Source: Lingula anatina (lineage: Eukaryota > Animalia > Brachiopoda). From it: a stretch of DNA of 64,000 nucleotides. Under the pieces are notes generated by a model that had not been told where the DNA came from, did no database searches, and was given only the letters and a program-made list of their open reading frames with translations. A program made the translations under genes and the position numbers. Shown here piece after piece: positions 1 to 64,000 of this stretch (within the stretch, counting starts at the first letter, position 1; each line of letters starts with the position of its first letter). The stretch is from positions 7,440,001 to 7,504,000 of the forward strand of contig CM120643.1 in the NCBI GenBank assembly GCA_051362555.1, given 5' to 3'.

Positions 1-1109
1 CTGCCATTTTTATATGTCCAACTAAGAAAATTGATGAGATGGGAAAAGTATCAATAGAAGTGTTAAATGTCCAATTTCCTCCATTCTGAGATTCTGAACA
101 TAGTGGATGATTGAATATGACAAACTGCAATGATATGAGTTTATTTCCATTTTTGACACTTTATTACACAATACATGATAACAAGTTTACCATGTTTTTT
201 ACATAATCAACTAACAATGTTGTAAAGATGCAGGAAATATCAAACAAACACTTTTAGGCATCTTATTAGTTAAATAATGAGACTGTTAACATGCCTAATA
301 ATTGAATCTGAGGAAATGTGAAAAAACAGTATAACTTCTTAAGTAATGGCCCGATTATGCTTATTTTCGAACTCAACCTGCGTTTTAGTAAGATTGACCA
401 CTCCTGTGAGTATAATTACAATTGGCCAATCCGTTTTTCTTATATTGTGTTATCAGTGTTGCATTTATATTGAAAATAGTGAAAAAACAGCATAAATTAC
501 CTAAAAGTGACCCGATCATGCTGATTTTCGAACTTGACCTGTGTATTATGAATATTCATCAGTTCTGTAAGTTTCAAGTCAAAAGGTAAAATGGTGTTCC
601 ACTTATCGTGTTATCGGTGCTGCATATATGCTGAAAAAAGTGAAAAAACAGCATAAATTCCCTAAAAGTGACCCGATCATGCTGATTTTCGAACTTGACC
701 TGCGTTTTATGAATATTCATCAGTTCTGTAAGTTTCAAGTCAAAAGGTAAAATGGTTTTCCACTTATCGTGTTATCGGTGCTGCATACATGCTGAAAAAA
801 GTGAAAAAACAGCATAAATTCCCTAAAAGTGACCCGATCATGCTGATTTTCGAACTTGACCTGCGTATTATGAATATTCATCAGTTCTGTAAGTTTCAAG
901 TCAAAAAGTAAAATGGTTTTCCACTTATCGTGTTATCGGTGCTGCATATATGCTGAAAAAAGTGAAAAAACAGCATAAATTCCCTAAACGTGACCCGATC
1001 ATGCTGATTTTCGAACTTGACCTGCGTATTATGAATAGTCATCAGTTCTGCAAGTTTCAAGTCAAAAGGTAAAATGGTTTTCCACTTATCGTGTTATCGG
1101 TAAAAGTGC

Positions 1110-1140
<31 letters not shown>

Positions 1141-1208
1141 CGGCGACGGCGACGACAGACGCAGATGATGGCTATATGTACAGACACATCTGTGTCTGTA
1201 CATAAAAA
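1..1208 (-). mobile_element. Non-autonomous Helentron-type (HINE/pearl-like) element, family A, copy 1 (runs off the window start)
   Basis: Terminal 14-bp hairpin TATGTACAGACACA-TC-TGTGTCTGTACATA (1175-1204) plus A-run, a GACGGC microsatellite (about 1110-1160) and an internal 161-bp array. Near-identical to 35112-35966. Confidence 0.8.
318..1100. repeat. 161-bp tandem repeat, about 5 units, inside HINE-A
   Basis: Units beginning GTGAAAAAACAG recur at about 318, 479, 640, 801 and 962. Confidence 0.95.
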
Positions 1209-1434
1209 TCATTGTTATCTGCATTTGGCACAATTCAAAAGAACGTGTTTACATTTGGGTTCTGTGTGCCGCCATTTTGGAACACGACAGTAACTTGATA
1301 GAAGATTCAGTGAAACCGATACCTAAACACTACTATGGTATATAAAATATAGCTTAAGAACATACTTTATCGTTCTGTCAAGTGCATTAGTAAAATTATC
1401 AACATATCAGCGTATAAACGTCTGTTCATCTTAC

Positions 1435-1462
1435 CTGTCTCTATGCCTGCTTCTCCCGCCAT
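1435..1462 (-). CDS. Candidate first coding micro-exon (MAGEAGIET/) of a gene running off the left edge
   Basis: Minus strand reads AAAT-ATGGCG...GAGACAG|GTAAGA, a good start context and a consensus donor. A GGAAGTG ETS-like motif lies just upstream. No downstream exon is visible. Confidence 0.3.
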
Positions 1463-1555
1463 ATTTAGGACGGCCGCCACTTCCAAGTTTTGAAAACGAG
1501 GCCAAATCTAATATTCTCCAAAATAACCGTCATATGAGCCGGTGGCTCCCGGGCT

Positions 1556-3270
1556 GTTGGTTTACCCTGTGAACATCTTCTTATATAGATATAAAATTTA
1601 AATTGCAACATAATGAGATCAATAATTGAAGAGAGGCTCGTAGAGCCGACTAAGCAATTCCTTTTTGAGACAGGTAGAGTAACTTGAGTATTACATAATA
1701 TATATTCTACCAAGTCGGTCAATAATTTTTGGGTAACCGCACAATTCCAGAATAAATGCTCTGTTGTTTCTTCAGCTCCTTTGCAAAGAGAACATATACT
1801 GTTGTCGACCATTTTATATTTGAAAAGCAGTGAATTTGTGGTAAGAATATTATGATTAATTCGAAATTGGAACCAGTGAAGCTTTGAGTCTTTTGTTATT
1901 GTAAAAGGAAGTTCAAAAATCTTCAGGCATTCATTTTCCTCCAAATTTAACAACTCCTTCCATTTATTCATACCTTTTGACATCTCAAGAACACCTAATT
2001 TACTTAAAGTTTTATAATAAATCTTTGAGCCTTTTGAACAACCTGACAGCAACAATATATGATCAGGAATTAAAGGAGTGGCCATTTTACTTAATTTTTC
2101 AGGAATACCACCAAGCTATTCTTTTATGGCTGAGATAATTCCATGGTATTCGACAAAATTTGTGTCAATACCGTGGATAACCCTGAACGCAGTGAAGTCA
2201 TAGAACTCTCCAGAGTCTGGGAGTAGATCATTAACAAATCTAATGTTTTTGTCATACCACGATGTATAGAGGACAGGTTTATTTCCAATAAGTATATTTT
2301 CATTAAGAAAGATTGGAATGTTACCAAAATCCTTCATTTTATTGGCCATTATTGTACCACAGAGTTCTTTCCAGGCTGCTAAGGCATCAACCCAGAATCT
2401 ATTTTTTTATGTTTTTCAAGATTTTGAGATATATTCTGTACCAGATGTGATTAGTTTTTCAGTGTCTACATATTTAGATATAATATTTTTCCATTCTTTA
2501 TTTTCGAACATACATGTAAGTCTTCTTACCCATGGAATTTTTAACGATTTTATAAAATGCCTCACGCTTACCATCCTCAAGCCCCCAGCTTTATAATCTC
2601 TTATAATGATATTTCTTTTAATTTTATCAGGTTTAGGCCTATTATTCCAGAGAAAAGAAAAAAGACACTTTTCTAATTCTTTAATCTGTTTTTCCTCTGG
2701 GTTTGGGAGCGATATAAATATATGGTTCAATACCGGCAAGGCTAATGTTTTTATTACTGTTATTTTACCAATTGGTGTAATATTTCTTACTCTCCACTGA
2801 TTAAATATTTTTTTCATGGAAGTTAATTTGGTCTCCATATTTTGCTTCATTATCTTACCTAAATCTACGTCAAATTCTATCCCTAGCATTTTGAAACTAG
2901 TTTTTCCCCAATATAATCTATATTTTGGGCAGAGGATATCTTTAGAGTATCGCTTTGACCCAATCCATATAACTTCAGTTTTAGAGAGATTAATATGCAG
3001 ACCGGAGATCTTCGAAAATGTATCCAAGACAAACATACATTCATTCAGTGACTTTTCTCTCCCGTCAAGTATAAGAGTAGTGTCATCTGCATATAATGAA
3101 ATTTTTAATTCTTTTGTACCTATATTAATACCCTTTATATTGTCATTGTTTCGTATAAACGCCGCCAATAATTCGGCGCATAGAATAAAGAGATAGGGTG
3201 AGAGGGGATCCCCCTGACGGCATCCTCTGTTAATTTTAAAGAATTCCGACATATTACCCCCTTGAAGCAT
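1556..3270 (-). mobile_element. L1/Tx1-clade LINE ORF2 remnant (RT C-half plus zf-RVT), truncated at both ends and frameshifted
   Basis: ORF 2416-3306 has RGCRQGDPLSPYLF and YADD. ORF 1465-2085 has WFQFRINHNIL and CSLC..ETTEHLFWNC. Frame breaks lie between the pieces. Confidence 0.92.
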
Positions 3271-3400
3271 TTGTTTATTCTGCTTATTTTGAGAAGGAGA
3301 TATCAATATCTTTCATTGCATTTACTAAAAATAAGACTCAAAGATATCTATCCCCTTCCCTACACAACACTTAACGTGTAAGTAAATACACATTTTCTTA

Positions 3401-3445
3401 GATAGACCATGGACCTAAGAGACCTCATTAGGTCCATGGATAGAC
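3401..3445. other. 31-bp hairpin insert with 7-bp TSD (P-element-like footprint or mini-element)
   Basis: GATAGAC [CATGGACCTAA GAGACCTCA TTAGGTCCATG] GATAGAC. Confidence 0.7.
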
Positions 3446-3485
3446 TATTATTCCATTCTGTGAATGTAATATGCCGATTCCCTAA

Positions 3486-3702
3486 AGCCCCCTTTACACT
3501 GGACGGCGTCCTTTCTGCGTCCCTCAGTGCGACCTCGTTTGAGAATAAAAAAATACTTAACGTGATGACAACTGGCCGATCACTGAGCATTCACTCTGCA
3601 ACCAAAGCGATGCTTGTGCCTCCTTTCTACACGACCACAGCGATGCCAGTTTTATTGTCGCGCAAAGGATGCAAAAAGACGCCATCTAGTGTAAAGGGGG
3701 TT
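3486..3702. mobile_element. PIF/Harbinger-type MITE
   Basis: TIRs AGCCCCCTTTACACTGGACGGCGTC and GACGCCATCTAGTGTAAAGGGGGTT, flanked by TAA on both sides. Confidence 0.85.
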
Positions 3703-4058
3703 TAACAGACGCTCTCTTGTGTGGTGCTTGCCACCAACTGCAGTGTACCGTAGAGAATAGAACATGTCAATAAGTGAACCTTACATAATAAAAAAAAATT
3801 GCCATGTGATCAATAAGACTCCAAATCTATGTGTGAAGATCGATTTGTGGTCAAATTATCAGAACTCTATTAAGATTGCATGTGCGCCAGATCCCCTCCC
3901 CCGAGTACCCACTATCGCCGCAGTAGTTGAAATAAATAATAAAAAAGAGAAAAAAACTACAGGTGATTTCCTTTGGCGCTCTTACTTGAGTACGCTATTT
4001 AAAAAAAGGCTGGGACCTAAGATATCTTTTATTTTTAATGAAAATTGCAAACAGGTTA

Positions 4059-4301
4059 CAGGGGCGGATTCAGGATTCGCGGATGCGAAGTCGACCCCCC
4101 TCCTCTTGGCGCGGGGTGGGAGGCCGGTGAAGGGCCCAGAAAAAGTTTGGTATTTTAGAGGGCGAACAGGGCCATATAGTACGGTTAATAACTACGATTC
4201 AGCTAGTCGAAATTCTTATTTCAAGAGGGGACCATTGATTTTTTTCAGAAACTGAAGAAGGGGTCAGGACCCCCCTGACACCCACCCTATATCTGCCACT
4301 G
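4059..4301. mobile_element. hAT-like MITE (CAGGGGCGG termini)
   Basis: CAGGGGCGGATT...ATCTGCCACTG with 5-bp flanking repeat GGTTA. Confidence 0.65.
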
Positions 4302-4400
4302 GGTTATACTGTAATCCTGTGGTGCACACCTACGCTGATTAAAAGATAGACCAGGATAGTAAGTAATAAAGATAAGGATATCTACACCCCCTAACCCCCC

Positions 4401-4403
<3 letters not shown>

Positions 4404-4441
<38 letters not shown>
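4404..4441. repeat. poly-C tract
   Basis: Homopolymer run. Confidence 0.95.
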
Positions 4442-4909
4442 AGCTACGGTCGGTATATTTATTTCAGTTTTCAAACCACATAAAACTGGACCTGTAAGTG
4501 GTTTGTACATGTATATCTTTTAACAGGCTGTACTTTTTTTTCAACATTGCTGAATATAACATGGGACTCGTGCAGTGGTGCTATGCCCCTGAGATCAGTT
4601 ATCAACGGCTTACTAGCTGTTACTCATCTGGCCAGCTTTGCATTCTTTCCCAATTACAATGATCAATACTTCTTTGAATATCAAAATGATATAAAGAAAA
4701 AATTACCGCAAAATGTAATCGCTCCTCATTTCTCTTGTTGGCACTCTCTCCATGTCCAGCGGTACTTGTAGTGCCCAGTCCAACAAATACTTAATACAAA
4801 ACAGATAATAACATTGAGTTCTTTTGCACATTTCGTTATCATAAATTCCCCAATAAGATTGATTAAGATTCCTTTTATCATGTCTTAGCAAATTGATTTT
4901 GAGAAGCGC

Positions 4910-4989
4910 GCGCACACAAACCCACCCACCCCCCACCCCTCACACACACACACACACACACACACACCCCTCACACACACACACACACA

Positions 4990-5030
<41 letters not shown>

Positions 5031-5045
5031 GGAGAGAGAGAGAGC
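4910..5045. repeat. (CA)n/(GA)n compound microsatellite
   Basis: Read directly. Explains the HTHT/CVCV ORFs. Confidence 0.95.
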
Positions 5046-5249
5046 AGGTTAAATTTCTTAGGTGATAAGAACAATCAACAAAGATCAACATAAACCGTCT
5101 CGAATCGGACTTCTCACAACATTTTCCCCTTTCTTTAAACTTAACAAATTCAAGCCATCAAATTATGTAAGATTTTACCTCAAATTACCAAATATCATAT
5201 CATCTCCATACATACAGGTAGACATACTGTCAAAAGATACTGGTAGATC

Positions 5250-5417
5250 CAGGGGCGGATCCAGAGCTATATACTGACAGTCTTCCAAATTATCTTTGTT
5301 GATTCATCCTCCAATTTTGACCGTCTTCCAACATGAAAAATTGGATACCCGTCAATGTAAACTTGAAAATCTGACCGTCTTCTGGAAGACCCAGAAGACA
5401 GCCTAAATCCGCCCCTG
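5250..5417 (+). mobile_element. hAT-like MITE family M1, copy 1
   Basis: TIR CAGGGGCGGAT/ATCCGCCCCTG with exact 7-bp TSD GTAGATC. Homologous to 8461-8628 and, inverted, to 60627-60788. Confidence 0.85.
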
Positions 5418-7932
5418 GTAGATCAACTTAAACAGTTTTGAGTAAGAATTCTCACAATATTTGTTTTTTTTAGTTCTTTTATTTTTTTGAAACAAAGTCA
5501 AGTTGTTACATCATCTAAGATTTAATTAAAAATATGATATTGCATACATGGACATACTTTATGAACATTTCTGTAGTTGTCGTACATTTGTAACCTAAAT
5601 TTCTTTGTCTTGGAAACTCGCTGATGAAAAGAGTATGTGTACTTATCTAAATACAAGTAATCTACAGGCCTTTTCTATATTTTGGCTATACATAAGACTT
5701 GACGAAACTCTCCCTGATATCTTTTATTTTATAAGTTTTTTTTTGTTCTAAGTGTATTTTGTGATAACCCTGTAAGAATGTTAGCATGGCTTTATTATGA
5801 ATTTTCGATAAAAAAAAACTAGTAGAATACTTTAACATAACAAGAAACAAAGATGACGGTGCTGCTTTTAGTGGTTTCTTTCGACAGGATTTACGATGTA
5901 TTACGATGCGGTCTATCTATACTACACTGAAGCTTGGACTTCATAACGAATAACGTTATTATGTCCAAGACTGAAGGCATCCGTAACTGTTTTTGGATTA
6001 AAATACTCTAGATTCAGCAGAATTATCATATCAAAAACACCAAAAAGTGATATCTCAAATCTACCGGAGTAGTTAATTTTTATTTTATTTCCGTTATCAG
6101 ATTTCACAATTAACTCTTATGCCTAGATTACATTAGAAAAGGGTGTTGTGCGATGAAATTATATACGATTTTCCGTGCGTTTTTTTAAACGTCGTACGGG
6201 CTACAGCGAATACGTTTACATTACGGGTGGGTTAATGTTAATGTTTATGTTAATGTTAATCAATCGCCAAAATATTTATTTTATTACGAAACATTGCTTT
6301 TTTACACAGATACTAAAGAAATGAATCTTGAGCTGGTCCAACCATTGTACTTCATATCTGCTCATTAATGACAAAATCCCCGCAATACAACTGGTACACA
6401 ACAAGTAGACTGTCCTGCAGGTAGGTGCAACAGGTTTAGTCAGCCAATGGGCACACAATGATGCTTTAACAGGACTTCTTTAAAGCCTTCTGCTGCTGCT
6501 ACGCAAAGACGGAATGAATATAAAACATTGATGCGTGTATCAGAATATCTCGAAAATAGATAATTTACTAAAATAAAATGGCGATTGTTTTATTTACATT
6601 ATTATTGCTTTTACATTAGACTGAGGTCTCGGTTTTATTCTACCGGATTCCATTGCTGACAAAATCAATACTGGAGACGACGTAAAGCGGTTAAATTGAC
6701 GTGGATAAAGAAATTAAATCTTAACTTGAGCCTTAACTATAGCGTTTTACTACAGACAAGAGGTAAGACTGAACAGATGAACAGGTCCAACAGTGCTGTA
6801 TCATCCTCACCCGGTCTTCTCTTGATGGATGACAGCGCCCTCCTCGTGAAAAAAATTGAGTTGTTCCCACAGAAATACGTAAAGCGTGTACTGGGGTTGC
6901 CAGACACCTTTTTTTCTAGACCTTCTTCATGCCATTTTCTTTAGTTTTTTTTTCTTTTACAGATCTTGTACCAATGCTCCAACTTGAACATTCCTGGGCC
7001 CTTCATAATACGTTGATAAAAACGAATAAAGCAATAAATGGTTGGTGAGGGCAGTTTCTACAATAAAACACCAACACTAAAAGTAATAATAAAAGATACC
7101 GAAATTTCTGCTTACTGTTGTCTTTTCCCCGTCATTCGTTTTAGTCTAAATCATCATTTTGTGCACTGTCTTCAAATATTCATGAAGCCCAGATTTTGGG
7201 AGAGGGGCAACTGCCGCAATGAAGCCCACGTAATCCTCTAGCTAATTTCATTTAGAAGCACACTTACCACATCGTCACCATGATAACAATATAAGCTCTT
7301 TCTGTAAAATAGCAAAATTTCTGTCCACATTCAAATGATTTTGTAAGAATGAAAACATCAGTTGAATAACATGACTATAAACCAATGTTATGAGATATGG
7401 TATGTTTAACCTGAAGCTAGGGGATGAACAAGGACAATGAGAAGTCGTTCTCTGTAATGGGTTCCTGACCACTCCTCTAGGTCCAACCTTATCAGTAAAA
7501 TACGTCAGGGGGTGTTCCATGCCAAGTAAGTGTCTCGTCTGTCAAGCTGCAGGCAAATATGACATCAGTGCAAACATTGAATCGCCGAGTAGGAGAAGGG
7601 GTTGGGGGCAACGAAAAAAATCACTCACTTGAAGTTGGCCATCGACTGACTGGGGTCTCGGTTCTCGATGCAATATATCAAGAACTTGTTTATAAATATG
7701 TAAAGTGGTAAAGAAATGAACAGGGCCCATCATCCTCTTCTCCGCTAATAACTGACGTGGCTGAAAATGTAAGGGCGGGGTGGGGGGAGGAATAAACTCC
7801 TATCCCCCCCCCACCCGCCCCTGCAAATATTTTTCTCAGCCTACTGTCCTTATCATATAGAAATAAAGAAATACAGTGTTAGGTATGTGTGATGTAAATG
7901 GAAATAACTTTTATTTTATTTTATTTATTTGT

Positions 7933-7971
<39 letters not shown>

Positions 7972-8460
7972 TTAGTTTTGGAAACTTTTAAGGTCAGACT
8001 GAAAGAGTGCTTTCTTATGCAAGAATGATAACTTACAGAATATCTCTAAACCGAAATCGTAAGAATGGAGATACTCATAATAAACGCGTCTGCTTTCTCT
8101 AAATTTCGTTTTTTTGCATCACAGGCTGATGATTTAAAAAAAATATAGAGTAGAAACTGAGAATGTGCTTACTACTGGAAGAAACTACACTGGGTTCATT
8201 TCACCACTCAAAGTTTCAGTTAATGCAGATAAGAAAATGACAGAGCAAGTCAAAGCTGAACACACCAAACGAAACCATCGAATATTGTCACAGAAAAGCA
8301 AAGTGTGTATAAAAACGGCCAATACATTATCTTTAAAGTGGTTTTTAATACTTCTAATTATTATCTATTTTGAACCGGGATTTAACATATGTATTACTGC
8401 GAACTCAATTTATTATCGTGTATTTATTTATTATTTATCTATTTTCCTCTTGTGGGTAAT

Positions 8461-8628
8461 CAGGGGCGGAGTCAGAGATATTTTCTGACAGTCTTCCAAA
8501 TAATATGTGTTGATCCATCCATTTTTGACCGTCTTCCGACAGAAAAAAATTAGATACCCGTCAATTTAACAACTTGAACATCTGACCGTCTCCCGGAAGA
8601 CCCAGAATACGGCTTCAATCCGCCCCTA
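8461..8628 (+). mobile_element. MITE family M1, copy 2
   Basis: CAGGGGCGGA...ATCCGCCCCTA. Internal CTGACAGTCTTCCAAA, TTTTGACCGTCTTCC and GGAAGACCCAGAA blocks are shared with 5250-5417. Confidence 0.8.
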
Positions 8629-9074
8629 GTCTTTAGAATCTCCATTACAAAGTAAAGTGTGTCCCTCAGCAAGGTGGGACTACAGAGCTATACTGGCGCA
8701 GAACAGACTTGCAATTTCTTTTGGATTTCAAATTCTTTCCTTTGCTCTCAATCTTCTAAACATCTAAACTGAACAGTCCTCCTGCCGACAATCTCCAACC
8801 GCAAGCGTAGCTTGGGCTTATTTTTAACATTACTAAAAAACTCCCTGCTAGTATAGAAATGTAAGACCGAGACTTTTTAATTAAAACACGGCACCCTAAA
8901 CTGTAAATAATATCTGTTTATTGCACATGTCTATACATTTATTTACTCAATAGTGACGTCCGGAGGTTGGCGCGGTAAACAAATACACTGCTTCGACACT
9001 GATTTTTTAAAATTTAAAGTAAAACGAGAAAGTTGAAAAATTGAGTAAACGTTTGAGTTTTTCTATATACAGTA

Positions 9075-9248
9075 CAGGCCTGAGCCAGGGGGGTTCGGGG
9101 GGTTCGAAAGAACCGCCCTTTTTGCTGGGAAAAGGTCCACTCTGGGTAAAAATTGATCTACATGTGTAGGTGCATGAAGTTTTTACAGAAAAAGGTCCAC
9201 TTTTTCAGAAAAAGAACCCCCCTTTTGAAATTGATGGCTACGGGCCTG
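9075..9248. mobile_element. hAT-like MITE
   Basis: CAGGCCTGAGCCA...TGGCTACGGGCCTG with 5-bp flanking repeat CAGTA and internal AAAAGGTCCAC repeats. Confidence 0.7.
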
Positions 9249-9422
9249 CAGTACCTAATGCCTGTCAAAAGTCAGAACGGCTTTCACTTTAAGATAATGA
9301 TTTCCTGTTTATATTTGAATATGAATAAGCTTTAGTTATTTTCCTGTAAAGCTCTCTTTTGGAAGAACGGAAGGAAAAGTATTCAAACTGTCTTATTTGA
9401 TGTTAAAGTTTCATATCGATAG

Positions 9423-9468
9423 CTGTATGCTTGGACCTAAATAGAGATATTTAGGTCCAAGCTGTATG
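9423..9468. other. 32-bp hairpin insert with 7-bp TSD (P-element-like footprint or mini-element)
   Basis: CTGTATG [CTTGGACCTAAATA GAGA TATTTAGGTCCAAG] CTGTATG. Arms share TGGACCTAA with the 3408 insert. Confidence 0.75.
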
Positions 9469-10210
9469 TAAATAACAGTTATTTTGGTTCTATCTCACCG
9501 CTGTGATCATATCCACTTCGAAAATACCCCTCTCATGTGGGAAGTGGTTGTGACGCTTATTTCTTTTTATAGCCAAAAACGAATTCTCCAAGTGGAGCGA
9601 CCCATCGTGGCTATTAAACCTCGGGCTGGTCACTTGGCATGTTGAATTTCACTAGAATTTCAGGGGAGAGGTTCTCTGTGATCGTGTACGCCACTAATTC
9701 AACCAACTCCACAAAGTCTTACCACAGCGTTGTGCGGAACCCATGTTACACTAACGAAGGGAAATAATGTAATTTAAAATCTGGCCGAACTAAATTATAT
9801 GAAACATATTTTTGGAAACAAGCAAACAAATAAACGAAAAATAAAAAAATCTAACTTACTATATAAATATATAAATAATACATGTAAATATGTAGATAAA
9901 AAAGAATGAAAGAAAGATAAGAAAAGAAAAAATGAAAAGAAAAATGCTGCAAATGGAGTGAAAATTATTTCCTCCCTGCAGTTTCACAAAAGTCAATTAT
10001 TATAAACAGAATGTGACTAAAATATGATGAACACATTAAGTCTTTAGTTTCTTATATATTGTATATCTTTAATCACTCAACTAGCTGACGCCCGAATAGT
10101 TATTTTACCTTGTCTTGCCTATATTTTAATTTTCTTATTTAAATCTTGTAGACAGTCCGCTCTCTACGGCGTTTTCATTGTTCGACAGCTATACTTGATC
10201 ACCAGTATAA

Positions 10211-10480
10211 TGATTGACGTTTGTTTAAATAACTGCCAATCAAGCCTTCCACTTTTAATAGCTTTGATTGGCACCTCTCAATCACAGGAGGTAAAAGCTC
10301 CTTTGCAGGATGATTGTGATTGACGTTTGTTTAACTAACCGTCAATCGAGCTGTCAAATTTGACAGCTTTGATTGACACCTATCAATCACAGGAGATAAA
10401 AGTTCTTTGGCGGTATGGATGTGATTGACGTATGTTTACTCAAACTGTCAAATTTGACAGCTTTGATTGATATCTATCAA
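10211..10480. repeat. About 105-bp diverged tandem repeat (about 2.5 units) rich in TGATTGAC/GTCAATC, probably inside a decayed non-autonomous element (about 10078-10615)
   Basis: Units start TGATTGACGT at about 10211, 10317 and 10422. Confidence 0.7.
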
Positions 10481-13400
10481 TCTTTTATTCTACAAAGAAA
10501 TTGTAGGAGCCGTCCGCACTGGACAAATTCCCCCAGGACTGGAATTTTTAAGAAAATAATAAGAAAATAATAAAGCTTGATGAAAGTATTGATCAAATAG
10601 GTCCATGATCATTAATATAAAGCGTGTTATTATATACAGGTAAAATTTTACAAGGAATTAGCTTCTTAGATAGAGATAGCTTCTTGATCCTGGACAACGT
10701 CTCTACGTGAATTTCCAGAGAAAAAAACATCGCCTGCAGGGGCCTCAAGTACGATTACCACTGTTATTTGGAACTCTTTTTTCATATAAATGAAATTAAT
10801 GACATATGGACACTTTTGAAATGAGTGAATTCAGTAGAAAAAGTTCCGAGTATTTAAAAAAATTATTATGAGACTCCGAAGATATTATAAGAAAAATGAT
10901 CATATCAGCGCCCTCTATCATTTATCACTGTCTTCACTAGCACAATATGATGAAATTCATGGACAACGTCACAGTCATGTTGAGAAAGTTTGAGGTCAAA
11001 TACTGTAGCATAATCACTGTTGTAACTCAACTTCCTCTATTCTCCCTGACCATTACATAGGCCTACCTGTCAACATGGACAATTGCCAGAGAGGAACATT
11101 CCCGCGCAAGACCTACGTCCCCCACCCCGAAACACACACACACACACACACACACATACACACACAATTAACTTTTATGCTTAGGAAAATAACGCCTCGG
11201 TTAGAAATGTGTTGTTAGCAGTTTGCTATAGTAGAATGCTTTAACTACACAAAATGATACAGGAAAATCAAATCTGCAATTAAGAACTTTATTATATTCC
11301 AATTCAAGACATTCAATGTTTCAAGAGGTTCATCAGCTTGGTCATACTAACAGCCTGTTTTAATCAATAATTAAAACAAGACAATTTTTGCGCTCCGTTT
11401 CAGTCTCCGTTATGTTGCTTTCATCGGGGATTCAGCTTATTGCACACCTCAGGTAGAGGTGACACTCAGGTCGTTAGCCTAGCTTTCTTTTACTGGAACA
11501 TTTTTGAAACATTGTTGAGATTTCTTTATGAAGTCTCAAATATCTCACTTCGAAAAAAAATTCATTTTTTCTTAATTTAAAAAGCAAATTATCATTCTGT
11601 CCTTCAAACCGCAATCTGTACAACTCTCTTTTTTAGCCCATTACCTATGGGGATAGTTCTGCAAAAGCACTAAATCCCATTCATTAGCATTTCTTATGTT
11701 TTCTGATGTATTCTGGATAATTGCACAAATAGGCCCTAATACATAAATGAAAATGTGCAACATTTCGTGCAAGTTGGCAAACATACTTAATGTGATCATC
11801 GCCGACAGTTTGTGTAGTTCAAAAATAGCAAAATTTGACTTCACGTAAATTCTGTCGACACTGCGTAGAGATTTTACGTCGTTTTTTCACGCGCCATTAC
11901 GTTGCTTGTGTGTGAAAACGCTAATTTCAATGAAAAATGCCTATAATTTCTTTCTATTTTAATCTTTTAAAATTTCAATTTCAAGACATGACAGACAAGT
12001 ATGTAAGCTTCAATTTTATTCATTGGGACAACATTTCAGAGGAAGAATTTGATAGAGTAAATCAGCGCTAAATTATAACGCCACGATGATTTTCTCGCAT
12101 AACGTCAGCATAACATTTGCTGGAACTTATTTTGATTTTAGTTCATTTCGTAGAGTTGACGATTTGCCAGTTTATTTTCGAGTGCTGCGTTTTTAGTAAT
12201 GGCGCTCTTTCTCATTAGACGTCATCTTGGAATTCGAAGTCCATCTTTGTGAATTACTATAGTTGAAACATAGGGTAGGCCTAGTTACATAAGTAGAAAA
12301 AATAAATCTGAACAGGTTTTTTTAGAGGCAAAAGTTGTAAAAGTTTGTATAACCTGGTGTGTTAAAGTTAAAGGACACTGGTAAACACCCGAACGCACTC
12401 AAAACTCAATTTCCCAAACCTTTTATAGGCTACCATCATCCATACCCTCCCCCCATCATTTTTGTGTAGTTTTTTTTTCAACATATTTCCTTTTGAATTC
12501 TTTTGAATTGTTCGTCGACATCTAATTTTAACTAAAATATCATATTGTCATTTTCAATAGCTTACTAGGTAATTTCTTTATGAACTTTTTATCCCCCCTC
12601 CCCGCCTCGCGTTATGTCTTCACTAACACAATGAGGTGATATTTTGTGGAATCCGTCACAATCATGGTTGAGACAGCATCAGAATCAAAACAATGCAGTC
12701 TCTATCGTAAGGTCTCTTTGGTCAAACATAGCAAAAACTGCTCAGATATTCAAATCAGTGGACCTTATTGAGTCATATCAAGAAAGCCAGTGACCCACAT
12801 AATGTCGTTTCAATTTGGGGTTGATAAGGATCTGAAGTTAATTTTCGTCTGGCATTTTTTAAAATATACTGAACACAAACGTCGTGCAATGCATTTTTAA
12901 TGTTGTAAAGTACAAATGAAGTTCCATCCGTGAAATATTGGTGAGAGTTGAAAAGAAAAGGCGGCCACTTCAGCCTGCCACCTCCCCTACCATGAATGTA
13001 ATGGGATGGACAGCCTGGAAGGAGACGTCACTGCCTCAGTGCTGAGTGATCAGGAAGTGGAGCGAAGGCGGCTTAGATATTAAGTATACGAATATCGTAA
13101 TTTCAGCCATATTAATATAACGTTTTAAGAAATCAATGTTAGGTATTTGGTGATAAGTTAATTGTGATTTATTTTTGAAAATTGTTTTGACACCAGGTCG
13201 CTTTAAAGTGGTCTTGAACATTTCCCAACATTTTCCCCACGTACAATTTATTTCCTCCTTCAACTTCATCTCATCAAGTCTCATAAAACAAAGATGCAGT
13301 TGCACTTCATGTTAAGTATTTTGAACTTTGTCGGTAGAAATAGTAGTGGCAGTGGAAGTTTACTGTGAGAAATGACCAAGGAGGGGAAAATGCTGTGAAA

Positions 13401-14962
13401 TGTCTTGTGAGAGTCTGGCAATTGACATGTTGATATTTAGTGAGTGGTTGGTAGTGGAATTATAGAATATGTCATAGGTATAGTAACAAACATCCATTTC
13501 CTAAGTAAAGAACATAATTCAAGTATTAAGGGGATATAGTAATACACTTCCATTTCGAATATTGGCAAGATTCGTAAATTAAGATTTAACATTTCATTTC
13601 AATAAAATGTGTGAGCTAAAATGTAGTTGTATTGATTTCTGCGTGACATGTTATAAGATCAACCTTTCAAGACATAAGGGGCGAACTGATGACCCGAAAT
13701 GCTGTTCTGAACGGGTTTGAAAAGGCTCTGTCCACAGGAATCTTTTACGTTTTTTTATATCAATATGGCATCAGGAATTTGAGGTGATTTGCTAATTATA
13801 TGTAACATATTTAAAACGTAATGATATATCAGAAAACATGGTCATCAGTTAAAAACTTGCTTTATTGTATTGAAGTATGTTGTATACTATCGTAGTGTTA
13901 AGTTTGTCACACGTGACATTTGTGAAATGGTACTATTTGTGGTATTCTTCAGCAAGACAGCAGGGGGTGACTTTCTAGTTTGGATGAGAATAAAGTACGC
14001 TAAAATACACAAATTTTATGTAATATTCAGCAATTTCACCTAAATCACCAATGAACACATTATCAAATCCATTTATAAATTCTACAAGTCCGGTGTCGAA
14101 TTCTTAATTTCTGTTTTTAGTAAACTTCAGTCTCATTCTCTAAATGTACTGAAATAAAAAATGAGACGACTTACGCTCATTGTGTGTCTTTCTTTCAATG
14201 TTCAGAAGGAAAAAAAGGATTATCGTCTCTTGAAATGTGAGTATTTGCTGTCTTGTTGAGTAAGAGATGCCATTTTACGAATCAAGATCGATTATTTTAT
14301 TTCTCAGGTGAAGTATGTAGAATTAAGAAATTTCGTTTCTATTTGAGAAAAATCCCTTCTTGAAAAGCTGATTTCGTACATGTAAATACCATTCATATGA
14401 TGGAAAAGACACTATTTTCGTGTTTTACTTATCTCTGAACGTAGTTCTTACAATGTAAAATATGTACACGTTTTATCCTGAAATATATGTTTTCTGCCAT
14501 TAATCTGTTGAACAAATACATTTATGGGAATGAAAATTGCTTTATTTTCCAAATTTAACTGTTTTCGGCAATTCTGTCTTAACAGCATCATTCTATCGAC
14601 CAGATGATGCAGAAATTATTGATGTACATTCGAATTTATTCGAATTTATGTTCAGAAGGTTTTTTTTCGAATTGAAAATAGATGTAGGAAATATGAGAAA
14701 AATCGTTATCTGTCCCTTGGATTTTAAGCATGATTTCATGTAAATGTAGTTTGTTTTCTAATTGAAAATGGATGTAGTAGACTATAGGAAATATGAGAAA
14801 TATCGTGATCTGCCCATTGGATTTTAGCCCAAATTTCATAAGTGAACATGTAGTTTGTTCTCTAAGTAGTTTTTGCAAGGAAATTTTTTTTATTTCATAT
14901 TCACTTTACTATCTAATGTTCATTAGTCTTTCCAGTTTGTCAATAGCTGTTAGTATAAACGT

Positions 14963-14965
<3 letters not shown>

Positions 14966-15037
<72 letters not shown>
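14966..15037. repeat. (TA)n microsatellite
   Basis: Read directly. Confidence 0.95.
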
Positions 15038-15040
<3 letters not shown>

Positions 15041-15196
15041 ATGTAGGACTTTTGACACTTTTTTTGCCAAACATAACGAAAGTGCGTATCCGTTTTTTGC
15101 TCCCAACAATAAGTGTTTGACTGAAAAAAGCGTGCAATTTTAAACAGAGCATTTAATAAAAATCTCATAATTGTCATTATTATATAGAAAAAAAAA

Positions 15197-15330
15197 CAAT
15201 GGCGGATCCAGGACATTTTAAAGGGGTCAGATGTTGACATTTGGAGCGAGATGGAGTATTTTGAGGACTTGATCATGTGAGTCCAGAATGGGTCTCTCTC
15301 CTCGGGGAGGGCGGAGACTAGATCCACCTT
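15197..15330. mobile_element. Decayed hAT-like MITE
   Basis: CAATGGCGGATCCAG...CTAGATCCACCT imperfect TIRs. Confidence 0.45.
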
Positions 15331-15689
15331 TTTATTTTATTTTATTTATTTTTTATTGAAGAAGTTGAAATGTTTTGTTTTTGTCGTTAAGAACAAACAT
15401 AAGACCATTAGTGTGGTAAATAGTTTATTTGTCAAGTCGAATATATAAGAATGTTATATTTTTTACACCTGCAAGTGAATTTAAATGCAGGCATCATAAT
15501 ATTATACTATAATATCATAATATTCTTTTAGATACTAAACGCTTTTTAACTTGTAGTAATAAAAAGACTGAAGACGATGATATTTTACAGGTATATGTTT
15601 TATAAATATTTGAATACATAAAAGCAATTTGTATTGCTCTTAATAAAACACTTATTGAATATACAAAATGTCTTAGTGTTTTTACTGAT

Positions 15690-16075
15690 GGCTACATGGC
15701 TCAGTGAAAGCCTGGGGTTGGGGTTCGATTCCTGGCTCGGGCACTTTGGAATTACAAAGGGGTGCTATTAGAAATTTTATTTGCTTACTATAAGAAGAAC
15801 GTCTACCCGGGGAGGGTGGGTTGGAACACTTAGAGGAGTAGGTAACACGCTTGCCTCTGAGACAGAAGGTCCCCAGTTCGATTCCTGGCGCTTCTAGGTC
15901 CCAGCAAATTACCTTTTGCAAAAATAAACCCAAATAAACAATTCAAACTACTATAAGAGGATCATACGAATGAGGAAAAACGCGAACTGAGACAGTGGCT
16001 CAGTAGGTAAGGCGACAGACTAAGAAGTAGAAAAGGACGAGCTAGGAGTTGAAAACCAAAGGTTCAAGTCGAGCT
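15690..16075 (+). other. Three tandem degenerate tRNA-like (Pol III A/B box) units
   Basis: A-box/B-box pairs: TGGCTCAGTG 15697 with GGTTCGATTCC 15722; TAGAGGAGTAGG 15831 with AGTTCGATTCC 15875; TGGCTCAGTAGG 15996 with GGTTCAAGTC 16061. None folds into a clean cloverleaf. Confidence 0.6.
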
Positions 16076-16980
16076 GAAGAAAAGAAAGTCAAGAATAAAC
16101 ATGAGACATTTTGCACATCATCTATTACAACTTTTATGTACGTTTATTATAACAAATACAAACAACTACACCATACAGATGTATGCAAATTCCAAACATT
16201 ACGTTTTGGCTCTACATAAAAAGTAATTTTCATAACGACTGCGCAATTTGAGATATAAATTAATCTTAAATACAACTATCTACAACTAAATGTGTGGGAG
16301 ATTATATACATTTTGAATATTGTCGCTCAAGATCAATCATTTTGGTTTTAAAAAAGTGCTCAAGAACACTGCATTCAAGACGACATAATACTGACCAGAA
16401 CATGAAATTCTCAGGTTTTTGCCCAGAGTTAAAAGAGAAAGTTGAAGATTTGACGATGTTTTTTACATCCATCTTTCAAAGTTGAATTTGATGTATTTGT
16501 CTTGTGACTGATCCAAAATTTCTCTAGGGACATTTTTTATCCAAATTCAAGGGTGGTAACAGTATAGAAAATTCAAAATGCATATGATCTCATGTAAGCG
16601 TTCTCCCCGCACGCGGGTACACACTCCTGACCCCACAACTAACTGTATGTCCCCATGCTGATGATCACACACAACACCAAACAGCAGTCAAACATTATTC
16701 AGTTCTGTAAATTTAATGAATGCTTTCTCATAGATAAATAAATATGTTTTTCTTCTCTTTAAATCTTAAAATAGGAACAAATTTATGCGCCGTGCGAATC
16801 AAGAACAGCATGAAGACATGGTCAGTTTACAACCTTATCCTAGTCAATAGTCATTTTATACAATATTACGTAAACAAAATTAAAAAGGTTATGCAAAAAC
16901 AAGTTTACTTAAAATAACTATACGGTCACTTGTGCTCAGTGATTCAGAAACACTCAGCAAAAATAACCCAACAGCATGTG

Positions 16981-17500
16981 CAGGACTGGCACCTAATCAG
17001 GCCTTTTGTTCTCAATCACTCCTTGATCCCGACCGAAATATAGAATAAAGAAAGTGCCAAGTACAAGATCAGCATTAAATAAAACACTGAACTTCCTATT
17101 TTTTATTAAACTTTTAGCCTTACCAATCAAAGTGTCATCTTTCTGATGAAATTTTGATTTTTCACATTTGATTAGACAAATGCAACAAAACAAAGGATTT
17201 TAAACAATAATTCAGTAAATTGGCAATTAACTGGCCAAATCATACACTAAACTACAATGTACCAAATATAAAAACAGATACGTATGCAGATTTTATGTTA
17301 ATTCAATAAAGATTTTATTTTGTTTTTAGAGGATTGGCAAAAGTTGACAGTCTACAAAAGTTCGTCAAATTACTAGGAAATACCGATACCCCCTCCCCCC
17401 CCCCCCCCAAAAAAAAAAAGTTTTGCGACAACTGTAGTTAACGATAAGAATATGATAAGGATTTTCAAGTTATTAAAGGATACGATAAATGCCAGTCCTG
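16981..17500. mobile_element. hAT-like MITE
   Basis: Perfect inverted repeat (GTG)CAGGACTGGCA / TGCCAGTCCTG(CAC). TSD not clean. Confidence 0.55.
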
Positions 17501-20001
17501 CACGTACACTTTAATTGTCAAAGGATGCCAAAATAAAACACTTTGTTTCTCTTAACAATTCCGCTTTGTAACGAAGGCAAAAAGCCAATTTTCCTTCTTA
17601 AATAACCAAAACATATAAATTTCGAAAAAAAAAACGACCCAACCCCTGGTTTGATTTTCTGAAAACAAAAACATTTCTACCGCCTCCCAGCAATAAAACT
17701 ATGGGTCTATCACAGATCAGACATACAAAACAGCGGGAACCAAAGGAAGTTTATTCTTACCATGCGTCATATCCATAATTTTAGAAAGGCCTGTTTTAAT
17801 ACGTGTAGGCAATTCTGTAATAACTTGAGCACATTTCATAATTTCATACTTCCGATAATTCTAAAGTGTCATAATTTGGATTACAGTGTTAACAGCTTAT
17901 TGTAGTTTTATATCTCGGTCATTTCTTCCAATAAAAGATTCTTGTAAAATATCCTTCCAAGAAAAGATTCCTGTATACATTTTACGCACGAGTCTACTAA
18001 TTTTTTTTAAGTTAACTTCATTAAAATCAATATTTGTATCCATATCCAATTCAATATGAATAAAAATGTATTTTCGAGTGCATAACAAAGCGTCTTATTA
18101 CATATTTGCCCACACAATTTTACAATCAAACATTAAACCGGTCATACCACTACAGCGCTCTACCTGCACATCACATAATGATTGTTTTACAACAATTAAT
18201 TTTATTTTCTTAGATCACTTAAGCAAGGCACTTTTTTTGTTTTAGGATAATTTCAAAGTGTCTTTTCAGGTTCGAGAACTGGAGGTTATGAACAAAAGAT
18301 TCTAAACGATGATAAAAACATCGTGTGCAGATAGAGTGCTGTACTGCAACCTATTTACATATGTATAATAATAAATCAGCGACGTGCAGAGTTGACCCTT
18401 GGATTTGGTCCATTTTATCAGAAGTTCCATGAATAAAACATTTGTTACACGCTGCACTTCATTTGATACACGCTTTGATGCAGAATATTACAACCCAAAG
18501 CAAATATTACATTTCAAACCAAATCAAATGTCAACCCTGCAAGTTTTAACTTTAACTGCAAGTCAAAACTATACGCAAAACTTCGACACACAAGACAACG
18601 TTGACATGGGTGCAGGCGCTGGCTAACACGAATCTGATGTCTTTTCTGGGAGTGCGTCCAATCTCATCGTAGACGGTTGTTACGAGGCACTGAAATTAAA
18701 TGAAAAATGAAATAAATTAAACAAAATTCATAACAATATCTAAGGATCTGACAAAGTGAAATACATAATAATATAAACAAACTTGTTTGGTTTTTGACTT
18801 TCTTAGTTTTACATTATTTTGCGTATTTTGTGGGTAGTGTGATATAAATTCAGCATTTTATTGCTACATGTGCTTATTAAAACCTTTTCAGAATGATTCT
18901 ACCAATTACTTTATTCCAATGCATCCACACTTAAATAATTTCGTAATCCGAATGCTGACACTTTAGCTCAACTTTTTAAAACCAAACACTTAATGGAAAC
19001 ATTTCATTTCAGATTATAATATCAAGGACGGTATGTAATTGAAATTGAAATCAGGAAAAAATGAAGTCAAGGGAGGTCGACATTGCCCAGCAAATATACA
19101 TTTGCTTTACTGGTCGGGGTTAGTTCTCTTAAAAACCACTTGTTTATTGTCAGTTAACTTTAATAAACAGGATACATGTGTACAAGCCGCCGTCACAAAA
19201 AAGGCACCCATTGGGAGCTGAGAATGTACTGGTAGTTATCTGCTTTGTCGTCTTGCTTTGTTTAAGACGGAATAACGCGTTCAGACCTTTGGACGGCTGG
19301 GATAATCTTCTCACTTCTTTATGAGCAAATACTTTTCTTCTGGAAAAAGCAATATAAAAAGTTATTAAACTTTCCAAGCTCATTTCAGCATTCATGTCAA
19401 TGAAATATATCCAAGAGCCATTACGTCTGAAGTGGGAAATGCATACTTTTTGATAAAATATCGTCAACATAAACCTATCAGTGTTGTCTTATATCATCTA
19501 TACAGTACTTACAACAAAATACATCAGTTCTCAGTGCCAAAATTTCAGTCTACGTGTGGACATTGTGGTGATGTGGCACGTGAAGCTTCTTCCTCTTCCT
19601 TCTGACCTTGGTCCTATCTGAATACCTCTCACTAAAATGCTCACCGGGTTTACATAATAATAGCACTGACTGTGGGATTGTGTTAGAGAAGACACGATGC
19701 GGCTTAACGCAATCTAAACGTTATCATCAGGTTATTGCACAAACAAACCATTTTGTTTTGTCCATCTATAGACCTTCATCCCAAATAAATGAGGTTTTTA
19801 TTATTAAAGCATCCCAATTAAAACATACTGTTGCCTATTGCTCTAGCACTGTAAATATTTAACACTAGAGTTGTGGCGACTAAGGTTTGTACATGTATAT
19901 CTAACATTTTAATTTTTATGCAGCAGTACATATGAACCCAAATATGCTTCTTAGAAAAAACAAATCACATAAGAATCAGTTTACTGAGTTACGCATCATT
20001 C

Positions 20002-20454
20002 GTGAAGGTATTGTTTTCTGATTTCATTGTTTGTTCTCTGTTGTCGCGACTCTGTGGTTGCGTGCGACGTTGTATATGTGCGCACGCTTGTTTTTACGTC
20101 GCTTATTCTTCTTTGTTACGTTAAAATGATACATACGTTACCGATACATACGTTACCATGAAGCGTGTAAATATTTATTCTATTTTCATTGGTTTTCTTT
20201 CGCTTTGTGGGCCAACACTTATGTCTTTTATTTGTGTTTCATTAAAATAGTGTTGGCGCACAAAAGGAGAGACAACCAATGAAAATAGAATAAATAATAT
20301 TTACACGCTTTATGGTAACGTATGTATCATTTTAACGTAACAAAGAAGAATGAGCGACGTAATAACATGCATGCGCACATATACAACGTCGCACGCAACC
20401 ACAGACTCGCGACAACAGAGAACAAACAATGAAATTAGAAAACAATACCTTCAC
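20002..20454. repeat. About 450-bp foldback palindrome, copy 1
   Basis: GTGAAGGTATTGTTTTCT...AGAAAACAATACCTTCAC with arms of about 210 bp around a roughly 30-bp spacer. Confidence 0.9.
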
Positions 20455-20572
20455 ATTATTTGGTAACGTATGTATCAGTGACGTATGTATCATATAAACT
20501 ATTTCAACAAACGGTTTCAAGACAAAAATCTTTACTTGCCCTGCTTTTCCTTCTTATTGTAATGTTGTATAG

Positions 20573-21824
20573 TATGGGCGTAACTAGGCATACGCACAGA
20601 CGCACTGTGCGTACAATTTTTTTTGGCCAAGCATGATAATATTTTATATAAATTTAGTGTATTTTTCACGGAATATAATCAAAAATCTTCTGCGAGTTAA
20701 AGTCACCTGTATTTACATATCCTCTGTATCAATTGCATACGCACCATTGTTCTGACACCCCGTCTTGCATACTTTTATTAAATAGAGGTAAACTATGCCT
20801 GTTGCCTATACAAGTCCTATCTTAATCGTCCATCTAACTGGAACTTCCCTTTACCTCTTAATTTGAGGGTAAGTGGCCTTCCACACTCCCATGGCTTTTG
20901 TCTTGAGAGTACAGAACGCACTCCGCTGGCGATATTTATCTCAGGTAAAAATCTACCTGTGCGTTATTTTAAAAGAGCATGCAGCTCTCGCAGACCTGGG
21001 GGCACAAGATAAAATCTGGACACCAGGTTAAATAAGGAGCTGGAGAAACAAAGGAATAATTTTTCCTGCAAAGCTTCAAAGAATTTTAACACGAACTTGA
21101 TCCAGCTTAGTCCTCCAAACTAACAGGGTGACATGGGCAATTTTTACAAACAAACAATTAAACTAAAATGTATCAGAGCTCTGTCGTGTCATATAATTGG
21201 TTGTTTTTGGGAGTCATGCACCCGCATGTCAGCTGGATGATACCGTATTCAATATTTAAGTTACATGCTTAGTAATTTGATCGTGGAGATGACCATGGAT
21301 ATCACGAAGTGGATCGCAAGAAAGCGTAATGATATTGCGACAATCAACTGTTGTTCAGATTTTTTAACGAAAACTCAGGATAACTGGCGCAAACGTGCAC
21401 GGGACGACGCTGGCGATACAGCAGAAACAGCAGAGACAGAGCCGTTGTCAAAGCAGCAAAAAACTGTTTCACATGAGCCTACTGCAGCTAGCCTCGACAT
21501 TGGAAAGATGAGTCAGCCACTGTCTAACAGCGACAGACTTGGAGTCCTTACTTCAAGGTTTAGACCGTCCAAAGAATGGAAAGCGCCTTTAAGAGAGTTA
21601 AGTGGCAACAACCGGTGAAGCTTTAGCTGGTCTTGTAAAATCTACCATCATGGACTTGGGCCTCGACCTTGAGAATCTCGTCGGGCAGGGCTACGACGGA
21701 GCTGGAAACATGAGTGGAAAGGTATCTTTTTACTGTTTTTTATATAACAAAAGAATAATCCAGAACAGTATTTTAAAATGTCTGTGAATTTAACTAGATG
21801 TGAGATGTTAATTAATTAATTAAT

Positions 21825-21867
<43 letters not shown>

Positions 21868-24095
21868 TTCATTTTTAACATTTATTTATTCATCTATTTA
21901 TTTTATTAACAAATCAATCATTTCGTTTTTCATTTATTCATTCCTTTTTTATTGATTTATTAAAGGTGAAGGGCGTTCAAGCAAGGATCCAGCAGGAGTA
22001 CCCCATGGCACAGTATGTCCATTGCAAGTCCCACAACCTTAACCTAGCAATCGGCCATAGTTGCAACATCCTTCCGATACGCAACTTATATACCACAGTT
22101 GGCGAGGTAATTTAAATAATATTTAAAACTTAAATACAATTTAAGTATAAAGGGTTGACAGCTCATGAACATATCTCCATCTGGATTTTAATCAATCCTT
22201 TATTTTGTTCATAAATTCAGGATATTTCTGCGTCAAACACACTTTTGCTAGTCACAGTTAAGATAACTTAAAAATTTCTTGTTTTTTTGTCGGTATTTCA
22301 GGATTTATTCTTCATCAACGCATCACCTAAGAGACTTGCAGTCTATCACTCCTCCTGTAAAAAATGTGTTTGAATTCCGTCTCTTATGTTATTTTTTATT
22401 AATATTTCAGGCTTTGTTCTTTATCACTGCATCACCAAAGAGACTTTCCGTCTACCGATCCTATGGCGACGACACCTCCACGCGTCTTCAAAACTTCTGT
22501 CCAACGAGATGGAGCCAGAGAGAGGAAAGCTTGGGCACTCTCATTGGAAGGTTCGGGCAGGTTCAGGACACGCTGATGGAACTGGAAAAAGATAAAGACA
22601 TCAAAACATCAACTACGGCGGCAGGGCTTTTCCGGGCTATGGACAGCTTCGAATTCGTCGCCCCTCTTTTTATCGCGCATCGGCTACTCCGGTACACTGT
22701 CCCTCTGTGCAAGCTGCTCCAGCTGACAGACTGTGATCTGGTTCAGGCATCTTCCCAAGCGACAAGACTGCGCGATCTCTATCAGGAGAAAAGGGACAAC
22801 GGCTTCTTCGACGAGGTGTGGGGGGAAATGGTGGAGTTTGCTCCCCAACATGACATAGAGGTGTCTGTCCCCAGGAGAGCAGCGAGGCAAATCCACCGAA
22901 ACAATGCACCGGCGGCATCTCCCAAAGACTACTGGCGTGTCAATGCATTCCTCCCTTTTGCTGACCATGTGATTTCGGAGATTTCGACCCGTCTCTGCAC
23001 TTCCTTCCCACGACTGTTGGCACAGAGTTTGATCCCACAGCGTCTGTCCAACCTGACCGACGAAGAATGGACGCAAATAAAGTCGGAATATGGCCTGGTC
23101 CTCGATTACAATGCGGACATTGAGTTGGAGCTCTGGCGACAAGCCGTGAACACGGGGGACATCACTGGGGTGGACTTAGAGGATGCGGTGAAAGCAAGTT
23201 ATGGTTTGTTCCCCAACATTCATAGGATCCTCAAGATTCTTCTTACTATGCCAGTGTCGACAGCAACAGCAGAAAGATCATTTAGCGCTATGAGACGTCT
23301 AAAGACATATCTAAGATCTACCATGTCCGACAAACGATTGTCGTCATTGGGACTATTACGTGTTCACAGAGAGTTCAAGATAGACATAGACCAGGTTCTT
23401 AAGGACTTTGACTGCTCAGGCCACAGAAGAATTCACATGGCTTTTGAGTAAAGACTGTCGCTTTTATACTCACTCATGTGTTGCATCAAAAAACGGTGTC
23501 ATTCTTACAATGAATAGATAATTAAAATAGTTGTTAAATGAATTATGAGAAAACGCATGTGCAATCAAACTGTTTTATATTTTTCAGTGATAACTTTTTA
23601 ATTAACAAGACAGTCAGCAGGTGCAATCCTTTTGTTTTAACATTTTAAGAGAGTGATTAAATATATAAAACACAGCTTTCTAATGAATTATCACTGTTTC
23701 TCCATCACGACGAAAAATGCATTCTCCAATATATGATCAGTGTTTCACACCAAACAACAGTGCCACAACATAATTCAGAATTGAGTTTGATACAAGCAGA
23801 CAATGCAGCCTAAACTGCAGTTCGTTCAGTGCCCAAAGTTGATGTTTCAGTTAGCCTCCTTTTAAATAGATATACCGTTCTGGGTGAATTAAAACATTGA
23901 AACTTAATTAAATCGCGAGAATATTTTTGAGTTAAAGGATAATTTTATTATTAAAGGAAATTAAGCTGCGATGTGTGGTACATATGCCGTGATTACACTG
24001 TCCTTCATCTGTTGCGTCAGTCTACATTTTGCTTTACGTGCTGGGAATTTTAAAAATCTGTGCGTACAATTTTTAAAGGTCTGGTTACGCCCCTG
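20573..24095 (+). mobile_element. hAT DNA transposon (ZMYM1/THAP12-like transposase), internally deleted
   Basis: TIRs TATGGGCGTAACTAG and CTGGTTACGCCCCTG. Subterminal CTGTGCGTACAATTTTT occurs at both ends. Encodes transposase exons. Confidence 0.85.
21265..23451 (+). pseudogene. Spliced hAT transposase: N-terminus 21265-21610, then exons to 21721, 21966-22106 and 22411-23451
   Basis: GQGYDGAGNMSGK|VKGVQARIQQEYPMAQYVHCKSHNLNL...VGE|ALFFITASPKR...CPTRW...PVSTATAERSFSAMRRLKTYLRSTM (hAT dimerisation domain). Phase-0 GT-AG introns at 21722-21965 and 22107-22410. The zinc finger and first catalytic Asp region are missing at about 21605. Confidence 0.9.
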
Positions 24096-24159
24096 TTATA
24101 CCGTAAGAATAAGGCGTTTGCTCACAAAACGGACAACAAACAATAAAAAACAAAAGTAT

Positions 24160-24877
24160 TTACACGCCACATGGTAACTATTTTCATTGGTTGTCTTTCG
24201 TTTTGTGCGCCAACACTTATGTCTTAATGTTACATTAAAATGAAAGAAAACGAGACAAATAAGATTTCTTGCCTTCAACTATTTGTGAAAATTGTCCATT
24301 TGATTCATACGTTATCGATATGTACGTGACCAAATAATATGAAGGGGTTGTTTTCTGATTCCATTAATTGTTTTCTGTTGTCACGACTTTGTGAGTGGGT
24401 GTGACTTTGTATATGTGCGCACTACGTTTTACGGCCCTTATTCTTATTTGTTACGTTAATATGATACATATACGTTACCAAATAACGTGAAGGTATTGTT
24501 TTCTGATTTGATTGTTTGCTCTCTGTTGTCGTGACTCTGTGGTTGCGTGCGACGTTGTATATGTGCGCACGCTTGTTTTTACGTCGCTTATTCTTCTTTG
24601 TTACGCTAAAATGATACATACGTTACCGATACATACGTTACCATGAAGCGTGTAAATATTTATTTTATTTTCATTGGTTTTCTTTCGCTTTGTGGGCCAA
24701 CACTTATGTCTTTTATTTGTGTTTCATTAAAATATTGTTGGCGCACAAAAGGAGAGAAAACCAATGAAAATAGAATAAAAAATATTTACACGTTTTATGG
24801 TAACGTATGTATCATTTTAACGTAACAAAGAAGAATGAGCGACGTAATAACATGCGTGCGCACATATACAACGTCGC
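24160..24877. repeat. Foldback palindrome copy 2 (24487-24877) plus diverged partial arms (24160-24485)
   Basis: Nearly identical to 20002-20395, with the right arm truncated. Confidence 0.88.
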
Positions 24878-25137
24878 TGACTTGATATCTGTAAGATTCT
24901 GCAGGGAGAAATGGGAGACATGGCCTAGTTTTTTACCTCTCAAAAAGTTTGCAATATACTTTGTCTTTCAGTGGTCCCCGATTCTTTAATATTACCAATG
25001 TTATCACTTTGAACCGCATAAAACACTTTTGGAAGTAAAAGAATCATATTAGAAACTATCACTACACTTTCTTTTTATCATTTTATATTTATTCATCTTA
25101 GTATTGCCACTGACATATCTACTAGTGCCTCAATTTA

Positions 25138-25386
25138 GGACTCATTCCCAATGACACTATTGATCTATGTAAATCGATCCAACTCCACAGGGACTCTTGC
25201 TGAATGCAATTGGATTGGCTCGCCTCCTTTTGTTTATAACATGCTTGTTTTCCATTTTCTACTCAAAGCTAGGGGGTGGTATGCTAATCTCTTAATCTGA
25301 TTACATTCAGCAAGAGTCCCCCTGAATTGATCTACCTACACAGATAAAGCACTGAATGCACTCTTATTTTTATTGGGACTGAGTTC
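25138..25386. mobile_element. PIF/Harbinger-type palindromic MITE
   Basis: TIR GGACTCATTCCCAAT/ATTGGGACTGAGTTC, TTA on both sides, inner IR GGGACTCTTGCTGAATG/CATTCAGCAAGAGTCCC. Related to 60606-61255. Confidence 0.75.
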
Positions 25387-26671
25387 TTAGACCTAAATAT
25401 TCTTACACAGTCATATAAATAAAACAACAACAACACATAATAATAATATCATTTAATATTTATTTAAAATAAAAAGTTGGTTGGTACATTTATTATGTTG
25501 AAATGATAATTCTAAGAAAAACAAAGGTCAAATAAATGTTCAAGAAGTGCATTAAAATTGAAAGTTATGAATACAGTTGATGAAATCATATAATTACCTA
25601 ACATAATATGTAAGATTGAAAAATAATGACACAAACTGCATTGTAGACTTTCAATTTAATTTTCAGACTTACAAAACTGTATTTGTACAACATCTGCACA
25701 GTACTTTTTAATTACATTTGTGCATTAAAAAGTAAAGGTATATGAGTCTGAAATTTTCTTAGTATTTAATTTCTCTTTCTCCCTTCTCTTTATCTATGCC
25801 TCTCTACAATTTCAACCCCTCTTTCTCTTAAATAAAAATTCTGCACTAATGAGCTTAATTAAATAAATAAACATTCTTTGATTACAAAGAGCTCCAGAAT
25901 TACCAGGTGGGAATTTACTAGGTACCAGTACTTATAACAGACATTAACAATGTGATGATTCAGTCACCATTCTGACTTGCTTAATCCAGTATTGGTTTAT
26001 TAGCACTACATGTACTTTAGGCAAGATAACTCAATAAATGACTTTGGATATTTAAGATAAGAAAAAAATTGTCTTTTCATTCAATTTTATTTTTAAAAAT
26101 CTACATAAAATTACAAAGTAAGCAACAAAAGTAATAATAAGTGCTTATCTTTTATTAAGACTACTATGACATCACAACAGTACTGTACATATTAGTATAA
26201 AAGCTTCAATATATTTATTGCCAAAATTTGCTAAATTCTTTATTTTAAAGAAATATTAATGAAATGATTTCCTCCATATTACTTACACAAAATTGCTGCA
26301 GGCATCTTTTATACTACTGGCAAACCATAAGATGAGCACTAACATAAGACTAGACAGCAAAGCTGGCAAAATATACAGACACAAAACAAGGTGCAACAAT
26401 AGAGTTAAATATATTTTTTTCTGTGACAGCACCGAATATGGGCCAAGGCCTATGGGTTTGCAAATTCACCAGTTTTACCATTAGTTATATAATAGCTTGT
26501 TTCAATACTTATAAAACTGTGCACATGTATTGGTAAAAATAGTCAAATCCTGTTAGTTTTTAACTCAAACAGCTTTTTTTTACTAAACAAAACCTCTCTG
26601 CATATTTGATGTAAAACAAAAACATGGTTTGGTATCTATGGTAAGACAGTCACCAAAATACTTGCAAAAAA

Positions 26672-26708
<37 letters not shown>

Positions 26709-26949
26709 GATATTTTAAATTTTTTTTACTCAGTCAAAGTGGGGGGAGGGGGGGGGCATGCACCATGTTCAGAATGAACACCAGTGGATGTCTGGGGATG
26801 GCTACAGGAACATGGACCCTATCTCCTGATGTCAGGGAGGAAAAAAATGGTTGGAGCCTGGTACACAAATCTTGACTGCATTGAGACAAATCATCTCCAA
26901 CAAAAGATTTCAGGACATTATGTCAGGAACCTTGGTTACAGGCACTGCA

Positions 26950-27640
26950 AAACTTCTAGAACACAGTCGACATCAGAAGGATTGGGATGAGAAGATCTCC
27001 TTATTCCTCATGTCCTACCGCAGCTCACAACACGACAGCACTGGCTAAACCCCAAATCTAATGGTATTAGTTAGAAAAATTGATTTACCGGCCTATATTG
27101 TTTCTGGATGGCCATGTTACATGAGGTAGATAATTTTAATTTGGTGATGATTTTCCACTTTTCAGTATTTACAACTAATGGGTGTGAATGAAAATTTTAT
27201 ACCATGTGAGACTCATGAATGATTGAAAAACTTGAGTAAAAGCCTAAATAGATCCTATGAAATGGCTCGAGAAAAACTGAAAAGTGTGCAGAAATGTCAA
27301 AAAACAGTTGTATGATGCAAAGTTGAGAGAGAGTGAATATACTTGTGGTCAGAAGGTATATTTGAGGGATGAAAGTCATAAAAATTGAGAAAGTAAGAAA
27401 CTTAGACCCTTATATAGAGGACCATATGATGTTATCAAAGCATCCCCACCTCTCTATACAATTAAAGATAAAAAAGGAAAAATCCAGGTGGTACATCATG
27501 ATAGATTGAGAAAATGTATTGAAAGAGAGAGTGATTTTCATTTGAATGAACCACAATTGGTGGAACCAATTGTAAAAAGATCAAGATTTGGTAGACAAAT
27601 TAAGATGCCATCTCATTTAAGAGATTTCGCCTTAGAATGA
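26950..27640 (+). pseudogene. Gypsy pol integrase C-terminal fragment
   Basis: DWDEKISLFLMSYRSSQHDSTG*TPNLM; KLRPLYRGPYDVIK (GPY/F motif); VVHHDRLRKC; RSRFGRQIKMPSHLRDF. Contains stops and frameshifts. Confidence 0.88.
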
Positions 27641-27768
27641 TTATATTGATATATGTTTTGTTTATTAATTAAAATATAATTGTATATAGATACTTCCTTA
27701 ATTTTCGGCAGTGCTGAAATAAAAGGAACTTAATTTATTTATTTGTATTTTTTATTTTTTTTTAGACC

Positions 27769-28062
27769 ATGGATGAATCAAACATATACAATATTCTCGC
27801 AGAGAAAGAGTATAATTGGTGCAGAAATTGGATCGAACAACCAAACACTCTGCTCAACATATCAATTAACAATATAATACCACAAAATTTACCACAGTCC
27901 AGAATGTCAATGTACATGGGAACTCTACTTAATGAAAGAGTGCTATTAGAGAAAGGAATGGATTGGATGATTGAAAATATCTATTCATATCAAAACAATA
28001 TAACGAAAGAAGAATGTGTAGATATCATACTTTACTTGAGAGATAAATTGTATGGCTATTAA
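27769..28062 (+). CDS. Gypsy accessory ORF A, 97 aa, unknown function
   Basis: Open ORF with ACCATGG context, preceded by a polypyrimidine tract and AG (27764-27765). Stop runs into an A-tract, with AATAAA downstream. Confidence 0.55.
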   Translation: MDESNIYNILAEKEYNWCRNWIEQPNTLLNISINNIIPQNLPQSRMSMYMGTLLNERVLLEKGMDWMIENIYSYQNNITKEECVDIILYLRDKLYGY

Positions 28063-28653
28063 AAAAAAAAAAAAAAAAAAAAGTCCATAATAAAGATATA
28101 TTTAATAAAGTATATTATAGTTTGTACTTCCTATTATATTTCAGGTAATTTGATCAAAACAACAGTACAAGTTGGTATAGGTTTTTTAAATATTTGTTTG
28201 AATTTTGTTGTTGAGCATAATACATTGAGCACTGCATGAATAGGTTGATGGCTACTTTTGTCTTTTTTTGGATTATGGTTATTAAAAAAAAAAAAATTAA
28301 ATATTACCTAACACGGTTACACTGTTCAAACTAATATGTTGCAGTTTAGCATGTGTTTTGCATGTAATCGGATTAGAGGTTGTCAAGGTAATAATTCTTT
28401 TCTTTTTACACATTTTAATGATGGTATTTTATTTGGGGATTTGGTATAAAAGTAATATTTATACATAGTAAAGGCGGCGATGCTGTAATACTATGTTAGT
28501 AATTAATGAAATACTATGTTTATGATGTAATACTGTGTTAATAATGTAAAATTATGTTTATAATGTAATATGTTAATATTCATTTGAAAGAAAAGATCAT
28601 TATCATGTATGTTCATTCAAGAAAATAAACCATTGTATAAGTTTATTTCAGAT

Positions 28654-29322
28654 ATGGATGATCTAGACATGCTAGATGAAGCCTGTTTTGTCCCGGATTA
28701 TGATGACACTGATTTGGTGGAAGATCCTACTGTCCTAATTGGTGAAGAGGGGAAGGAAGTTATCCACTCAAATTGCAGAAGGAAGAAACAGAGGAAAGAA
28801 GTTCAGTGTGGTTTGTGTCTGGTGTCCAGTGCTGACCTGAGTAGACATCTTGGACGTCATGTGAAATCTGTTCATTTGCCATGGTATATGACTCCAGGAT
28901 TGGTGTGCTGGTATTGCAGATCGATGGAGAAGGACAATTCGCTTTTGCGTAAACGTCATGGTGATGTTCATTCGTATGGAACTGGTGAATTCGAGGAAAA
29001 ACTGTGGATCCAATTGGTGAATGGATTTATACATTTCCTGATATTAACATTAAATATGAGAAATATATGGGAACTGATGGACTATGTGAAAAGTGAAGGA
29101 CTAGTAATGTTGCCAGATAACTGTTCCAAGGAGGACATTGACTTTGTAAAAATATACATTTATGGAAATGGTATGGAGCCTAAGACTGAGATTCTGAATT
29201 CTTTGTTGACTTTGTTTCACTGGAGAACTTTGTATCATCTGTTACAAAAACTTTCATCAGAGGATCGTGAACTCAGTAGTCATTGGTATCGGCGGATGGA
29301 ATTTACTTTGCTATATGGATGA
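28654..29322 (+). CDS. Gypsy accessory ORF B, Cys/His zinc-finger-like protein (about 222 aa from ATG 28654), possibly truncated
   Basis: Acidic N-terminus, basic RRKKQRK, CGLC..RHVKSVHLPW..P..CWYC..RHGDVH. A TTTCAG acceptor ends 2 nt before the ATG. Confidence 0.7.
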   Translation: MDDLDMLDEACFVPDYDDTDLVEDPTVLIGEEGKEVIHSNCRRKKQRKEVQCGLCLVSSADLSRHLGRHVKSVHLPWYMTPGLVCWYCRSMEKDNSLLRKRHGDVHSYGTGEFEEKLWIQLVNGFIHFLILTLNMRNIWELMDYVKSEGLVMLPDNCSKEDIDFVKIYIYGNGMEPKTEILNSLLTLFHWRTLYHLLQKLSSEDRELSSHWYRRMEFTLLYG

Positions 29323-29696
29323 AAAATGAACTATATAATGATTTGACATTTCACATTGACATTGTTATCATTACTAATGTTGTTTTGAGCAACTTTGAGT
29401 TAAAATCACTTTGTTTACTTGAAAGATGATTTAAAGTGATAATGGATTAAAAACTTTATTTTGCTTTCTTAAAGAAAAACATTTATGCTGAGAGATGGAC
29501 TTGATTGACTTTGCTTGTGTTAAAGATAAATGTTGAATCTTGGCATAACAAGAGTGACTTATTGCTTTATTTGCTTATTTTAACGGTAAAGTACGATTTC
29601 ATTTGTTGAATCATAATAATTGTTAGTTTAACAATTTAAAGTAATGGTTTATATTTTAATAATAGGGGGAGTTTTGTTCGTCAAAAGGGGGGAGAG

Positions 29697-30037
29697 TGTG
29701 ACGATGTTGTGTTAGTTGAGATTGTTTTACATTGCTACCGGTAGATGTCTCTATAAGTAAAGTGTTACCCGGTGTGCAAGTTTGAATCTCTCCCGTGATT
29801 AGTAACCTAAAGGTAAAACTGTTCACTGTATAATTGGTTCTGATTGGTAAACGTGTACTATCTGAACTTGTATATAAGGTCCGACTTGAAATAAATTGGT
29901 CTCTTTCTTGGGCTTTTGGCTACCTATTTGGTCTGCGAGTTATTATTTGGCTCTTTTTTTGGCTCTTAACTCTGAGATACCAGTAAGTTCATTGTTATTT
30001 GTACCTTCATAAGGCACTCGGCCGCGAAGGCGTAACA
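29697..30037 (+). repeat. 3' LTR (341 bp)
   Basis: TGTGACG...CGTAACA directly after the PPT. TATATAAG about 29871, AATAAA about 29890, GTAAGT 29983. Confidence 0.85.
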
Positions 30038-30350
30038 AAAGCTAATGTAGTAGGAATAAATAATGAAATAAATGGCTTTGATTGGGAAAACTTTTTTCAA
30101 CACTTAGATAATGTGCATGAAATTGCTAGAAACTTTACAGACAAACTACTATCTATCTATAAGAAGTACATACCACAAAAAAAATAAGAAGTATTAAAGC
30201 GAATGACAAACTTTGGTTCTGTGACAGGTTACGGCATGAAATTCTAAGAAAAAAAATTATATGCTAAAATGAGAATTACTCCTAAGCAGGATAATACAAA
30301 TGGTTATAAGGCTCAGTCTGCTCTGGTAAATAAACTGATAAAGGACACAG
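30038..30350 (+). mobile_element. CR1/L2-type LINE ORF2 fragment (EN-RT tether), interrupted by the LTR element
   Basis: KANVVGINNEINGFDWENFF..DNVHEIARNFTDKLLSIYKKYIP../NDKLWF. Confidence 0.6.
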
Positions 30351-30418
30351 TATAATTGATGGCCTTGATGAAAAACTAGACAGATGTAGACTGTACTGGC
30401 GAACTATTAACTGTATCT

Positions 30419-32858
30419 AACCAGAGGATCAGAGAGGCGATACCGCCTCTGAATATTGTACCACCAGCCGGGGTAAGCGCGATCGTATAGACACCCACAC
30501 ACACAAAAAAGGGACACCACCACCAGTCTTGTGCTTGACAAGCTGTAAAAAAGGCAATCAAGAAGAATTCTCAAAAATGCAAAAAAAATATATAACTAAA
30601 AATGGTACAATCAAAGTTCAGTTCATAGTAAGGCAGGTCAAAGGTCAATTTCCAGTATATGACTTCCTATTCAAGTTCAATAGCAACTATGAACCTATCT
30701 CTGCCAGTTTTGGAGATAAAAGGGAACCAAAATTTGTAAACTTCAATTCATGATAAAAAGTAGGTCAAACATAAATTTCAAGGTCACACTTAGATTGCCA
30801 GTATATGACTTCCTATTCAAATTCAATAGTAACTATGGACCTATCTCTGCTAGTTTTGGAAATAAAAGGGAACCAAAATTTGCAAAGTTAAGTTCATGGT
30901 TAAAAGTAGGTCAAAGGTCAATTTTAAGGTCACAGAAAATTGCCTCTAATGACTTCATATTCAAGTTCAATGGTACAGTGGACCTATCTCTGCCAGTTTT
31001 GGAGATAAAAGGAAACGGAAATTTGCAAAGTTCAATTCATTATGAAAAGTAGGTCAAATGTCAATTTCAAGGTCACATTTATATTGCCAGTATATGACTT
31101 CCTATTCAACTTCAATAGTAACTATGGACCTATCTCTGCCAGTTTTGGAGATAAAAGGGAACCAAAATTTGTAAACTTCATATCATGATGAAAAGTAGGT
31201 CAAAGGTCAATTTCAAGGTCAAACTTAGATTGCCTCATATGACTTTCTATTCAAATTCAATAGTAACTATGGGCATATCTCTGCCAGTTTTGAAAATAAA
31301 AGCATTAAAAAGTTGCAAAGTTCAATTCATGATGAAAAGTAGGTCAAAGGTCAATGTCAAGGTCACATTTAGATTGCCAGTATATGACTTCCTATTCAAG
31401 TTCAATAGTAACCATAGACCTATCTCTGCCAGTTTTGGAGATAAAAGGGAACTAAAATTTGCAAAGTTCAATTCATGATGAAAAGTAGGTCAAAGGTCAA
31501 TTTCAAGGTCACATTAAGATTGCCAGTATATGACTTCCTATTCAACTTCAATAGTAACTATGGACCTATCTCTGCCAGTTTTGGAGATAAAAGGGAACAA
31601 AATTTGCAAAGTTCAGTTCATGGTTAAAAGTAGGTCAAAGGTCAATTTTAAGGTCACAGTAAATTGCCTCGTATGACTTTCTATTCAAATTCAATAGTAA
31701 CTATGGACCTTTCTCTGCCAGTTTTGAAAATAAAAGCATTAAAAAGTTGCAAAGTTCAGTTTATGGTGTAAAGTAGGTCAAAGGTCAATTTAAAGGTCAC
31801 ATTTAGATTGCCAGTATATGACTTCCTATTCAACTTCAATAGTAACTATGGACCTATCTCTGCCAGTTTTGGAGATATAAGGGACTAAATGTTATAAATT
31901 TGGAGTTACAATAATGTATCATAAATTTCGTACAGAAAAAATTAATTAAAATAAAGAACAGGTCATTTTGGTCAAAATTCTTGAAATGGGAGGTCCTCTG
32001 AAGTGCCAGATGTTCAAATTTGATGAAATAATGTCATTTTTGACCACAGGTTGTCTGCCTCGCCAAGCCTTATGTTTTATTTTTCTGGAGTTCAAAATTT
32101 ATTATCCATTACCGTACTGCACATTTTGCTTTCACCACCAATATGTACTTTTTGATACAGCGTAACTCGAAAACCGTATGGAATACAAAAAAACAGAGAC
32201 CACCTCCAGTGTTGGGCTTTACATGCTCTACAAAATGCAAAAAAGAATGGGTCTCTAGCATTAACGGTTCCTGAATTAGAGACAGTTTTCAGTTTCGGTA
32301 TCTTATGGCCGTGAAAATGCACTGATTGACCCCAAATTCACGGAGATGAAAGATGACCTGAAGGGTAACACTTTCCAATAATATTATTGGTTAAGTTTGT
32401 GTGGTGTCTGAATAACAGGGCAAATAATTTTTTTTTTCATAAAAAAATTTGTTTTTTTGAAAATTTTGGCCCGTTTGACCTTGAAATAAAGGTCAAAGGT
32501 CAAATCCAAGGGCATATTTGAAATCTACACATATGACTTTTGGAAAGCCGTCTGTAGAAATTTTTCCCATAATTCCTTCCGTAGGGTAGATAATTAGCAT
32601 TTAATTTTGCCATTTTTGGACAAGGGTGCATTGCAATGAGTGCCACACCTAGACTCCAATACCGACAAAGCCCAAATTTTACGTGGAACAAGTTGAGATT
32701 ATAGGTGACCTAAATCCAAGAGATGGATACGGAGGCCCTTACAGTCTAGGAGGAGAAGCGGTAACGGTAGCCGTCCGGCGGAGCCGCAGGAGCCGGCGGA
32801 ACGATCCGGACGGAACTAAAACCATGTGTACCGCCAGCGCTAACGCTGGTGGTACAAT
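30419..32858 (-). mobile_element. HINE/Helentron-type element family B, copy 1, with about 9 x 145-bp satellite
   Basis: Terminal hairpin TGTACCGCCAGCG-CTAA-CGCTGGTGGTACA (32827-32856), matching subTIR TTGTACCACCAGC near 30457, small palindrome AGAGGCG-ATAC-CGCCTCT, GGAGCCGC microsatellite. AGGTCAAAGGTCA units at 144-146 bp spacing (about 30630-31880). Confidence 0.88.
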
Positions 32859-33129
32859 TAACTGTATGCTAATATGAAACCTGCTATTTCTCTACATTAG
32901 TATAACAGTAAAAAAACATATATTTACATGTATTTGACCTTATAGTGTTATTTTATTTCAGCATAAGACATTTACTTACATTTTTGTATATGTGAAACAG
33001 GAGACGTTTGCAGTTGCCTCCATTTTGGAGAATACACTTGAAAATGTTGCTAAAAAGGTTCTTCAGAATGAACAAGCCAGCATCAGGTACCTGTCCATTT
33101 TATTTACAAGTGCATAAATGAAAACAGCT

Positions 33130-33640
33130 AGTATGTTTTTTATTCTGTTGTACGTAGCAGAGCAAGAGCTTCCTCGAAATTATTTTGTGCTCAGATTGAT
33201 TGTTTGTTTTCACCTCGAAATGAAACTTACAATGTACATTACCTTGTTCATTTATGTGACAAAGTAATTGAATTGGGTCCCTTATGGACACAGTCTTGTT
33301 TTTTCTATGAAGACCTTAATGGGGAGTTGAAAAAGCTATTCCATGGGACAAGCTCTGTGGAATTACAGATTTCATCTGCTGTACAGTTGTTCTTCACCAA
33401 CAATTGCCAGATCTTGTGAAGCAATTAGTTCCAGGTTCAGAAACTGAGACATTCTATTTGAAATCAGCAAAGAAAACATTACCTCACAACAGTCACTGCT
33501 TTTTGGACACAGTTATGCAGTAGGGCATTTTGTCAGCTGTAATCTTTTGGATAGAACGAGAGAATTGATAAAATATTTGTGTCCCAATCAAAAGGGTACA
33601 ACAATTTTGCCGTCTTCTCATGAATGGCAATCTCTTTCAT
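33130..33640 (+). pseudogene. CMC (EnSpm/Mirage-like) transposase C-terminal fragment
   Basis: YNVHYLVHLCDKVIELGPLWTQSCFFYEDLNGELKKLFHGT. Confidence 0.75.
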
Positions 33641-34254
33641 ACAGGAACTGTGCAGACCGCAGAAAATTTCCGATACGTGTAATTATTTTTAATAAAGTCG
33701 CGGGCACGGGCACGTAAGTAGTAATGTAATTATTCCTATCACTTTAATTGGTCCCAGTCAACTTTAATTTTATTTCACTTTATTACCCTTTATCTAAAGT
33801 TGCGATAATTTGTGGCCACACGGTCTGTCACTCCAATATATGAGGTATAAAACCAGGTGGCAGCCTAGAAACAAATAGAGTCGGGAATTGGAACCTTGAA
33901 TCTTCAGCAGACAGATTAGAGACCTTAGAGTAAAATATACCCCGCAGTATCTGTAAGAACTAAGCACAGATTTGGTGACAGATATCGCACACGATTCTGC
34001 TAGACATATCAGCAGTAGACACAAAAACCCTCTTACTCAAACAAATGAACAAAACAGCAAACTGCTTCGGAAGATTACAAACAAGGATGGCTAAAATTTT
34101 TTAAAGTGTATATATAATACTCCCTCACCACGATCAAACAACAAACAAAAGTACTAAAACAAACAACGCCAACATGACAACTTGAGACCTTTTACAAAAA
34201 GAAACTCAGGGTGGACAAATGACGGCACAGTGATATGTTACCACTGTATCATAA

Positions 34255-34340
34255 GCTCACAGCTGTGGGAGATCGTAGGGTGATCCCCTCCTGTTGTGTG
34301 TGGAGGATCCGGGACAAATTCCCCTCCTCTACAGGACAGT
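34255..34340 (+). pseudogene. P2X7 C-terminal-like/KolX-like transposon accessory fragment
   Basis: [28 protein letters not shown]. Confidence 0.7.
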
Positions 34341-34954
34341 ACACAGGGTTTCTCCCAATGTTTTTCTTTTTTTTTTTTTTTTTTTTTGGTCAAAAATACC
34401 TGTCTCTAAACTCATTATTTTGCTACAACTGGCATTTATTGCTTAGTGGCTGTTGCTCATCTCACGCTCATCATAAGGATTTGCTGCAAACATTTTAAAG
34501 GCATTTGTGAAGAAACAGTATCAAGTCAAGAAAATCTTGATCAAGATTTCAAATGTGATATAGAAAATAAACTAAGGCAAAGTGAAAGACTGCACTTGAC
34601 CCTGGCATAAATGCTGAAGAAATCTTGAACAATACAAAATAAATAAATAAATAAATAAATAAAATAAAATAAAATAACAAGTGGTAAATTTGGTGGTAAG
34701 AGCAAGGTCACCAATGAAATGATCAAATCAGGAAAGGATTTTCTTATAGATGCCTGAAATGAATGGAAACGAATGAAGTCATGCAAGCATGCCTTGGCAT
34801 TGAATGACCAGTTCAATGACGTAATTTTGACAGATGAGTAATAAGTTAAATAATAAGGTCAAATGGAGAAAGAGTTTGTGGCATCTTTGTATAAAAAAAG
34901 TTGCAGTAGCTGATACATTAGATCATGATGTGATGTTATTGAAAAAATCAGTAA

Positions 34955-35966
34955 AATATTCAGAAAATGTGACTAGCAAAGGTCTTCAGGCCCATGGAAC
35001 TTCAAAGTCACACCTTGAAAATGCCAAAATGTAAACAAGACAGAACTGTTCTGAAATGGGTTTATTTCCATTTTTAACACTTTTTTAACATAAAACAAAA
35101 TAAACATTTTACTGCCATTTTTATATGACCAACTAAGAAAATTGATGAGATGGGAAAAGTATCAATAGAACAGTGTTAAATGTCCAATTTCCTCCATTCT
35201 GAGATTCTGAACATAGTGGATGATTGAATCTGACAAACTGCAATGATATGAGTTTATTTCCATTTTTGACACTTTATTACACAATACATGATAACAAGTT
35301 TACCATGTTTTTTACATAATCAACTAACAATGTTGTAAAGATGCAGGAAATATCAAACAAACACTTTAAGGCATCTTATTAGTTAAATAATGAGACTGTT
35401 AACATGCCTAATAATTGAATCTGAGGAAATGTGAAAAAAAAGTATAACTTCTAAAATAATGGCCCGATTATGCTAATTTTCGAACTCAACCTGCATTTTA
35501 GTAAGATTGACCACTCCAGTGAGTATAATTACAATTGGCCAATCCGTTTTTCTTATATTGTGTTATCAGTGTTGCATTTATATTGAAAATAGTGAAAAAA
35601 CAGCATAAATTCCCTAAAAATGGCCCAATCATGCTGATTTTCGAACTTGACCTGCGTATTATGAATATTCATCAGTTCTGTAAGTTTCAAGTCAAAAGGT
35701 AAAATGGTTTTCCACTTATCGTGTTATCGGTGCTGCATATATGCTGAAAAAAGTGAAAAAACAGCATAAATTCCCTAAAAGTGACCCGATTATGCTGATT
35801 TTCGAACTTGACCTGCGTATTATGAATATTCATCAGTTCTGCAAGTTTCAAGTCAAAAGGTAAAATGGTTTTCCACTTATCGTGTTATCGGTAAAAGTGC
35901 ACGGCGCCGACGACAGACGCAGATGATGGCTATATGTACAGACACATCTGTGTCTGTACATAAAAA
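34955..35966 (-). mobile_element. HINE family A, copy 2 (3 x 161-bp units)
   Basis: Same terminal hairpin (35933-35962) and body as 1-1208. The left part, 34955-35058, is the reverse complement of 50362-50465. Confidence 0.85.
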
Positions 35967-36170
35967 GTGGCATTTGGTAATCAAGTTAATAAAAAAATAT
36001 ATCACTGTTGTAAGTATTTAGCTGGGGTAGTTGAATGTTTTGACAGATTAATGTTAAGAGGGACAGTCTATCACACAAGTAACTACACAAGAGCAAAGGC
36101 CAAAAATTCATATACTATTAAATATGTAAGTAAAAACGGTGTAAGATTTGGTCATATAAAGTGGTTTTTT
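35967..36170 (+). pseudogene. CMC transposase distal C-terminal fragment
   Basis: FDRLMLRGTVYHTSNYTRAKAKNSYTIKY....FGHIKWF. Confidence 0.6.
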
Positions 36171-36174
36171 AAAA

Positions 36175-36350
36175 CTCGGGAATACTGGGTGAGACCGTGG
36201 ATTGCAAGACGCCACTTGTAAGGTGATTACAAACATTTGATGAAAGAACTTGGACTTGAAAATCAGGAAGTTTTCATTTCCTTCCTAAAAATAGAACCAG
36301 CAACGTTTTGTGAACTTCTGAAAAGACTACAGCCTCACCTAACGAAACCA
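36175..36350 (+). pseudogene. Harbinger transposase N-terminal fragment
   Basis: YWVRPWIARRHL*GDYKHLMKELGLENQEVFISFLKIEPATFCELLKRLQPHLTK. Confidence 0.75.
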
Positions 36351-37274
36351 GTGCTGTAATAAAAACATAAACTTGCATATGATATTCACTGAAATTCAGG
36401 GTACATCATTTGTTGCAGTGTCCAAACACTCATGAAACAGATTGGTTTTACAAGGAGAACAGTTTTTGAATGAAGTGTTGTTTTTATGGCCAGAAGTTGT
36501 GTTGAGTTTAATTACCCGGGGACCGTAGAAATACTGACTGGATTCCAGCAGCGTTTTAGTCTGATTCCGGTGTACTCTTGGGAAGTGGATGCCTCATAAC
36601 CCTGTAAGGAGTACATGACAAGGCAAGTGTGGCTGCCTTTAAATAATCCAAGACTAAATAATCAGCAGCACTAAAATTTGTAGCTGGCAAATGAACTAAC
36701 CTATATATTCAATGGTGGCTACAGAGGAACAAAGGGCAGGTCAGTGACCCTGATTTTGGCCTCTGAACTGCGCAAAAATCAGCAGATCTTGTTTGAAAAT
36801 CTGTTTGTGCCATGGCCATTCAGTCAGCAGGTTATGTTCGACAATCAAGTCATTTTGGAAAATCTCTTTATATTTCCTCATCAAGTATATATTTAATCAG
36901 CAGGTTTTGTTTGAAAATCAGCAGGTCATGTTCAAAAATTTATTTGTGTTGTCACCATCAAGTCTACAATAGATTGAAAACCTGTGTTGTCTGCTTATTT
37001 TCAATGTCAAATGTGGAAGAAAGATTCCAGCTTTTTTGGAACCTGTGAACAGATATAATCATCCTGCTCTTCCCAATAATTTTGCTGCACCCTATAATAC
37101 TAACCTTTCCCTTGACCAATTCCCATAATGATTGCCCCTTTCCTGCTGAAACACCTATTCCTGCCACATCTCTTCCCTCTGTGCATAATGCAATGCGCAC
37201 TGCATACAACAGCAAACATGAAAGAGGAATTATGCACTCAGTGCACAGCATTGGACATCAAATAATTCACAGGC

Positions 37275-37465
37275 AATTGATAAATTTCAGGATTCGTGGC
37301 CGAATCGTAATCAGTTCGTGATTGACCAAGAATTGCAAGAACTGACTACAAATATAAACGAATCTGTTAAGAACTTCACTAACTGATTACGATTCAACCA
37401 CGAATCCTGAAATTTGTCAATTCGTGGCGATTAGTGGGATCCGTGGTCTGTTTGAAATAGGGGCA
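37275..37465. mobile_element. Palindromic MITE remnant (Harbinger-like)
   Basis: About 42-bp inverted arms AATTGATAAATTTCAGGATTCGTGG..AATCGTAATCAGTT / AACTGATTACGATT..CCACGAATCCTGAAATTTGTCAATT. Confidence 0.55.
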
Positions 37466-37469
37466 TAAG

Positions 37470-38235
37470 CTGGGATACATTAAAAAAAAGCAGCTGGTAT
37501 TTGCAAAGATGTATGCTACAATGCAATCAAGAGTCACTGGCAAGATGGGCCAGTTGAAGCATATCAGAGCTTGTTACCAAGACTACACCAACACGGAACA
37601 CCTTACAAGGCTGATAAAGAAAAGGTCAAGAACTGATGCTGACAATTTTACATATTGCATGTTGGTTGCTTCCTTTCTTTCCTTTTTTTAAGCTCTATCC
37701 TTTCTTTTCTTTTCTAGCTTTTGCCTTGAAAAAGGCTCCACCAAAGTTCATGCTGTACAACAAACTTGCATTTGCATTTATCTGTTCTTTTTTGGGACTT
37801 ATGTTACTCAGCACGAGCTATGTTATTTGGCTCAATTGGAAGAAGGTACTGAAACAAAATTTTGTGTTGCACTTGCATATTTGGGCGCTTTGATAATAAA
37901 CTCCAACTGTGATCCATCTAAAATTTTGTTAAAAATTATGAACCACAAGAAAACATTCTTAAAGAACACTGAAGAGGATTCAACAGCCTTAAAACGTCAA
38001 CAAGATTTTAAGTAAAGAAAAACAACCTGCAAATGGGGGAAAAAATGGTTATTCTGGGAGTAATGACAAAATTGACAAAACAATACTTTTACTTGAAGTT
38101 CAAACCAGATTATTATCAATGGCAAAGGAAATTGAAAAAAATCAATCTGTTCTCAATATAGCATCTTTTGACCCTGTCAAATTCAATATTGAGTTTACAG
38201 ACCCTTTTGCCTGGAATGTAATTAGTTTTCTATGA
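37470..38235 (+). pseudogene. Degenerate protein-coding fragments, probably DNA-transposon derived (family uncertain)
   Basis: Protein-like pieces RACYQDYTNTEHLTRL, AQLEEGTETKFCVALAYLGALII and FDPVKFNIEFTDPFAWNVISFL, broken by stops. Confidence 0.35.
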
Positions 38236-38481
38236 ATTACTAATAATGAATTTTAGGAGTTATAGAAGAAAATCACAGGTAACTTTGATTGGTACTGTGA
38301 AAAAGGAATGGTGAGAAGAATGATTTTACCTGTAATTTTCTTGATGATATATAAGAAACTCAAACAGAATTCTCAGAGTTTACCAGAGAGTTATCCCACA
38401 AAATAAAACTTGGTCTTTTTGGTTAAATTTTGTTCAGAGATTGCTTTTTATACATTTCTTTACATCTTTTTGTGAGAACAG

Positions 38482-38960
38482 GTGATTGGAATCTAAGAAA
38501 TTTTTGTTTGCAAAACCAATGAGGCAAAAATGAAGGCGTGACAGGAAATTACAAGAAGGTTAGTGCCCAATTTTTTAAATCAAAAGCACTAGAATAGATT
38601 TATTGACTATTGATATATTTTAATCTTATAATTCCATCCTTCACTTAATTACTTCTTTTATAAACATAAGGAACTACATCATTCTGCCTAGTATATTGAA
38701 TAGAATTGGAAAGATTTTTCCAGCTACACCAAAATGAAGGATGCGGAAAGAAGGAGGGAGATTAAAGACTGATGGTGGTAGGGTCTCTCAAATAATGTTG
38801 ACTCCAATCCAAGAAAAGGTTAGCATTTTATAAAAAAATTAAATGTATATAGTCAGAACATACCTTAAGTAGATGGCTTTGTGTTTGGGGGAGATACAAT
38901 ACAGTCGTGCCAGGAGAGGAAGAAGCCAGTAGTCATCTGACAGAGGAACTGGAAGGTACT
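38482..38960 (+). pseudogene. Harbinger Myb/SANT-like accessory gene remnant (spliced)
   Basis: TNEAKMKA*QEIT | NWKDFSSYTKMKDAERRREIK/KTDGGRVSQIMLTPIQEK|gt, with AG/GT boundaries. Confidence 0.65.
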
Positions 38961-41900
38961 CTACTAATATCCGTAATCTTAAGACCTATTTTTTTTTTAC
39001 ATGCACAGATCATTTTTATTACTAATATTTTAACATTAATTATTTTTGTTAGTAAAATAAATGTTTTGTGTTCCTGTATTTTTATCAGAAGTCCCAGATA
39101 AAATACAGGTACAACCAAGAAAGGCATCAAAGAAACAAGTACTGTCATGCCTATAATTCCCGCGACAACTAATTGATCATTTTCTGACATCTGTATGCGT
39201 ACATGGTGACGAGATAATTATAGGGCAAAACACAATGGCAATGAAAATGAGAAGACGTCAAGCCCGCCCTATGTTCGCTAATATGCAAATCAACCCCGCT
39301 TGTCCAGCGGTGGCGGCTTGTCACCCTGTTTATGCTCGACGGGGAGTTAATTGCCGCTTGCTGTAAGCCGACGTAATTACATAGTTGCTTATCTGCCGGT
39401 ACTGTTCCTTTTTCTAGGCTGACACAGGGCCTATCTCCTGCCTTGCTAACGGGTTTTTCTTCACTTTGCAAAGTTTTGTTTGAAAGATTTAATATTTATT
39501 TTACTTGTGAGTTTTTGTCCTGCTATCCACAATTTCCCCACATAACGGCCAACGTTAATTTGAAAATGACGTAATGCAGTATCGGTCACAAACCACGGAG
39601 CGTGCCGTCTGAGGTAATGAGCAAAAATAAAATAAACTACTTCAGACGTTGTGAAGATTATCTGTATATTCGCTTCTTTAACGTCTTTTACCGTGACATT
39701 ATATGCTGATCTCATTTGAAAGTTTTTCGCGTATTATTCGGTCAACTTATTCTGTCAAGCCATACGGGCCTATCACTGCACGTGCGCCATCTTGAATTTT
39801 ATATGTAGAGGGAGGCAGGTCGACAGCCATGCGAAAAAGGACTCTGTGCACGCGGAGAAGTGAAAGTGATACCTTTTTGAAAAACGATATCATTAAAAAA
39901 TACATTCATAAAAATTTAAACTTTGCTTGTCGGAGGCTGATACCCACAAAGTGCTCAAGCTGCTGTGCACTGAGTTATTTATAAGTGGGATCTATTTATG
40001 TCCTGGAGTGGTTCATCGTAGAAATATAGGCTAATTTTGTAATTGCAGTAATAACAACATTCTAATTCATTGCTTCTTTGTACAAGCAAGATGCTCTTTT
40101 CAAATGAATAATGAAATGAATAAATAATGTAATTAAGTTGAGAGAAAGCAGCTCGTTATCTATAAATGGGTCTGTGTTAATTTTTTTTTTCAGGTCGATC
40201 CTTAGATTGTGCCTATTGGCTGGTAATGTAGTTCTGTCTTTTTAAATTGATCAACAACTACTTTTTAAATTTTCTTTAATAAAATACAAATAACAAGTTT
40301 GACATTGAAAATCTAACATGCATGAAAAGCCAATTATAGTTCCAGTGTTATACTATTAAAATCCTATTTCAGCATGCGAAATATATATTTCAAAAAGTTT
40401 GCATCGATCAAGTTTTGTTTGCTTAACCTTTTTGTTTTAGACTTTGAACACATGGATGGAATTTGTAAATATTCTACACAATATAATTCACTTTCATAAG
40501 TTTTGAATTTAAATATATGGACAGTATTAATTAGATAAAATAATACTTATTAAAAAAACGTAAATTTATTGAGAATAAAAATTTAAAATGCCCTTCCGTA
40601 AGCGTATTTTTGAGAGATGATTCTGTACAGTATTTACGAGTGTAAATAATATGCGTTTGACAGCATTTTCTTTCAAATGTGATTCTTTAGAAATGTGCGC
40701 ATTAACTTTTCTTGTCTTACAGACAGACACAGAGAGGACTTCAGGTCCGAAACCAGAATGCCACATGGAAAATACATCTGAGGTCTACAAAAGGCTGCCT
40801 CCTTTGTAGGGTCTTATCTAGCGCACGAAAATCTTTATTAATCATGCGATTTGATAAATTATCACAGATGATGATTTAGTCTAATTGGTGTGCTACACGG
40901 ATAAGAAGGGCGCGTAGAAAGTTGCCTAGGTCTGTAAATATATGCGTTTTGGTGTCGGGGGGGGGGGGGGGGGTCTCCTTTTCTTGCCACAGTATTTAAA
41001 TATTTAAACTGGAAATTATTCGATCACCAATCGTCAAGCTGTCTATGCAGAAAGATATTTTTTAAACTAGCGGAGAGCACCTGCATTGGAGAAGAAGACC
41101 TGGCAGAGAAAGACGGAAGATAAAGATCACTCTCACATACTTTTTTTCCCGTAAATATTTTGATATTAAAGACTCCCGTCCCTCTTCCCTTGTTCGTGTC
41201 CTTCTTTTCTACATTTACTGCATTTTATCATTTGTTTTCCCCGAAGTAAGAATGAATCGTTTGAGCAAGCGGGCTTGGTAGAAAAAGAGGGGAGATAAGG
41301 ACATCAATCTTATTTCCCGTAAATGTTTTTAATATTAAGGATTCCCATCACTTTTTCTTGATAGTTTCCTCTTTCCTCTATTTCTTTTCGCTGCACTTTT
41401 ATCTGTTGACTTCTCTTAAATAAAATTAATCAAATCTAAATAAAACAAATAACGGAGAGCAGATTCTTTGGTGAAATTATTTATCTGTCAAAAACCTTAT
41501 AAAACGTTAAAACATTCTTTATGAATAACGACCCATGCAGTAGTGTAAAATATTCATTTTGTAGAAGGTTGCACAGGATTAAATTCTCGATGCAATTAAC
41601 GATTATTTCCTAGTCTTTCATTAGCCTACCAGCACCTTATTGAGAAAATTTTGATTCACCCCAAGAAGTTATAACTTCTTGTTCACCCTGACACTGCCAA
41701 CGAAAAAGTACTTTAGTTTACTGGTGTCTCTTGAATATTTAGGCACTGTTGATGGCCCCAAAGATTGAAATTTGACGAAACCGATGCTTTATCGCTATTG
41801 TTTAATGATTAACAATTGCTGCCTGAGAACGCTCTTGGGATGTATACTAGTAGACCTAGTCAAAGAATGGAATAGTTTTTAATATCAAGGTCACTTACAA

Positions 41901-43614
41901 CCCAGTCATTAGGTAACACTGGACAACGAAACAAAGGGGCGACTACCAGTTGTAACTGCCATTGAATGAAATGTAAAAGGTGCGAAATCGGCCACCCCTT
42001 AATGCGATCATTAACCAGCAAACAAAGCGTTGTAGTGTAATTTCCACCGCCGACAAGCGGGTTATCAAAAAAAGTATGACAGTCTTTTTACTTCCACCAT
42101 CGATCCCTAGGACGTACATGTACACATGAAAACAACATTGATAACTATTCTTGTTATAATGCACGAAGTAAATTGAAAAAAATTAAAACTATGTTAATTT
42201 GGACTTACTTCATACATGATGTTATTGTGTTCACGACAAAGGCTAATCAAATGCCATTTACCCTTAATGATTTGTTTGGGCGAACTCTCCTCCACAGCAT
42301 TTGCACACGTATCAGTTAAAGATCTTCTTTTAATTAATCTATTTCATAATTCAAGGAGTTGCAGTAAGCGAATGCAGTTATGTGACCGATCTTGCACAAA
42401 CACTTAAGCCCTTGCCGTTAGGCAAATTGACACACTAAGTCATTTTTGATATTTTTTTCTAATGCCCAACAAGAATTTTTGCATGGAATTAATTTTCCAC
42501 CGCTCATCTGACATTCAGTAATATATCGCGAGGACATTGCACTAACCGATGAGAGGCTGTGGTTTAAGCTAGATGCAACACTCGCCACCGAGCTGTACCC
42601 GAAAATTACTCAACCTGTGGCTCGACAATACGCTCGTTATATTTCAATTTCGGCTCGGCGACTTGTATTGTATCTATCACTTATTACAATGTCCAGGTAG
42701 CTTACCCAGCTGTGGTTTTAATTATCGCTATTTAGGTTCCTTTCGAAACCAGCTTCGTCTCCACGAAAACAACATACATGTACAGTGTTTTGGATGTTAC
42801 TCACACGAAGACCTGGCACGGCTTTGTCGTTGGTATTTTCTTTTTATTGTTTAGTGCTATCTATACCCCTATCACTTAACCTGAGAAGTTTCCAAACGTA
42901 AGGACAAAGAGAAAAGTGTGATGTATCGAGACAAAAGGGAGATCGGTAGATACGTCCAAAATTAGGGAGACTTCTGCCAAGATCGGAAGAGTTAATTGGT
43001 ATGGGCCACAGACTGATCGCTCGAGAAATTCACCAAATCTACAAAAAAAAAAATCCTTCAAATGTATTAAATAGCAGAGGCCCATCCCCCTGATTGTAAG
43101 AAGCAAACAAAACAACGAGACGGCAGGTCGACATTCAGCCTAGAGCAAGGTGCAATACTGCCAAGTTGAAAGCTGTTAATTAAGTCGGATTATAGCGCGC
43201 ATCAATTTACTTCCCGTCGCGCTTGGCGAGGACGAACTCCCGTCTCCAAGGGTCGCCCGTACAATAATTTACATATGTGCTCCTCCCCCTGTGCGCTTAG
43301 GCCCTGTATGAGTCCACGTCGCTATTGTTTGCTACCCGCACAGGCTTTTGTAGTTTATCAAAACAACCCATTGTCTCTCAGGGGGCGTGAGTACAGAGTT
43401 AATACGTACATGGAGTATACGCATACGGATTGTCGCGCGAATTATGAGCACAACCAGTAAGAATTTTTAAAATATTACTTCATCTTGCATAATGAAGAAA
43501 AATTTGGAAAAGGCAAGGTACCATTTTATAAAATTTAATACAGGCCTAGACAAACTATATGGGGAGAGATATTGTACTTTTAATGCACATTGTTTATTGC
43601 ATTTTGTCTTGAAA

Positions 43615-43880
43615 GTCGAAGATTAGGGGCCACTGTGGGCACACGGCTGTTTTTTTACGAAAGCTTAAATGGTGACCTGAGAAAACAATTTCATGGAACC
43701 CAGAAGGTAGAATTGCAAATAGTCACAGTGGTGTGCATTCACCAAAAATTACCAGAGCTATTTGAAAAAGTAAAGGATGGTACAGTGCAGGCCCTGGTGC
43801 AGCAGATGACTAAATGGCCAAGTTTGAAATTTTCAGACAGGATAGGTAATTCCTCTCATATCCTGTTCCAACCACTCAAG
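43615..43880 (+). pseudogene. CMC transposase C-terminal fragment, paralogous to 33130-33640
   Basis: LG/PLWAHGCFFYESLNGDLRKQFHGTQKVELQIV. Confidence 0.75.
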
Positions 43881-43935
43881 AATTGTTACAGTTAAAAGTG
43901 AAATCTAAGGGGCCAAGTAATTTTTGCGTTCTGTT

Positions 43936-44150
43936 AATGGGCAGGATATATTCTAAAGAAGAACGCCTTGACCCAACAAGGAACATGGGGGGCTCAAGGA
44001 CAACGCAATATAACAAAAGACCAATCTGCTCACAAAGATTAGACTATATATCAAAAACAGCATCCAGAAATTGTATCCATCTGTAATGAACGAGGAGCTA
44101 TGGAGACCATGTCTCTCGGCGATGAACACTGCCAATTGAAATTTGAGGTG
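43936..44150 (+). pseudogene. BEN-domain-like transposon accessory fragment
   Basis: MGRIYSKEE...KRPICSQRLDYI/YPSVMNEELWRPCLSAMNTAN. Confidence 0.5.
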
Positions 44151-44727
44151 TTCACAAAAGATCAACATATAGGAAAGCTAACACGTGTTTCCCTACAATA
44201 CGCCAAAGGCTTAGTTTGTCTGCAGATAAATGTGATAACATTCTTGGCTGACTGAGGCAACGTTTGAAAAAGCAACCAATTAACTTACAGACCATGGCGC
44301 ACCGTGGTAGAAAATGAAGAAGAAAAGCAGACAACTATTAAACATATGCACAGTGACAGTGAGTAAAATTTACAGATATTACTATTCTTTTACAACCTTT
44401 GGATTTATATTGCTGTGAATGGAGTGTTAGTGATACGCATATTACAATGTACTACCAGATGATATTACAATGTACTACCAGATGCTACCAGGCTGTGTAT
44501 TTTCATACAACACTTCCCAATAAGAAAGCACAAAGCAAGTAAGTAAATGATAAAGTAGACCCCATTTAAAGTAACATCAAGTAAACTATTGTCCTCACTC
44601 TCTGAAATACAAGTGGTGTTTAATTCTGATTACTAAGTCCCATATTATAATATTGCCCTATTGGAATGGTCTGTATGATAATCATGTTTTTGGTTGGTTT
44701 TAATGCCATTTTATTTAGAATTGTCAG

Positions 44728-46097
44728 GTGGGGAGCACCAAAAAGGCTCCCGTCAGACCAAGGAAGAGAGTTTGTAGCTGAAATAAATACAGAGGTTTGC
44801 CGCTCACTCAGCATAGAGAGGTCTGTGACAAGTGCTGATCATCCTCATACCAATGGTCTGGATGAGAGGACAAACCAGACACTGAAGACTCGATTGAGCA
44901 AGCTCATTAATGAACACCAGAACGACTGGGATACTTATTTGGAGGATGTGGCGTATTCCATCAGGACACAAAAGCAAGCGTCCACAAAGTTCACCCCTTT
45001 TTTTTCTAATGTTTGGGAGGCACCCTAGGTCTCTGAGAGAGGTAATTCTAGATTTAAAATTTTAATGATTTAGACAAGATAAAATTTGGAACATTTTTAT
45101 TATTATTTTCTGACATCTCAGTAATAGGTTTGTTACATCACCGAAATTCTGTTTGAAAAGCAGTCTATGTGTAGCCAAACTGTGTATTAGATATGATATG
45201 CATTGGTCTTGGCATTTATATCAAACCTATTTAAATCATGCAGACCTTTTTTAGATTATCAGTTATTTCTATATATGCTTAAATGGCTGCACTACAAATA
45301 TTTTATTTACCTACCTATTTTTCATTCTTCTGCTTATTTTACTTAACAGGCTGTCTGCTAGTTGTGATACTGATCCTGTCCTCACCTTAAATAAAGTGGG
45401 AAGCATGAAACATTGCTCTCATGTTCACAAATAAAACAGAACAAATTTTTAAGAGGTTTTCTAATTTCAATTGTGATTTCCATTTTTAGATGAATGCCAC
45501 AGATGGTGAAAGTATTGAAGTTCTGGAAGACATGGTCAACCATAGAGAGGCATTGCTAGATGTCACCAATAAAGTTGTAAGTACAAAGGCACACACAATG
45601 TGCTTCATTAAAGGGTTCTAGCATGTTACAGTTGTATCAAAATTGTATTTGAATATAAAATACTTTCCTTGTTTTATGACTGCCTGTCATATTTGTGTCT
45701 CTAATAAGCAACTGTGCATTCATTACTAGGACATAGTATTTTAATGCACCGACACAGTGTACGTAGCCATCACCTGCCTCTGTCATGGTGCACTTTTTTC
45801 ATTGTTACTGCACTAACCTAAATACTGATATACCTTTTTGCCTCAAAGTTATTAGTTAATTTGATGCCTGTTTATGTGCCATCTTCACTGTCTATATTTT
45901 TCTTATGTATTTTTCTTAGGTACAAGAGAATGTGGAAAAGGCCCAAACAAAACAGAAGGAGAATTTTGCAAAGAGAAAGGCAAATGGCGTCAAATCCTTT
46001 GACCTTTCAGTTGCAGACATGCAGTCATGAAAAGGGCTATGAAAAACATTGGAAGGAAGGGAGGAAAAATGGAGCATCTGTGGACTGGGCCTTATCG
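44728..46097 (+). pseudogene. Ginger1/GIN-like intron-containing integrase remnant; exons 44728-45041, 45490-45576, 45920-46097
   Basis: WGAPKRLPSDQGREF...HPHTNGLDERTNQTLK...TKFTPFF/LMFGRHPR | MNATDGESIEV... | VQENVEKAQTKQK.../RKGGKMEHLWTGPY. GT-AG introns, two frameshifts, no RT/RNaseH or LTR nearby. Confidence 0.82.
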
Positions 46098-46591
46098 GTA
46101 TGTATTTCTGCCAGAACTTTTCTTTTAATGAGTTATTTGCTGCTCTTGATACTGTACACGTGATTTGTGATTTCTAGTACTTCCACCATAATACATGTAC
46201 ATCTTAACACAACAAAACAATAATTCAATATCTCAGAAGTAGAGGGGAAGATGTATCTTGTCCAGAGCACAGTGGAGTCTGCACAGCCCATCTGAGAAGA
46301 CGACACCATTGGGGACAAGCTTAACCACTGATGGGGATCGACAGCCGAGCCCAGCTGCATGTGACAATGTTGAAATTTTTTTGGGACACATGACACTTTA
46401 CCAAAGCTCTGAAAAAACAAATAGAAAAAGCACCATTTTCTGGTCAAGTGTCTCCAGGAAAAACAAAATACACTAGAGACAAAATGCAAAAACGTTTGCA
46501 ATGCGCTGCTATTCTGAATTTGATGCTTGCTTTAGAGCAAATAAATAAATAAATAAATAAAATAAATAAAATAAATAAAGCAAATAAAGGG

Positions 46592-46594
<3 letters not shown>

Positions 46595-46670
<76 letters not shown>
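46595..46670. repeat. (TA)n microsatellite
   Basis: Read directly. Confidence 0.95.
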
Positions 46671-46672
<2 letters not shown>

Positions 46673-46974
46673 CAAAGTCACAGTCAACCTGTCTATCTAT
46701 AATACCAGGTTACAAATAGGCCTAACTGTTAACTCCATCACATTTACAACAACTTATTCATCCTAGTGTTAGCTGACCTTGCAAGGAATTCAGTTTATTG
46801 GAATGTATTTCTGAGTAACAAGTTAAGAAAATTCACTAGTTAACTAAAGACACAAAACAACTGTCACTTCTACTTTAAAACCGTTTTGTTATTACTTTGA
46901 TAAATTTAGTTACAGTATTGATAAACAAAGTATCACGTTTTCAATAATTAATATTTTAAATTACAATCCATAAA

Positions 46975-47121
46975 TGCAAGGTTGTGTCATTGACCAAAAT
47001 ACAACGTTGAGTCAACGTGGCTGGATCAAAGTTGATTTTACCTTGAATTTAGGTAGATCAACGGCAATTCAACGTATCAACCTGTTTTCAACGTTGATCT
47101 AACGCAACTATGCCTGCTGGG
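46975..47121. mobile_element. EnSpm/CACTA-type terminus
   Basis: Clustered CAACGTTG/TCAACG subterminal repeats ending in ...TGCCTGCTGGG. Confidence 0.6.
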
Positions 47122-47260
47122 TACTCATTACTTCACATTTAACATGTCCACTGTATTTAATGTCACATTTCTATACAAACTAAATATCCTTTCATACAAC
47201 TCTTGCAGTTTTTTCAAATTTCTAATAAAATTCCAACCTTAATTTCTTTCTCTTTCACAG

Positions 47261-48027
47261 ATGGAGACCAAAGAAGTCATTGTAAAAAATGAGGCAACAC
47301 CACTTAATCAAATGACGGTAACAGATGACACAGGCTCAATAACAGTCAATTTGTGGAGAACAGCCACTACATCCCCAGTTAAACTGGGAAGTCGTTTGCC
47401 AGAGGAGGGCAACCAACCTCCACTTCAATACATATGAAAACCAACTGGTATGCCACGTCAATTCACCAGAAAATGTACAGGTAACCACACATTGAACATC
47501 TTTCCTCTTTAACTGTTTTTAAAATAATGCTAATAATTTGCTATACTGTTTTTCAAGAAATAATCAACATTATACAAGCATTACAGATTATTCTAATAAT
47601 CGTCAATTACATTGTTCACTTTTAACACAAAAGTCCACACACAGGTCACCAACATATACATATCATGCTTCATAGAAAAACATTATTACTGAGACCACTA
47701 AAAACCATTATTAACTTAGTACATATAATAGCTTTCTCTGTTATATTTAAGAAAATTTTTTTTCTTATTTCATTATAATTCCAGATTCAAGAAAGTGTCT
47801 GCATAGAGAAAGCCATCAAGTTATTGGGGATCAGTCATGACCAGACAACTCAAGGCTTCCTTTTCTTTACTGAAGAAGAACAAGAATTACATATGTCTTT
47901 GGAAGAAGCAAGAAAAATATGGCCACACTCTTCAGAGGATGAAATCAGCACAACCCTACCAATGAATATTACATGTGCAATAACTGAAGGACAAATGACA
48001 GATGTAGCAATACAGGGTAATTGCTGA
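47261..48027 (+). pseudogene. Spliced OB-fold (ssDNA-binding-like) gene remnant; exons 47261-47480 and 47785-48027
   Basis: METKEVIVKNEATPLNQMTVTDDTGSITVNLWR (D-x-T-G-x-I-x-V-x-L-W motif), one frameshift, ...HVNSPENVQ|gt...ag|IQESVCIEK...GNC*. Confidence 0.6.
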
Positions 48028-49596
48028 AATTTTTGACTCCCATCATGCCATACCATATACTATTAATACTATAATCAAAATTTATAACTTTCCATTTTTT
48101 AATAACTTAATATGAGATGCTAACTGAAACAACAATGTAATATGTGCATACATACACAGCTATTGATCTAGTCCTCTGCTTCCTTCGCAGTGCTGTGAAA
48201 AAACTGTTAAAATATACATAAAATCCTACATTTTTTCAAAGTTTTCAAACTATGATCATGTACCGCCACATAATGATTTTTAAGCCTCACTCAGAGTTTT
48301 CCATTTTTTTATCTTCAATGTTCATTGATATGACACAAACATTATCTTAGCATATAACAACTGACAGTACCTCTTGTTACTGTTATGCATTTAACTGTAA
48401 CTTATATCAGCTTTTCATTAATTACACAGATATAAAACCTTCAGACATAAGCCAGCCCACCATGCCAGAGCCAGGTACCTCTCTCAGCCAGCCCACCATA
48501 CCAGAGCCAGGTACCTCTGTTTGAAATAGCATTATGGTAAGCTTGCTGTCCTTTTCATTGTAATATAACTGCTGAATAACATTATATTGCTTCAACCAAA
48601 AATCAGCTCTAAGCAAATGAACAAAACTGTCATAAAACACTTGGGTGCCTTTTTTGGTAAACTTCGCCACAAATTTTTACAGTTCAAAATTTATTACTTA
48701 AGCACATGATCAAATTTGACATGAAATACTTTCATGTGTCAATAATTTCTTATAATTTCTGTTCCTATAATAAAAATATTAACAACAAAATTTTCATTTA
48801 TATAAATTCGATCCCTTCTATGGTTAAAAATGTTATTTCAAAGATCTTTTTCGTGTCTACTATGGGGTCTCAAACACCATACTTATTCTTTTTTTTTTTT
48901 CAGCACAAAAAAGAAACGGGTTGCTAACTAAAATCAGCACAATCAGTTAATATTTACAGTAGTTTTTTTTTCTTTTTTATTCTAAGAGTCATTTATGTAA
49001 TGCTGATTAATGTATAATATACAAGCTGTACATTATTCTTTTGTCTGATGTTTTTCTTTTTCTTTTTTTTGTTAATTATAATTTTGCCTTACTTTAGTTG
49101 TAAGTGTACTTTAGATAATGTCTATTACATATGATATTATCTAAAACTCGTTCAGGGTTTTAAGTTTCAATCAGTCCTTTTGCTAATTGTTCAAGATTTT
49201 TTTATCTAGTTCAGAGTATTAAAATTGCCTTTCTACATTAGTCCACATGTATTGAGGAGTTTCTTGAAGGCATTTTTTTTAACTTACATTGTAAAAAATG
49301 TTTCATTTATTTTATTACAATATATCTTAGTTTTATAACTTTTTCATAGTTTAGTTATTGTTATACTTTCGATGTTAAAGTAAAATGTGAGTCATTCTTG
49401 CTACTATGTACATATGATATTATCTTTAAGTTGTCACAAGTTTTAAGTTTAAATCATTACTTCTGCAAATTGTTCAACCTATTTTTCATGTAGTTCAGTT
49501 TATGAAAATTGCCTTTCCACAGTAGTGCAGTTATTAAGGAGTTTGTTAAAGAGTTCTTTGATCTTACAGTGTTAAATATGTAACTTTACATTTTAA

Positions 49597-49757
49597 GGCA
49601 ACACATGCAAAATCCATATTCCAAAATCCATTAGCGTATCTACTGATCACAATCTGTATCCTGCATACCCCATGGTGCCACTGAATAAACAAATCACAGA
49701 TCGTGATCGCTAGATACCACCAGTAGATTTTTTTAAATTTTGCGTGTGAACGAAGCC
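49597..49757. mobile_element. Decayed Harbinger MITE related to 60980-61236
   Basis: Right end TGTGAACGAAGCC matches the TIR of the 60980 element. Left end is GGCAACACATGCA. Confidence 0.55.
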
Positions 49758-50321
49758 AAATAGTTATATATTAGTTTGTTATAGTGTCTTCTTTCTTTAT
49801 TTTGATATCTTTAAAATAAATGCAATGAAATTACTTCACCCATTAGTCATGTGAGTATTTGTCTACAGCTAAATTGCCATCATGCTTACACTTTTTCATT
49901 TTTAACAGATATATGACTACTATAAACCTTTCAATTTTCACTTAGCAAAATGCCCAGAGTCTGTAACGCAGTTAGTACAACAGCTGAGTCTAAATAAAAA
50001 GAGCAGAAAATCCAAAACCAGATTATCTTTTTCATCCTTCTTAAAAAGTAACTGCGACATTAATTTAAAAAAAATAACAAAACAATGTTCTTATTTTAGA
50101 TGTTATTCAACGATCTAAATAATATCAAAATAATGCAAAAAAAAAGTCATATAAAATATATAGAAACACATAACCTGGCAAGTAGTCATAATTCCATTAT
50201 GTTTATCTTTTTCACAGTGATTCATAACATTGATATATCAATATTACACCAGACGTAAAAATTTTTGGAAACACAAAGATGCCAATAAAAAATGTTATTG
50301 GTATTTCAACAATTTTCTTAC

Positions 50322-50956
50322 TTTTTATGTACAGACACAGATGTGTTTGAAAAAAAAAAAAACATTTCAGAACAGTGCTGTCTTGTTTACATTTTGGCAT
50401 TTTCAAGTTGTGACTTTGAAGTTCCATGGGCCTGAAGACCTTTACTAGTCACATTTTCTGAATATACATGATGCTTATATTTTATTATTAAAAATTGATG
50501 GTCATTATGCTGTTAAACATTATGTAATATTGCATCAAAATTTCAAAAAAACCTATTTTGGGCACTGCTCCCATGATGACCATTTAAGAAAAACCATGTC
50601 ACCTACTGTTCTCTAACTTACAGGAAAGAAACGTGGGACTTAAATACAGCTTCAGTAGGCAATGCAGTCTGTTTGGTAATTCTTACTGCCAGTTAAACAG
50701 TTCTTTGTGAAAATTAAATTTTTCACATATTGGCATTTTCAGGGTGTGACTTTGAAGTTCCACCGGCTTAAAGACCCATGCTAGTCATATTTTCTGAAAA
50801 TCTGTGATACATATACTTTATTATTAAAAATTGACGGTCATTACGCTGCTAACCATTATGTAATATTGTATCAGAATAGAAGAAAACACAATTTTGGGTG
50901 CTGCTGCCATAATGACCATTATGGGAAAATCATGTTACTTATGATTGCCAAACTTT

Positions 50957-51007
<51 letters not shown>

Positions 51008-51220
51008 GGACTAAAATGCAGGCCGAGTTGGAAAAGCAGTCTCATTGGCTTCTTTTTCTGGAAGTTATACATTTTCAAAGTGTGAACTTGAACTCCCATG
51101 GGCCTGAAGCCTTATGCTTGTTACACATTTTACTTACATTGGTATTACCTTTTGAGCATAATTAAAATTTGATGTTCAATTTGCAGTTTAACATAATGTA
51201 CTTTTGCATCAGAATTGACA
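50322..51220 (+). mobile_element. HINE family A internally deleted copy carrying a roughly 337-bp diverged array
   Basis: Starts TTTTTATGTACAGACACAGATGTGT (family A terminus). Units CATTTTCA..TGTGACTTTGAAGTTCCA at about 50398, 50734 and 51070. Confidence 0.7.
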
Positions 51221-52207
51221 GTAGCCTCTTTTGTGCATAGTTATTTGCTGCCTTGTTTCACAATAACAGCTACCATACGTTTTTTTATTCACTTTGTTAG
51301 CATATTTTGTATTAAGTATTATGAGCACGTTTTTCACTTGTTGAAAAACTCCATTTGTGAGCATATCCAGGTATAAGTACATGTAAACTAACTGGGATTT
51401 ATACAATAAATAGTAGTGCTAACCTTAGTTGGCAAAGTATTCTTTTTACTTTTCTGCATGATTGACGTTAGAAAGCAGCTTGATGTCAATATGGAGAATA
51501 TATAAGTACCTTGATAATATCATATTATTGCCATCATCTGTTATTTGGTACAATCATTTTTACAAGGCTTTTACCGGTTTCCTTCAAAGGGACAACAGTA
51601 TTTAAATGATATGCATAGGCCAATTCTGTTCATTATTGGAAAGTCTCCGAGGCTGGTAAGACAAAATTGAATGATGAGCATGAGAAAATGATAAGGAGCC
51701 ATTGGAAAACAAAAAGCTGTTCATCAACATACTAAGACTTGACTAAGTCCACATCAAAGAAGTGAAATAGATGGAAACATGCTGATCAGTTTTGCAGCCA
51801 ATTTGAAGTAGCAACTTATCCGCCAACAAAATGACTAAGTTCACATAGAAGAAGTGAAGTAGACAGAAACATGCTGATCATTTTAGCAATGTTTTTGCAG
51901 CAGATTTGCAGTAGTAACCAATTCCCCAACAAAATGCCTAAGTTCACATAGTAGTAAAGTGATATTAATTGTTTAAGTTATTCATGTTTCTCCTTGTCTT
52001 CTGGATTATTGCCTATCATTACAGCACAGATGTTACATACCACCTTGCATGATATTAGGTAGTTATGCATAAAAAAATCACAGAATATTTATATAGACCA
52101 ATTTGTATTTATGGTGATGACATAGAAGTCACTTTTCTTACAGCTAAGGACAAATAATAATATTCATTGTCCATTACAAATCTAGCTCAACATCATGCAC
52201 AAGCAAG

Positions 52208-52710
52208 ATTCAAAGTACAGTTCCTGTATACATGTGGCAGCACACTGTGTGTTATAAAGTATGTCATGTAATTCAAAGTACAGTTCCTGTATACATGTGA
52301 CAGCATACTGTGTCATGAAGTATGTCATGTAATTCAAAGTACAGTTCCTGTATACATGTTACAGCACACTGTGTGTTATAAAGTATGTCATGTAATTCAA
52401 AGTACAGTTCCTGTATACATGTTACAGCACACTGTGTGTTATGAAGTATGTCATGTAATTCAAAGTACAGTTCCTGTATACATGTGACAGCATACTGTGT
52501 CATGAAGTATGTCATGTAATTCAAAGTACAGTTCCTGTATACATGTTACAGCACACTGTGTGTTATGAAGTATGTCATGTAATTCAAAGTACAGTTCCTG
52601 TATACATGTGACAGCATACTGTGTCATGAAGTATGTCATGTAATTCAAAGTACAGTTCCTGTATACATGTGGCAGCATACTGTGTGTTATGGAGTATGTC
52701 ATGTAATTCA
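52208..52710. repeat. Minisatellite, 8 units of 63/61 bp
   Basis: ATTCAAAGTACAGTTCCTGTATACATG units with lengths 63,61,63,63,61,63,61,63. Confidence 0.95.
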
Positions 52711-52757
52711 GACAATTAAAACACTTCAATGAAAGGAATTACTGTTTTTACCTTTTA

Positions 52758-55238
52758 AACTAGAGGATCAGAGAGGCGATACCGCCTCCGAATATTGTAC
52801 CACCAGCTGGAGCAATCGCATTCGTATAGACCCCCACATACACAAAATAAGGGACACAGCCACCAGTCTTGTGCTTGACAAGCTGTAAACATGCAATCAA
52901 CAAGAATTTTCAATATATGCAAAAAATATATGAAACTAAAAATGGTACAATCAAATTTAAGTTCATCGTAAGGTAGGTGAAAGGTCATTTTCAAGGTCAC
53001 AGTAAATTGCCAGTATATGACTTCCTATTCAAGTTCAATAGTAACTATGGACCTATCTCTGCCAGGTTTGGAGTTAAAAGAGAAAGAAATTAGCAGAGTT
53101 AGATCAAAGGTCAATTTAAAGGTCACACTTAGATTGCCAGTATATGACTTCCTATTCAAGTACAATAGTAACTATGGACCTATCTCTGCCAGTTTTAGAG
53201 ATAAATGGGAAGCAAAATTTGCAAAGTTCAGTTCATGGTGAAAAGTAGGTCAAAGGTCAATTTCAAGGTCACAGTAAGATTGCCAGTATTTGACTTCCTA
53301 TTCAAGTTCAGTAGTAACTATGGACCTATCTCTGCCAGTTTTGGAGATAAAAGGGAAGCAAAATTTGCAAAGTTCAGTTCATGGTGAAAAGTAGGTCAAA
53401 GGTCAATTTTAAGGTCACATTTAGATTGCCAGTATATGACTTCCCATTCAAGTTCAATAAAAATTATGGACCTATCTTTGCCAGTTTTGGAGATATAAGG
53501 GAAGCAAAATTTGCAAACTTCAATTCATGGTGAAAAATAGGTCAAAGGTCAATTTTAAGGTCACATTTAGATTGCCAGTATATGACTTCCTATTCAAGTT
53601 CAACAGTAACCATGGACCAATCTGTGCCAGTTTTGGAGATAAAAGGGAAGCAAAATTTGCAAAGTTCAGTTCATGGTGAAAAGTAGGTCAAAGGTCAATT
53701 TTAAGTTCACATTAAGATTGCCAGTATATGACTTTCTATTCAAGTTCAATAGTATCTTTGGACCTATCTCTGCCAGTTTTGCAGATAAAAGGGACTAAAT
53801 GTTATAATTTTGGAGTTACCATAATGTGCCATAAATTTCCTACAGAAAAAATTAATTGAAATAAAGAAAAGGTCATTTTGGTCAAAATTTTTGGAATGGG
53901 AGGTGCTCTGAAGTTCCAGGTATTCAAATTTCATGAAATAATGTCATTTTTGACCACAAGTTGTCTGCTTTGCCAAGCCTTATGTATCATTTTTCTGGAG
54001 TTCAAAATTTATTATCCATTACCGTACTGCACATTTTGCTTTCACCACCAATATGTATTTTTTGATATAGTGTAACTTTAGAGATAAAAGGGAAGCAAAA
54101 TTTGCAAAGTTCAGTTCATGGTGAAAAGTAGGTCAAAGGTCAATTTTAAGGTCACATTAAGACTGCCAGTATATGATTTCCTATTCAACTTCAATAGTAA
54201 CTATGGTCCTATCTCTGCCAGTTTTGGAGATATAAGGGACTAAATGTTATAATTTTGGAGTTACCATAATGTGCCATAAATTTCCTACAGAAAAGATTAA
54301 TTAAAATAAAGAAAACATAATTTTGGTCAAAATTCTTAAAATAGGAGGTGCTCTGAAGTTCCAGAAGTTCAAATTTGATGAAATAATGTCATTTTTGACC
54401 ACAAGTTGTCTGCTTTGCCAAGCCTTATGTATTATTTTTCCAGAGTTCAAAATTTATTATCCATTACCGTACTGCACATTTTGCTTTTACCACCAATATG
54501 TACTTTTTGATACAGCGTAACTTGAAAACCATATGGAATACAAAAAAATGGAGACCACCCCCAGTGTTGGGCTTTACATGCTCTCCAAAATGCAAAAAAG
54601 AATGGGTCTCTAGCATTAACGGTTCCCGAATTAGAGACAGTTTTCAGTTTCGGTACTTTATGGCCGCTACTCCCGTGAAAATGCACCGATTGACATCAAA
54701 TTCACGGAGATGAAAGATGACCCGAAGGGTTACACTTTCCAATAATATTATTGGTTAAGTCTGTGTGGTATCTGAATAACAGGGAAAAAAAATTTTTTTT
54801 CATAAAAAATTTCATTTTTTTGAAAATTTTGGCCCGTTTGACCTTGAAATAAAGGTCAAAGGTCAAATCCAAGGGCATATTTGAAATCTACACATATGAC
54901 TTTTGGAAAGCTGTCTGTAGAAATTTTTCCCATAACTCCTTCCGTAGGGTAGATAATTAGCATTTAATTTTGCCATTTTTAGACAAGGGTGCATTGCAAT
55001 GAGTGCCACACCTAGACCCCAATACCGACAAAGCCCAAATTTTACGTGGAACGAGTTGAGATTATAGGTGACCTAAATCCAAGAGATGGGTACAGGGGCC
55101 CTTACCGTCTAGGAGGAGAAGCGGTAACGGTGACTTGGCGGCGGAGCCGCAGGAGCCGCAGGAGCCGCAGGAGCCGGCGGAACATACGGGTCGGGACTAA
55201 AACCATGGGTACCGCCAGCGCCTATGCTGGTGGTACAA
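52758..55238 (-). mobile_element. HINE family B, copy 2, with an internal duplication of about 445 bp
   Basis: AACTAGAGGATCAGAGAGGCG start, 146-bp array and terminal GTACCGCCAGCG..TGCTGGTGGTAC hairpin. Colinear with 30419-32858. Confidence 0.88.
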
Positions 55239-56499
55239 ATATAGCTTATGTGTGTTGAAATCAGTCCTTATCTTTACAGCAGCAGGCAACGAGACCATAA
55301 AACCAAATATTTGTGTTCAAGAAACAATGGAAATTACAGATAAAGTAACACCTGTTCAAATCATGGGCATTATGGAGTAACGACCAGTCATTAAAAACAT
55401 TAACGCCGTCAGCAGATCCCGTCATTGCTATATTACACCATACACAATTCATACTTTGGGACTTTAGAACCTTTGGACCATGAAACCTCAAGCAAGTGAT
55501 CCTATTGACTAGCAAACCTTTGGAACAACGGTACATTTGCATTATCAAACTATCAGACCAATGAACCTTCTGACTACTGAACCTTTTGAACCATTGGATC
55601 TTGGCATCATCAAACTATCAGCATGGGCGGCCAAAAGGGCAAAAATTCAAGTCATCAATTCAGTTATGTTTTGTCGATTCACTGCCTTCCCATCAATTCA
55701 GTTTGAAGTTGAAACGAGCCTATCATAAATTCAACATCTACTTTCGTCAATTCAATTGTCAAACATTTCTCATCTACGGTGTATTAAAACCAATGCTCTC
55801 ACTATTTTCGTCGATCGTCTAACTATTCGCGTTGATCGTCTAACTATTCTCGTCGATCCTGTAACGTCATTTCATCATTCATCAATCTATCGCCAGAGGG
55901 TGCTGCAGTAGTAACATGTGTTTCCATAGCCATTGTCAGAGGTGAAAATTTTCACATACATTTCCATAATTATCGGACACTTCACTGCCCTTTGGCACAT
56001 TGTATGGCAACCTCACTAGGCCTACTTGGATTTTAACATCTCAGATTACTTGAGTTTCACCTTTTTATTCAACTAGAATATATATATAATGTCCCGTAAC
56101 CTAACAGAGTCAATAGATAGAACCTTTCTCCAATCTATTGGAGGAGGACTCAACCAAGCGGTGACACTTATTAATGGTGTTAGTGACAGGTCCATATCCA
56201 CAACTTCTACTTCTCATGACCAGGAAAACGGGGGAGAGGAGATATGCTGGTTGAAAATCTTTCTCCTTGTGTTTTGCAAGAAACTTTCAAAAATTGAGAT
56301 AGGCCTAATCAATGAAAAACCCTCTGATCTGGCTCTGCTGCTACACTGTCTTCAGACTGATTTTAATTTAAAATGAATTAGCTACACCTAAAAAATGTAA
56401 TGAATAAAATAAATGAATGAGTAATATAAGACATTTAACAAAAAGAATAAACCTGAACAATCAGTCTTTTCATATGTTTTGTTGAAAAATTAGGCCAGG

Positions 56500-56700
56500 T
56501 CATTTTGAAAGAGGGGGAGATTATGAAGGTGAGGACAATGACAGACGAGGGTGAAGAGGACAATGACAGACAAGAGGGTGAAGAGGACAATGACAGACAC
56601 GAGGGTGAAGAGGACAATGCCAGTATGTGGCATGCTGCCTATAGATAGAGCATACATATCCCTTTCAGCAAGAGGCAGACAGAAAGCAGTTATCAAAAGC
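56500..56700 (+). pseudogene. Second degenerate P2X7-C/KolX-like fragment with a 27-bp acidic repeat
   Basis: (EGEEDNDRx)n followed by NASMWHAAYR*, resembling the R-H-A-A-Y-R motif of this family. Confidence 0.4.
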
Positions 56701-57699
56701 TTTTTTTTTAATCTTTTTTTTTCTTCTAAATCTGTATGGTTTTTGGATTAATCTTTTTTCTAAATCTGTATGTTTTGTATAAAAAGTTTTGGAGTATCAT
56801 GGAGAAGACATGTTGAATGTGGTAACCAATTAGATGGAATATTTTTCAGAACATACTCATACTTTAATTAAATTCTTTTTTTTTTCAGAAAGCAAAAAAA
56901 AGAATGCAGATCTTGTCAGCTCAAGGGTGGCAGACTGTCCATTTCACAGAATAGAAACCCCAAACACCAGAATAAAATAGAAATGAAGAAAGATATAAAC
57001 ACTGTTTATTTTTTGTTTGGTAAAATTCAGGCAATTGAGTTTCCAGTTCGGGCAAGTATGGTAGAGCCCTACCAAAGCATAACAACATATATCCCACTAA
57101 AAAAAGACATTAGCTCCGTTTCCCAAAACCTATCAGGGTAACCACCCTCTTTAAATCTTCTTCTGAAGTCAATAATCAAAAGCAAAAATGCTGACATCAG
57201 ATGTGCTGCTATATATATATTGGGCAGGCGATAATGAGCTCAGCATTCCCACGTGCTTCCCCGACTAAAGTAACCTGCATACCGAAGGATTTCAAAATCA
57301 AATAAAATATCCCGTGACCATTTTACTCAGGCAATGAGACCATAAAACCAAATATTTGTGCTCAAGAAAGAATGAAAATTACAGACTAAATAACATCTGT
57401 CCAAAGCTGGGGCATTATGGAGTCATGAACATACTCATCAGAGTTATGAGGTTATACTACTCTAACAGTAAAAATTGTAAAAACTTAACCTCAGGTTTTG
57501 TAAACAACTTTTATCACCAAAGTATGCAGGAAGAGGAGAGACTGGAAGAATTCTTGCTCACATAAAGATTAAAATACAATTAATAAAATTTTAGCTTAAA
57601 ATATAACACTTGGATGATAACAACCTACTTTTACAAGCATACCTATAGATGAATTACAATATTACAAATTACTCTCAACAAAAAGCTTGTCAAATCTGA

Positions 57700-58258
57700 A
57701 AGATGGTAACTTCTCATGGAGTAAAGGTATCATGAAACTCCTATTCGAAACCGATTTGGAGATAAATAAAATTCCTTAGCACATTCAAAAAACATCATCA
57801 GTGGCTTCGTACAAAACTTCCACAGTTAACTTGAGGACAAATCTAAATCCAGCACCTATTGCCAATTCAAAAATACATTTAAAAAAGGAAAAATATCTGG
57901 ACGTTGTTCAAGATGATGAAAAAAGAAAAAGCCTTAGTTGTTCACACCAGTGGGCATAAACTCCACATTGTAACAGGCAGATACACTAACACCACTCCTG
58001 ATGCACAAACACATCTACATTGCTGCTTTAATTTGATATACTCAGGAAATACTGTAGCATCATATCCAAACTGCTAACAATAACAAAACAATATCATTAA
58101 ATAATCCAATCATGGAACTAAGATTAAAAAATCCAAAATGCAGTTTATCAGTTATAGTGTAAACAACAGATATGTCACAAAGTGCTGACTATGACAATGA
58201 CACTGGACAGACACAGTGATCAGAATATAGACAGACTGAAAGTGTCTGTATATAATAA
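57700..58258 (-). mobile_element. Old decayed HINE-like element
   Basis: Ends with decayed GAC/GACA repeats and hairpin ATATAGACAGAC...GTCTGTATAT plus A-run. Left boundary uncertain. Confidence 0.35.
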
Positions 58259-59289
58259 AAAGGTGATAAAACTTGCAATTGCAACTTAATGACCTCACAA
58301 TAACAGAGATCATCTATAACACATGATATCTGCATTGAAATATATATTCACATTAAAACATTTTCACATAAGTCTTGTTCTCTTCAGTGATGGCTTATTG
58401 TTTACCACAATCTTGCTGTATATGCTACCTCTACTAGTACTGTAACAGTTTCCATGCATATGGGGAAAATTATTATAACACATCACAACTGAGCTGGAAT
58501 ATCAATTCACTTTTAGACATTTCCATGGTGTCTAATCGGGTATTGTCCAACACAATCTCCTTGCTTTATATACCCTGCGTCTATAGTTTCTATGCATATG
58601 GGGGGGGGGGGGGGGGGGGAATTGATTCTTTGTGTTACCTGGAACCCACAATTGTTATACAATTGCACTGTTCCATATAACTGGCTCCACAGGATCTGCC
58701 GTGTTTGGAAGCCTTGTTCTGGGTGGTTCTGGCAGCACTCTCTAAAATGAAATGGGCGTAACTGTTTAGAATGTAACTGTTTTCATGTGTATCCTCTCTG
58801 TAATATCCTTAACAATTCTTTGTGCATCATAGTGCAAACTATTATCAGGAACAATTCAATGATACGTAATTCAAATATAGGATGCTTTTGTAAAATGCTC
58901 AACATTTTTGTATCACCATACTTGATATTTATATCTTGATACTGCTCGTATGTAATGGTGATCATATTAAAATATAAGTATTCATTTTATGTATTTTGTG
59001 CATACAAGATGAATTGGATTCAAATTCTTTAAAAATGACAGGTGTGATTAAAAAAGCACTTGATGTATATAAAAATTAAATTTACATTACAATTAAAGCA
59101 GTGAAACATTAATTTTATTCATAATAATCCATGCTTTCCATTTGAAATAATCATTTCACCCCCCACCCCCCCCCCCCAAAAAAAAAAAAATGTTACAATT
59201 GTGTCTCTTTCACAAGGGACAGAGGGGAAACAAATTACCTATCTTTATTTGCATTAAAAAAAAAACAACCATATATTTTGTCTGCTATC

Positions 59290-60530
59290 TGTCACCTGTT
59301 TACAATAGCTGTCCTGTCTCTGGTTCTTCATTCATCCTAAAACTTGCCACATCCCGTGTCTTGCACAACTGGGTGAGATGAAGATGTTCCTGTTGCTGCC
59401 TTTTTATGTCTGCTTCTTATAAAATACATGTCCCCCATGTTCAGCCAGGTAAAGTCAGTTCACCTGGAAGACACCATGCTGTATGGAGACTGGAGCTGGA
59501 AAAAGAGACATGACAGTGAAGGAACACTAATTATCTTAACACACAAAAGAAAAGACAAAAACCTGACAGTCCACCAGAGCCAGTTGGGAAAAATATTATA
59601 ACTATGGTGCACTGCCAAGTGCCCACCTTATATGGTAGACATCATTGTTGTGGTGATTGAACTGTGATAAGTTAAAAATTACTTTGTCTTTTGGAGGCTA
59701 CTGGACACAATTGTGACTGCTGAGACCAGCACATTCTCAGATTGAACACAGTTAAATAAACAGATCTCTGCCAAATCTGTTGGAATTTTTGTGACATTTG
59801 AATACAAAATGCCTAACAATTGCAAAAATCTGGGATAATTATATCAATTGACAGTGACTAATTGAAAGACATTTTCTGACATTTGAGATGAGTCACCAAG
59901 GAAATTCTAACATGTTCTTCAGCCACTTTATATGAAGAGTTAAGTGCACATGAACAATATTTAATGGAAGTATTCATCTTTTAGATATTTTGTGCATTTA
60001 TAATTAATGGTTTAAATAAAAAAAATGCATTGGTAACAAATGAGAGACGTGGATAAAAAATGCCCTTAAACAACTTCAATACGCATTACAATTATAAGTT
60101 TTTTTTTAATAAAGAAGTGTGGTAATTATTAAACCCGTGCTTTTTAAGTCATATTAAAAAATATTCAAATACAAAACTTGGGATAACTGGCCTTGTGTTT
60201 CTACAGAGGTAAGAAAGAAGACCAATTATACCCACTGTTACTTCAAAGACAAAACCAGCTGTTCATTTTGTGTACAACCTGCAAAAAGTCCAGTTCCCTG
60301 TTTACCATGGCTGTCCTGTCTCTGGTTCTTCATAACCCATTCATCCTGAAACTTGCTGTGTCTTGCGCAGTTGCATGAGATGAAGGGATATTCCTGCAGC
60401 TGTTATTTCCTGTCTATTTCATATTAATAATACATCCCCGGACCCCCCCCCCATGTCCAGCCAGGTAAAGTCAGTTCACCTAGAAGTCACCATGCTCTAT
60501 GGAGACTGGAGCTGGAAAAAGAGACAAAAG
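59290..60530. repeat. Diverged duplication of about 220 bp (59290-59510 and 60300-60527) containing a minus-strand micro-exon-like core
   Basis: Shared GCTGTCCTGTCTCTGGTTCTTCAT and CAGCCAGGTAAAGTCAGTTCACCT...ATGGAGACTGGAGCTGGAAAAAGAGACA. Confidence 0.8.
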
Positions 60531-60626
60531 ATAATATTAATGAAGTGACATAAATTATCTTAATAAAAAGAATATTGACAGTCCACAAGAGCCAGAAGAA
60601 TATTAGGGACCATTCCTATACTAACT

Positions 60627-60788
60627 CAGGGGCGGATTTAGGCCGTCCTCCGGGATCTTCCGGAAGAAGGTCAGATTTTTAAGTTTACATTGGCGAGTAA
60701 CTAATCTTTTCTATTGGAAGACGCCTGACGGTCTAAAATGGAGGATGGATCAATAAAGATAATTCGGAAGCCTGTCAGAAATTACCTG
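60627..60788 (-). mobile_element. MITE family M1, copy 3 (inverted, nested)
   Basis: CAGGGGCGGATTTAGGC start, reverse-complement match to 5250-5417, flanked by TAACT. Confidence 0.8.
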
Positions 60789-60979
60789 TAACTGTTGATC
60801 AATGTATTTCTGAGGGGATTCTTGCTAAATTGCAATCAACTTGAGCAGCTTAGATGTCTGTCACACCTACTGAAGCTGCTAAAGAGTAATTAATTATCAG
60901 TAGGCACGCCAGACATCTAAGCTGCTAAGCTAAAGCAATTCAGCAAGAAATCCCTCAGAAATAAGTTGATTAACATTTA

Positions 60980-61236
60980 GGCTTCGTTCACATGCAATGT
61001 CTATTTTCTAAATTCTATTTTCTATTTGCGGTATGTCTTATGATCACGGTCTGTGGCCTGAATATCCCGCGGCGTAATTACTGGCAGCGCGAGCCAGTTA
61101 CTATAAGTTACTATAAGTAACTGGCTCGCACTGCCAGTAATTACGCGGCGGGATATTCAGGGCACAGACCGTGATCATAAGATAGCGCAAATAGAAAATA
61201 GAAATTAGAAAATAGACATTGCATGTGAACGAAGCC
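60980..61236. mobile_element. Near-perfect 257-bp palindromic Harbinger MITE (nested)
   Basis: GGCTTCGTTCACATGCAATGTCTATTTTC...GAAAATAGACATTGCATGTGAACGAAGCC with TTA TSD. Confidence 0.92.
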
Positions 61237-61267
61237 TTAGTCTGGGAATGGTCCCTTAAATGGTCAC

Positions 61268-61443
61268 TGTTGATGATTGTGTTAGTTGAGACCGTGACCT
61301 CTGACATTGTGTTCCGTTCCCATGATGCATTAGTAGTAATGGTTAGGTGTTGAATAAAGTTCAGTGTTCATTGAACATGTGAATATTGCGTTGTTCCACA
61401 TACACACAGTCTGGTCCATACAAAACTGGGACCGAGATCAACA
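61268..61443 (+). mobile_element. Solo LTR, 176 bp (5-bp TSD; Copia/BEL-like)
   Basis: TGTTGAT...ATCAACA perfect terminal IR, exact TSD GTCAC on both sides, internal AATAAA at about 61353. Confidence 0.85.
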
Positions 61444-63451
61444 GTCACATACCTCGATCCCCACACGACTGTATGGTCGAATGGAGTCAAGATTTGATTG
61501 ATGTGCCCATGCCTGAATGACGCCAGTGGAGGCGTGTGAGAGGTGGAGTGACCATTACAGGATTAAGCAGTCTTCCTTTCATGTAGGTCTGCCATATTAA
61601 GGCCGTGGACCAGTTAGCACTCGGATCTTCTCATTGCTTCTTGATTATATATATAACTCTGCTAGTACTTCTTTATGTTTTACCTCAGATGTTTCAAGGA
61701 TCGAACTCGGAGCTACTGAATAACACTTATAACACTGGGATCACCGGATCCCTACGTCTATTCTCTACCTCTTGTATCTGCAGGTCCTTCTCTCTCTCTC
61801 TCTCTCAAAAACCCCGCCCAACTGCATGTCGCTTTCAATCCTAAGGCTAAGACTTCCGGTACCAGATCACTGCAACAAAGTACTCACCCTTTTGTCATCA
61901 AGAATGTGTTTGCATACATTTAAAGGGATGCTGGAATCGTGGAATGTCCTACTGCTTTAGATAAAACTTTAATGGTAACTCATAGATATATCTTGTCCTT
62001 GGAATAACGTTATTTCATTAACGTGTAAAATTTTCCCGCTCCGCCTAAGCCCGACTAAGTAGGTCAAAGAAAACCCGCAGTGAATACTGGGTCACATCTC
62101 GGTACATCCTGTCACTGGATCTCAGCACTACTAACACAACGCTCAATTTGAGCAAATAGAGCATTTAAGGACCTTCGCATTTAGAGTGATTACCATTAAA
62201 AGTAAAACAAACGTAGCCTACTTGAAAATATTCTAAAGTCAATTTTTTCCCAAATATCCTGCAAATCTACTAGTAAGCCTACTTGTAGGCCTACTTTACT
62301 TTTATAGACTGCGCTATCTAGAGACTATGCTTAGGCTATATTAGATGCGCGTTATTTTTTCTAAAAAGTTCCAAATTTTTTCCCCAATTTCAAGTATATT
62401 TTCTCAATGCCTGGTAACGAAGGTGTTGCAATTGGCTTCCTAACAGAGTGCAGCTTTGTCGTGTTACGTGTAAAATATTTGATTGTGCCCTGTCAACATA
62501 TCGTTCATCTAATCATGAGGGCCCGCTGGGAAGGGGGGGGGGGAGTGATCACATTTCACGGCCGCGGAAAATATCATCAAATCACAAATTACAAATTACA
62601 TAAATTGAATTAGAATTTTATTCATATCTCATTGAAAATGCGAGTCCGGCGAGCTGAAAATAACTATCATCGAGTATAATGACTTCGTTCCACTATAAGG
62701 ACGAGGGATAGAAACCCGCAATTCACGATTCACAGGAATGGGGTGCTTCACATCTCGGGGAATGATAAGTGGCTGTTACGGGTAAGGAAAATACCCAACG
62801 GGGCCTTCAGTCCTTGTCTTAACTAAAATGAGGATTTAATCAATGTCTATAATATTTCAAAACATTATTTAAAGCAACTAAAATTAATGATCTGGAGAAA
62901 AAATACGTCACGAAGGATTTTCAGCTTTTAAAAGTAGCTGCAAGTTATTTGTTGCGTTATTTAAGATAAACATTCTAGACATTTTCTGAGACGTTAAATA
63001 TTAAACTTGCTTCCAAACAAGTAGGCCTACCTTATTTTTCTAATTTATTGAAAATAAACTTATAGGCAAATGTGAGATGGAGTTGCGAGTGACAGTAGAG
63101 AAGGTCTAAAAATGAGTCTGCATTTCGTGTTTTGAATATGATTAGCACAGTGCTGAGCTAACTTATGCAACAATTTTCGTGTGCATTTAAAGACTCATGA
63201 TCACTAAAGGAAGAGCGAGAGACAAAATGTAGTTATTATTCATCTATACAACGTACCTCCGACCGTGTTGGGAGTTCGACCCCCTTGAGGACTCAGATGA
63301 TAGCTGTCGTCAATACTGCTTTTAAATAGCGTAACAAACGCGATCGTTCTTTGTTCTCATATCATAAACAGGAATATTTCTTTAAAAAATTATTAAAGAC
63401 ATCCTAACATTTTATACATATCTGTGAATATCTAGTGAAAACTCCATCTGT

Positions 63452-63485
<34 letters not shown>

Positions 63486-63667
63486 GTCTCTGGCCGAATT
63501 CACAACCAGTTGATCCTCGGACCAGAATTTATGATAATTTTAATTTTAAAACTGTTATGACTGATAAATGAAACTACATATTTTTCATTCGCCCGCATCT
63601 TCCGTATCTTTAGGAAAAAATATATTGAAAACGCATCTGTAAAGATTAACTCTGAAGAGATGAAAAA

Positions 63668-63708
63668 AATGCCCGAGCTTTCGGCTTGTGAACCTTCTTC
63701 AGGTACCA
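63668..63708 (-). ncRNA. Minimal hammerhead-ribozyme motif of the Penelope pLTR type (degenerate)
   Basis: Minus strand GGTAC-CTGAAGA-AGG-TTCACAAG-CC-GAAA-GC-TC-GGGCA: CUGANGA and GAAA cores, palindromic AGCU stem III, UC cleavage site. Stem I is weak. Confidence 0.55.
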
Positions 63709-64000
63709 AAACAAGAATAAACAAGCAAACTACTGGTATAAGTGGCGTATGATGCATGTAAAAGGGACACGAAGTTAGAAGTGCGTGATAAAGGTTAACG
63801 TCTTGAAGATTACATAATAATAAAACAAGACTAATATTCGTTGAGATATTCATTGTCTCTATAAAGTCCTTTTTTGAAGTGTCTAATATTTTTATGAACT
63901 TCTTCTCGACAATCCGTCTTTGTCTTGTGTCGCGTATGTGTCCATTTAAAATGGTGACTTTATTATGTACTGTGGTGGTTCTTGATGCGTAAGACAGCTT

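Follow-up and report, generated by a model that had tools for sequence, protein, structure and literature searches.

The window analysed here, a stretch of 64,000 nucleotides of Lingula anatina DNA, carries transposon remnants that read on the plus strand between 21.2 and 46.1 kb, and a spliced non-coding RNA on the minus strand, which starts at about 62 kb and points leftward, towards them. The coding pieces considered are as follows.

1.5-3.3 kb, minus strand: Tx1 remnant, confirmed by Pfam, outside the predicted span
21241..23451, plus strand: hAT transposase remnant (Pfam: Dimer_Tnp_hAT, E 6.5e-12; DUF4371, E 3.4e-4), split by introns or insertions
26899..27637, plus strand: broken Gypsy integrase remnant (tblastn E 9e-9 and 1e-5; Integrase_p58_C, E 3.5e-4)
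27766..29322, plus strand: two ORFs (98 and 244 aa) behind the Gypsy integrase and probably part of the same element
30002..30352, plus strand: possible LINE linker piece, found by eye, which we take to be of CR1/L2 type
33156..33684, plus strand: CMC/EnSpm transposase remnant a (88% over 76 aa to P0001)
34268..34351, plus strand: P2RX7 C-terminal-domain remnant (Pfam P2RX7_C, E 4.3e-10), presumably linked to Kolobok/KolX
36030..36170, plus strand: weak further copy of a CMC transposase C-terminal piece (tblastn E 6e-5, 26%)
36171..36356, plus strand: transposase N-terminal piece, presumably Harbinger-like (Atlas 0.91-0.95), in frame with the CMC piece that it adjoins
38497..38799, plus strand: possible Myb/SANT piece, found by eye
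43483..44252, plus strand: CMC transposase remnant b (tblastn E 4e-14, 44% to P0001), followed by a possible BEN piece
44657..46117, plus strand: putative Ginger-like integrase remnant made up of two blocks, both on this strand, with about 0.8 kb between them
47261..48024, plus strand: weak OB-fold-like two-exon remnant (Pfam OB-fold model, E 0.11)
56592..56714, plus strand: claimed second P2RX7-C-like piece, unconfirmed
63.8-64.0 kb, minus strand: second likely minus-strand remnant (GIY-YIG lead at 0.87), upstream of the RNA start

Six or seven of these remnants are supported by search tools (hAT, Gypsy, two or three CMC, P2RX7-C and the Ginger-like integrase), all on the plus strand, while Pfam and tblastn found no transposon remnant on the minus strand between 21 and 62 kb. 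The Pfam search covered 591 stop-to-stop ORFs of at least 42 aa (297 plus, 294 minus), excluding ORFs with at least 60% of their length inside tandem arrays, and gave matches at E<=0.01 in 13 of them. Eight of the 371 ORFs at 21.2-62 kb were matched: six transposon-type ORFs on the plus strand (DUF4371, hAT dimerisation, Integrase_p58_C, DUF4218, P2RX7_C and rve), representing five elements; an RDD1 match on the plus strand that is a poly-A artefact; and a non-transposon DUF2649 match on the minus strand, under the cut-off. Only hAT and P2RX7_C passed the curated Pfam cut-offs. Between 4 and 21 kb there was no transposon-type Pfam match on either strand.

A tblastn search with 151 proteins returned 280 HSPs at seven places, all on the plus strand; the place at 28.8 kb scores no higher than the sole match on the reversed decoy, and because the library was seeded from plus-strand fragments its view, on either strand, is limited to relatives of Gypsy, Ginger and CMC. 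A composition screen, unspecific at score 8 (28 decoy segments vs 33 real ones), gave no independent minus-strand segment at 21-62 kb, the only two being shadows of the hAT ORF. In a self-tblastx comparison summed scores swamp the result, and only the CMC and 50.3-51.2-kb pairs were used.

The original prediction had listed ten plus-strand families over about 36 kb. The shared strand holds, with fewer elements over about 25 kb: hAT, Gypsy, CMC, P2RX7-C at 34.3 kb and the Ginger-like integrase are supported, the Harbinger and OB-fold pieces are leads, and the CR1, Myb/SANT, BEN and 56.6-kb P2RX7-C pieces are unconfirmed, with no transposon-type match. A Pfam search at E<=1 on ten candidate pieces and six opposite-strand decoys yielded, besides the weak OB-fold lead, three weak matches to unrelated families; at this threshold neither the Harbinger-like piece nor the 56.6-kb piece was matched, and the Myb/SANT and BEN pieces likewise have no Pfam match. 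Among 141 candidates no match to the CR1-like piece was found, a weak negative, as is the lack of a homolog among 140 candidates for the 244-aa ORF behind the Gypsy integrase, which has a protein-like composition. The named Atlas matches of the Harbinger-like piece are DUF8040 clusters (0.91-0.92), a lead only, and the Myb/SANT piece may belong to the same element. Both OB-fold-like pieces are protein-like, with plus-strand splice sites in the sequence. Since the remnants retain gaps and splice sites of their own on the plus strand, they arrived as inserted DNA and not as copied mRNA.

The label of the Ginger-like integrase is our inference. A phmmer search with it gave 22530 proteins at E<=0.001, of which the close ones are at 61-75%, and four of ten scanned relatives (P0014, P0018, P0051 and P0061) have integrase domains without a reverse transcriptase. 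Named relatives of this piece include fish and crab proteins.

Tx1 had been taken as the sole minus-strand transposon; it does lie on that strand, and the remnant at 63.8-64.0 kb had been missed. Both fall outside the predicted span. Within it the confirmed remnants are not densely packed, occupying 5.1 of 26.9 kb, and there is no confirmed coding remnant at 48-62 kb. Depletion of AATAAA on the minus strand was not seen at 21-62 kb (69 copies vs 78 on the plus strand).

For elements placed independently, the probability of a one-way run is 0.031 for seven of nine, 0.016 for eight of ten and 0.004 for ten of twelve, figures for a single window, one of many scanned, with edges chosen afterwards. 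The value of about 0.002 first proposed was too strong, because only six or seven elements are tool-supported and because of this choice of edges; it becomes about 0.03 for seven elements and 0.004 for ten.

Independence would fail if the fragments had travelled inside one or two large units, either composite mobile elements or duplicated segments, which we consider very improbable. Some neighbours may share one element (CMC b with BEN, the Harbinger-like piece with Myb, CMC a with P2RX7-C), and related non-coding repeats, inverted and 15.5 kb apart, flank the 36-48-kb group; this non-coding family occurs in both orientations (34956-35067 vs 50354-50465). Against this, a TIR/TSD search found no convincing TIR pair with a target-site duplication enclosing several fragments, the in-window duplications (1-779 with 35112-35892, and 30419-32860 with 52758-55241) are without coding pieces, and among the 151 relatives there was none in which the CMC and integrase groups were seen together. 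The CMC places are matched by P0001 alone, a Transposase_21 protein named Lingula anatina LOC106181232. The 36.0-kb piece, which was not recovered under stricter tblastn settings, covers query residues already matched at 33.6 kb, and the CMC pieces are therefore separate copies.

To examine transcription, four (X1, X4, X5 and X7) of nine listed same-species RNA-Seq runs were aligned to 55250-63400, an 8.2-kb region that holds no confirmed remnant. An abundant spliced RNA is present in one of the four, being strong in X1, at about 1% of that level in X7 and absent from X4 and X5. Its parts are as follows.

61888..62050, minus strand: exon 1, its start placed only to about 62.0-62.1 kb
60279..60511, minus strand: exon 2, 233 nt, left out of some reads
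59296..59495, minus strand: exon 3, about 200 nt, depth 302, a tandem duplicate of exon 2
57000..58741, minus strand: exon 4, a long 3' exon whose main end is likely near the AATAAA at 57010
55250..57000, minus strand: low read depth past the likely end, candidate read-through

These data bear out the predicted leftward spliced transcript, which begins close to 62 kb on the strand opposite the remnants. In 14 bins chosen as non-repeat, 99% of X1 depth is in one direction, and the splice joints are CT..AC, as for minus-strand introns. X1 depth is 33 in the bin at 61778-62049 and 0.85 in the adjoining bin, placing the start near 62.05 kb. Exon 1, whose donor context is AGG|GTGAGT, is joined through CT..AC to 60511 (21 reads) and to 59495 (23 reads); the joints 60511/61888 and 59495/60279 are carried by 129+2 reads in X1 and 2+2 in X7. 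Exons 2 and 3 are identical in 169 of 193 aligned columns; the exon 3 donor at 59296 is taken from the sequence, the reads carrying a diverged 3' end. In the reads, splicing uses three of the signals first proposed: the donor after 61888 and two acceptors, before 60511 and before 59495. The 32-nt micro-exons drawn there were wrong, these exons having 233 and about 200 nt, and a donor at 61450 is absent among the joints listed, beside which 36 further joints exist. For the exon proposed at about 58639-58742, much of the RNA continues beyond 58639.

The RNA, from a PolyA library, has no long ORF: in three exon models, outside which the reads carry additional exon-like letters, the longest ATG ORF is 93 aa (shuffled median 65, 95th percentile 100). 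A protein-coding host gene on the minus strand was rejected on this result for the exons in the window, and Rfam gave no match within the 64 kb. The source of the reads is a diverged allele or paralog: in X1 only 108 of 3366 reads are at least 99% alike to the locus, fixed differences are numerous, and the window lacks two exon-like loose ends (closest match at 6-7 mismatches in 22). For these reasons the RNA may derive from a paralog.

Depth along exon 4 runs 194, 107, 46, 56, 21, 34 and then 4, an approximately tenfold fall near 57.1 kb beside the AATAAA at 57010. Past this point minus-strand depth is 2-5 at 56.07-57.15 kb and 9-46 at 55.25-56.07 kb, of which 55.5-56.07 kb is multi-copy, with further runs also mapping there. 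The fall, and the 11 kb between the likely RNA end and the nearest confirmed remnant, would suit an ordinary 2.3-kb tissue-restricted lncRNA that ends at about 57 kb and lies by chance beside a transposon graveyard, whose one-way appearance would come from chance, nesting and incomplete detection; the run probability of 0.016-0.03 for seven or eight elements, and the failure to confirm half of the claimed pieces, point the same way. We think this explanation unlikely, if by no great distance. It requires a lucky match of RNA strand and position, the RNA data being independent of the transposon calls and giving the strand and start as predicted; it also has to accommodate the placing of both minus-strand remnants outside the predicted span, and the residual minus-strand depth beyond 57 kb, which we count in favour of a cluster.

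A further explanation is a long transcribed unit (a lncRNA intron or run-on zone) from which sense insertions were purged for their disruptive splice or poly(A) signals, with no piRNAs. An antisense bias of LINE and LTR elements is established in mammalian introns and ascribed to purifying selection (PMC3088655). In keeping with such a unit, the minus strand shows a small excess of T (skew 0.027 at 21-62 kb vs 0.006 at 4-21 kb), and a run of seven under a 2:1 bias has a probability of 0.06. However, neither Pfam nor the ORF test revealed a host exon or protein-coding ORF on the minus strand, exon 4 continues unspliced in the reads, and the mammalian analysis, as given in PMC3088655, left out DNA transposons, which form most of the remnants here. 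We regard this account as improbable.

The reading we favour, to which we give about an even chance, is a uni-strand piRNA-type cluster supplied by read-through from the 62-kb minus-strand lncRNA. Some transcripts would run past the likely poly(A) site at about 57.0 kb for a further 10-35 kb, giving a long antisense precursor spanning the remnants, which PIWI proteins would cut into transposon-silencing piRNAs. Insertions opposed to the RNA would be retained as a source of useful guides; those co-oriented with it would yield none, or would end the precursor prematurely. The arrangement, with remnants pointing one way beside an antisense spliced RNA, is that of a likely piRNA source. More tentatively, and on the doubtful side, a dedicated lncRNA promoter and a tandemly repeated, structurally variable exon unit may feed an antisense archive directed mainly against DNA transposons of the cut-and-paste type, and the host group (possibly brachiopods) would be one without described piRNA clusters. 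Among the literature matches listed there was no piRNA-cluster study in Lingula, and no title pointed to one in echinoderms or amphioxus. Such an archive would supply the mapped start and splicing pattern of a transposon-silencing cluster from outside flies and mammals. Should piRNAs be confirmed, read-through could be studied here with a defined start, splice sites and a probable poly(A) site to work from, and strand counting on raw sequence will have been able to lead to a transcript of this kind; otherwise the locus is a lncRNA next to a transposon heap.

Uni-strand piRNA clusters are already known from slugs and flies. Those of Arion vulgaris (PMC11615739) and Deroceras laeve (PMC12506671) share with this locus the single transcribed strand, the opposed fragments and an invertebrate host; they are defined by small-RNA data, whereas the Lingula locus is known from sequence and RNA-Seq, and the Arion vulgaris cluster is described as densely packed (PMC11615739), whereas confirmed remnants fill about one fifth of the span here. 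Drosophila flamenco and flam-like clusters, in the account of PMC10643416, likewise have a discrete promoter, a spliced, likely polyadenylated RNA and fragments lying against transcription. The term 'flamenco-like' fits the layout but not the content: the flam-like strand bias is confined to Gypsy and flam-syntenic clusters span 227-1085 kb (PMC10643416), whereas this locus, at most about 40 kb long, has one Gypsy among its six or seven remnants, the rest being DNA-transposon types, and is closer to mollusc clusters as described in the literature. As in the mammalian piC-DoG described in PMC11615739, a short processed transcript precedes a fragment array that would be reached by read-through beyond its end; the differences here are a non-coding upstream unit, an array that starts some 11 kb past the likely end, and read-through that is only a candidate. 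In element content, the basis of this comparison, clusters of Lymnaea stagnalis and Crassostrea gigas show the same enrichment in DNA transposons plus Gypsy, with Kolobok and hAT enriched in the snail (PMC6128900). Promoters and gene models of transposon-silencing clusters are largely unknown according to PMC11615739, whereas the Lingula locus presents a spliced 5' gene model.

We scanned 591 open reading frames (ORFs) of at least 42 aa on both strands (297 plus, 294 minus; those mostly inside tandem arrays were left out) against Pfam, and obtained matches at E<=0.01 in 8 of the 371 ORFs at 21.2-62 kb. Six were of transposable element (TE) type, every one on the plus strand:

plus strand, hAT (two matches), Gypsy integrase C-terminus, DUF4218, P2RX7_C and rve

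The other two were a poly-A artefact and a non-TE family on the minus strand. As predicted, a Pfam match placed Tx1 on the minus strand outside this array. With P0001, a Transposase_21 protein named from Lingula anatina, as query, tblastn located plus-strand CMC pieces at 33.2-33.7 and 43.5-43.8 kb and a weak one at 36.0 kb; they are separate copies, since they overlap on the same query residues, and P0001 agrees with a CMC piece at 88% over 76 aa. A tblastn search with 151 proteins, a library that detects Gypsy, Ginger and CMC kin only, returned seven plus-strand places, one of them at decoy level, and did not recover the 36.0-kb CMC piece; kin of the Ginger-like remnant were named from a fish and a crab. 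That the fragments are parts of composite elements is very improbable, as no convincing TIR pair with a TSD encloses several of them and the duplications within the window lack any coding piece.

The Harbinger-like piece is an Atlas lead and the OB-fold piece a weak Pfam lead; the CR1, Myb/SANT, BEN and 56.6-kb pieces of the original prediction found no confirmation in Pfam or homolog searches. The predicted strand bias is real, holding for 6-7 supported elements over 25 kb (5.1 kb of sequence covered), but smaller than claimed, as the element count did not stand. With edges chosen afterwards, the chance of a one-way run is 0.031 for seven elements and 0.004 for ten, both single-window figures, and the strand case from sequence alone is suggestive only. 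CMC-like and Harbinger-like coding pieces are fused in a single reading frame with zero spacer at 36130-36215 (plus). Behind the Gypsy integrase, an open 244-aa ORF with Cys/His motifs (28588-29322, plus) gave no homolog in our search.

Four of nine RNA-Seq runs from the same species were mapped onto 55250-63400. In the PolyA run X1, introns read CT..AC on the plus strand, equivalent to GT..AG on the minus strand, with these joints:

59495/60279, minus strand, intron joint in 131 X1 reads
59495/61888, minus strand, intron joint in 23 X1 reads
60511/61888, minus strand, intron joint in 21 X1 reads

X1 depth is 99% in one direction (14 bins picked as non-repeat), begins in bin 61778-62049 and peaks at 302 on exon 3; thereafter it runs 194, 107, 46, 56, 21 and 34, reaching 4 near 57.1 kb, where a minus-strand AATAAA lies at 57010. 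The antisense spliced lncRNA is therefore real at its predicted place near 62 kb, with three of the proposed splice sites; the supposed micro-exons proved longer, one of 233 nt and the other of about 200 nt. The RNA's main form probably terminates around 57 kb; depth stays at 2-5 as far as 56.07 kb, then is 9-46 in a partly multi-copy stretch. Exons 1 and 3 have zero depth in runs X4 and X5, and run X7 reaches about 1% of X1 depth, with the main joint in four reads. The longest ATG ORF in the exon models, 93 aa, is inside the shuffled range.

Exons 2 and 3, of 233 and about 200 nt, duplicate each other (169 of 193 columns identical), and exon plus flanks are tandemly duplicated at 59295-59583 and 60297-60595. 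Among mapped X1 reads, just 108 of 3366 are at least 99% alike. Many of the differences prove fixed, the duplicate exons are mixed at several joints, and two exon-like loose ends have no counterpart in the window. The source of the RNA is thus either a diverged allele that carries other copies of the exons or a paralog, and the reads suggest additional diverged copies of the exon unit in the sequenced animal. Intron 1 holds three small inverted-repeat elements (60600-61260) that draw both-strand reads from all four runs. Near the RNA start, GGCGGAGCGGGAAAA at 62030-62050 (minus) resembles a GC-box/E2F site. Upstream, a GIY-YIG-like tail, also a lead, runs off the window end at 63806-64000 (minus); its Atlas matches at 0.94-0.95 are unnamed and the nearest named is GIY-YIG (0.87); it is likely a GIY-YIG/Penelope-type C-terminal piece, Penelope being our presumed label.

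Our leading reading, at about even odds, makes the lncRNA the 5' portion of a putative uni-strand piRNA-type precursor. A share of transcripts would pass the poly(A) site, the read-through would cross the remnants in antisense, and this precursor would be cut into guides. The remnants entered as DNA, because they retain plus-strand gaps and splice sites. Against a precursor count the undepleted minus-strand AATAAA, one non-coding repeat family present in both orientations, and the modest remnant density. From the likely 57-kb end to the nearest confirmed remnant is 11 kb, and an lncRNA beside a heap that is one-way by chance is a less likely alternative. Purging of sense insertions from a piRNA-free transcribed unit is less probable still; the intronic antisense bias of mammals (PMC3088655) supports it.

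The window is AT-rich (GC 0.30-0.42), with few genes and abundant tandem and dispersed repeats, in our reading the look of marine invertebrate DNA. A 63-bp tandem array (52208-52710) has 8 copies at 92% matches. One non-coding element, which has an ACGGCG tract and tandem units of 161 bp, occurs at 1-1208 and 35039-35966 (97% over 779 bp), with an inverted relative at 50319-50465. Another, of 2.4 kb with 146-bp tandem units, has co-oriented copies at 30419-32860 and 52758-55241 (85-91%). Near-identical palindromic MITE-like elements (20001-20565 and 24178-24877; 97% over 392 bp) flank the hAT remnant on both sides.

Flam-like clusters, as PMC10643416 describes them, have promoter and splicing in common with this locus but are far larger and Gypsy-specific, and we therefore reject flam-like membership. 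Kolobok and hAT are enriched in snail clusters (PMC6128900). Most slug clusters are uni-strand, and the displayed example has its fragments on the opposite strand (PMC11615739, PMC12506671); the present locus, a candidate piRNA cluster on sequence and RNA-Seq evidence, has its remnants opposite to the RNA as well.
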